DNA from: Mizuhopecten yessoensis
Taxonomy: Eukaryota
NCBI RefSeq assembly: GCF_002113885.1
Contig: NW_018403664.1
Span: 482,063 to 546,062, forward strand
Direction: 5' to 3'
DNA length: 64,000 nucleotides
Positions 1 to 64,000 of the stretch are shown piece by piece. The stretch's first letter is position 1; each line of letters opens with the position of its first letter. The position numbers and the translations under genes were made by a program. The notes under the pieces are model-generated. The model did no database searches, was not told the origin of the DNA, and worked only from the letters and a program-made list of their open reading frames with translations.

Positions 1-1190
1 TTTTTTTCTCTAAGGTAAGAAACTTATCACTTATTATATTATCATGTTTCACTGTGTCTCGATAAAGGAGCAGATCGCTCCGAAAATTTGACAACCTAAA
101 CTTGCACTGTTGGAATTACTTCTTTGCCCCATATAGTATTTTAATATACATACACTATACTGTTAGTATACAATTCTGATATTTCATATCTCTTTGAAAG
201 TCCGTACAATTATGTACAGGACTGTATAAAACAAATGTTGTGTTTATGTTACTGACATCCAAACTAACGGTGGGTGAACTCCTAAAACTGTAGTACATTA
301 AGTACAAAGTAAAGGGCCTTTTCCGGCTGTTTACATTTTTTATTTCAATTGTATCAGGGGACACCTATCGCACGTTCTCGTTACCCTACACGTATATATA
401 AAACTAGTCACTGTTAATGTTGACATAGTTTCAGAAAATTTGAAATTAATATTTAATATAAACTCTGACCAGTCGGAATATATTTAACGTATACAAATAC
501 TTACATAGAACTGAATTGTGTTTGTTTGTACATCGTTTTGCTGAGGTCAATTGAAGATGATTTCCCCATTTAACGGTCGATCATTTTAATGTACCATTTC
601 TCCGGTATGTCAGAACTACGGCTCGTTAGTCTGACCAAACCCCCGTTCACAATATTCTGAAAACGGAATAACCAAGCGTGCCTAATGTTTACGTTAGAAT
701 CTGGTCACAAATGTTATAATAGAGACAACAATCCTTCAAATATCAAGAAATTCAGTTGATCTGGCCTTAGCCAAGCATCAGGTATGATGCTGACAACCAC
801 TTTGTTTTTAAAACGCCATTACGATAAATGCTTTAACACAAATAATAAATGTGTGCAGCGAAATACACACTGTTTTAGCCCTTATCTTTAGATTGAATTG
901 CGCAAACGATTTTAGCGTGGGAATTTTTGGGTTTTGTAGCCGGACTAATTTTAAAGTGCAAATGTTACCATTAAAACCCCAGTATAGATGTAAACTTTTA
1001 CTCTGTAAAGATAAGCAACATCATGGGTTTGCGACCATTTAGTGCTATATTTATGCAATTCGAGACGAAATATTTATTTTTTGTTTTATCATGGGGAACA
1101 TATCGACTATAAAAATAAGACAAATATCGGTATTATTGACATATAGATTTTACTGGTGATTTTTTAAGCAGTCCAACGTATTTCATAAAT

Positions 1191-1337
1191 NNNNNNNNNN
1201 NNNNNNNNNNNNNNNNNNNNNNNNNNNNNNNNNNNNNNNNNNNNNNNNNNNNNNNNNNNNNNNNNNNNNNNNNNNNNNNNNNNNNNNNNNNNNNNNNNNN
1301 NNNNNNNNNNNNNNNNNNNNNNNNNNNNNNNNNNNNN
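1191..1337. other. assembly gap (N run)
   Basis: Run of N. Confidence 0.99.
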
Positions 1338-1624
1338 GGATATTGATGATGATTGTGAGGATGATGATGAGTGAATTAAGTGTCAAAATGTGTGCAAGAG
1401 AGTGTGAAAATGAAAATACCTGTTTTGTATCAATATTATATAAAATAAAATCATCAAAAAAAAAATCCATCGAAATAACCCAGTAGTTGGCAAATAAACG
1501 ATATGTAGAAAGTGGTAAGATTTATAATTACTGCAATATGGCTTGTTAACCAAAGGTTTTCGTACTAAAAAGAAAAAAATAGTACAAAGCAAGATGTGCG
1601 TTAAAAACAAACAAAACATGAGGA

Positions 1625-4068
1625 ATGTGTAGTGGATACCGTGGGCCGATGTTCACACTAGTGGATACCGTGGGCCGGTGTTCACACTTTGTGTAGTGGA
1701 TACCGTGGGCCGATTTTCACACTAGTGGATACCGTGGGTCGGGGTTTACACTAGTGGATACCGTAGGCCGATGTTCACACTAGTGGATACCGTGGGTTGG
1801 TGTTCACACTATGTGTAGTGGCTACCGCGGGCCCGTATTCACACTATGTGTAGTGGATCCCGTGGGCCGGTATTCACACTATTTGTAGTGGATACCGTGG
1901 GCCGGGATTCACACTATGTGTAGTGGATCCCGTGGGCCGGTATTCACACTATGTGTAGTGGATCCCGTGGGCCTATGTTCACACTAGTGGATACGGTGGT
2001 TCGGTGTTTACACTAGTGTATACTGTGGGCCGGTGTTCACACTATGTTTACTGGATACCGTGGACCGGTGTTCACTCTATGTGTAGTGGATCCCGTGGGC
2101 CGGTATTCACACTATGTGTAGTGGCTACCGCGGGCCCGTATTCACACTATGTGTAGTGGATCCCGTGGGTCGCTGTTCACGCTATGTGCAGTGGATCCCG
2201 TGGACCGGTGTTCACACTATGGGTAGTGGATACCGTGGGCCGATTTTCACACTAGTGGATACCGTGGGCTAGTGCTCACACTATGTGTAGTGGATAACGT
2301 GGGTCGGTGTTCACACTAGTGGATACCGTGGGCTAGTGCTCACACTATGTGTAGTGGATACAGTGGACCGGTGTTCACACTATGGGTAGTGGATACCGTG
2401 GGCCGGGATTCACACTATGTGTAGTGGATACTAGTGGATCCCGTGGGCTGGTGTTCACACTATGTGTAGTGCATACCGTGGACCGGTGTTCACTCTATGT
2501 GTAGTGGATCCCGTGGGTCGGTGTTCACGCTATGTGCAGTGGATACCGTGGACCTATGTTCACACTATGTGTAGTGGATACCGTGGACAGGTGTTCACAC
2601 TGTGTGTAGTGGATACCGTGGGCCGGTGTTCACACTATGTGTAGTGGATTCCGTTGACCGGTGTTCACACTATGGGTAGTGGATACCGTGGGTCGGTTTT
2701 CACACTACGTGTAGTGGATACCGTGCGCCGGTGTTCACACTATGGGTAGTGGATACCGTGGGCTGGTGTTCCCACTATGTGCAGTGGATACCGGGGACCG
2801 GTGTTCACACTATGCGTAGTGGATACCGTTGGCCGGGGTTCACACTATGCGTAGTGGATACCGTTGGCCGGGGTTCACACTATGCGTAGTGGATACCGTG
2901 GACTGGTGTTCACACCATGTGTAGTGGATACCGTTGGCCGGTGTTCACACTAGTGGATACAGTGGGCCGGTGTTCACACTATGTGCAGTGGATACCGTGG
3001 ACCGGTGTTCACACTATGTGTAGTGGATACCGTTGGCCGGTGTTCACACTATGTGTAGTGGATACAGTGGACCGGTGTTCACACTATGTGTAGTGGATAC
3101 CGTTGGCCGGTGTTCACACTATGTGTAGTGGAGACCGTGGGCCGGTGTTCACACTAGTGGACACCGTGGGCCGGTGTTCACACTATGTGTAGTGGATAGA
3201 GTGGGCCGACGTTCACACGATGTGTAGTGGTTACCGTGGGTCGGTGTTCACACTATATGTAGTGGATATCGTGGAAAGGTGTTCATACTATGTGTAGTGG
3301 ATACCGTGGACCGGTGTTCACACTATGTGTAGTGGATACCGTGGGCCGGTGTTCACGCTATGTGTAGTGGATACCGTGGGTCGGTGTTCACACTATGTTT
3401 AGTGGATACAGTGGACCGGTGTTCACACCATGTGCAGTGGATATCGTGGATCGGTGTTCACACTAGTGGATACCGTCGGCCGGTGTTCACACTATGTGTA
3501 GTGGATACCTTGGGCCGGTGTTCACACTATGTGTAGTGGCTATCGTGGGCCAGTGTTCACACTAGTGGATACCGTGGGTCGGTGTTCAAACTATGTGCAG
3601 TGGATACCGTGGGCCAGTGTTCACACTATGTGTAGTGGATACCGTTGGCCGGTGTTCACACTAGTGGATACATTTGGCCAGTGTTCACACTATGTGTAGT
3701 GGATACCGTGGGCCGGTGTTCACACTTTGTGTAGTGGATACCGTTGGCCGGGGTTCACACTATGTGTAGTGGATACCGTGGGCCGGCGTTCACACTATGT
3801 GTAGTGGATACCGTTGGCCGGTGTTCACACTAGGGGATACATTTGGCCAGTGTTCACACTATGTGTAGGGGATACCGTGGGCCGGTGTTCACACTATGTG
3901 TAGTGGATACCTTGGGCCGGTGTTCACACTATGTGTAGTGGCTATCGTGGGCCAGTGTTCAAACTAGTGGATACCGTGGGTCGGTGTTCAAACTATGTGT
4001 AGTGGATACCGTGGGCCGGTGTTCACACTATGTGTAGTGGATACCGTCGGCCGGTGTTCAAACTATGT
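1625..4068. repeat. tandem satellite, 35-bp unit with a 29-bp variant, roughly 70 copies
   Basis: Unit GTAGTGGATACCGTGGGCCGGTGTTCACACTATGT. The variant lacks 6 bp (CACTATGTGTAGTG becomes CACTAGTG). There are no unique spacers. Confidence 0.97.
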
Positions 4069-5189
4069 CTTCTCATAATTTGGTTAGATACTAAGACCAT
4101 TATACACATTTTATAATATTATTTTCGATTGGCATTAAGAAATACCGGTCAAATCCCAAACGTTTGTTTCGCATATAGATTTAAATGATTGACATTAGAG
4201 TGATGAACATGGTTTAATTGAATCGGACATAATTTTAATCAGAACTACAAGAAAATAAATCACTTTTGTTATCTAAGAATTGATCTTATATTCAATATTT
4301 TCACACCAATTTAAATACACATTGAACTCTCCGCAAAGATATACAAAACAACAAAATATGAACTAGAAGTATCAATTTACACCATTTATCCTGAATGTTA
4401 ACAAACCTACCATGTAATCTATGATAAAACGTACACAAACTTTACCATATTGTTTATTATAACCCGTAAATAGACAATACCGTGATATCCATTACAACAT
4501 ACGTACACACATTGCCTGATGTCCATCGTAATATGTGTAACAGAATTAAGTATGCTCAATTTGAATGGTTTGACAAAAATAATCACAAAATGTTCCTGTT
4601 GACCTTTATCTCTGGATTCGGTAAAGTGGTTAATTTACAAAACAAAAACAGTAGTTGGTATGTATACTTGATCACAGGCGAACTCACGCTACTAGCTACA
4701 TGCTGAAGCACAACGACCCCGTGGTAAATGTCACACAGGGTTCCCTGTCTGTATCACTCTACACACGGATCCAGACGGCAGGCTCCATCACCGGCTCTCG
4801 AGGTAAAGATTTTATTTCATCATAACGGACCATATTTGACATTCAGTAATGAGAAAAGCTGTATTGCATGCATTGCCGTCATCTTTATATACCAAATGAT
4901 ATGGTTATCGTTTTTACCATAATATATTTACGGGTTTATTATGAAAGAAAAATACCAATCGAGGTTCTGTGCGGAAAGTTTGGTCGAAAGGACTTGTTTT
5001 TCATTTTGCAATAAAAAACATATTAAGTTTTATTAGTTCGCAAATGTTAAATAGTGCGAAAATAAGTACAGAAATGAATACTGATCGGATAGTTCCTTCT
5101 ACCTTATCATGTTAGAACAGTATTTTTGTTGGCTTATCTCTGTGGGTTACCATCACATTCGAAACTGTTGCAGAATGCCATTGATAGAG

Positions 5190-5261
5190 TGCTTCCACCG
5201 GGGATCGAACCCTCGCTCTCCAGATTCCTAGTCGGACACTCTACCACTGAGCTAAAGGGAA
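5190..5261 (-). mobile_element. tRNA-like sequence (tRNA-derived SINE head or tRNA pseudogene)
   Basis: The minus strand reads TTCCCTTTAGCTCAGTGGTAGAGTGTCCGACTAGGAATCTGGAGAGCGAGGGTTCGATCCCCGGTGGAAGCA, with Pol III A box (TAGCTCAGTGG) and B box (GGTTCGATCCC). Acceptor and anticodon stems are imperfect, so a functional tRNA is unlikely. Confidence 0.7.
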
Positions 5262-5515
5262 TTCCCTCTAGCTCGAAGCTAGAAGGTGACCGTTATCATA
5301 TTTACAATTAAAACCTGCCAAAATTATGTGTTCTAAACATATAACTAAAATGTAAGATAATATGCATTGTTACCTTTGCTTACAGAAATGTAATACGCTA
5401 TAGATTGTCACATATTCGATGTGCGACATAACTTAAAAGCACTTCAAGAAATCCTTTTAAAGTGTATGATTTTAACTAGAAATACACTATTACTCTTAAA
5501 TAGGTAAGCAACACC

Positions 5516-8500
5516 ATGGTTTTGCGGCCAATTCTTCGCCATTTGACCCAGTCCAGTCTCCGCCTGAATGACCAGTGTGGGCGACTCAACAGTACGTGGA
5601 CTGTTGGGATCCTTGTTCTGTTTTCTATCCTGACGGGTTGCCTCCATACGGCGTACGACCCCATTACTTGTTGGACACCCTCCGAGTTCCAACCACAGAT
5701 GGTAAAGTATGCTGATAAGATCTGCTGGGAAAGCTCAACATACTATGTGAGGATTGAAGACGTAAATAACAACAATGAACCATTGGCTAGCAATCATTCA
5801 CCAATGACGAAACCGCCGTATCGCTGGATACCGCTCATTCTCCTCGTACAGGCATTGTTGTTCAAGCTTCCTGACATTGTCCTGTCAGTAGGACAGGGCC
5901 TTGTGGGGTTCCGATTTACGAAGATTTTGGGACTTACAGACGGTTACGAGACCCTTAACATGGCTGACCGAGCACAAATGGGGAGACAAGTAGGACGGTA
6001 CGTGAAGAGCTGGATTGATTCCACTGTGTTGAAGGGATGTCCGTGGGGATGGCTTACTCTGCTGTTTCTGTTCACAAAGCTTCTTTACTTCATCAACGTC
6101 ATCACACAATTATCTATCATGAATGTAGTTCTGAAGGCAGAAAACCAGACTTCATTTGGACAGCAATTGGCCGAAGATATTTCGAGCAATGAAACTTTGA
6201 CTTGGCGAACCATAGACCCTAAACTCCCGAAAATAGTCTTATGCGACTTTTCCATTACGCGATTGAGCTTCACCCACAGTTACACTGTTCAGTGTTCGTT
6301 CAACAACGTCACGTACTACGAGATAATGTTTGGGTTCTTGTGGATGTGGATGGCGATCGTGTGTGTCATCACGGTCTTAAGTGGCGTGGGCCAGATTCTT
6401 ATCGTTCTAGTGCCAATCTTTCGCAGAAGGTGAGAGTAGATTTTCTGTCCATTGCATTTTTTAGTTGGTGTTGGTAGCAATATATTTAAATTTGCATGGC
6501 ATTGTCACTATATAGCCTCTTTGAAAGCTGTGTCGTTGACGGGACTTTAATTACCATGCATCACGAGACACAAATCTTAGCGTATTACAACACTGATCGG
6601 AACTACAAAATCCAATATAAATAAACATGACGGCTGCTGAAATATCGCTGGGCATTGTGAGATTTGACAATGCCATTGTAAATTTATGTGCAAAATAATT
6701 AAAAAACACTTTTATTACAACGAAAACAAGACCAATGTCTGCAATATCGTACAAAATGCACATCGGTTGAAATCACCAATGCCGGCAATGGAAACAATTT
6801 TAACGCTCATGCAATTTATCAGAAATATCGTCTGTTACACTGCACTGATCAACAGGGTTCGTTACAAATGTCTGAAATACACATATTATATAGACCTACT
6901 GACACATGTGTTACAGACCTACTGATATGAGTCACAGCACACATGAACATTTCAGACTTTTGTAACGAACCTGTGATCCGTCGCAAGATCACTCACTTCA
7001 AACGCTATCTTTCACGCGTCTCGCATCCACCATTCCTGAGTTTCTGACGACATGTCAAATAACGAGGATGTTATAGAATCTTCAGACTGTTGTAAGGTTC
7101 CCATACAACCAACAAATACATTCACGCATGGATTCTTCAAAAAATGATCAAAGAGAAAAGTTCGAATTAACTTCCAAAAATAACTCCCTCTTGGAGGGCA
7201 AGGTCGGATTTACGGTGTTCACTGTATTTGTCCATGCGCGAAATTTGTTCCGGGGAAAAATTGAAAAAAAATCAAATATTACTTTCAGCTCATGGTTCTA
7301 TTGATAAACTTAAATCACCCTATAGACATATCATACGCAATTGTATTGATACTGAATTGTGGAATAAAATTGATGTTTTTGTTTAAAATTCAAAATACTA
7401 CTTTGTTTGCCAATCAGAACGCGACAATACGCTGTTCAAACTATTGAACGAAATTGTGTGGACTGTCGATAAGGCGGGCATTTTTAATTTTAAATATAAA
7501 TTATAAGTTAAAAAAGAACATAAGAGGCGGAGAAAACGTAAATATAAGTATTGAACTGTTTTTGTATGGTATTATAGCGCGCATTATGTTGTTTGCTTCC
7601 AAAGCTGTGTCATTCAAATAGATCATAGATATCATACAAAAACAGTTCAATGCTAAAATATTTGCTTTATGAGAAGTTCTTTTTACACAACCGATAAGAT
7701 GTTCTATGTGACGTTTCGATGACCAGTACGATATGTACACTGTCACATTCATCAGACAAATGACCAGTGAAGCGTACGCGCACAAAGATGTAAAATGTGT
7801 ACGAGTTGTCAACCAAAGCGTTGCCGAATCGAGTCATTTCGGTACATATATAACAACTATTGTACATACGCTTACAGCGTAGCCGAATCGACTGGATTTG
7901 GTGACCAATTCGTTCATAATTTACACCTTTTGCATACGCTTCACTGGTCATTTGTCTGATGAAGGTGACAGTGTACATACCGTACTAGTCATCGAAACGT
8001 CACATACCCAATCGTATTGGTTGTGTAAAAAGAACTTCTCATCACCATACTTACCAACCTGAAGAAAATGTTTAAAAACATATTTGCGAAAATGTTTAGA
8101 AATATATTTTCTTTTGCTTAAATATGCAATAAGCATTAATATATATTTATATCTGATGATTTCAATTAAACTTAATTATACATGATTAAACACTGCTGGA
8201 GAGTTTTATTTAGTCTAATATAATGGTCATTGAAATTGCAGGAAAATCAACAATATAGGTGACGTTTCGATGACTAGTATGATATGTACACTGTTCACAA
8301 AGCTTTGAAGCTTTTAAGAGTCTGAAGAATCTCCTAGAGATGAAAATACTAAGGACCCGTTGTTGAGATTCTTCGTCCGTAAGGATATTTTTTCTGTTTA
8401 TCCCGATAACATTATCCCCAACAGTAATTAGGATATGTCTTAAAACATAAGATAATCAGAGAGAATGTGTATATGTAATAGTATATGTATTGCGTGTTAG

Positions 8501-9213
8501 CCTATGGTTTCACATCGGCACAATACGGTTATTATAGGACAGTGTTTGGTTGATTGGTGATGAGGTCAGAGAATCAGGGAGGTCAAAAAATTGCTATACG
8601 CTAAAAGAGCAAAGATATATAGCCACGTTAGGAAAATAGTAAGCAAGACCATTGCTGTATTGGGTATGTTGATTTTCCTGCAATTATAATGACCATTATA
8701 TTAGATTAAATAAAACTCTCCAGCAGTGTTTAATTATGTGTAATTAAGTTTGCAGAGTTAAATCGAGGAATGAGATGCTTTTAAATAAGCAATAATCATG
8801 TCAAATATTACAGAAAGATACATGTTTGATTGAAATCATCAGATATGATGTTGATATATTCCTGAACCCAGTAACGTTTTCTATTCAGGTTTGTCAAGAG
8901 TTATCTGTACCTGTCCGGTGAAGTGGCACCTTCTCCTTCCGACAACGACATTGCCCGGTTTGCAGGTTCAGAGATAACGGAGGACGGCGTATGTATATTG
9001 AAGGCGATCGGCGAGGCGTCGTCTGAACACCTGGTCAGGGATGTAGTCCTCTATCTGTGGTCTACCACACACGCTCAACAGATTGAAGGGACTAGAAATC
9101 AATGCGTGTATCCGCCAAACGGTAACTATGGTAGCACACCAGAAACTCACCAATTGCAAGAGTTCCCTCATCAGCCAACACGTGTGGGTGTCTACCATCA
9201 TGTTAATGACTGA
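5516..9213 (+). CDS. innexin (invertebrate gap-junction/hemichannel protein), 2 coding exons: 5516-6429 + 8889-9213, 412 aa
   Basis: Four hydrophobic segments. Extracellular Cys pairs PITCWTP..YADKICW and PKIVLCDF..YTVQC. PYRWIPLILLVQALLFKLP corresponds to the YYQW..P TM2 motif. The C-terminal EDGVCILKAI..SSEHLVRDVVLYLW is innexin-like. A phase-2 GT-AG intron (AG|GTGAGA..TTCAG|G) joins the two ORF-track fragments in frame. Confidence 0.93.
7669..8042. mobile_element. foldback of two inverted ~140-bp copies, probably Penelope-like element terminal (pLTR) fragments, in the innexin intron
   Basis: 7669-7810 is the imperfect reverse complement of about 7900-8042 (ATGAGAAGTTCTTTTTACACAACC / GGTTGTGTAAAAAGAACTTCTCAT). 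Each arm carries a CTGATGAA..CGAAACGTC motif. A third partial copy lies at about 8259-8298. Confidence 0.65.
7951..8006 (+). ncRNA. candidate minimal type I hammerhead ribozyme
   Basis: Core CTGATGA at 7956-7962, an extra A, stem II GGTGAC/GTCATC, GAAAC at 7994-7998 and cleavage triplet GTC at 7999-8001. Stem I is short (TGT/ACA) and stem III is the palindrome ACGT. Confidence 0.5.
8150..8846. repeat. second inverted duplication in the innexin intron (about 8150-8255 vs 8666-8752 and 8825-8846)
   Basis: AAACACTGCTGGAGAGTTTTATTTA..TAATGGTCATT..TTGCAGGAAAATCAACA has its reverse complement at 8667-8735. Confidence 0.8.
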
Positions 9214-10759
9214 GGGCTGAAGCATTGTTCTTAAACATTGTATCTTCTCGTGTTGACCTATACGTCATGCCAAAAGTATACAGTGAAATTAATTAAGTGT
9301 TTAGACGTTCCCTATATATGCGGCTGGTAGAATTCTGGGCTTTTCGAGATACATGCACACAATGAATAATGATATGTCATTTTACGGCCAAATTAAAGGT
9401 AATCAGATGTAGAAAAATACTTTATTTCGTCGTTTTATATTTCATAATGAATTACCCCGTATTGTTGTGACACGAGGGTTTGTTTACGTGAGACAGATAC
9501 TATATGAACCGAGGGCAACGCTCGAGGATGATATTATTTGTCAAGGGGAGGTAAATCTAACGTGACACAAAATTGGCGGAATTAGTCATTAACTGGATTA
9601 GTATACGGGATAAAAAATATGTATTCACATCTGATTTCAATTGAAAAGAAAAAAAGTAAGTGGGGTTATAAATTGTTTTATCATTACCTTTTGAAATAAA
9701 AGAGCTTAGAATGCATGGCTTATATTATGTCTTTGATAATGTATACATGTACCAAACCCCCCAAAAATGTACATTGATAAAAGTAGGTACAAATGCTTTT
9801 ACATATGCTTGTACCTGTACATATGCCTTTGAAACTTTTATATATTTAAGTTTCTATTGTAAAGAACGCTGTGCTACCACATTTATCTCCGTACACTGCT
9901 TAGAACTGTTCTGATGATGATTCTTGCGTTAGAAAATTTAATAGCTTAAAAAGGTTAATAAATAAATAAACCATACAGAAAGACATAAAACTCAGCATTA
10001 AGTGTTCTGTTTCTGTATTTGGATATATTTTTAACTTACAATGGTTTATAACTACAATAGACGTCTGACAAGGCGGTATAACCGAACGCAAACCTGTCCA
10101 TGCTCTGATTGTTTAAAATTTACTTCTCTCCCTTCTTCAGCTTAGCAAACTCTGACTGCGTATAAATTAGCGTATATTGATACCTGTCTCAGATATGGCG
10201 CCGTTCACGCTTCAGTGGGAAAATGTTCTATGACAGCCATTGATTAGTTCCTTCAACATATACAAATATGGAACATATTCTGGATCCATTTTGTCTGATT
10301 ACACAACGGCAAAATTCTTATTTAATGGAAGCACATTAAAAAATCTTTGACGGTAAAGTAAACAATGGCGGCTTCTTTTTCCAACGTTCGACCGCGTCAC
10401 TCACTGCATGTCCATAACGATCGTTATAAATGAATCCAAATGTTCGAATTGCTACTAATATTACATAATTAAAAAAATTAAAGCGATGAAAATGTTGTTC
10501 ATTGCGTATTTACCAATATAACGATGTACATCTACTGGGACTATAATATCCTGGCTACTACATTTGTTTATTTATCATCGTAGTACCCGCTTCGACCGTT
10601 TCTTCTTTGTAAAGCATTTAAACATTTTTATGATGTTTATATTAGGATTGACCTTGGTAACGCGCACCAAATAATATGTTCGTTACCAACTGCGTTCATA
10701 CTACCATAAACGCCGTCAAATTGAAGGTCAATCCTTAAATGAATCACTTTTATTTACAA

Positions 10760-11453
10760 CCACCTAAACACGCCGCCCCTTACATCAAACTAATCACGCT
10801 GCCTCTCACATCCACCTAAACACACCACCCAACACATGCACCTAAACACGCCGCCCCTTACATCCACCTAAACACACCGCCCAACACATCCACCTAAACA
10901 CGCCGTCTTTACATCCACCTAAACACACCACCCAACGCATCCACCTAAATACGCCACCCTGCATATTCACTTAAACACGCGGCCCCACACATCCACCTAA
11001 ACACGCCGCCTCTCACATCCAATTAAACACTCCACCCCACACATCCACCTAAACACGCCGCCCCTAACATCCACTTAAACACGCCGCCGCTCACATCCAC
11101 CTTAACACGCCGCCCCACATCTTAACTTGAACGCGCCGCCCCACACATCCATATGAACTCGCCGCTCCACACACCCACTTAAACACACCACGCCACACAT
11201 CCAACAAATAAAATCCACCTCTTACATCCACTTAAACACACCATTCACACATCCCCATAAACACGCCGCCCCTGACATCCACTTAAACACGCTGCCCCAC
11301 ACATCTACTTAAACACGCTGCCCAACACATCAACTTAAACACGCTGCCCTATACATCCACATAAACACTCCACCCCTTACATCCACTTAAACACGCCGTC
11401 ACTTATATCCACCTTAACACGCCGTCACTTACATCCACTTTAACACACCGCCC
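10760..11453. repeat. C-rich minisatellite, ~26-bp degenerate unit
   Basis: Repeats of ACATCCACCTAAACACGCCGCCCC(T/A). Confidence 0.92.
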
Positions 11454-11864
11454 AATACGTAATAAAAACAGCATGACGCAATATAGGCACTGGATTCGTA
11501 TTACTTAGATATGTAACTGGATAATTGTTAGCGATAGTGTGGTCAAAGAAATTCGTCAATGTTTTGTGTCAATCCACCTCTATATCACTATTATATGTTA
11601 ACGCATATCCTTTCGGCTTTCCTGTATCCGAATGCCACTCATTGTGAAAGATCCAAATATTGTGAATTCAATAGATCAATAAAGGAAATAAAAACAGTGG
11701 AAAGATGTATGCTACCGACGCTTCAATACATGTAACACAAGATGGGAAGACTCTGTCTGCACACCAACACCAGCAACACATGTAGGTGTGAAATAATTGG
11801 GCAGAGTTACTGCATACTGCAGTCAGTGTCACTTGTATGAAATGCAAAATGTTTGGGAAGCCGA

Positions 11865-11945
11865 AACGCCACGTATTATACCGCACAGAACGCCACGTAT
11901 TATACCGCACAGAACGCCACGTATTATACCGCACAGAACGCCACG
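11865..11945. repeat. 24-bp tandem repeat, 3 copies
   Basis: ACGCCACGTATTATACCGCACAGA x3. Confidence 0.9.
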
Positions 11946-14900
11946 ACCTTCCAGATGAAGACGTTTCAACATGGTGAGCCACACATGGATGAATTTGATT
12001 GTTTCGTGAGCTTTCACTTCTGAGGATCTATTGTAAAATTGAAACTAGACAGTTAACATATTAAATAATGTTAGAAATGGAAACGACTATGCATATTGCA
12101 CTGGTGAAAGAAAAGACAACCGTTTTACTTTTGGGATTATTTTTATTTCATAGTATTAGCTTTGGAGAATGTAGAAATCGAACAATGCAAGGGTAAGGAC
12201 GATACTGAAATAAACAAATTAATATGTTAGAAATCATCCAATGAACATCTACTTCTGTGATACTGATGAGGATATCATTCCCGTTAATTGCACAAGACAA
12301 GTTAAATGTAATTTTTAGATGTATCATTTTACAGTTAAAGCAAAGAAAATTTACTAATTTCCAAATAATACTGTCTCAACCAATCCATTGTTTGTTGCCT
12401 ATTTATTACATACATTATAAATGAATTCAATTGTTACAAAAATCACTAACTCTGAACCAAGTTGTCAACGACAACCAAACGGTAAAATAACACAAAAGTG
12501 TAAAGCTCTAAAACAGTCAGCATGCACCTAAAGGTTGGATGTGAAAATTAAAGCAGATGGCCTAACATCAGCACTGCATCAGAAGGTAGAATAATCACCG
12601 ACTTTACTGAATGTAGGACAACGAACACCGCGTAGTTCAAAAAGCTCAAAGTCGTCCATTCAGGAGCAGTGGAAAGCTGAAGTCATTCGAAACCAGAGCG
12701 CAACAAATACTGTTCACGGGGATTAAGAAGGAAACCGCTTTAAAGTTCACGGTGAATACTTTGACGTATGTTAAAAATAAATTGTCATAATAAAGAGCTG
12801 ATTTTAATACTGATTGTCCACTGTGATATGGCACAGATCATTTACAAAAGTAATACAACGCCAGCTTTACAGAAATATATATATTTACAATACCATTACT
12901 TTCAGCTCGTTTGATTCTTTTTTTTTTTGTATCAAAATCCTTGTAATTACAAATACATCACATATTCACCCCGATCTTGTATCGTTAAAATAATAATAAG
13001 GGACATAACTCGTATAACATAATTGGCTTTGCTATACGAAGGTTAGATATTTGAATTCTATGACTTAATTTCAAAATCATCAGGGACGTAACCAGGCGTA
13101 CGCACGGACGCACGGGCTTCCACATAATTTTTTTAAGTATACTTTTAACAAGGATCACATTGTAGAACTTCATGTGATAAACTTTAACAACTCATATAAT
13201 CCTGGGCCCTCAGTGAATTCATTATCTCATTGATATTGTTTCTTTTATTGACTATTTAACGAAAATGTTCCTTGTTCATGTGGAACTAATTATTACGCAT
13301 TTGATAAAAAGTACTACAAGCCAAATATGAAAATGATAGGTATTTTATGTCTCAAACTGCACCAGAATGGGTTCCAGATTCAAAAAAAATCTCGGGGGGT
13401 GGGGGTAACCCCCCCCCCCCGGAACCCCCAAACTCAGGAGGGGGTTACCCCCCATTCGAACCCACCCCCTACTCCGCGCTTCGTATGCTTCCACATACTC
13501 ATAGTCCTGGTTACGTCCCTGATCATAATACATCCACTTTGCACATAGACTTTCACAATTTACATATTTATTTCATTGAACATTGGAAATGTTACTAGTA
13601 CATATAAACCTAGTAAGTCATATAAACCTGAATACATCTGTATAAACTCTCTAGATTAGATAATATAACAACATGAAATTTTGGATCATTTTGGTTCACA
13701 GAATGTTGGATCATTTTGGTTTACAGAAGTTTTCCAACAGCTCACATTAGGTAGAAAAAACCAAAATACTAATACTATTTGAATAAAAGAAAAATGCGCT
13801 TATATTACTCCGCGTCAATGATAAACCAATGATAAACCAATGATAAACCCCTCAACAAATGTTTTATATGATGTCTATCTTAATGGAAAGTTACAGACAC
13901 ATTACTAAAATAAACTAAATTCTTAAATTATTATTTTAGATATAATGATCTAGTTAATATATAATCTTTATTTCTATCTTAATTTCATGTCGATGTTGCC
14001 AGCTGTATGGTACATACTAGTTAATCATCTCCAATCCACGTCAATAATACAGAATACTATCATTGGTACAGTTTTACACCTAAATTTCCGTCAATGATGT
14101 CGAGTGATGAGAGTGATGCTACATTGCACCTCTTGTGTCAATTGAACAATGTCACTGATGTCATAATATTTACCACCGTGGGCAATGCCAGTATAAACCA
14201 TGCGACTTTCAACTGACATTCGTAACAGCTATTATGGCATGACCAACGTGTTGACGTTATCAGCGTTACGATGCAAGATTGAAACCTTGGATACCAACCA
14301 TACACGATTCATACACATATTTTATCTAAATACTGAATTTTATAAAATCGTTATTTTTTATGAGACTAAATGAGATTAAAATATCTGTGAAATGGTCAAG
14401 GATTCAGGGTGAATTTGTGATTTCAACAATAACTATGAATGCATATACATTGCATACTTATAGACTTAATGAAGATGTTTATATAATATAGTAATGCCCC
14501 TTTAACGCAGAAGGTCATTTCGGGTCAAACAGGGACAGACAGATACAGGGCAGATAAAACGCTGTTCAAAGTTGAACGTACTGCTTTTCGTACACACATA
14601 CTCCGACTGTGTTAGATGAGATTAGCATGTTAAAACCTTTAACATAACTAGTCGTGACTGTAGTTAACTTCCTAATCATATGATAAGTCATGTATGAGTG
14701 CGGTACAACAAGATGACCATATCTATATCAGATGTACCTATCTCTACCTGAATCCAGGCCAAGGACACACACATCCTACAGGGTGAGTACAACGTGTAAC
14801 CGATACTAATTTATACGCGTATGAATAAAGAGGAATTAATATAATGTTTACACATGTTTGCATGACTGTTTCTTCTATTTCATAACAAAGCCATTCATTT

Positions 14901-15251
14901 GCAACCGTACGTGGCCGACGTAATGGATAAAGCATGCGGTATGTACACCAATCGTTATATATTAAAACCTGTTCCGTATCATCTTTATCATTATGTTCAC
15001 TGCGCATGTAATCTTCTATTTCCTGTTCCGGTCATAATTGTCATTTTGTTCCAGTCTATTCTGTCGTCAGTGTTCTGAAGATTGTAACTTTATACAATGT
15101 ATATGATTAGCCAACTTTTGATAAAGTTACTCCCGGTATGATTCAATAATAAAACACCTGTAAACATACAGACTCAATTATCAAGGACAACAGCGGACTA
15201 TCATTAAAAGACATGAAAAACAAATACACCAAGAGCACACTTAATAAACAA

Positions 15252-17810
15252 AACTGGTCAGGATATCTCCTGTGAAATTAACTGGTCATGATATCTCCTG
15301 TACAATTAACTGGTTATGATATCTCCTGTAAAATTAACTGGTTATGATATCTCCTGTACAATTAACTGGTCATGATATCTCCTGTACAATTCATGCTATC
15401 TCCTGTACAATTAACTAGTCATGATATATCCTGTACAGTTTACTATACATGCTATCTCCTGTACAATTAACTGGTCATGATACTGGTCATGATATCTCCT
15501 GTACAATTAACTGGTCATGATACTGGTCATGATATCTCCTGTACAATTAACTGGTCATGATATTTCCTGTACAATTAACTGGTCATGATATGTCCTGTAA
15601 AATTAACTGGTCATGATATCGCCTGTACAATTAACTGGTCACGATATCTCCTGTACAATTAACTGGTCATGATATCGCCTGTACAATTAACTGGTCACGA
15701 TATTTCCTGTACAATTAACTGGTCATCATATCTCCTGTAAAATTAACTGGTCACGATATCTCCTGTACAATTAACTGGTTATGATATCTCCTGTATAATT
15801 AACTGGTCATGATATCTCCTGTCAATTAACTGGTCATGATATCTCCTGTACAATTAACTGGTCATGATATCTCCTGTGAAAATAACTGGTCATTATATCT
15901 CCTGTACAATTAACTGGTCATGCTATCTCCTGTAAAATAAACTGGTCATGATATCTCCTGTAAAATTAACTGGTCATCATATCTTCTGTAAAATTAACTG
16001 GTCATGATATCTCCTGTACAATTAACTGGTCATGCTATCTCCTGTACAATTAACTGGTCATGATATCTCCTATACAATTTACTGGTCATGCTATCTCCTG
16101 TACAATTAACTAGTCATGAAATATCCTGTACAGTTTACTATACATGCTATCTCCTGTAAAATTAACTGGTCATGATATCTCTTGTAAAATTAACTGTTCA
16201 TATCTCCTGTACAATTAACTGGTCATGATATCTCCTGTACAATTAACTGGTCACGATATCTCCTGTAAAATTAACTGGTCATCATATCTTCTGTAAAATT
16301 AACTGGTCATGATATCTCCTATACAATTAACTGGTCATGCTATCTCCTGTACAATTAACTGGTCATGATATCTCCTGTACAATTTACTGGTCATGCTATC
16401 TCCTGTACAATTCACTAGTCATGATATATCCTGTACAGTTTACTATACATGCTATCTCCTGTAAAACTAACTGGTCATGATATCTCCTGTAAAATTAACT
16501 GGTCATGCTATTTCCTGTACAATCAACTGGTCATGATATCTCCTGTACAATTAACTGGTCACGATATCTCCTGTACAATTAACTGGTCATGCTATTTCCT
16601 GTACAATCAACTGGTCATGATATCTCCTGTACAATTAACTGGTTATGATATCTCCTGTACAATTAACTGGTCACGATATCTCCTGTAAAATAAACTGGTC
16701 ATGATATCTCCTGTAAAATTAACTGGTCATCATATCTCCTGTAAAATTAACTGGTCACGATATCTCCTATACAATTAACTGGTCATGATATCTCCTGTAC
16801 AATTAACTGGTCATGTTATCTCCTGTACAAGTAACTGGTTATGATATCTCCTGTACAATTAACTGGTCACGATATCTCCTGTACAATTAACTGGTCATGC
16901 TATTTCCTGTACAATCAACTGGTCATGATATCTCCTGTACAATTAACTGGTTATGATATCTCCTGTACAATTAACTGGTTATGATATCTCCTGTACAATT
17001 AACTGGTCACGATATCTCCTGTACAATTAACTGGTCATGATATCTCCTGTACAATTAACTGGTCATGCTATCTCCTGTACAATTAACTGGTCATTATATC
17101 TCCTGTACAATTAACTGGTCATGATATCTCCTGTAAAATTAACTGGTCATGCTATCTTCTGTACAATTAACTGATCATGCTATCTCCTGTACATTCAACC
17201 GGTCATGATATCTCCTGTACAATTAACTGGTTATGATATCTCCTGTACAATTAACTGGTCATGATATTTCCTGTACAATTAACTGGTCATGATATCTCCT
17301 ATACAATTAACTGGTCATGCTATCTTCTTTACAATTAACTGGTCATGCTATCTCCTGTACAATTAACTGGTCATTATATCTCCTGTATAATTAACTGGTC
17401 ATGACATCTCCTGTACAATTAACTGGTCATGCTATCTTCTGTACAATTAACTGGTCATGCTATCTTCTGTACAATTAACTGGTCATGCTATCTCCTGTAC
17501 ACTCAACTGGTCATGATATCTCCTGTACAATTAACTGGTCATGCTATCTCCTGTACAATTAACTGGTCATGCTTTCTTCTGTACAATTAACTGGTCATGA
17601 TATTTCCTGTACAATTAACTGGTCATGCTATCCTCTGTACAATTAACTGGTCATGATATGTCCTGTAAAATTAACTGGTCATGATATCTCCTGTACTATT
17701 AACTGGTCATGCTATCTTCTGTTCAATTAACTGGTCATGATATCTCCTGTAAAACTAACTGGTCATGATATCTCATGTTCAATTAACCGGTCATGATATC
17801 TCCTGTAAAA
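15252..17810. repeat. tandem satellite, 28-bp unit, roughly 90 copies
   Basis: Unit AATTAACTGGTCATGATATCTCCTGTAC with point variants. Confidence 0.97.
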
Positions 17811-18534
17811 TTTAGAAAAGGAATTATATCATCAACAAGATATGCCACAATGGACAAACGTTTGCTAATAAACACCAAAGAATATTATCAATCTAATGTT
17901 GACCACCGCAGCCTCTCCCTCTACCTCTCCGGAAGAAAGTTTGGTTGTGTAGTTGATTTGTCAAAAGGGCAAACCTGTTTAGGAACTCGTGATACTCAGT
18001 ACTGATCTGGAGCAGCCGTTAAATTGTGATAACAACTTTAATTACCCATGAAAAGCAGTCTTCAAAAGAATACGACAAGGATGACAGTTGGCAAAACCTG
18101 TATTAAACCACTGTCCAAACATGGGAAATATATTGAACAATCCGTGATTATGTGATATGAGTTATCATGGCATCAAAGAAAGAAGTTGTTAATTATTGAT
18201 CTGAATGGTGATTTTAACCTGTATGGAGAGTAACTTGTTCCTCTTTTATCGCATACTTAAATAGTAACTCGGACCTCTACGGAGGATGGCATTTGTTGAT
18301 TGCCCCTAATTATAGTCTTTACAATGTTAACTTACAACTGAAGAATGAATATCTGTTGACATTATTGATAATGTGGATTATTTGTCCATGTCGTCTCATG
18401 TCGTACAAAGAGTAGCTTGACCAGCAGTAGGTAGAACAAGGTAAACATTGCTAATAGAATTATCAAAAGCAAAATTAAACAAATCGATGAGAAAGGCTCA
18501 GTATCACCATGCTAGTTTTCTTGTCTTATTGCAG

Positions 18535-21500
18535 AATTCCAACTGGGTGACGACGGTTCCTTTGAAGTGACAGATGACGTCCTGCAAACGTTCTGGGACA
18601 AAGGTTACATACTTATCAGGCGAGTAACAGTGCTGTTTGTCAATACTTTTGTATCTAGTAAATATGGGCTAAGATACATGTTCTTCAATCGACTTTCAAT
18701 CTATGCTATCCTGATACGTCTTGTCATAAATATTTCTTGGCAGCAACACGAGCATGTTTTAAATAATCTAATTTGATTGATGTTTAGGGGGTTACTGGAC
18801 AAAGAGGAGCTGACTAAGGTCAAAGAGGTCATTGAAAGTCCTGAAGTACTTAAGTTCCAGTACGGAGTGAGTATACATCCTACAAACCCAGTTTTATACA
18901 AGAGATGGTCGACTTATCTATGCTTGAGTTGTTTTGAACTTTATTAATATCATTCTAAAATGGCTTACTGGTTACATTGCTAACTTGATCTTGGTACTAG
19001 CTTACTCGCAGATTTAACTACTTACTTATCTGTACCATTACTTATTTGTTATTATCATGATTGCTTTCACTAAGTCCTCGTTCTCATTGCCTTCATATTG
19101 TTCTCAGTAATACTTTCATTTCATTTCATCACATTTTATTGAGTAAACAATAGGATTGAACAGCAGGCTAGGCCTATATAAGTTCTCTCCTTAGGTTGAC
19201 ATGACAAAGACAAAGATGAATGAAATGGTTTGTAAGAAAATATTGATGCAAATTATATATAATAAGTAGCATATATCCCCAGTCTGTATATAGCAGATGG
19301 TATAGGGGAGATAATTCCATGTATGTTTCAATTACATATAAATATTTAACTGATATTTTTAGCTATACAATGCTCTTATTAAAAAGTCAATCATAATGAA
19401 TTAGTAAAAGGAAAGCAATGCCCTAATGATATGTTAAACAGAGAAATTGCTACAATTGTAAATTATTTTGCAAGTCATTAATGCCCCCTGTTCATACTCT
19501 GCTGCTGTTGCATGAAGTAGTTAAAAGTATAGAACCATTTAGTATCAATATATATCAATGGTAGGAGTGATAAAAAGTAAGGGATACAACAACATCAAAA
19601 TATAAAAAATAAAATGAGGCAATTCAGCTAGAAGATTTTGAAATTGTAGTGTATGTGTAAGATGTATTGCCAGTGTTCTATGTGTAAATCTTTCATCCCA
19701 TCGAGTTTCAGACAAAATGTCACTAACGGCCTCTAACGTTCACAAATCATCAACTCGAGAAGAATCCAGATTCGACCACAGAACACTAAGCAAAACTTAG
19801 CACAATTATGTTTTACTTGATTGCACCCATCAGTAAAAACAGCACCCAAAGCTGAATCCTTTAGGTGTATAGTATAAACATCAATGTAGATATAACAAGC
19901 AGTAGAATCACATAATGGTTTAGGGACAATACTTTATCAATTATGACTATATATAACAAAATTTATAGATTGTTTTGATTAATTAAACAAGTCTTCTTGT
20001 GTTGTATATATATTTAAGAACACTACCAAGTATAGATTTATTTTCAGTATTGTTTAACATAGTGCTTCCATTAAGAAGTGGTTTACTATCAAGATTAACC
20101 GGACACACTTCAAAAATCTCATTTATTAAAGTTTGTCTCTCATCAGTATACATTGGACATGGTAACAGATAATGGGTAGCAGTTTCATAAGCATCACCAC
20201 ACAGACAAGATGGAGACTCTTTCAATTGATCTTTGAACAGATCATAGTTCAGGTTACTCGCCTCATTTCTCAGTTGACATAAGATACTTTACAACTTGTT
20301 CTCCTTTCATTTTGTAAAAAAATTGTCCTGTGCGTCATTTCTAAATAATTTCACCATGCAGAGACCCGACAAAAGCGGCAAGGAACCAAAGCTCATACTG
20401 TGGCAACATCCAGGTGAAGACGTCACAGGAATGGTGGCTCGCTGCCATAAGGTGGCAGGTACATGTGATAAGGTATATAAACATGTATTCAATGGAACAT
20501 ATTTCAAATTCCGTATTATATATCGTCTAAAAATTTATTTCTGTTAAACAAGATCAATTTGTCTAGGTTATTTACAACCTTCTGGAAATTATAAAAAGGA
20601 TATCAATTATGGTTTAACATTTGCTGCAAAATTTCTCAAATGGGACCTTATGAAGAAATCCCGAGATCTTAGTAAAACTATATATATCAACAGCAGTATT
20701 TTGAAAAAAGAAAACATTTTTATATATATTTATAAATCGTTTAATCGATTCTGTAATTTATCGTTAAAATAACTATAGGCGTTTGATTTCCATATATATG
20801 ATATCACATATACATAATATTAATACAATATATGAACAAAGTTTCAAATTATTTTAACGATCCAAATAATGTTTGTTTAGATTATGAAAAAAACTGATTT
20901 CAAATATTGTTCAACATATAATATATATCAGAGGCATTTTGATGAGAAGAAATCAGATAACACCAGTGCGAATTATGTGTTAAGTAATGCCTAATAGTGT
21001 AATCTACATGTTGAGCAGGGTTAGGGTTAAGCATTAGCATTAGCCAGATGAGTGTTCAGTATATACTTATACTTACTGACGTTTGGTGTCTGTTCACAGC
21101 TTCTTGGAGGTGAGGTTTACCATTACCATACCAAACTTGTAACCAAGGAACCCTACATTGGAGGCACATTTGAATGGCACCAGGATTATGGGTACGTTAC
21201 TAGAGACAGGGCTATTGGTACGTTACCTGATTACGTTACTGGAGACGACAGGGTTATTGGTACGTTGGCTTAATACGTTAATAGAGACAGGGCTATTGGT
21301 AAGTTACTAGAGACAGGGCTATTGGTAAGTTACTAGAGACATGACAATTGGTAAGTTACTAGAGACAGGCTATTGGTGAGTTACTCAAGACAGGGCTATT
21401 GGTAAGATACTAGAGACAGGGCTATTGGTATGTTTCTAAAGACATGATTTTTGGTAAGTTAACAGAGACAGGGCTATTGGTAAGTTGATAGAGACGGGGA

Positions 21501-24500
21501 TATTGGTTTGTTACTAAATGCAGGACTATTGGTACGTTAGCTTAATACGTTACTAGAGACAGGGCTATTGCTAAGTTACTATAGAAAGGGCTATTGGTTA
21601 GTTACTAGAGACATGACTATTGGTATGTTACTAGAAACAGGGATATTGGTAAGTTACTATAGACAGGGCTATTGGTATGTTACTAGAGACAGGGCTATTG
21701 GTATGTTACTAGAGACAGGGATATTGGTAAGTTACTAGAGACATGACAATTGGTAAGTTACTAGAGACAGGCTATTGGTAAGTTACTCTAGACAGGGCTA
21801 TTGGTAAGATACTAGAGACAGGACTATTGGTAAGTTACTAGAGACATGACTATTGGTAAGTTGCTAGAGACAGGGATATTGGTACGTTACTAGAGACAGG
21901 GCTATTGCTAAGTTACTATAGAAAGGGCTATTGGTTAGTTACTAGAGACATGACTATTGGTATGTTACTAGAAACAGGGATATTGGTAAGTTACTAGAGA
22001 CATGACTATTGGTATGTTACTAGAAACAGGGATATTGGTAAGTTACTAGAGACAGGGTTATTGGTACGTTACTAGCGACAGGGCTATTGGTAAGTTACTA
22101 AAGACAGGACTATTGGTAAGTTACTTGAGACAGGGCTATTGGTATGTTACTAGAGACAGGACTATTGGTGAGTTACTATAGACATGACCATTGGTAAGTT
22201 ACTAGAGACAGGGCTATTCGTATGTTACTAAAGACATGATTTTTGGTAAGTTTATAGAGACAGGGCTATTGGTAAGTTGATAGAGACAGGGATATTGGTA
22301 CGTTACTAGAGACAGGGCTATTGCTAAGTTACTATAGAAAGGGCTATTGGTTAGTTACTAGAGACATGACTATTGGTAAGTTGCTAGAGACAGGGATATT
22401 GGTACGTTACTAAATGCAGGACTATTGGTACGTTACTAGAGACCGGGGTATTGGTACGTTACCTAAGGACGTTACCGGAGACGACAGGGCTATTGATACG
22501 TTAGCTTAATACGTTTCTAGAGACAGGGATATTGGTAAGTTACTATGGACAGGGCTTTTGGTAAGTTACTAGAGACATGACTATTTGTAAGTTACTAGAG
22601 ACAGGCTATTGGTGAGTTACTCAAGACAGGGCTATTGGTAAGATACTAGAGACAGGGCTATTGGTATGTTTCTAAAGACATGATTTTTGGTAAGTTAACA
22701 GAGACAGGGCTATTGGTAAGTTGATAGAGACGGGGATATTGGTTTGTTACTAAATGCAGGACTATTGGTACGTTAGCTTAATACGTTACTAGAGACAGGG
22801 CTATTGCTAAGTTACTATAGAAAGGGCTATTGGTTAGTTACTAGAGACATGACTATTGGTAAGTTGCTAGAGACAGGGTTATTGGTACGTTACTAGAGAC
22901 AGGGCTATTGGTATGTTACTAAAGACATGATTTTTGGTAAGTTAACAGAGACAGGGCTATTGGTAAGTTGATAGAGACAGGGATATTGGTACGTTACTAG
23001 AGACAGGGGTATTGGTACGTTACTAGAGACAGGGCTCTTGGTAAGTTACTATAGAAAGGGCTATTGGTTAGTTACTAGAGACATGACTATTGGTAAGTTG
23101 CTAGAGACAGGGATATTGGTACGTTACTAGAGACAGGGCTATTGCTAAGTTACTATAGAAAGGGCTATTGGTTAGTTACTAGAGACATGACTATTGGTAT
23201 GTTACTAGAAACAGGGATATTGGTAAGTTACTATGGACAGGGCTTTTGGTAAGTTACTAGAGACATGACTATTTGTAAGTTACTAGAGACAGGCTATTGG
23301 TAAGTTACTCTAGACAGGGCTATTGGTAAGTTACTAAAGACAGGACTATTGGTAAGTTACTAGATACATGACTATTGGTAAGTTACTAGAGACAGGGCTA
23401 TTGGTAATTTACTAGAGACAGGACTATTGGTAAGTTACTAGATACATGACTATTGGTAAGTTACTAGAGACAGGACTATTGGTATGTTACTAGAGACAGG
23501 GATATTGGTAAGTTACTAGAGACAGGGCTATTGATATGTTACTAGAGACAGGGCTATTGGTATGTTGCTAGAGACAGGGCTATTGGTATGTTACTACAGA
23601 CAGGGCTATTGGTATGTTACTAAAGACATGATTTTTGGTAAGTTTATAGAGACAGGGCTATTGGTAAGTTGATAGAGACAGGGATATTGGTACGTTACTA
23701 AATGCAGGACTATTGGTACGTTACCTGAGTACGTTACTGGAGACGACAGGGCTATTGATACGTTAGCTTAATACGTTTCTAGAGACAGGGATATTGGTAA
23801 GTTACTAGAGACAGGGCTATTGGTAAGTTACTAGCGACATGACTATTGGTAAGTTACTAGAGATATGACTATTGGTAAGTTAATAGAGACATGACTATTG
23901 GTATGTTACCAGAGCCAGGGCTATTGGTACGTTAGCTGAAGACGTTACTAGAGAAAGGATAATGGGTAGTTTATCTGAGTACGTTACTAGACACAGGACT
24001 ATGGGCACGTTGCCTGAGTACGTTTCTAGACACAGGACTCTGGGTACGTTATCTGAGTACGTTTCTATACACAGGACTATGGGTACGTTACCTGAGTACG
24101 TTTCTAGACGCAGGACTATGGGTACGTTATCTGAGTACGTTTCTATACACAGGACTATGGGTACGTTACCTGAGTACGTTACTGGAGACGACAGGGCTAT
24201 TGATACGGTAGCTTAATACGTTTCTAGAGACAGGGATATTGGTAAGTTACTAGAGACAGGCCTATTGGTATGTTACTAGAGACAGTGCTATTGGTACGTT
24301 ACTAGAGACATGTCTATTGGGAAGTTACTAGAGACAGGACTATTGGTATATTACTAGAGACATGACTATTGGTATGTTACCAGAGCCAGGGCTATTGGTA
24401 CGTTAGCTGAATACGTTACTAGAGAAAGGATAATGGGTACTTTATCTGAGTACGTTACTAGACACAGGACTATGGGTACGTTACCTGAGTACGTTTCTAG

Positions 24501-26428
24501 ACACAGGACTATGGGTACGTTATCTGAGTACGTTACTATACACAGGACTATGGGTACGTTACATGAGTACGTTACCTGAGTACGTAACTAGACATAGGAC
24601 TATGGATACGTTACCTGAGACAGGACTAATGGTACGTTACGTAAGGTACGACAGGCTGGTAACACAGACAGTTTTATATTTTAGGGTATAACACACCGCA
24701 ATGGAAAGAAGCACCTGTTTATAATTGTTTTGGTATTGTGGAATCACAACATGATAGAAGCTGTAAGAAATCACTGTCGATGAGTTTGGAAGTGAAACGC
24801 CCATGCTTGCACATCTGTAGATACTTGTAAAGTTTAATAGTGAGCTGACAATTATAGTTATAGTGAAGGTAAATATTTTAGTATTAGGGATGCGGTGACC
24901 ATTATCATTAGGTTCGGTTAACTCTTCTAGAGTCGGATTGTTAGCTGAGAATAACTTTTATTCTGTAGGTAAATCTTACAGAGTTTGCTAGTTAGGTGAG
25001 AATGACTGTTAATCTGTAGGTAAATCTTGCAGACATTGGTTGTTAGGTTATCATAATTGTTACTGAAGGTAAATGTTCCAGACTTTAGTATTGAGAAAGA
25101 GGTGACCATTATGTTATACTGAAGGTAAATGACAGGATATGAAGTTTTCTATAACAGATACTGGTACAAGTATGGCTGTGTGTTCCCGGACATGTTTGTG
25201 AGTGTGGCAGTCGATCAGTGTAAGAAAGCCAATGGATGTCTTCAGGTACGGTTACTGATTTAATAAAATTGTAATGATTTTAACGCTGGTCACAAAATTA
25301 TTTAAATGACATTATTCTTGAAATGTTTGCGTTGTTGACGTGTTATGTGTGCTGTATAATAATCATCTGAAGACCTCGAATTCTTAAATATTATTTTGAA
25401 TTTGACTTCACATTCACATTCACATTCACATTGCGGTTGCGTCGATGAACAGAAGATTTGAAAATCGATAATAATACCTTTTCTTTCTGCATGCAATTGA
25501 AAACCTTCGAGGCAAATTAACGTTATACACAACAAAGTAGTTTTTAACGGGTAATTAGATCAGCATCACTAAAGAATGTTGTATAAAGCGTTTATGATTC
25601 GAAACAGCCGGAAAATTTCATTGAAAAACCTGGAAGGAAACGCGGTTATCACTTGTATTATTTTTGTATGATTCGTAGACCTTGGCTGAAATTCAGCCAC
25701 TTCAATATACATGTAGTCAGTGGGTAGCATTTAATGAACGAACCCTAATGATCACTTTGTGATTTGCAGTTACTGAGCGGATCTCACAAATGTGGCCGGA
25801 TTGACCATACAATCGTGGCTCACCAGACTGGGGCTGACGTGGATAGGGTCAAGGAGTTACAAGGAAGACTTCCGCGCGTGCATGCCGAACTCGACGCAGG
25901 TATACTGAGATAGAATTCCTGACTTCAGTGTGTTCAGTTCTTCATTTAAAGAAGTACCATGTTTTTGTAATTGATTTTATAAGATAAATACCGGTATGAA
26001 CAACTTCGACTGAATGTTTTTATTGTTGTGTGTTGTTTGTTTTTTGCACTACGGCAAATAACATGCATATACTTATAACATTTTACCGCCAGGTGATGCA
26101 CTATTCTTCCACTGTAACGTTCTCCATACGAGTAGTGACAACACTAGTGCCGATATCAGACGGGCGCTCATTCTAGCCTACAACCGGAAGTCAAACAACC
26201 CAGGACCGCACCAAAAACACCCAGGTTATCGTCCAATCAAACAGGTACACGTGTAGATATATCGCCTGTTGAAATATTGAAAACGTTCGTCTATATTCAG
26301 TTCTGCTGGTACTTATATCTATCTATTTGTTTACATTAATATAGGTTTCTGACGACGCTGTAAGAAGATGTACAAACATGACCGACTTCGAGGGAAAAGA
26401 TTTCTGGATAGTAGAGCCACAAATTTAA
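18535..26428 (+). CDS. PhyH-family Fe(II)/2OG dioxygenase copy A (L-proline trans-4-hydroxylase/ectoine hydroxylase-like), first exon not identified; exons 18535-18619, 18788-18866, 20362-20472, 21100-21191, 25158-25245, 25770-25899, 26093-26244, 26345-26428
   Basis: The spliced frame is open: ..[77 protein letters not shown]. The HxD..H iron triad and the Arg 11 residues after the distal His are present. Exon phases match copies B and C. Confidence 0.9.
19113..20303 (-). mobile_element. 5'-truncated LINE 3' end (CR1/L2-like) in the intron after exon 3 of copy A
   Basis: The minus-strand peptide [36 protein letters not shown] is a C-terminal CxC..H..C domain typical of LINE ORF2. It is followed by a UTR, AATAAA and a (GAAAT)n tail at about 19113-19128. 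CTTTCATTT occurs at both ends (19113 and 20304). Confidence 0.75.
21181..24640 (+). repeat. 26-bp satellite (roughly 130 copies) derived from the exon-5 end and splice donor of copy A
   Basis: The genuine junction CAGGATTATGG|GTACGTTACTAGAGA is the first unit. The consensus is CAGGGCTATTGGTAAGTTACTAGAGA. Distal variants contain CAGGACTATGGGTACGTTACC. Confidence 0.95.
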
Positions 26429-26534
26429 CAAGGTGGCTGACTGAACAAATCAGTGAAGGAGCACCTGTTCACGCACAACACTGACATATGGATTATTCCA
26501 AGTAGCATACTAATCGGACAAATGTTATGTGAAG

Positions 26535-26540
26535 AATAAA
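26535..26540 (+). promoter_or_regulatory. candidate polyadenylation signal of copy A
   Basis: AATAAA about 107 nt after the stop codon. Confidence 0.4.
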
Positions 26541-27183
26541 GGGATTGGTAAACTGTTATTGTTGCTAACCTCTAACATGATGTTATCAGACAGCACTATT
26601 TTGTAACGTGCCAGAAACATTTATATACCTAACACTATAACATTAACGTCATGAATAACTATAATTAGTAAAAAAAAACACCACAAGATAGGTCAGTGTT
26701 TTCTGTATAGATATAATAAATATCTTGGAATATGACAAAATATGCTACGTATTTTAACATATTTCTTTATATACACGAGGGTACATTTGCATTTATTAAT
26801 CTGTAGCAAAGTAATGTTGCTGTTTCTTGTGACAGGGAAATAACTATGCTACTATATACATGTACATCAATACTGATTTGCGATATGTTCTTACGTGACA
26901 AATGATATTATTAATTCTCTTGGAGGAAGTAAGAGACGGTGCTTTACTTCATGCCTTGAGGATCAACACTGAACTCTGCGATGAATCGAACGTATCGGAA
27001 TGACCCAATTGTCAAGAGAAAGTTATGTTGTGAAATCGTATGCGCTACATTTAAACGTCTTTGAGATTATCTCATACATAGAACATGTGTATGTATTTGT
27101 TTGCAGTATCAAATGTTGCGTTGTTTAATATAATATAAGTGTCCTTGTGTAATGTAAAATAGTGATGATAATTTTTCGGTCAT

Positions 27184-27360
27184 GCTCGCGCTGGCTAATT
27201 GGTTAAGGCGTCTGACCGTCTACGATTAACTCCCTCCATCACTGGGTCAACGATTCGAGGCCTACGTGGTACAGTCGCCTGGTACTGGCCGCAGTTCGGT
27301 GGTTTATCCCCGGGTACTCCGGTTTTCCTCCAGCACCAAAACACCATGACACGCCTAAAA
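27184..27360 (+). mobile_element. tRNA-derived SINE with V-domain-like core
   Basis: A box TGGCTAATTGG and degenerate B box GATTCGAGGCC, then GGTGGTTTATCCCCGGGTACTCCGGTTTTCCTCC, which resembles the V-SINE central motif. An A-rich tail follows. Confidence 0.7.
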
Positions 27361-29874
27361 TAGTAATAACTGTAAATCGGACATACAACAGTAACACACA
27401 ATAATAACTAATAACTTATCAAGCGCTCTATTCTGCTGAAGCTAACTGCTCTAAAGCGCTTGACAAATTAATATAAAAGACATACGCAAGTAAAATTAAA
27501 CATAAACGTATCGAATTAATATAAATATAAACAGATAAGATACTAAGCCCGATTTTTGAGTTTCTCCAGTGTATCATCTTTGGAGGTGTTGTATCCAAAC
27601 CAAACTGAAAGAAAAGCGAATCGACCTTGTTATCTGTACCCATTCAAAAGGACAGCTCATGGGAAAATACAATACAATAGAAAGTAAACGGAGATATAGA
27701 AAAATCTGCCATGTCATTTTATTAACATTTTTGTTTCGTATATCAGATAACAGGAAAAGGTAGATAATCTTTTCATGGTTTTCTTTGAGTACGCTGGAAA
27801 ACTGTGGCAGGAATCGATACAATGTTTTTTTTATACATAGCTCAGCTCAAGTCTTATTTCTTTTGTTTGATGAAAAATATAATACTCTGTATTCTAGAAG
27901 GTTTTCAATTCACATTCGGTAACACAAATCGTCACAATCTGAGGAACACGCGCGAAACAGGTAAGATAAATAACCGAGAAATAGGTATATACGGATATTG
28001 TCAGATAAGACTGTAACGATAATAAGCGATGATTATCCAGAGAAATCTAACACAAGTAAACGTAGAACAGAAACGTGTAATACTAACAAACGAAGAATAG
28101 AAACCGATCTATAAAGGTAAAGGTGATAAACAGGAAACACTAATTAGCAAAGGAGAGGTAGAGAAACCGGGAACATTAACAACCGAGAAATAGGTATATA
28201 TAAGGCGTAATGTTGGTGCATTTGTCTCATGAGATGAACTGGTACATAAACCGATAACAAAGAAAACTGAAGAATAAATAGAGAAAAAAAACCAGTTGTC
28301 ATTTATATGTGGGAAAACAGGTAGTTAATCATCCACAATGATAATCAAGGAATATATTGCAAAACTAATTATAATCGAAGGACGAATTGAGGAATTGGTA
28401 ACGTTATCAAGCGATGAAGATTTCCAACAATAAGCGATGTACAACTTACGTATTACATGCACGTTTTTACTTTAAAAAAAAACATGATGAGAAGTTAGGA
28501 CACGCGTAAAAGAAGGACATATTGCTCTTGATATTGTTATTTATTTGTGACAAAACTTCCATACAGTGCATTTTCAGCTCCGTCTTTAAGATTGGCGCAG
28601 TTCTGGTCCAAGAGCATTTATTTCTCGTGGAATATTCCTGCAGAACCTAAACTTTGATATGTGAAAGCAACATTGTGCGAAACCTTAGAATCAAAAAGTC
28701 ACAGAGGAGACGTTCGACGTTCAGACAAGTTTGTCTGCAGAAAGAATGATGTTTACAAACAGAGACTGTTGTTGCATTAAGGAATGCACATCTGTCTAAG
28801 GTAGGAAAACTAGAAATGATGGACACTTCCATTTGATGTAAGCAATGATAAGGAGGAAAGCTCGGTGTGCCGTTTTTAAGCTATCTGCACCAATTTACAT
28901 AGGATTGGAACATAGTGATTCAAAATAACATATTGATGTCACCGGGTTAAATCCCTGGAAGCTATAATGCAATAATTCCGTACGCATGCAAGAATCGTCC
29001 TTTAAGATAAGATAGAAAATATATAGTGTATTACATAGAATGTATCTAATACATACACAATACCTCCACTGTTAGAAACTTCATGTAATATATATGATAT
29101 ATTATATATTACAAAACGTGTTTGTTAATCTTTAACAATATTATGAAATAAATGATCGCCTTTGCTCCTTGAATTAATGTTTTTTTGGTTTGCCGTTTAC
29201 ATCGCATAAAAATAATTCGTTGTTTATTTGTTTTATATAAGAATCAGGAAACAATACTACTGTGTGCCAAGCGATATTTTGTATTATTGGAGGAGTGTAT
29301 GCGTCTCTGGTTTAACTATCACAAAGACGAGTACCAGATTGTGGAAAATATACAATGACATGCATCGCAAAACTAAAGGAATAAAGCTAAGTTATAAAAG
29401 AAATACGGTTTCTAAAATTTCTCCAGTATCTTCATTAGAAAAATACTTAAAATTCTGTCGGCTTTTTTTTCAAAATGTCTTCATATTCAAGACTTCTTTG
29501 TGTTATAACCAAATTTTGTCTGTAACTGTTTCAGCTGTTGCAATTTAACATTTAATCAAGAGTAGAAAAAAATGATAATATACCGCTACAACTCGAATGT
29601 TCGGAAAAACGAAAACATAATTTTCAATTTTCTGCTTTGTAAGGACCAAATTTTTAATTTCAAATTTATCACACGAAGAAAGTGTGGTTATCTTTATCAT
29701 GGTGCATTCTTTCAAACATATTTTTCATGAATAGAAATTTATGACTTGCTTGAATACCTAATCAAATAAAAAATCACAAAAAACAGAGGACCTCCGATAC
29801 CCGTACCTGGTTAATCGTTTTATATATAAATTGTATTGACTATTAGTAATAATTCACCTCAAGTTGACATACGT

Positions 29875-29909
29875 TCCTCCTCCTCCTCCTCCTCCTCCTC
29901 CTCCTCCTC
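29875..29909. repeat. (CCT)n microsatellite
   Basis: About 11 perfect copies. Confidence 0.95.
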
Positions 29910-30475
29910 GTTCAGTAGGGTTGACAGTGCACCTAATAGGACATCAAGATCAATTCGGGAAAGCACTCCTCTGCAACACCACAAGCGGAAAGCTTTCAAT
30001 TGAGACCAAAGTAGCCAACATTATGGAGACTGGAAAGGGTACTCCCCTGCAAGATAGTTTTTTTTATGTACAATCTACTGCTGGATAGACAAGTAAATAA
30101 AGCAACAAGGGAATGTAAACAGAACCGTAATCCGAACTGAAAACCTATGAAATTATGGCAAAATATAAACAAAGGAAATATTTACACAAAGACCTACGAA
30201 AATACCAGAGAAGACTTATTTTTAGTCCCGATTTATAACAAAATCGTCACATCAAGGGGTTACTGATAACTACTGTGACATATTCCTTAGTGTGATCAGA
30301 TTCTATCTAAACAGCCTACCCAAAGAAATATAATGTCAGCAGTGCTACAAATGTAAGCACCACTACCAGAATAAAAGCACGAGTCAATTGTTGAAGATAC
30401 CAGCCTCTCCCTTTCTACAGTATTTTGATTTCGATTGATGGCTGTATCTCTTGAATGTGGAGAACAATGGAGTTG

Positions 30476-30580
30476 ATCAGGGTCAGGAGGTGGGGCATCA
30501 GGGTCAGGAGGTGGGGCATCAGGGTCAGGAGGCGGGGAATCAGGGTCAGGAGGCGGGGCATCAGGGTCAGGAGGCGGGGC
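30476..30580. repeat. 21-bp G-rich tandem repeat, 5 copies
   Basis: ATCAGGGTCAGGAGG(C/T)GGGG(C/A). Confidence 0.92.
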
Positions 30581-33259
30581 TTGGGGATTGTATCGGGGCG
30601 ATCTGCGCTACTCTGGTCAGCACTTGTAGTTTTACCTTGGACTGGGGACCTACCCATATATTTGCGCTATTTCTGGTACGTACATTTTTTATTCGATGTT
30701 GTTCAACAAATATATGTATTCATTTAGTCCTTTCTTTAGAAATGACCCTATGCTGACAAGTGTAGACTAGGAAACAAATATCAGTCTTTACTATCCAGTG
30801 TGAACGTGTTCTGGGATATGTGTAGAATTAGCATTGTGTATAATGTATTTTATATAAGCACTTAGCAAATTACCATATTCTTCAATACTATTTGACAAAG
30901 TATATTCCTATGAAATACCGGATCTGTTTATCTAAACTTCGTCTTTCTGCACATAATTAGCTATTGAGACTGGTAGATACAATAACATAACGAGAGAACA
31001 AAGACACTGTATGAGCTGCAATACAGATATAGAAGACGAATATCATTGTATTTTAATATGCAGAAATTATCATATTCTGAGAGTAAAATACATAAAACCA
31101 TATTACTGGCGAAATCCTTAAATGTATAAACTTGAACAGTTACTAAGTGTTGATAATATCAGCGATCTTCGTAAACTTGCTAGATATATCTTTGAGGCAA
31201 ATAAGGCACGAGTGACGTAAACATGCATATCAATATAATTTATATTAATGTCTGTGTATGCATTATTGACATTTGTATCATTACGGATTACACGTTGTTG
31301 TTGTTGTTGTTGTTAATGTCAGATGATGATGATGATGTTGATGATGATTATGATAATGATGATGTTAGAGCGTTAATGATTGTTGAATGCACAATAATGA
31401 TGTGGGAGTGATAATGAGTGTTGATTGCACAATACATATATGTATATATCATTTGTAATTTATTGTAAATTATAGTTATCCAATAAGTTGTGAAACTTAA
31501 GGAATAAAAGTTGAATTGTGTATGTGTGTGTGTATGTGTGTATGTGTGTGTGTATCATATTGTATGTTGTCTCTTTATTGTTTTGTATATATGTTATAAC
31601 TGATAAGTCAACCGACTTAAAGTAATAACGAACTTGAACTTGGTTGATTCCAAGGTGAGTAAGATAATGCCGGCGGAGGGGTCGTCTCACAGGTCATGTT
31701 TGCCCTTTTGTGACCTCCTTCCAGGATAGGTTATCTGGGAAACTTTAAAGCTAAAAATATGGTCTCGTCAATAAGACTGATAACTCCTTCTTCTCAGCAA
31801 CTGTAAACATATTTGATTAAGTTTCTATTGTGTATTATTCCTCAACATGGCGTGTTTTGAAATAACCAGCCACACACTGACCTTCCTGACTAAATGTTTT
31901 ATTATATGTGTGTCGTAAGATCCATGTCACTTTACCCTTTGGGAGATTTCGTTGCGCGTGATATCTATACAATTTATTTCTGTTGGCAGATAAATGCTTC
32001 ATTGTGTGTATTACATATAATATACAAACATGTGTTCTTTACAGTCATTGTCATTAACAAAATATGAAATTATGATAATTAAAAGTAAATGAAACAAGAT
32101 TTTTTAATTAATTTTCAAATTCACTTATTGAAGCTATTGATGACGTACTGATACACAATAAAATATCTCTGATAACATATACAGATAAAACCGATTATAA
32201 ATAGTGGTAAAATTAGCTGACTTTGAAATGTTGCATTCTTACTTCATACATCTAGTGATTATTTTCGGAACAAGGTAGTTGGCTCTGCTAGTTGCCTGTC
32301 AGTCCCCTGTGTTGGCAGTAATTTTGTTTCTGAAATTAATTTGGGCACAGTCTATATGAATTAAGCATTTGTTTAAAAATGAATCATCTGTTTGCAACAT
32401 AGTACAGTTCGTGTTATAGACATTTTTCCATTTTGATGTAATAAGATTTGTCGAAATCACCAGATGTAGATTCATTTTTTTATTTTATTTCAGTACCAAC
32501 AATGAGTCTGAAGTAGACGACATTGCGATATAAGGCATTATCTGTTAACTTCGTTTGAAATTCTGCATCGTGTTTCCAAATTGTAATTAAGTGCATACAT
32601 ACTCCGTATTACTAGTGATTATATTTCGGTATATTAACGTAGCCCTAGCTTGATATTGACTTTAAATAGAGATGACTATTTCAACATAGCTAATATATGA
32701 AACCCTTCTATACGAATCAATGGTGAAACGAAAATTTGACAAATCACAAGTGGTTAAGACTTTTTACTGTTAAAAGTAAAACTTTTTTCAAGCCAACCAT
32801 GTTAATGAAAGGTAAGCGATGTTGGTGTGATTGATGGTCAGAGTTTCGCTGAGTAATGAACGTTTGCTATTGTCCTAGAGACGAAGTAGGTGTGTTGGCT
32901 GTGTGATGAACGGTATGTGCATTCTCGATACCACAGGGCCTACGCTCACTTACGCTCTGTGCACCCCTGGAATATGACATAGCATTATTAAAAGCACATG
33001 AGTAGCTATTTGATTGATTCAGTTAAGAACTTACCAAACGCTTGGCTGACACCTGTCTTTAAGGATACAGAAGAGCGACACGTGACTTCATAGCCGGTCA
33101 ATTTTGTACATCAATTGTTCAAACTTGGTACGCACCGAGACTTCAGTTTTGTCGTGAGATATCACATGAAAGCAGAGAAAGTCAGTGAGTGTTACCCAGG
33201 AGTACCAAGGATAGGGTATGGATTCGGTCGTAGGGTCGGATGATCGATGAAGTGCAAGG

Positions 33260-33664
33260 GGATACTTGGGTAGTGGAGATCAGGGCTCGGTTGAGTGATG
33301 AAGGGTGGGATGACTGGGTAATGGAGATCAGGGCTCGGCTGAGTGATGAAGGGTGGGATACTTGGGTAATGGAGAGCAGGGCTCGGCTGAGTGATGAAGG
33401 GTGGGATGACTGGGTAATGGAGATCAGGGCACGGCTGAGTGATGAAGGGTGGGATGACTGGGAAATGGAGATCAGGGCTCGGCTGAGTGATGAAGGGTGG
33501 GATGACTGGGTAATGGAGATCAGGGCTCGGCTGAGTGGCGAAGGGTGGGATGACTGGGTAATGAAGTCCAGGGCTTGTTTGAGTGATTAAGGGTGGGATG
33601 ACTGGGTAATGGAGATCAGGGCTCGGCTGAGTGATGAAGTGTGGGATACTTGGGTAATGGAGAG
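33260..33664. repeat. 48-bp G-rich tandem repeat upstream of copy B, ending at a single N
   Basis: GGGTAATGGAGATCAGGGCTCGGCTGAGTGATGAAGGGTGGGATGACT, about 8 copies. Confidence 0.93.
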
Positions 33665-33665
33665 N

Positions 33666-33826
33666 GCTTGTCCAGCCGTATCTGCTTTGGTCGGGTCCCA
33701 GAAATCTTTACCGGTAAAATCATTGTAATTAGTAACGTATATACATTATTGGGTGATTTGTGTTGCAGTATTTCACGTGAGTTGTCCATATGACTAAATA
33801 TGATCTTTCTGACAGCAGGTCTGTAT
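33666..33826 (-). repeat. inverted duplications: 33666-33733 = reverse complement of copy-B exon 9 (39350-39417); 33733-33826 = reverse complement of 39938-40031
   Basis: Direct reading. The first segment is a 68-bp exact match. The second is about 94 bp with a 2-nt difference. Confidence 0.92.
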
Positions 33827-33873
33827 GAAATATCATTGTAATTCCAGGTGTAAGCGTGCTGTAAACATCTGTA

Positions 33874-36800
33874 ATGGCGACACTGACAGGTGGTAAGTTA
33901 AACAAGACTAATAAACATGGTATATTATAAAGAGATCCTCTATATTTGTGATATTATTTTTTGTTGTGAAGAGATACTATAAACTTATATAGTTAAACGC
34001 ATTAAAGTCGTTCTAGTCTCCGTGGAGTATAACATATAAATAGATAGACATTACCACTATAAATCATATATCGCTCAAATAAAGGAAGACATTTTCTTTG
34101 AACTTATAACGCTGGATGCATTGCATTGGATACCTATTTATGTTCGAAAAATGACTGATTACTCGGATTGTGTGAGAAATTAAAAAATAACTGGGAGATA
34201 ACAAATGGAAACAATATGTTTAAAATCCTATTCTTACCCACTATTATGGGTACTACTGTACCCTACTACTAACTGTTTATTGGTAACCTATATATGTAAT
34301 ACGTATCAGTTGCATTCTCGATACAACTATTGATCTGGATTTCTTATTTTTTTCTTCACACAGTCTACTCGTACACACCGGAGGGTTTCCGGGTGACGAA
34401 AGATATGAAGAAGAGTTTCGATGATCAGGGATATATCTTAGTCAAGTAAGTGTTTGGCATCATCATCTGCATTTGCTTTGATAATTATAGATTATGAAGA
34501 AATTTATGTATATATATCAAAATGTTTTTGTTTTTTTGTTAGTTCTATTTGCTGTGTAAAAGTAAATATTTTAAGAATTAGGATGTAAACCCTTTGATAG
34601 AAAACAATACTGAACAACACTTCCTATATCTAATGACAAGATCAAAAGACTAAGCAATGTTTCTATCCAATATTATTTCACTAACTGATAATTTTTGGTT
34701 CGGTAAAAATTAACGCATTAACAGGTCAGAACAATTAATGGAAATGCTTTAATAGTGTTTTTTTGCAATACGTTTAGTAATGCGCACATCATTAAAAGGT
34801 GAAGCAAAAGCTTTTAGATATTTAAATAATATTGTGCCAGTATATATATTTATTTAAAACACACCGAACTCATGTTGAAAAAAATGACACTTTGGTAATA
34901 TTTATTATACAGGGGCTTGTTCGACCAGGAGGAGATGACTAACGTGAAGAAGGTGTTTGAGGACGGAAACATCATCGAGGATAACGGGTTTACAGTTAGT
35001 TTTGTCCGTCGGTATATGCTTGCTCAATAGAGAAATATCATAACGAATATTGTACTTGGAAATTAATGGCGAAAAAGGTAATTCTATAAGTTAAATAAAT
35101 GACAATCACAATACACAAGACGAACTTTACGTTTAAGACCAACGCTATCCCGTCACACTTACGAACGGCTCTAACAGGTTGCCTCCTATATGTATAGCTA
35201 TGTTCAATGTGAAATCACTTGTTTTTATTTGATGTTACAGATGGAAGATGCAGATGGAAAAAAAGGGAGGATGGTGTTGTGGAATAGTCCCGGAAATGAC
35301 GTATCTGGAATGATGGCACGTTGTGAGAAGGTCGTCAATACTTGTGAAGACGTAAGAACAAAACAAATCGCTTGATCACATGGTACTCACAAGAAGTCAA
35401 AAATGATTAATTGCGATTGTTGTCTTAAAGGATGAACGTAAGACACATACTTTATATTGCACCTACAACATTTGGTAATAGATCCAGCACCTACAACATT
35501 TGGTAATAGATTCAGCACCTACAACATTTGGTAATAGATCCAGAACCGAAAACATTTGGTAATAGATCCAGCACCTACAGCATCTGGTAATAGATCCAGC
35601 ACCTACAACATTTGGTAATAGATCCAGCACCTAAAATATTTGGTAATAGATCCAGCACGCGAAAAAATGAATTACACTACATCATACGGCTGTTTTGTCA
35701 TCCTAGGAAGAATCAATCCTATGGCTTAAATGTAAATTGGTCCAAACTACTGATGACACACAACAAAGGGGGGATGGTGACGTTACATCCCTAAATGACA
35801 GGAACTTCAATACTTAACGTAGTACTGGTTACAGCAATATTTCAAACGGCAAACCCCGGGGACAAAGTAATCCAACATCAGAGCCTCCCACCTTGTATCT
35901 TGAAAGATAAATGAGAGTAACACATTCACATTAGACTACACATTAACATTTTATAATAAACCGAGTATGCCAAAATGAATTACGACGCAACAGCTATGAC
36001 TTATGTTACACAAGTTATTATTATCATTTTACATTTATAGTATCGGTTGTTCAAAGTAGAATAAATCAAGCACATTGTTTTCACTGCGAATATACTTTGA
36101 TGCGAACTAGAGAATGTATATATGTGGAAATAGTTTTTTTTATATAATAAACAAATACATTTGAACTCACGAATCATGTCATGTATTATTTGTTTAGCTG
36201 CTTGGAGACGAAGTTTACCATTACCATTCCAAATTGGTTTACAAAGATCCCTTCAGCGGAGGTGCCTTCGTCTGGCACCAGGACTACGGGTAAATAATGT
36301 ACAAATAATGATATTAATTTCTAATATTTCGGTTTCTACCACAATGTTGAGTCGTCTTTTCGTATCGAAATTTAATTTTTGTCCTTGAAAAAAATATTTA
36401 GCCTTTGAAACGTCATGATAACAATTATTCACTATCTGTGTCGTCATAACTGCGAAGTACACATAAAGTAATGGAAATATTACCGTGCAATCTGTCTGTT
36501 ACATTGACATGGTGTTGCAATCCTCTCTATACTCCCCAGGTACTGGTATCACAACAGTTGTCTGTTTCCCGACTTGATGACGGTGTTCATAGCTATCGAC
36601 AAATGCTCACGTTCAAATGGATGTCTGCAGGTAACATTTTACATTATAACACAGCATTTGTGATGCAATGCGTGATTTGTACATAAGATAGACTATTGGT
36701 TTCTTTTCAAACTTCGTATTCATTGCATAGCTATATGTACACATACCTAACATAAAATGTCTCTGACAGATCCTGCCTGGTTCTAACAAGTGTGGTCGTA

Positions 36801-39451
36801 TTGAGCACGGTGTCACACATGGCCAAAACCGCGCGGATTCTGAACGAGTGTCTGCTATCGAGAAAGTCTGCCCTAAGGCTTACGTAGAGATGGACCCAGG
36901 TAACTAGTTTTATACTTTTATACTTAGTTTTACGATTGTTGCTACGCCAATGTAATGTTGTTCCATTCATCATCGATAAAAATGAAATGAAACAACTGCT
37001 AGGTCATTTTCATTTTATTTCTTTTATTTCGAATCGCTTTCAGGATTACAAATCTCTTCCCATTGGGTTTACATATACACAACGGGCCATTTTACCAGCA
37101 GTGAAAAAGTCCAAGAATTTACCGTTTCAGTTAAAAGACAAATTCCAAAAAATTGTTAGAATATTCAAACAAGTTCGTTTTATGGCATTTACTGTAAGCC
37201 AATTACTATTCATGCTAAATAGTGTTATCAATTGTTGTTATAAGTACACAGGAATAGAACCTGTGATTGAAATCCCCAAAGTTCAACCATTTCTATTTAT
37301 CTAAATTGTCTACCTGACTTACCCCGATGCATTAGCAAAGCCAAAGAGGTTTGTACTTTTCGTTCTCTTTACGTTTGAGTTAATATTTCCTGCTTGGTTT
37401 AAGCTAATCATTCATTACCATAATCAGACGTGCGCAATTTCGGTTGAAATCAATGTGAAAACAAATAAATATTCTCCATTTTATCAAGGTATTGCTATAT
37501 AATATTTGAAAAATTTCTTGAACAATCTTCTCTAATTTTAAGTATTCATTTTATCTTCTAACATCGTAGAGACTGGGGGCACGTAAGGCTTGGATACATC
37601 CCCATTTTGCGCGATCATTTACTACCACCCTTGCCGAGCTCCCCTTATCCTTCCCAATGTTTCCTTTCTTTTTAAACTGTACCCCTCCGTGTACTCTGCT
37701 GCTTTACTTTCCATTTTTTTTTTTGTCATGTAAATGAAATCATGGAGTGTTTTTATCGCTCGAGTCTCCAAATATGATTTCATTTCAGAATATTTATTGT
37801 TCATATCTTAGATACAAAGGAATTGGGCAACAGGCAAAGCCTAAAGCGCCCTCTCCTTGCAGTTATAAACAGTTTATACAAATCATATTGAATTGAAGTA
37901 ATGATAAAACATGTATATTATATATATTGATATTTGCATGTCATTATTTATTTATTTTTAAATTGTTGTTACAAAAGCTAGATTGTAAAAAAAATGGCAA
38001 TTAAAATGATGCTGGTGGACAGCACATAGTACAATTATGTGCTAGCATTATTCCACACAGCAAAGTCATGTGAAAATAGATAAACAAGTAAGTATAATCT
38101 AGTAAAAGCGTCTAGTATCTTTAATGAATCCTAATATGTTTAATCCATTTCTCTCTCCTTATTATTACTTACTAGCTTCCTGAACCTGTCCATGTCATAA
38201 TGTTAAACCTCCAATTTAAAATAACATCCAGCCCTCTGATTTTCCCTGATCTATTCTTCTCATACATCTATTCTGGAATATCTCACTTCCATGCTCCCCG
38301 TATCAGCACAACGTATATAATTGCTGACATTATAAATACGATGCAGACAGACAATATTTTTTCTCTCAAATTAATAAAGGTTTTCATACAATGTATCTCT
38401 ATTTTTACTAATCTAAGGAACTGCCTCTTTATAATCCTACCAAGTAGATGCCAAGACCCACATGTAGGTCAATTCTTTATAAACTATCCTCCGATCTGAT
38501 CCTTCTATGTTTTAGAATCTGATGTGTTGTGTAGTTTTGCTGAGTGAGATTGAAGTCCGTATATAAAGGTTAGGCTGATATTGTACCTAGCAAAACTTCC
38601 ATACTTTAACACACAACATGCATGCTTTATTTTAGCAGTTTCGTCGCAGAACTTTCCGTGATTTGGTGTGTTTCATATCTAATTACCTTAAATGCAAATG
38701 TACATGGGAATAGTATTGAGTTTGACAGTGTAATACCTGTAATTGTGTTGCAGGTGACACATTGTTCTTCCACTGTAACCTGTTACACACGAGTTCTGGC
38801 AATGAGAGTGCTGATAGACGGTGGGCTTTACTTACTGCCTACAATACTAAGGCGAACAACGCCCTAGTGCCTCATCACCACTCACAATACACACCTCTAC
38901 ACAAGGTAAAATACCACAGCCAGTCTAACGACCAGCAACACGCCCTTACCCAAGGTGCTACTGCGCTTCATTGGATGTGGCTTTGTCCAGTTGTCATTCA
39001 TATACACATAATATATATTTCATTCAAACAAATTATTTGGAGAATTCTTATATATAGACTTCCGAACAACATAAAATGCTTGAAGTAATTGAAATTGAAA
39101 TGTTTCTTTAGTTCTATTTATTTTTATCATTTTAACACGAGTTCTTATATCGGTTTTTTTAGTATACTGCTCATCAATTAAAGCATATGTTTGCTTCCCA
39201 TCAGTATATTTACGAGTAATATGTGATTCGTTAGTCTCTGATATAACAATTTGGTAAATATATACAAGTATGTCTCATGTTCAAATCGGTGAGTTACGAT
39301 TATTTGACCATTTTATCCACAGGTGCCGGACAGTGCTGTAAGGAACTGCACTAATTACAATGATTTTACCGGTAAAGATTTCTGGGACCCGACCAAAGCA
39401 GATACGGCTGGACAAGCTATTCTTGAAAGACAAGCCAAGTGTGAAAAGTAG
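33874..39451 (+). CDS. PhyH-family Fe(II)/2OG dioxygenase copy B, complete, 295 aa; exons 33874-33892, 34364-34445, 34913-34994, 35241-35351, 36198-36289, 36540-36630, 36770-36899, 38754-38905, 39323-39451
   Basis: All introns are GT-AG and the spliced ORF is 888 nt: [77 protein letters not shown]. Confidence 0.93.
35458..35658. repeat. 28-bp tandem repeat, ~7 copies (intron 4 of copy B)
   Basis: GCACCTACAACATTTGGTAATAGATCCA. Confidence 0.92.
37778..38500 (-). mobile_element. degraded LINE 3' end in intron 7 of copy B
   Basis: Minus-strand ..[12 protein letters not shown] resembles the end of the LINE at 19983. The tail (GGAGAG..TAGGC..GCCTGTTG..AATAAA..GAAATGAAA) resembles the tail at 19113-19190. 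Confidence 0.45.
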
Positions 39452-40603
39452 TAATGATATTTGATTGAACAGATTATATATAACCGTTATCATTAGGTAC
39501 GCAGTGATTTGTGGGCACGTGTAATTGATGATTATATAATGTTAACATCAGATTATCATCCAAAATAGATGTATAAGACTTTCCTAGTGGATATTGTGTG
39601 TCTTCCATGATAAACAGATGTTAAAATGAGGACTTTTAGTTTCTTTTTTAAATAATACTTAAAGACAGCCTTAGCATACAAGAAAACCCTTGCTCCAACG
39701 TTTTCGCAATATTTCTTACTCCAAACATTGCAAGTCGTGCAATTATTGATGACAAAATAATTTTCTGATGGTAACATAAGTATCTATGTTCAATTAAAGG
39801 TGAATATGACTTATGTATAAACGAAAACAATTGTCCTGTTGGGCCGTCCTATGCTTAAATCACGTTTAAAACTGGATGTTGCATCTTTTGAAGATAAGGG
39901 ACAAATATGGATAACAGCAGAATCTATAACAGAATATATACAGACCTGCTGTCAGAAAGATCATATTTAGTCATATGGACAACTCACGTGAAATATAGCA
40001 ACACAAATCACCCAATAATGTATATACGTTAGCATAAACAGATTTGAAAAATCACATGACATCATGCATTTTAAGAAGGTCAAGACCACTCGGCGTTAGA
40101 TAGTTAAGGATAAACTAACTGTACATGTGTAATTATGAATTAGGGCAGGATCGTGTCATGTAAGACAGAACTTTTTTGATAGGGCAGAAATACGTAATGT
40201 TAGATAGGGCAGACATACGTTATTTTAGACAGAGCGTAATAAGCTGTGTTAGTTAGGGCAGAAATACGTTATGTTAGATAGAGCAGAAATACGTAATGTT
40301 AGATAGGGCAGACATACGTTATTTTAGACACAGCGTAAAACTCAGAGTATGTTATCTCAGACAGAAAAGGACAGGACCAATTGACGTTAGAAAGTGCATT
40401 TCAAACTAACCAGACACAAACTAACCACACAAACAAACTAACCATACACAAACAAACTAACCAGACACAAACAAACTAGGAACACAACGTTTTTGTTGTG
40501 CAGGATACACGGACAAAATACACTTATGTAAAAGTGTACAGAGCACACAAACTAAACACCCCTTGTTAGATTGTGAAGAATCTTAAGACTAAATACTCAA
40601 TAT

Positions 40604-41446
40604 TAGATTGTACATAACACACTAACCAAATATACAACGTTATAATATATAGAACACACAAATTAAATAGCCCATGCCAGATTGATCTAAGATTGTACAT
40701 AACACACTAACCAAATATACAACGTTACATTATACAGAAAACACAAATTAAATAGCCCATGTCAGATTGATCTAAGATTGTACATAACACACTAACCAAA
40801 TATACAACGTTACATTATACAGAAAACACAAATTAAATAGCCCATGTCAGATTGATCTAAGATTGTACATAACACACTAACCAAATATACAACGTTACAT
40901 TATACAGAAAACACAAATTAAATAGCCCATGTCAGATTGATCTAAGATTGTACATAACACACTAACCAAATATACAACGTTACATTATACAGAAAACACA
41001 AATTAAATAGCCCATGTCAGATTGATCTAAGATTGTACATAACACACTAACCAAATATACAACGTTACATTATACAGAAAACACAAATTAAATAGCCCAT
41101 GTCAGATTGATCTAAGATTGTACATAACACACTAACCAAATATACAACGTTACATTATACAGAAAACACAAATTAAATAGCCCATGTCAGATTGATCTAA
41201 GATTGTACATAACACACTAACCAAATATACAACGTTACATTATACAGAAAACACAAATTAAATAGCCCATGTCAGATTGATCTAAGATTGTACATAACAC
41301 ACTAACCAAATATACAACGTTACATTATACAGAAAACACAAATTAAATAGCCCATGTCAGATTGATCTAAGATTGTACATAACACACTAACCAAATATAC
41401 AACGTTACATTATACAGAAAACACAAATTAAATAGCCCATGCTAGA
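40604..41446. repeat. 85-bp near-identical tandem repeat, ~10 copies (dimer of ~42-bp subunits)
   Basis: ATTGATCTAAGATTGTACAT recurs at 40681, 40766, 40851 and onward. Degenerate monomers flank the array. Confidence 0.95.
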
Positions 41447-41759
41447 TTGTAAAGAATCTTTATAATCAAAAACCCCATGTAAGATTGTACAGAACACATT
41501 AATTAAATAGTCCATGCCACAATGTACAGAGCTCACTACATTTGTATACAAGAACCAAACTAAATACCCCACGTTAGATTATCACGGTAGATTGTACGGA
41601 ACGCACCAATCAAACTCGACCTCTAAATAGATATATACAATATTAGATAACAAAAACAAACGAACTGGTTATCTAGGACAGAGAGGACGGATGGGACAGA
41701 TCTAAAACTTACTGGACACACATGACAGATAAGACAGGTTACAAACCAACTATACACAC

Positions 41760-43075
41760 AGGACAGGTTATACCAACAAGACAGATAGGTCAGATCATAC
41801 CAACAAGACAGATAGGTCAGATCATACCAACTGGACAGATAGGTCAGATCATACCAACTGGACAGATAGGTCAGATCATACCAACAAGACAGATAGGTCA
41901 GATCATACCAACTGGACAGATAGGTCAGATCATACCAACTGGACAGATAGGTCAGATCATACCAACTGGACAGATAGGTCAGATCATACCAACTGGACAG
42001 ATAGGTCAGATCATACCAACTGGACAGATAGGTCAGATCATACCAACTGGACAGATAGGTCAGATCATACCAACTGGACAGATAGGTCAGATCATACCAA
42101 CTGGACAGATAGGTCAGATCATACCAACTGGACAGATAGGTCAGATCATACCAACAAGACAGATAGGTCAGATCATACCAACTGGACAGATAGGTCAGAT
42201 CATACCAACTGGACAGATAGGTCAGATCATACCAACTGGACAGATAGGTCAGATCATACCAACTGGACAGATAGGTCAGATCATACCAACTGGACAGATA
42301 GGTCAGATCATACCAACTGGACAGATAGGTCAGATCATACCAACTGGACAGATAGGTCAGATCATACCAACTGGACAGATAGGTCAGATCATACCAACTG
42401 GACAGATAGGTCAGATCATACCAACTGGGCAAATAGGTCAGATCATACCAACTGGACAGATAGGTCAGATCATATCAAATGGACAGATAGATCAGATCAT
42501 ACCAACTGGACAGATAGGTCAGATCATACCAACTAGACAGATAGGTCAGATCATAACAACACAACAGATAGTTCAGGTCATACCAAAAGGATAGATAGGA
42601 CAGGTCATAGCAACAATACAGATAGGTCAGGTCATACCAACAGGACAGATAGGACAGGCCTACCAACAGGACAGATAGGACAGGCCTACCAACAAAATAG
42701 ATAGGACAGGTTATACCAACAGAATATATAGGACAGGTCATAGCAACAGGATAGATAGGACAGGTCATAGCAACAGGATAGATTGGGCAAATCATAGCAA
42801 CAGTACAGATATGACAGGTCATAGCAACAGTGTATATAGGACATGTCATAACAACAGAATATATAGGACAGGCCTACCAACAGGATATATAGGACAGGCC
42901 TACCAACAGGAAAGATAGGACAGGCCTACCAACAGAATAGATAGGACAGGCCTACCAACAGGATAGATAGGAGAGGCAAACAGAATATATAGGACAGGCC
43001 TACCAACAGGATAGATATGACAGGTCATAGCAACAGGACAGATAGGACAGGTCATAGCAACAGTGTATATAGGAC
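41760..43075. repeat. 27-bp tandem repeat, homogeneous core (~30 copies) with a degenerate right flank
   Basis: GGACAGATAGGTCAGATCATACCAACT. Confidence 0.96.
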
Positions 43076-43549
43076 AAATATAACGTCACTTTATCAAAAT
43101 GATATGATTTCTGAATATTGTGTCGAGGTGCAATATATGAAATATTCACTGCTATACTACTATCTAAAATTAACAATGCTTAATTACATGTACTAATTCT
43201 ATAATGGTAAGCCAACCCATTCTATTGGAGCATGTAAAATAATAATAATGTCATAATTTAATTGTTACGTACAATGTAAGACCATTTTTGAATGAAGTTG
43301 TTTAATACTGCTCGCTTCATAAGCAGGTCAAATTAACTTACAAACGCATTCTCTAGTACCTGGTTGTGTCGGACTACTTGCCTAATGGCAAGGATGCCTT
43401 TACACCTTATCTGCCTTCGCCTTTAACTTCAGCTTAATATCAGCTTGAGATCTCACGGTAAGTACTTCATCATCACTTATATCTAATTTGGGATGTTTTC
43501 CCTGACTATTTCTTTAAATGACTTTCCGATGAACTGATCTTGCAATGTT

Positions 43550-44925
43550 GGTTGGCTGAGTGATAATTTGAAAGGGTGGGCTGGGACATGAAGGGTAGAT
43601 GTTGGCTTAGGTATGAAATGTAGCGATTGGCTGAGTAATGAAGACCAGTTGTTGGGTGAGTGATAAAGGGTATGGATTGGTTTAGGAATGAAGTTTAGGG
43701 GCTGGCTTAGTGAAGAGGTATTGAGTTTGCTGAGTGATGAAAGATAGAGGTTGGATGTGTAATGAAGTGAAAGAGCTGAGTGATGTGGGGCTAGCTTGTC
43801 TGTGTATGAAGGGTAGGGGTTGGCTGTGTGATGAAGTAAAAGAGCTAAGTGATGAGGGGCTAGCTTGTCTGTGTATGAAGGGTAGGGGTTGGCTGTGTGA
43901 TAAAGTGAATGAAGGGTAGGGGTTGACTGTGTGATGAAGTGAATGAAGGGTAGGGGTTGACTGTGTGATGAAGTGAAAGAGCTGAGTGATTTGGGGCTAT
44001 CTTGTCTGTGTGTGAAGGGTAGGGGCTGGCTGTGTGATGAAGTGAAAGAGTTAGTGATGTGGGGCTAGCTTGTCTGTGTATGAAGGGCATGGGTTGACTG
44101 TGATGAAGTTAAATAGCTGAGTGATGTGGGGCTAGCTTGTATGTGTATGAAGGGGTAATGGAGATCAGGGCTCGGCTGAGTGGCGCGAATTGAAGTAATG
44201 ATATGAAGGGTAGAGGTTGGCTGTGTGATGAAGTGAAAGAGCTGAGTGTTTTAGGGCTAGTTTGTATGTGTATGAAGGGTATGGGCTGGCTGCGTGATGA
44301 AGTGAAAGAGCTAAGTGATGAGGTGCTAGCTTGTCTGTGTGTGAAAGGTATGGGCTGGCTGTGTGATTAAGTAAATGAAGGGTAGGGGCTGGCTGTGTGA
44401 TGAAGTGAAAGAGCTAAGTGATGAGGTGCTAGCTTGTCAGTGTATGACGGGTAGGAGGTGGCTTAGTGATGAAGGGTAGGGTTTGTCTGTACGATAAAAC
44501 GTTGAGGTTGGCTAACTAATGAAGGGCAGGGGTTGACCTAATGATGAAGGATATGGTTTGTCTGTACAATGAAGGGTTGGGGTTGCCTGTGTGATGAAGG
44601 GTAGGGGTTGGCTGTATAATGAAGGGTAGGGGTTGGCTGTATGATGAAGGGTAGGGGTTGGCTATGTGATGAAATGTCGGGGTTGGCTGTATGATGAACA
44701 GTAGGGGTTGGCTGTATGATGAACAGTAGGGGTTGGCTGTATCATGAAGTGTTGGGGTTGGCTGTGTGATGAAGGGTAGGGGTTGGTTGTATAATGAAGG
44801 GTTGAATTTGGCTGAGTAATAAGTAAGGACAGGTAGAATTGTGATGAAAGATGAAGGGTTGGAGTGGGTGTGTGATGAATTGCGGGGGTTGGCTTTAATG
44901 ATGAAGGGGCTGGCGGATGAGATGA
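43550..44925. repeat. degenerate G-rich minisatellite upstream of copy C
   Basis: GATGAAGGGTAGGGGTTGGCTGT-type units. It includes an exact fragment of the 48-bp unit found upstream of copy B, at about 44154-44185. Confidence 0.88.
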
Positions 44926-45032
44926 AGAGTAGGATTTTAGTTTTCAGGGGAAATGGCGATTGAAGTATCCACGTGACAACATAGATACGTATTTTGTAAT
45001 TCCAGGCGTGATATTACCGTGATACCACAATA

Positions 45033-48000
45033 ATGGCGACACTGAGTGGAGGTAAGTTGAACAAGTTTAACTCTAAGGGTTACCTTTAAAAAAACACTCT
45101 AGACCTCTTGTTGTATTTTTTGTTCAGATGGTTTGTTTTAAACTGCTAGAAATAATCTATAACATAAGAAAATGTTTAAATCGAAGTCATAAATTTACTT
45201 TCGATTTAGAACGATAGATGCAAACGTTATCATGTATACTTCCATAAATGCTTATTTGCTCTGCTGGTTTAATCTAATTAATATCAACAACAATAGGAAA
45301 GAACTGACTGTAAATAGTGTATGTACCAGCGTCCACCTCTTATATATGACATGTATTCGCTGTATTCCAGATATAGTCACTGTGTGTCTATGTCTATTCT
45401 CTATCATAAGAAGCAGCAATCACAGGTTATTACACTGTTTAAGGATGCGTTTTTGTCCCCAAAACCCAAAAACGTCTTGTCGATCACTGTTTTTGTTTCT
45501 TTACATAGTGTACTCGTTCACACCGAAGGGTTTCCGGGTGACTCAGGATATGAAGAAGAGTTTCGATCACCAGGGATATATCTTAGTCAAGTAAGTGTTT
45601 AGCAACATCATATGTATTATCTCGTCTTCCAAGAAACTCATACTCATTGTTATTCTTTTATGTTTTCATGATATTCTATTTGTTGTGTGTGAGGAAGACG
45701 ATAGGAATGTAATTATGATAGTGACCAATACAAGATAACACTTCCTATAACACATACAACATATAATACGTATCATAATTACACAAGATTTCCTTTAGGA
45801 TATGTTATAAAACGTATGCTAATGACCATTCTTACAGAGGATTTATATATCAAATAGTGAAATAGAGACCAATGCTACAAGTTCTTCCTTTATTAAATAT
45901 ATGACGGAAAGGCTTTGCGAGGTGTTCAATTTCATTTTCCCCAAAATGTTTTCGAATATGTTACGTATTCAGTAATTAAATGGAACATATATTTCCATAG
46001 AATGCTATGGTAATGTTTACAAATCAATGTTTAGCGCGGTACGATTAACCTCATAAGACGTTTGAATTTAAAAAAAATATATTTGTATTGTTCTGTTAAT
46101 AAAATATGTTCTATAGGAAATATATGAAAAAACCCTATCAAAGGACGTTTGTTTAATTTACAGGGGCATGTTCGACAAGGAGGAGATCACAAACCTGAGG
46201 AAGGTGTTTGAGAAAACAGACATCATTAACGATAACGGATTTGGCGTAGGTTGTGCCAACCCTTGTCGTTGATTGAGAAAACCATTTTATTTTTATTTTT
46301 TGTACGGAAACAATTTATGGAAGGAGACATTCTCTTGTTCAATCTATACGTTCAGTTCGCAAGGATAGAATACAGGAAACAAACTTCTCAAAATCACACC
46401 ATTCAAATAACCAGGAAACAAACTTCTCAAAATCACACCATTCAAATCACCAAGAAACAAAAACTAATGTAATATCAAAGACTAAGCCACAAAAATGTCA
46501 TACATATACATGTACTACAGGTAAACTGATACCAGAGACATTACAAACCGAACAATACAGCCTAACCGTCACACTAACCGTAACCTTACAGTCAAACTAA
46601 CCGTAACCTTACCGTCACACTAACCGTAACCTTACCGTCACACTAACCTTAACCTTACAGTCACACTAACCGTAACCTTACCGTCGCACTAACCGTAACC
46701 GTACCGTCACACTAACCGTAGCCTCCATCACCATGTTCTTTGTTTTTATCTCCCGGATACGAAAGTTGGCAGGGAGTTACTAATGGAATCTATCGCTACT
46801 GGTTGTGTAAGATAGAGAAATCTCAACCCTCGGACTAAGATTTTTTGTCCAGAACGAGGCTTGCCGTGTTCTGGACAAAAAATCTTAGTCCGAGGGTTGA
46901 GATTTCTCTATCTTACACAACCAGTAGCGATTGATTATTTTTCTCCCATATCTAACAGTATTTTAATGTGAAATAAAGGTAAACATGGACCCAAAACACA
47001 TACAGGCAATTTGTTGATGGATTGTTGACGTGACGTCATTGTATTGTTGAAGTGACGTCATGCCATTGTTATGAATAGGGGAATCCCCCCGTCTCAACCC
47101 TAGGGCGGAGACAGATAAATCTAGCACCGGCAAAACGGGAGATAAATCTGTCAGGTGTGGGAGAGAAATGGGTTCCGTCCGTTCAACTGATTGAGCATAA
47201 CTGTTTCAGAAGCATTCCTCAAATGTCGCAGATATTTTATTTAGAAACTTCCGCGATGCATCAATCACAGTGTAGAAGGGTGATTTATTTTATTTTATTA
47301 GGTTTCATTTTTCAATAAGTTCAAGAACTTTCCAGTTGCGATGGAAACTACCCTCAGATATGTAAATTTTGGTACGTAATTGAGTTTCCAGAGTTTATCT
47401 CGAAAGTTTCAGATTTGATAATCAAAAGTCACGCTAGTATCACTTCCACTGCTGAGGAATGAACTTTGGTATTCCCACCTTTTTGGTTTCCTTTTTTTTT
47501 TTTTTTTTTTNNNNNNNNNNNNNNNNNNNNNNNNNNNNNNNNNNNNNNNNNNNNNNNNNNNNNNNNNNNNNNNNNNNNNNNNNNNNNNNNNNNNNNNNNN
47601 NNNNNNNNNNNNNNNNNNNNNNNNNNNNNNNNNNNNNNNNNNNNNNNNNNNNNNNNNNNNNNNNNNNNNNNNNNNNNNNNNNNNNNNNNNNNNNNNNNNN
47701 NNNNNNNNNNNNNNNNNNNNNNNNNNNNNNNNNNNNNNNNNNNNNNNNNNNNNNNNNNNNNNNNNNNNNNNNNNNNNNNGGATGCCGTCAAGGTGATCCT
47801 ATCGCCCCATATATTTTTATACTTTGTGTTGAGGTCCTAGCATCAAAAATAAGAAATAATGACCATATTAAAGGCATCCAATTGGAAAATATAGATATTT
47901 TAAATATACAATATGCAGATGATTCTGGGTTGATACTAGATGGTACTGAGAGGTCTCTTAAGGAATCTATCGATGAATTGAATAATTTTGCAAATATCTC

Positions 48001-51000
48001 TGGGTTAAAGATCAATACTACAAAAACACAGGTTATATGGATAGGCAGTAGAAAATATAGTGACCAAACTTTCCTTCCAGACTTGCATCTACAATGGGGG
48101 AAGGATAAGTTCAACTTTTTGGGTATAGATTTTTCCGTAGATTTAAGTGAGATTCCAAGAATGAATTTTGACAAAAAGATTGTTAAACTTCAAGCTCTTA
48201 TTAATAATTGGAATAGACGGAGTTTGACTCCATTAGGTAGAATTAGTATCATAATGGTTTCCATTAATTTTACTTCAGCACGAGAACAGTGTCCATTAGT
48301 TAATCATATTCAACTGGGATGCCCACTACATGTGTTAACTTTCTGATATCAAGAAATGTTCAATTGTCGAGAAAACAGCGACCAAAATTTGTAAACCTTG
48401 ATACATACGTTTTGTTTCCGGAGCTCATCTCTAATACCAATGCTGTTCAAATTTTCCGTATGAATCAATGGTATTGCAGAGGGTTTTCTGGTGTAATTTT
48501 TCACTTTTCTGATTTCAAACATTGTATTTGTAATAGAAACTAAACCTATACATTTTGGCGCGAATTCCCCTTTCCTATCGCATCACAAAAACCGTTTGTT
48601 ATTTGATGCTCAAACCTGCCATGAAAGCAAATTCCACTATAGAAGGATTTTTTCTTCGATGTTTCCAAAATGAGTTATTTTCGAGGTTATCAACAAAGCA
48701 AGCTCATATTTACATAATTTGATATTTCAAAAATAGCAAAAGGGAGATTTTGACAACGTCTATTGTTTGTAACGTGATGTTTTCTCTTACAAGATATAGT
48801 ACGAGCATTATCGACGTTTGGTTCAAAAGGCTGTTTTCAAATTCTTTTTGTAGGTAGACGATGGACAGGGGAAAAAGGCAAAAATGGTCACGTGGAACAA
48901 TCCCGGAAATGACGTATCTGGAATGATAGCACGATGCGAGAAGGTCGTCAATACTTGTGAAGACGTAAGAACAAAACATGTCGTTTGATCATATGGCACA
49001 CGTATGAGTAAATAGTTCAGTCTTACACTAATAACACTAGAATCACAGAATTGCTTATTGCGATTGTCTTTGTTGTTGTATAGGTTTTTATATTAATTCA
49101 TCCCATCATCGACATTTATACCATTGTGAAAACCTAACGTATCACAAACACATAATATAGAATATGACAACTAGGTACATCACCTGATTGTTATGGGTTT
49201 ATAACATATAATTTGTAATGAAATAAAATATACTACACACTTAATAAAACCGACACCAAACATTAACTCTAGCTTGTTGATTAATTTGGTTTCTGACATT
49301 TTCCATCTTGATACATAATATCCAGTATTTAGTAGAATACCTGAGTTTACAGATTATACCTGATAGGATTGTTTGTTTAGCTGTTGGGAGGCGAGGTGTA
49401 CCAATACCACGGAAAACTGCTGTACAAGGATCCCTTCACTGGTGGTGCCTTCTTCTGGCATCAGGATTACGGGTAGGTCATACACAAAGACTCCTCCATC
49501 GTTCGCATAGTCCATTCCTCTGACGCCAGTACTAGTGGTAAATGCTATGCTTAAATCCACCGACATGCAATGTATTTCTTTAGCATAAAACTAACTGGCA
49601 AACAATGGGCAAAGACCCGTTTACATAGAGAGGGGCCAGTCATCCTCAATGAAAGCAGGAAAGCAATGTACCTCTTGACAGGGGGAAGAGTCGATCTTCT
49701 TATGAACAATAAACACAATACCCTTTATGGTTCTTGTTACTTCTAAGCGAGGTTAAGTGCGAAACAAACCCCAATTTACAGGGAGAGCGGCTAAGCGACG
49801 ATCATGTTGTTCCTTTCAAAGAAGAGTTTCCACTTACATAAATGCTAAAGACAATAGCGACAAAGAATGGTATTAGAAATATCGCACAATGCAGAATCAA
49901 TTCATCAAGTATAATGGTTAGATGAAAAGGAAACTGTTTTAAGTGTTTGCACATTTATAAAACGTTTAGCGTTTGTAAAAGAATATAAACCAGCAATCGC
50001 GGATACCAATATTGTGATGTCTGTACAAAGGACACTAACGCATCATATTGCTATCGAGTCTGCAAAGGGTGTTGTCCACATGATGTTTGGGGATTTCTTT
50101 GTCTGCATTTCTTTTGTTGAATTTGGAAGCAGGTTACCGTTATGATTATTTTAATTATTCTGATTAAAAGTTATAAAAAGGGATATAAATGACTTGCCCC
50201 CATTGAGTTAATTTCAGTATAATGATACAATGATGAGCATTTTCCTTTAAATACGAAAATGTCATCTCATTCAATTTATAGAACTTAAAATTAAAAGTCA
50301 AAGTTTAAATTTTCTTTTCTCAGAAGTAACTTACCAACATCCACTGTTTATTGAGTTTGAAAGTCGATGTTTATCCGCTGCTAGTGAGTATGTTCTTGGT
50401 CCATGATTATCTAGATAATTAAATCGCACATATGGTCTATGACATGGCATTAAAAACACATGCAACTTCTGACATTTTCAAAAGTACGACAATAACGATC
50501 GACTCACTAGTAAACCTATGACAATTTTAATTAGTCCAATTGTTGGATCTCTAAACTTCCTCAACATACATACCAACCTGCCATCTGTTTTTGGACAGTT
50601 AAACATTCGTCTAACTTCTTACCTACTAAGCCAGCCTTGAAATCTACGTCGTCATCATGAACTCCGATCATAATTTAAGTCTGAGGTCGTTGTATTCCGC
50701 TCTATACTTTCCAGGTACTGGTATTACAACAGTTGCCTGTTTCCCGACATGTTGACAGTGTTCATAGCCATCGACAAATGTACCCGATCGAATGGATGTC
50801 TGCAGGTACGATTCTAGTAACCAGAGAACATTTTTGATATGATGGCTATTTTGCATATTGAAAAACATTTGCCCGTGAGAGTTGTCTCTATATACTGTAC
50901 CGTACACTCTCGGTGCCATAACTATCATTTAACGGTTGACAGATCCTACCCGGATCCAATAGATGTGGCCGTATTGTCCATGACGTCGTCTGCGGTCAGA

Positions 51001-54000
51001 CTGCCGCCAACACTGAGCGAGTGTCTGCTATTGAGAAGGCCTGCCCGAAGGCCTACGTAGAGATGGAGCCAGGTAAGTGGTTTTACACCTACACAACTGT
51101 ACTTTTCGCTGACCCAATGCAATGGTGCTTGTATCACTCAATGAAAACCAGGAAAAAATTAACATTTCATCTTCATTTTGTTTTGCTTCATTAACGTTTA
51201 GGTACTACTGTGGACAAAACAAGCTTTAAACACGATTTAAACAAAACAAACAATGACATGTATACTTTTTATATCCACACACATCAAATAAGTTGATAGA
51301 GTGATCATCTCTCACCGATAACGCAAAACCCGACACGTGTATATCTTCGTCCGTTGAAAAACGAAGTAACATTAAACGGTATATCTTGGAAGTTTAATAA
51401 ACTATTCATTATAAAGTATATTTTGGAATTCTGATAGCATAACTTTATTTCCACTTTTGGTTTTCTTAACATGTTATATTGCAGGTGACGCATTATTCTT
51501 CCACTGTAACCTTCTGCACTCCAGTTCTGGCAATGAGAGTGCTGATAGACGTTGGGCGTACCTAATAGCCTATAACACCAGGGCGAACAACGCCTTAGTG
51601 CGCCATCACCACGCCCAGTACACGCCCCTACACAAGGTAAATCTGCCCACCCAGTCTATATAGATAATAAAGCGGTAGCCAAGCACACACCCTTACAGAG
51701 GTTGTAATAATATCCTGACGACATACATCCTTAAAGACATCAGTAAAAGCCGACATACAAAGTAGATAAACTGCAACGCAGGATAAACTCCCTCTTAAAG
51801 AGCAGTAGCCCCACCCTCGTAAACACTACTACAAAGTCTACAGAAAAATAAAAGTCATTAGTTTAGCCACTTCACAAGAAATTGGAGGCCCCGGGACGTC
51901 CATAATACACCACCGGCAATGAGCTTTACACCAATGACCTCATCTGTTCGATGTACAGCAGAGAGCATGACGTATATCTCCATACAAGGTACAGTACAGT
52001 CAGCTGCACACAATAGGCACGCCTAAACATGGTAGAGAAACTTCCATCCAGTAAACATACTACACAAGGTAAATAATATAACACACGTTCATGCCCAGGG
52101 GTGTTAAATAGGGAAATTTCAGCCGAGGGTTTCGCCAAATTTGAAATTCCCGAGGATAGGAAAAATCCACCCTCGGGGTTTTTAAATTTGGTAAAACCCA
52201 AGGCCTTGCCTTCCCTTTTCTACATCCTTTGGCATGAAAGAGCATTTTTCTCTCATTCCAACTTCCAGAATAAGCTCAGAAGCCTTGAAAATGCGTTTGA
52301 ACTGGCTACCATTTTGAAAAAATCAATGCTTTTTTGACGAAAACGAATCTGTCAGTGAGAGTAAGCTTGCTCTATATTTCTAAACAGAGTTTGCGCCGAA
52401 AAAATAATCTCATATTTTTAACGTGTACGGCAAATATATCGTAAAAGGTTTTCATTTCATCAAGTCGCCTTTTCCGCATTGCGGCATCGTAGTTACCCAA
52501 ATTCTTGACATCACGTCATTGTTGAGCTATTGTGACGTCACGTCACGTTACATGGGTTGTAAGAAATGTTTATTACTCCTTTCTTACACTGGACAGCTAC
52601 ATATATGTATATCTTACAAACACGTATATGAGAGAATACTATAATGTTATGGGTGTGGTCCGTGGACAGGGATATCTCAACCCTCGGATACAAAATGTAA
52701 GAACTCGGCTTTCGAGTGGTGGACAGCCAAACTCTTATTCGAGGGTTGAGATTTCCCTGTCCACGGATCATACCTATGTTTGATTCTCTCCCATACTCGA
52801 AATAAACATGCCAGTGTCAATACTCCGTGACCTTCACATGCTTGTATTCAATGACCCATATGAATGCAATTATATGTTAATTCTATAGATGTGATGAACC
52901 CTGAACATAAAATCAGAAATCCATTAAAAGCACAACGTTAACAATGGGTTTTTTTTATTTAATAATCCATCAACAGTAATATATCAGTTAATATATCGTA
53001 TAATAAGTACAGAATTAATAAAAATTTAACAGTCAAAACAACAGATCTATTTCAAACGCCGACGTCATTTGGCGCACTTGCCTGGCGGAAATAATTCCAT
53101 TCATCAGTGACATCATCGCGCGTGTAGGCCGAGGAAACGACCGGTTTATCTATTCACGGGTCAATTCCTGTCTTTCACGGGCACGTATGGAAGAAATCTC
53201 CATCCAAAAGAGACCTCCTAAAAAATTAAGTAAATCACATCAGGTAGACAACAATACACTACAAAAAGGAAATCCTCCTTGTAGAAAAATTCAACACAAG
53301 AAAAAAAATCCCACCTAGTAGATTCTCATCCAAATGGTAGAGAAATTCTACCATACTAAGCACGTGAACTCTCGCTTTTGCTAGGGGACATCCTGTCCTT
53401 ACCAGGTTGTCATTTATTACACAACACATGATTATACGACAAATAATTAAATACATATATACATTCATATAACAAACTACATAACTATGTTTGGCGAAAG
53501 GGGCAACTCAGTTACTACAAAATAAACTAAATATCCTTCTCCTGGATTTTTCGTCAGAAGAAGAATAGCATGTAGTGTCCAGTTAAATATCATCATCTTT
53601 AAAATCTAGCGGACCGCCAACAATGCAGTGTTGGAACAGTTCTTGGCTAGAGCTACTGATGAGTATGACAGAAGAGGATAATAACTGGACATCATGTATA
53701 TTGTAATGAGCTATACCCCATCACGGTGTAGCTTGCTGAGCCACCAGGTCCGGATGAGGAATAGGTGTCAGTATGGTTAAACAGATATATAGATAGATGA
53801 TCATCCCGTATTACACTATGCCTCATCTCGGTGCAGCTTGATGAGCTACCAGGTCCGAATGTATAACTAACGTCAGATGTGTTCCATTATTATAGTATAT
53901 GATTAACTAGCAAAGATTGTATTTCATTAGTTTTATTTACAACAATAGTATAGAATGAATGTCATAGATATATATACGTCACAGTCATGTTCATTTCAAT

Positions 54001-54168
54001 CTAAACAGTTACAACCATTGTTATGATTTTTATCCACAGGTGCCTGATAGTGCCGTTAAGGATTGCACTAATTACAGTGATTTCTCTGGAAAGGATTTCA
54101 TGGACCCAACCAACCTAGATTTGCCAGAAAACGCTCTTCTCAAAACACAAGCCAAGTGTGACAAGTAG
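45033..54168 (+). CDS. PhyH-family Fe(II)/2OG dioxygenase copy C, complete, 295 aa; exons 45033-45051, 45509-45590, 46164-46245, 48854-48964, 49381-49472, 50715-50805, 50943-51072, 51485-51636, 54040-54168
   Basis: Exon lengths (19/82/82/111/92/91/130/152/129) and phases are identical to copy B. Motifs [21 protein letters not shown] and [23 protein letters not shown] are present, and the protein ends AKCDK*. Confidence 0.93.
46562..46720. repeat. 23-bp tandem repeat, ~7 copies
   Basis: ACCGTAACCTTACCGTCACACTA. Confidence 0.9.
46792..46931. repeat. perfect inverted repeat, 64-bp arms and 12-nt loop (palindromic non-autonomous element)
   Basis: 46792-46855 is the exact reverse complement of 46868-46931. 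The core ATCTCAACCCTCGGA/CGAGGGTTGAGATTTC is shared with 52652-52774. Confidence 0.93.
47492..48254 (+). mobile_element. L1/Tx1-clade LINE fragment (reverse transcriptase) in intron 3 of copy C, spanning the gap 47511-47779
   Basis: [50 protein letters not shown]. Poly-T at 47492-47510 and direct repeats TGGTTTCC at 47484-47491 and 48255-48262. Confidence 0.9.
52085..52774. mobile_element. palindromic non-autonomous element(s) in intron 8 of copy C: imperfect hairpins at about 52085-52240 and 52652-52774
   Basis: GGTCCGTGGACAGGGATATCTCAACCCTCG / CGAGGGTTGAGATTTCCCTGTCCACGGATC, followed by TTGATT..CTCCCATA as seen after the 46792 hairpin. Confidence 0.6.
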
Positions 54169-54929
54169 ACGCTGACTGCTGAGATCAGATTATAAATAAT
54201 GGTCGTTTTCGTTTCGTTAATAATTGTGAACTAACATATGGTCGGTTATTTACTGCAAGTAGCTATAAGTACAGTACATAAAAAAGAGTAAATCATGAAT
54301 ATAAAAACGGTTATCCTTATGAATATGGCAAGCATTTCATAATAAATATATATGATATAGAGTACTACGAGTTACATTTCATTTTAAACATTAAAACATA
54401 AGTGCTATATGATTTCAAGTATAATTTTTTGCTTTGTTATAAGTCCTGAGATTGGTTTATAAGATGTGATCATAGTACGGAATTGAAACAAGAACACCGC
54501 ACAGTCTGAGTGGTGCCAATTATCAAGGCCCTGAGTGCTGCAGGGTTCAAATTCCGATACATAATGTTCATCTCAGGACACAGAAGCGACAAAAGGCTTC
54601 ATACGAGTTTAGTTTACCTGTCGTCATGACAACAACCACTACGTGTGTGTCAACACGGGCTGTTCACTGTCGCTTTAAATCTTGTTCCACTGAATCAAAC
54701 TGAAACATTCTATCAACAAAAGTGTCAAAAACACATCTGAATCACGTCAGGAGAACGATTATGATATATACTGTTACAATGTATAAACACGTACCTGAAG
54801 CACGGCGAGTGGAAGGTTGTTTTAAAAATACACAGGGATCATTAAAGAAGAAAGACTGATAATATTTAAACACATGAGGCAAGTCAGTGGTAAGATTAAC
54901 ACCACGATGTTAGGGGCTCCTTTTTCTGA

Positions 54930-55000
54930 TTGGACGTGCAAAGGCCTGGAGCCACCTGCTCGACCACGTGGGTTTTCTTCGAGTTCTCCAGTTTCCAGCC
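54930..55000 (+). mobile_element. degraded V-domain-like SINE remnant
   Basis: CGTGGGTTTTCTTCGAGTTCTCCAGTTTCC resembles the core at 27298-27331. Confidence 0.4.
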
Positions 55001-55221
55001 GGATAAACGTACAATAAAGCAAAATAAACAAATGTGGTACTTAAAGTTGAATAGAACACGGTAAAATAATTTGACCGATTATGATATATATCGTAAACGA
55101 ATTTGGTATCCCCGTAAAAAGAGAAGGATAAACGAACTTGAAGCTCCACGGAAACAAAACAGCAATGTAAAAGAATTGGATACTCCACGTAAAAAACAGA
55201 ACAGAAAAAACGAATTCGGTC

Positions 55222-55858
55222 CTAGATACATATTACACAGAAACTGGACAGCATACATCAGGTATCTCCAAACGCTAGATACGAGCCGGACACCGTGTAA
55301 GATACATATTACACAGAAACTGGACATCATACGTTAGGCACTTCCGAACGCTAGATACGAGTTGGAAACCCTGTGTAAGATACATATTTATACAGAAACT
55401 GGACATCATACGTTAGGTATCTCCAAACGCTAGATACTAGCAGGACACCCTGTGTAAGATACATATTTACACAGAAACTGGACATCATACGTTAGGCACT
55501 TCCGAACGCTAGACACGAGTTGGAAACCCTGTGTAAGATACATATTTATACAGAAACTGGACATCATACGTTAGGTATCTCCAAACGCTAGATACTAGCA
55601 GGACACCCTGTGTAAGATACATATTTACACAGAAACTGGACATCATACGTTAAGTACCTAAGAACAATAGAAACGAACTGGACACCTTTTGTACGATACA
55701 TATTACACAGAAACTGGACATCATGCGTTAAGTACCTAAGAACAATAGAAACGAGCTGGACACCTTTTGTAAGATACATATTACACAGAAAACTGGACAT
55801 CATACGTTAAATGACCGCCAAACGCTAGATATACGCAGGACACCTTGTGTAAGATACA
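55222..55858. repeat. ~78-bp tandem repeat, ~8 copies
   Basis: GATACATATT(T)ACACAGAAACTGGAC recurs at 55225, 55301, 55379, 55458 and onward. Confidence 0.92.
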
Positions 55859-56058
55859 GATATATGTTACCCATACGGCTACATGCTATGGACGAAAATG
55901 AAAATACCTGTCGCAGTTTTACGAATTTGATCACCCCTGTTTTTTATTATATTGACCACTTTCCCAAAAGAGGGCCACTCTTTTGTCATATACTATTTGT
56001 TTTTGCATATTTAAGAGTTGATCCTCGGATGGGAAAGTGTTGATAGAATTAAGTCTAA

Positions 56059-56704
56059 AGCCTGTCTCACACAGAACACACGACTTATACGGTTGGCCAA
56101 CCGTACATACAACCGAACCAACCGTGGCCTTATCCGAGTTACACTCGGGCCATTCGAGTGTATCCGTGAAAGCCGTGTATGATTTTTAAAACTTTTAAAA
56201 AACTGGCACGGGTGCCATGTCCGTGTATGATCGTGTTAGCGATCGTACAAGACCGTGAGAGACCGTGTGAGACCGTACGAGACCGTATATACAACCGCAA
56301 TGAAGTCCACTCCACGAGTGAGCTCAACCGTGTCAATATCGTATATAAATCGTATGGAACAAAAGTCGGTGGGACCGTATGTAAACCCTGTAAATGTCCG
56401 GTTAATCGAGTAAAAGTCGTGTTTAATCGTACTAGGCCGTAACAGACCGTACTAGACCGTACTTGGAACCGTACAACAATCGTATGAAAATCGTTTGCAA
56501 ATCGTGTTCAAACCGTGACAAACCTTGCTTGACCGAGTATATCCGTGCTTTGTTCGTACATACTCGTGCTACATTCGAGTCTAAATCGTACTAACTCATC
56601 CCCAGGCACGGTTGGAGCTCAATACTCGTACCAGTCAACCCGTGTATAACCGAGTATACCGTATTGGAACCGTGTGCCCAACCGTGTTCTGTGTGAGACA
56701 GGCT
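56059..56704. mobile_element. MITE of PIF/Harbinger type
   Basis: 21-bp perfect TIRs AGCCTGTCTCACACAGAACAC / GTGTTCTGTGTGAGACAGGCT flanked by a TAA duplication (56056-58 and 56705-07). Internal ACCGT/ATCGT-rich subrepeats. No transposase. Confidence 0.9.
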
Positions 56705-57597
56705 TAAGAAACCCCGTCACTTTCATAGATATTGACTTGCAGTATTATATTATCTCAACAGTTCGAAAATTCATATTCAATAGGTTTTATATCCATTCCA
56801 TGCATTTTTGCTATTAAAAATTATTCACTCGTTAATATTTTTTTCCGTTTTCATAACTGCCGGCTCAGTGAAATATGGGCAGTTATCCACCATAGCTCTT
56901 CAGTATCTCATTGCAGTATTGATATAAAGAGGCATGTGGCAATGTTTATTTTGTATCTTAGAGATACAGCATCACGTAAACTACCTGATTACAATGTATG
57001 CATTATATGTTCTAAAGTTCAAATTCCAACTATGCATCCAACTTATCTAATAGTAATAGAAACTGGGTTAGGTCACACATTATGATATGTTCCTGTTCAA
57101 ATACATCTACACATAAACTGCTGTTTGAGTAAACATTGCTCTGTACGTGTAAGAACACAAATGTGTGGACAATAAATATATCCGCGACGGCAATGGTTAA
57201 CAGCAACAGTAACAATGACAAACATTCAGACAAGTTTATGTGATCGTCCACAAAGAAGGAATTTTCCATTTGAAGTAGACTATTAATCACTATATCATAT
57301 GAACGTAGCACGTAATTAGGTGATATAACCTTCACAATTTGGTAATTATAAAATCCATGATGTAAATATCAATTAATGATGCACTAAGACTATCGACTCG
57401 AATACAATCTAAGTGTTAAGTTGTGATTGTTTTAAACTTTTGTAAGAAGATAGTATGTTTATACATCTTTTTAATAATCTTTTGTCGAACTTAATTGATG
57501 TAAATTAAGTAAGCATAAAATATTACATTTATTAACCTTCTCTTTCCTTACAAATATTCAGGTTGATATTCTCCATCGGGACAGCATAGAAGCTTAC

Positions 57598-58542
57598 TCC
57601 ATATCCATGATCCTTGAGGAGGCCTGTTTCCTGAAACCTCTTTCGTAGGGTTGTCATCTCCTCCTGGTCGAGCAAGCCCCTGTACGCTATAGCACAGCCG
57701 TCAAAGTTAACCTGTCACCATTGTGTGTTCACTATGGCAGTTGTTACTAACCCATCATTTTTACTCATTTAAAGTTGGGAAGATCCAAATGGTCTAATGG
57801 TGTAAGGATTTCTTCAGGTATATCGATAACCACTATAAATATGTTATTCACATACCATAATTGTGATGTTTCGTACATGTATTTGGCGCCATTACAGCTG
57901 TGATGAGAATATTCTTGCAATATTGGTCTCTATTTCAATATTTAATATAGATAATGTTGTTTAGTACTGTTCTCTGTTACAAGCTTTATATAGTAATTTA
58001 AAAATAAAGATTATCATAAATAATGAATAACCCCAACGATGTTGCTGAACGCTTACTTCACTAGGATATATCCCTGATCATCGAAGTTCCTCTTCATAGC
58101 CTCCGTCACCCGGACCTCTTCCGGTGAGAACGAATACACTGTATACAGAATAGCAGGGCTTTGTGATCAGCTTTAACATTAATGTGTTAAGTCCTAACGT
58201 AAAAGTTTTTTTAAATGTTATAAAAGACGTCTATAACATTATTATAATTACTATCCTGTTGATATCTTATAGCATACACATATCTATAATACAGAACAAA
58301 TGTATTATACTGTATTTACAAACATACAATATATAATGAAATAAGGTGTTGAGGGTTGGTGTGTCTTTCATCATTCGAAATCGAAATGTGAATCTTAGAT
58401 ATTTGAGTTATGCTTGATCAATGGTTACAAAATATCCCCATTAAACGTAAGTTCAAAGCAAAAAAAAAGTGTAGAGAGATTATCCATAGCCAACTATGTT
58501 CTTAATATTGTCAAACTTACCGCTGGTCATTGTCGACATCAT
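57598..58542 (-). pseudogene. PhyH-family dioxygenase copy D, exons 1-3 only (58542-58521, 58138-58057, 57679-57598); exons 4-9 not found
   Basis: MMSTMTS|[28 protein letters not shown]|GLLDQEEMTTLRKRFQETGLLKDHGYG, with intact GT-AG sites and 82/82-nt exons. I found no exon 4-9 homology between 54200 and 57597. Confidence 0.8.
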
Positions 58543-59437
58543 AAGGTTTGGTAGTTATATTACATGTCTCAGTGAGTATCAGAGAGAAGCTGGAACCATT
58601 GCAGAGCAGGTTTACACTAGAAACACAATTAAAACATCAGATAAACACTAAAATCAGTCAGCCATAACATACCAAGCAAACATACCCAACCGTATCGTCA
58701 AAGCCTGGTATGGCGTCAGAGTGCTTGAGAAATGGAGGACAACTTCATATTGAGAAAAGATTAAAAAAATTCCATCTGGATAAACGGACGGGTGAACCGA
58801 TATTTACGTCAATGTCTCACGGCCGTGCAGTGAACGTTGTCTTTACACAACTTGTTGGCATATGGCAGAACATTCTTATCAAACCTGTATCATTAAATAT
58901 TGGATTTTTCACGTTTGAAATATAAGGTATTGCAGTGAAAATGAATTTGATATTTTTTAAATGGGGCAAATTTAACCTTTTATTACTCTTTTGCCAGTGA
59001 AATATCGGATTCTATCAACTTGATAAAACTGATCTCTTTCACACTGTGACAAATATCAAAAGTGTCAAAATATCACATTTTGGTATTGACCAATCATAAC
59101 GGTATCTTATAGTCCCTGCATTCAAAAGCGATGATGTTTTGTTCAGACTCAAATGAAGCGACGGTAGAATAAGTGGTTGTTATGGTAAATGTTTGGTACA
59201 CATACTAAACTATTTACATAAATATACAATTAATAACATTTTTATAAGCAAACATACCAGAAAATAGCAGAAAGCGTCGGAATTGCGTTGAGTATCCCAT
59301 TCAAAATGGCGCGCAGCCTTGCTGTCAAGCGCGGCGTCATTAGAATATGGCGCTAATTATTACGCTTCTGATTCCCGCCCTTTAAATGCATTACATTTTT
59401 CATATTCTTGGCTTTAAAAATGTGATAAATAGAAAAA

Positions 59438-59543
59438 TTAATGGTGTTATTAGTAATAACAACTATATTTCACTCGTGTGGCTAATATCAAAATATTAGC
59501 CACATCCGTGAAATATATTCGTTATTACTGAATACATCATTAA
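59438..59543. repeat. imperfect ~50-bp-arm hairpin (palindromic element)
   Basis: TAGTAATAAC..TATATTTCAC..TGTGGCTAATAT CAAA ATATTAGCCACA..GTGAAATATA..GTTATTACT. Confidence 0.75.
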
Positions 59544-60010
59544 ATACCCTCTATTTTCACACTAAATCGACCAATCAGAGAGCGGGGTTTAGTGTGAAAA
59601 ATAACAATCAATGGGCATTGTCAATTGTGACGTCACTGCCCTCTGACGTATTCTCATTGTGATGTCGCTCTACAGCATTCCTAGTTGCAATATTTTTATC
59701 GAGAGATTGGTGATCTTTTCACTACTTTCAATGTCTTATCCCTTATAAACCTAATAGTCTTCGATTCTACTCTTTGTGCTGAAATGTTTTTCACATATTT
59801 CAATCGTTCTACTGCGTACATTTTTTCATTTTATCATAAAGGTATTTTTTTTAGTATATTTTTGTCACTGAGACTTATATATTTTATTTAAACGTGATTA
59901 AATGTATAGCTTTTACAATTTTAGCCTTACATTCCTATCCTGTGTACTTCATCCATACCTGACTCGCCTGCAAATCGGGACCATGCCGTTTATGTCTCGG
60001 TGAGTATGGC

Positions 60011-61093
60011 CTTTTTTTCTATTTTATGGTTTATTATCCCGAATACAATAGGGAATACCAGGATGAGGCCTGGCCTAACCCCTGTACATAGTACATGAAG
60101 TCATTCTCTGACTCTCTCTATTTTGTACGTTCATCTTCCTCCATTTTTTCTCTTATTCATTCTCTTTCTTTCTACTCAATATCTCTTACATTGATTTTTA
60201 TTTCAATTTGCAAAAATTGACTGTAACTTATTCCCCAATTGTTGTTATCTTTTAACGCTGTCAATTGCATTGATTGTAAACCTTAGTTCTTATTTTAATC
60301 ACTTCAAAAAATGATGTGTGAAGTCAGCAACTACATATTCGTCATCAAATTTTATCTATTTTTTTCTTTCCATATGTGCCACTTTGTAATAAAGACAAAC
60401 AGATTGATTATTGCATTATATTCTTGATTTAAATTATAGCTTCCTAACATTACAACTTTCTCAGTTATTTGGTATATTTTATTTGAATTTGATATTTCCT
60501 GTAAGGCTTTGTTTATTAATGAGTTAACTGTCTTCCAAATTTCTGTTTTTTATTACATTTATAGAATAAATGAAATCGATTTTCTTGAACTTACTGACAA
60601 AGTGTACAAAAAATATTTGACAGTCTCATTTTAAACAATTTGGAAATAATATTATGTAAGCATTTCTATTGGAAGTCTTTACATTTCCTGTTTGCTATAG
60701 AAGATCTTAAAGAAGTCTAAATTTTAACCCAGTCTATGTCATTATTTTGATATACAGCATCCCAGCTATTTTGTGATTTGGGATAATAGTTCTTATTCGA
60801 AATTAGTTCTTTCAATATTTCATTCTTTAATCTATTCGGATTTATAGCTTCACCTTTTTCATTTGTTTTAATGTGTAGTTATCAGTTACAACTATGGGTT
60901 CAATTTCTGGAATCTCATGGTTAATTGATTTTAGTTCTTGTAACCAATTGGTACATGAAGAAAACGCCTTCTTGACTATGGAGAATTCTGAAATCCAGTT
61001 ACCTTTGAATCGTAACTTAACAAATAATTCTTGAGAATTTATAAAATATTTCTTGCTTCACTCCATATGTCTTTTATTTTCATTATATTTGAT
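60011..61093 (-). mobile_element. degraded 5'-truncated L1/Tx1-like LINE 3' end with 22-bp target-site duplication
   Basis: TTTATGTCTCGGTGAGTATGGC at 59989-60010 and 61094-61115, with a short T tract at 60012. Minus-strand remnants FINSQELFVKLRFKGNWISEF and CTLCQ*VQENRFHLFYKC (zinc knuckle). Confidence 0.78.
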
Positions 61094-61800
61094 TTTATGT
61101 CTCGGTGAGTATGGCTGACAGACATCAATACATGAATACTGACAAGATGCTGACGAGATATGGAGATGACCAATGGAGTGAGTCTGCCGACACTGTCCCC
61201 GTGTTATCACACAGTTCATCGACGACAATGACACATAATGTCTCGAGATACATACAATCCGTGGCAGAGGCAAGTCAAATTGATAGACAATACTGAATGG
61301 TCGTCAAAATCAATGTCACGACAATATGGCCGTATGTAGGTTACCAATGATTCGTTACCATGGAGACACAAAAATCGTATTGTAAGAAGAAAGGTTATAA
61401 TGCAGGTAGTGTAAATCATTTTGACATTAACAAATACTGTAAAATAACTTATTTTCGTGGCGTTTTACAATTTCGTTGATTTCGTTGGTAATTTTCATCA
61501 ACGAATTCATAGGTCCACAAAGTAATTACAACTTTGACAAAATCGTATTCCATGAATTCATGTACCCACGAAGTTGGGTTGTTTGGGAAACCACGGGATC
61601 AGGGATCAACTAGACTATCTGATGATGCAGTACTATATGTGGTTTTTTATTACTTTACTAAACAATAATATAAGGCGTTTAATAGATTCAAAGCTAATTT
61701 AATCATCTGTTGTGTGAACAAAATATTACATGAATTATACTAGTCCATTACATAAAATACTGTGTAATATTTGTGATGGAAATATATCTTAGTATTATGG

Positions 61801-61937
61801 GAGCTCACCAGAGTCATAGTCAACGTCATGCTCACCAGGGTCATAGTCAGCGTCATGCTCACCAGGGTCATAGTCAACGTCAAGCTCACCAGGGTCATAG
61901 TCAACGTCAAGCTCACCAGGGTCATAGTCAGCGTCAT
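61801..61937. repeat. 27-bp tandem repeat, 5 copies
   Basis: GCTCACCAGGGTCATAGTCA(A/G)CGTCA(T/A). Confidence 0.92.
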
Positions 61938-62073
61938 GTAACATGAACAGGCGTGCTGTTATCTGGTAGGGCTGAGATAGTATAATAATTATATCAAACT
62001 TTAACAGAATGTGATAAAACTATCAGCTGAAATAACGATAGGGCCTACATAACCTGATATCATAATGCAACGT

Positions 62074-63824
62074 CTATTTTTCACATTTGGTTTGTTTTTG
62101 AAGAAGTTCGTTTCTGTCTGGGCTAGTTGGGTCCAAGAAACCCTTACCAGTGAAATCATTGTAATTCGTGCATTCCCTTACAGCACTGTCCGGCACCTGT
62201 GGATACAAACTTATGGCGATAAACATGTAGCATACGGAAAATAATCTTACATACGAGGAACAATATACTAGTGATAATAAAGCATATAAAACAAGTACGT
62301 TAAGATTTATTTTGATTCAGAATGGAAATTATACTGATTTTAATGAACACATCTTACACGTATTACAATACTGATACAAAATGGAAATACATCAGGTTGC
62401 ACTTTAAATGCAATATACTGATTTCAATGAATACATTTCAAATGTGTTAAGATATATTGACGCTAATCAAACACATCTTGTGTTATAATTAAATAAATGA
62501 AGAACGTGATATAGCTGTTATAATGAGATTTATGAGGCATATCTTACATCTGATATAATCTATAGGGAAACGTTTAATATTTTTACAATCATTATGGGTT
62601 AAATGTTGTGCTGGGGTGTGTACTTAGTGGGGTTTTCTTTACCTTGTTTAGTGGTGTATTTTATTCTATTGTGTAGAGTGGTGTACAGAAGTTTGTATAT
62701 TGGTATATACTGGGCAGGAATGCTCCGTATACATGCACCTTTGTAGTTGTGTACTAGCATGAACGGTATCTGTGAGCTCGGTTGTGGTGTATTGTATCAT
62801 ATATTCCGATATAAAGTAGGTGGGATGATTATTACCTTGTGTATAAGTATATACTGAGTGTGGTACACTACACATTCAAGATCAACATGAACGATTTCCC
62901 TATCGCGAACGTTCCCTTTATTGATAGTAACATCCCTATAGGAAGTTCATAGGTCGCACTTGATTCTACATTCATGGCGTTGCTTCTAATATCATGACTT
63001 CTGTGACGAATGTCTTATGCTGACAGACTAACTTATAACACAGTGTTTGGATATATGAGGATTAAAAGGGCAAGTCGACGCAATCATGATTGCATTTGAA
63101 AACATTCTATTTCCTTTTGTAATATGAATATCGTTTGTCTATGTCCATAAGTGTGAATTGTGGTTTTGATATCAATACCCTGGTTCTTACTTTGAACCCG
63201 TGTCATTAACTGAACTTGATCCAGATGTAAATATGATGTCATCAATGACACTGAAGACGCTTATTGTTCTTGGAGACACATTGCCTTTTGCTTCGTACAT
63301 TTAAAAAACGATAATCTCCGTGGAAATATTTCCTTTGTTCATAGTTTGCCCTGGTTTTGAGACCTAGTTAAGGGTTTATTTTTCTTTCGAGTGGTTTTAA
63401 TTTTTGTGTATAGTAATTTAATGGTCTGGAAATACTGTACCTCGAACATCAGTATTGATACATTTGTAGATATATGGTGGACTGTACTGTACCTTGTGCA
63501 GTCACGTATATTTGTTGTGGTGCTCTGTGAGCTATCCTTTGCTTAACACTAGAGGATATACCATGGGGGAATGTAATGTTCCTTATTAGAGGGATATACT
63601 AGGTAGATATTACTGTTATTTGTACATAATTTATCCTGATTTACCGAAAAAAATACTTTGTTTGTTGTTTACCTTGTGTAGGGGTGTGTACTGTGCGTGG
63701 TGATGTGGAACTAAGGGGTTGTTCGCCTTAGTGTTGTAGGCTATCAGGTACGCCCATCGTCTGTCAGCACTGTCATTGCCAGAACTCGTGTGCAGCAAGT
63801 TACAGTGGAAGAACAATGCATCAC
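62074..63824 (-). CDS. PhyH-family dioxygenase copy E, last two exons (63824-63673, 62196-62074); 5' part beyond the window
   Basis: [51 protein letters not shown]|[40 protein letters not shown]. Exon 8 is 152 nt as in copies A, B and C. Confidence 0.9.
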
Positions 63825-64000
63825 CTGCAACATACATCTTGTAGTTACACTTCATGCATATATGTTTCCCTATCAGTACTAATTATGCGACGTTTCAATA
63901 TTAGCAATGTTTGAAATTTCGTTTATTAATGGAAGTAAATATAAAGTTCAGAGTTACTGGTATAAACCGTTTGCTATGTATATAATAATACGGATAAATA

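What the first reader, a model, noticed from the sequence alone, without database searches (positions are those of the whole stretch)
18535..63824. Hidden tandem array of five PhyH-family Fe/2OG dioxygenases, a possible animal small-molecule hydroxylation locus
Seen: five paralogs share a 9-exon architecture. Three are on + and two on -, converging. The HQD..H iron triad and the 2OG-binding Arg are intact in A, B and C, and E retains the distal His and Arg. Established: the WHQD, NGCL..PGS and GD..FFH motifs mark the PhyH (PF05721) superfamily, which includes bacterial free-amino-acid hydroxylases (proline trans-4-hydroxylase) and ectoine hydroxylase EctD. These proteins lack the EctD signature (FxWHSDFETWHxEDG) and read FxWHQDYGYWY instead. 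They also have no signal peptide or C-terminal PTS1. Inference: this is an expanded, probably cytosolic hydroxylase set of unknown substrate, for example an osmolyte, amino-acid or algal-metabolite tailoring or detoxification pathway. The array may extend past the window.
Basis: partly seen in the sequence, partly recalled or inferred. Interest (0 to 1): 0.75.

Follow-up and report, generated by a model that had tools for sequence, protein, structure and literature searches.

The report
Scallop PhyH-type dioxygenase gene cluster
This is a real cluster of four intact genes plus two gene fragments for iron/2-oxoglutarate dioxygenases in a scallop genome; at least two of the genes are already in public annotation, and the enzyme family is common in marine invertebrates, though nobody has shown what it acts on.

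Summary

**What is there**
- Four intact genes: A, B and C on +, and E on -. E has only exons 8-9 inside the window; exons 1-7 lie up to 4.1 kb beyond it.
- "D" is a 3-exon 5' fragment.
- A small inverted piece of B's 3' end lies at 33.65-33.83 kb.
- The assembly gap at 47511-47779 falls inside intron 3 of gene C and costs no codon.

**Public annotation**
- C and E match public Mizuhopecten yessoensis proteins. C is "probable phytanoyl-CoA dioxygenase" and E is LOC110451821.

**Evidence that the genes are functional**
- All four keep the H-x-D...H iron triad, the 2OG arginine and all 25 family-invariant residues.
- dN/dS is about 0.2 and dS is 0.6-0.76, so they are old paralogs, not haplotypes.
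- Pecten maximus has a matching tandem array. The genome holds about 19 copies of exon 8.

**Family placement**
- They are PF05721 members (112 bits). They are not EctD, PHYH or PHYHD1.
- The best fold matches are proline hydroxylase H11, EctD and GriE, at 20-24% identity.
- The nearest bacterial relatives (43% identity) sit next to sugar/cyclitol-type enzyme genes, so an amino-acid substrate is not assured.

**Limits**
- Expression could not be checked.
- The scan noted a similar cluster on another piece of this genome (s1-549966).

The parts
18535..26428 (+). Gene A, exons 2-9. An older paralog lineage; exon 1 was not found.
   Evidence: Exons: 18535-18619 (GC donor), 18788-18866, 20362-20472, 21100-21191 (WHQD), 25158-25245, 25770-25899, 26093-26244, 26345-26428 (stop). 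The ORF is 272 aa with no internal stop. All 25 family-invariant residues are kept. In the tree A is sister to a Saccostrea protein.
33874..39451 (+). Gene B, 9 exons, 295 aa.
   Evidence: Exons: 33874-33892, 34364-34445, 34913-34994, 35241-35351, 36198-36289 (WHQD), 36540-36630, 36770-36899, 38754-38905, 39323-39451. All introns are GT-AG. B has a 1:1 ortholog in Pecten maximus, P0282: about 81% identity, SH-aLRT 99.
45033..54168 (+). Gene C, 9 exons, 295 aa. It spans the assembly gap in intron 3.
   Evidence: Exons: 45033-45051, 45509-45590, 46164-46245, 48854-48964, 49381-49472 (WHQD), 50715-50805, 50943-51072, 51485-51636, 54040-54168. Exons 2-9 are 100% identical to P0281, 'probable phytanoyl-CoA dioxygenase [Mizuhopecten yessoensis]'.
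47511..47779 (.). Assembly gap (N), intronic.
   Evidence: The gap lies between C's exon 3 (ends 46245) and exon 4 (starts 48854). The two exons join in frame, and no residue is missing compared with B, E or P0281.
57599..58557 (-). Fragment D: exons 1-3 only.
   Evidence: Exon 1 ATG at 58542 or 58539 (MSTMTS|G, GTAAGT donor). Exon 2 is 58138-58057. Exon 3 runs from about 57680 to about 57600 (HSP 57690-57592). Splice sites are intact, but tblastn at E<=20 finds no exons 4-9 in 54200-57590.
62074..63824 (-). Gene E, exons 8 and 9. The rest lies outside the window.
   Evidence: In the window: 63824-63673 and 62196-62074. Exons 1-7 are in L001, at window-equivalent 68106-68088, 67800-67719 (GC donor), 67293-67212, 67029-66919, 66395-66304 (WHQD), 64489-64399 and 64260-64131. 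E equals P0275, LOC110451821.
33650..33826 (-). Rearranged inverted remnant of B's 3' end.
   Evidence: 33736-33650 (-) encodes a peptide like B's last exon. 33733-33826 is 97.9% identical, inverted, to 39938-40031 downstream of B.

Best explanation
The region is an annotated scallop gene cluster, very probably from Mizuhopecten yessoensis. It holds four intact paralogs (A, B, C, E), a truncated 5' copy (D) and a 3' remnant.

Each intact gene encodes a soluble protein of about 295 aa, probably cytosolic. It is a non-haem Fe(II)/2-oxoglutarate dioxygenase of a distinct, biochemically uncharacterised PhyH (PF05721) subfamily. The subfamily's marks are WHQDYGYWY, NGCLQ(I/L/V)L.GS and HHHP.YTPL.KV.

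Mechanism:
- Shown for the residues, inferred for the chemistry: Fe is held by H125, D127 and H214, and 2OG by R225 (P0281 numbering).
- Inferred: oxidative decarboxylation of 2OG makes a ferryl species that hydroxylates a C-H of a small, polar, free metabolite.
- The substrate is unknown. An amino- or imino-acid-like substrate and a sugar, cyclitol or O-methyl substrate are about equally likely.

Evolution:
- B, C and E arose by duplication within scallops.
- A is an older lineage.
- The family has about 19 loci in this genome and is widespread in marine invertebrates.
For: Gene structure and integrity:
- Conserved intron positions and phases, with no internal stops.
- C equals P0281 and E equals P0275.
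- All 25 family-invariant residues are kept in all four genes.
- dN/dS is 0.17-0.22 with dS 0.60-0.76 among B, C and E.
- Only exons align at the DNA level, at 69-88%.

Family placement:
- PF05721 scores 112-114 bits.
- The AF2 model has pLDDT 95.7.
- Its best PDB matches are trans-3/4-proline hydroxylase H11, EctD and GriE, with TM 0.66-0.72 by query length.

Evolution and copy number:
- B, C and E lie in a pectinid-only clade (SH-aLRT 100).
- P. maximus has a tandem array of 279-, 295-, 295- and 293-aa PhyH genes.
- There are 19 exon-8 hits on 11 contigs.
- The named hits come from molluscs, echinoderms, hemichordates, amphioxus, Ciona, crustaceans, annelids, nemerteans, brachiopods, sponges and a ctenophore.
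Against:
- No retrieved public protein matches A or B of this species. Only the best 120 hits were listed, so this is not evidence of absence.
- A's exon 1 was not found. A also changes 8 of 53 nearly invariant residues, including W226R and H243Q/H244K.
- No member of the subfamily has been assayed, so hydroxylation, as opposed to demethylation, halogenation or desaturation, is inferred.
- Localisation was judged only by inspecting the termini.
Confidence: 0.8

Rival explanations
1. The enzymes are free amino-acid, imino-acid or ectoine-like hydroxylases, as the reader suggested and as NCBI's automatic name 'L-proline trans-4-hydroxylase-like' implies. They would tailor an osmolyte or amino acid.
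For: - The closest solved structures by fold and by sequence all act on such substrates: H11 (L-proline), EctD (ectoine) and GriE (L-leucine).
- The animal-specific invariant charged residues D81, R185 and K271 are not kept in the bacterial relatives. They could bind a zwitterion; this is inference.
Against: - Identity to these enzymes is only 20-24%.
- The EctD equivalog model scores far below its cut-off.
- No ectoine synthase match was found in the genome, although the control search was also blank.
- The nearest bacterial relatives have a carbohydrate-type gene context.
Confidence: 0.3
2. The enzymes oxidise a sugar, cyclitol or O-methylated sugar-like metabolite, by hydroxylation or oxidative O-demethylation. 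The metabolite could come from the algal diet. This follows their closest bacterial relatives.
For: - P0136 and at least 68 homologs in Planctomycetota and Verrucomicrobiota are the nearest non-animal relatives. P0136 is 43% identical over 262 aa, including the C-terminal motif. They share 22 of the 25 animal-invariant residues.
- In 39 of 68 loci the gene is followed on the same strand, at a median of 29 bp, by a xylose-isomerase-like TIM barrel. In 19 of those a Gfo/Idh/MocA oxidoreductase comes next.
- Other PF05721 clades demethylate 2'-O-methyl nucleosides (PMC12709175).
- Nine PF05721 genes were up-regulated in queen-scallop digestive gland after a toxic-diatom diet (PMC6410316, Pfam level only).
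Against: - These partner families are very abundant in such bacteria, and many of the loci are closely related, so the count overstates independence.
- 43% identity does not guarantee the same substrate.
- The enzymes tested in PMC12709175 lack the GYWY and YTPL motifs.
- No partner genes lie in the scallop locus.
Confidence: 0.3
3. Part of the cluster is dead. Besides D, gene A and/or gene B would be unexpressed pseudogenes that still look intact.
For: - D is truncated.
- A lacks an identified exon 1 and carries a 3.4-kb satellite in intron 5.
- No public protein for A or B of this species appeared in my hit lists.
Against: - Both have intact ORFs, canonical splice sites and all 25 invariant residues.
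- B has a 1:1 Pecten ortholog, and dN/dS is about 0.2.
- P. maximus has a 279-aa gene in A's position.
Confidence: 0.12
4. B, C and E are uncollapsed haplotypes or assembly duplicates of one gene.
For: They are similar proteins lying close together, and there is an assembly gap inside C.
Against: - Protein identity is only 76-77%, and dS is 0.60-0.76.
- The introns do not align.
- B has its own ortholog in P. maximus, which has its own array.
Confidence: 0.01

Closest known systems
Trans-3/4-proline hydroxylase H11 (PDB 7E07, 8H7Y, 7DT0)
   Same: Best fold match: TM 0.72 by query length and 0.79 by target length. It has a WHQDY..W core motif, an HxD...H triad and the arginine. It is a soluble enzyme acting on a free small molecule.
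   Different: Identity is only 22-24%. H11 reads WHQDYTFWHH and lacks the animal C-terminal HHHP.YTPL.KV extension. Proline hydroxylation has not been tested for the scallop proteins.
Ectoine hydroxylase EctD (PDB 4MHR, 3EMR; TIGR02408)
   Same: Best PDB sequence hit for P0281 (E 8e-18). It shares the fold, the triad and the conserved Trp after the HxD.
   Different: TIGR02408 scores 76-91 bits against a cut-off of 336.5. The signature WHSDFETWH is replaced by WHQDYGYWY. No ectoine synthase was found in the genome, though that search is inconclusive.
GriE, L-leucine 5-hydroxylase (PDB 5NCH)
   Same: Same fold (TM 0.70/0.81). It is the best PDB sequence hit of the bacterial relative P0136 (E 3e-23).
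   Different: About 20% identity. It is a secondary-metabolism enzyme of Streptomyces.
Animal PHYH and PHYHD1
   Same: Both belong to PF05721, and both are characterised animal enzymes. PHYHD1 demethylates 2'-O-methyl nucleosides (PMC12709175).
   Different: The matches are distant: E 9e-12 for PHYH and 1.7e-6 for PHYHD1. The scallop proteins have no PTS2 or PTS1 by inspection. The enzymes tested in that paper lack the GYWY and YTPL motifs. These are not orthologs.
Uncharacterised PhyH proteins of marine Planctomycetota and Verrucomicrobiota (e.g. P0136, automatically named 'ectoine hydroxylase')
   Same: 43% identity over the whole catalytic domain and C-terminal motif. They share 22 of the 25 animal-invariant residues.
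   Different: They are bacterial genes lying in operon-like order with a xylose-isomerase-like TIM barrel and Gfo/Idh/MocA genes. The animal-invariant D81, R185 and K271 are not kept. Their function is also unknown.

Membership tests
PhyH superfamily (Pfam PF05721) Fe(II)/2OG dioxygenases | Profile score above the gathering threshold. | tested here: met
   P0281 (gene C) scores 112 bits and P0275 (gene E) 114.4 bits against a cut-off of 22. Single exons reach only 13-26 bits.
PhyH superfamily (Pfam PF05721) Fe(II)/2OG dioxygenases | HxD...H iron triad and a 2OG-binding Arg. | tested here: met
   H125, D127, H214 and R225 are invariant in 121 family members and present in A, B, C and E. They align to the corresponding residues of EctD, H11 and GriE.
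PhyH superfamily (Pfam PF05721) Fe(II)/2OG dioxygenases | Double-stranded beta-helix fold. | tested here: met
   The AF2 model has pLDDT 95.7. Foldseek probability is 1.00 to H11, EctD and GriE.
Ectoine hydroxylase EctD | Equivalog model TIGR02408 above its cut-off, and the signature F-x-WHSDFETWH-x-EDG. | tested here: not met
   The model scores 76.2 and 91.1 bits against a cut-off of 336.5. The sequence reads [15 protein letters not shown].
Ectoine hydroxylase EctD | Co-occurrence with ectoine synthesis genes (ectC). | tested here: inconclusive
   PF06339 has no match in the genome, but the control genomes also gave none.
L-proline trans-4-hydroxylase (NCBI's automatic name for relatives) | 2OG-dependent hydroxylation of free L-proline. 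| not testable with these tools
   There is only fold similarity, at 22-24% identity, to proline hydroxylase H11.
PHYH / PHYHD1 orthologs | Closest characterised animal relative, with peroxisomal signals for PHYH. | tested here: not met
   E is 9e-12 for PHYH and 1.7e-6 for PHYHD1, weaker than for the bacterial hydroxylases. The termini are MATLTGVYS... and ...KCEK, KCDK or EPQI, with no PTS1 and no R-[LVI]-x5-[HQ]-[LA] motif (by inspection).
   B, C and E have 9 exons. A has 8 found and 1 not found. D has exons 1-3 only.

The most novel reading that the evidence does not exclude
This is a metazoan enzyme family whose nearest relatives are dioxygenases in sugar/cyclitol-type gene cassettes of marine Planctomycetota and Verrucomicrobiota. 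In filter-feeding scallops it has expanded to about 19 loci as a battery that oxidises or demethylates diet-derived algal metabolites, such as methylated sugars, cyclitols or toxins. That would be an unrecognised animal route of small-molecule catabolism or detoxification.
Probability: 0.12. Interest if true: 0.6.

Novelty: new member of a known kind. Interest (0 to 1): 0.3.

Why it matters
- The genes belong to a conserved family of Fe/2OG dioxygenases that is found across marine invertebrates and has never been assayed.
- No vertebrate or insect appeared among the 120 best hits listed in either search.
- The family's automatic names (proline 4-hydroxylase-like, ectoine dioxygenase-like, PHYHD1) contradict one another.
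- Naming the substrate would fill a gap in invertebrate metabolism and correct hundreds of annotations.
- The locus itself is an ordinary lineage-specific tandem expansion.

Tried and rejected
- **Exon-level searches.** Pfam and PDB searches with single exons were too weak to classify.
- **Genome-wide Pfam search.** PF05721 did not flag the window, because the exons are too short.
- **Literature.** 'L-proline trans-4-hydroxylase-like' gave 0 papers. The PDB-code search and a broad bivalve search gave nothing relevant.
- **PHYHD1-type nucleoside demethylase identity.** Rejected as membership: the tested enzymes lack the subfamily motifs.
- **Haplotype artefact.** Rejected.
- **Further copies near the cluster.** None within 30 kb downstream or about 16 kb of readable sequence upstream. 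The 3.9 kb just before the window reads N.
- **A's exon 1.** Not found by pattern search. One weak candidate lies at 11955.
- The spliced models of A and B were built and compared only inside scripts. They were not sent joined to any database tool. For C and E the identical stored proteins P0281 and P0275 were used instead.
Full report
**Where the window lies**

The window is G000:C337:482063-546062, in a 988-Mb assembly of 82,659 contigs. Two NCBI Mizuhopecten yessoensis proteins sit on a contig of 991,337 bp, which is the length of C337. They are P0275 (LOC110451821) and P0281 ("probable phytanoyl-CoA dioxygenase"), and they match genes of the window. The genome is therefore very probably the Yesso scallop.

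**Checking the observation**

- A six-frame motif scan found WHQD at 21175, 36273 and 49456 on +. It found GD..FFH at 26092, 38753 and 51484 on + and at 63808-63825 on -.
- Comparing all open frames with one another showed matching exon sets at four loci.
- A profile of the largest exon, searched against protein representatives, gave 695 hits. These supplied full-length relatives.
- With P0275 as guide, tblastn and a splice-site search gave conserved intron positions and phases in B, C and E. All are GT-AG except one GC donor in E.
- The short first exon (MATLTG, MATLSG, MAKLTS + 1 nt) lies 0.3-0.5 kb upstream.
- Final models: B 33874-39451 (295 aa), C 45033-54168 (295 aa), and E at window-equivalent 68106-62074 (293 aa). 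Each has nine exons and no internal stop.
That is eight exons and 272 aa, with the same GC donor after exon 2 as in E. A's exon 1 was not found.
- E has only exons 8 and 9 inside the window. Its WHQD exon lies in L001.

**The fifth copy and the remnant**

- On the - strand there is an exon 1 with ATG at 58542 or 58539, an exon 2 at 58138-58057 and an exon 3 at about 57680-57600. All have good splice sites.
- A tblastn run with 119 family proteins at E<=20 finds no exon 4-9 between 54.2 and 57.6 kb. D is therefore a truncated 5' copy.
- A further remnant at 33650-33826 (-) resembles B's last exon and a stretch downstream of B.
- No other copy lies within 30 kb downstream or in the readable 16 kb upstream.

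**The assembly gap**

The gap at 47511-47779 lies in C's intron 3, between exon 3 (ends 46245) and exon 4 (starts 48854). The exons on either side have the same order, strand and phase as in B and E. The joined product is gapless against them and identical to P0281.

**Are the copies real and separate?**

- B, C and E are 76-77% identical as proteins.
- At the DNA level only the exons align, at 69-88%.
- dS is 0.60-0.76 and dN/dS is 0.17-0.22.
- All 25 residues that are invariant in 121 family members are kept in A, B, C and E.
- In a tree of 90 sequences, B, C and E fall in a scallop-only clade (SH-aLRT 100). B pairs with Pecten maximus P0282 (99). A is sister to a Saccostrea protein (100).
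- P. maximus carries a tandem array of four PhyH genes (279, 295, 295 and 293 aa, all on +) at the orthologous place.
- These results rule out haplotypes and show long purifying selection.
- Genome-wide, exon 8 has 19 hits on 11 contigs, often in pairs. This agrees with the scan's note s1-549966 of another such cluster.

**What the proteins are**

- P0281 and P0275 score 112-114 bits on PF05721.
- They score only 76-91 bits on the EctD equivalog, whose cut-off is 336.5.
- The best PDB sequence hits are EctD (8e-18), proline hydroxylase H11 and GriE. PHYH (9e-12) and PHYHD1 (1.7e-6) are more distant.
- An AlphaFold model built on a 121-sequence alignment has pLDDT 95.7.
- Its best Foldseek matches are H11, EctD and GriE, at 20-24% identity.
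- The alignments show that the distal iron ligand is H214, in NLLH. The FFH histidine (H209) is an Asp in EctD.
- The termini carry no hydrophobic leader, PTS1 or PTS2 (by inspection).

**Distribution and naming**

Relatives occur in molluscs, echinoderms, hemichordates, amphioxus, Ciona, crustaceans, annelids, nemerteans, a brachiopod, sponges, a ctenophore and an amoeba. They carry automatic names such as "L-proline trans-4-hydroxylase-like", "ectoine dioxygenase-like" and "PHYHD1". I found no paper that characterises a member.

**Clues to function**

- The nearest non-animal relatives are proteins of marine Planctomycetota and Verrucomicrobiota. A genome-contig scan found 439 relatives.
- P0136 is 43% identical to P0281 over 262 residues, including the C-terminal motif.
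- Sixty-eight such proteins share 22 of the 25 animal-invariant residues. D81, R185 and K271 are specific to the animal proteins.
- In 39 of 68 loci the next gene on the same strand, at a median of 29 bp, is a xylose-isomerase-like TIM barrel. In 19 of those a Gfo/Idh/MocA oxidoreductase follows. This context suggests a sugar or cyclitol-type substrate.
- Other PF05721 clades demethylate 2'-O-methyl nucleosides (PMC12709175). The enzymes tested there lack this subfamily's motifs.
- Nine PF05721 genes were up-regulated in queen-scallop digestive gland after a domoic-acid-producing diatom diet (PMC6410316). That result is at Pfam level only.
- The substrate class therefore stays open between amino-acid-like and sugar-like.

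**Limits**

- The spliced models of A and B were handled only inside scripts and were not sent joined to any search tool.

**Verdict**

This is a real gene cluster, already annotated for at least two of its genes. It belongs to a known superfamily but to an uncharacterised subfamily.

Noticed in passing
window 21277-24640 (intron 5 of gene A): A 3.4-kb satellite with a 26-bp unit starts about 85 bp after the donor of the WHQD exon. The unit (..GGCTATTGG|TAAGTTAC..) resembles the exon end plus 5' splice site (..GATTATGG|GTACGTTAC..). This is the subject of scan note s1-519486.
   Followed up: partly
L001:995-2326 (window-equivalent 64995-66326, intron 5 of gene E): The same phenomenon occurs in a second paralog. 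There are 21 copies of a 63-bp unit (126-bp higher order, 99% matches) that begins inside exon 5. Each copy carries a ..YQDYG|GTAAGT pseudo-exon end with a consensus donor. B and C have no such array in this intron.
   Followed up: partly
window 18619/18620 and window-equivalent 67719/67718: Intron 2 has a GC-AG donor in A (CAG|GCGAGT) and in E (CAA|GCAAGT). B, C and D have GT at the same position. E's GC donor is backed by the identical public protein model.
   Followed up: partly
window 5504-6430 (+): A 309-codon open frame matches Pfam Innexin (E 2.6e-47). This is an innexin gene exon upstream of the cluster.
   Followed up: partly
window 1550-4075: A GC-rich (0.53) array of short tandem repeats is open in several frames. 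It lies next to an N run at 1191-1337.
   Followed up: no
window 40605-41449 and 41745-42971: Between B and C there is an 85-bp tandem repeat (9.9 copies, 99% matches) and a 27-bp repeat (45.7 copies). The 27-bp repeat creates spurious open frames of about 300 codons on both strands.
   Followed up: no
G000:C5523:244372-245346 (+): A PF05721 match lies in a 330-codon open frame without stops. This is an apparently intronless PhyH gene elsewhere in the assembly: a different subfamily, a retrocopy, or bacterial DNA.
   Followed up: no
L011-L090 (bacterial loci): A gene order of PhyH, then a xylose-isomerase-like TIM barrel, then Gfo/Idh/MocA is conserved in both Verrucomicrobiota and Planctomycetota. 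It is often flanked by DUF6807, sulfatase, and PSCyt/PSD1 with DUF1501 genes.
   Followed up: partly
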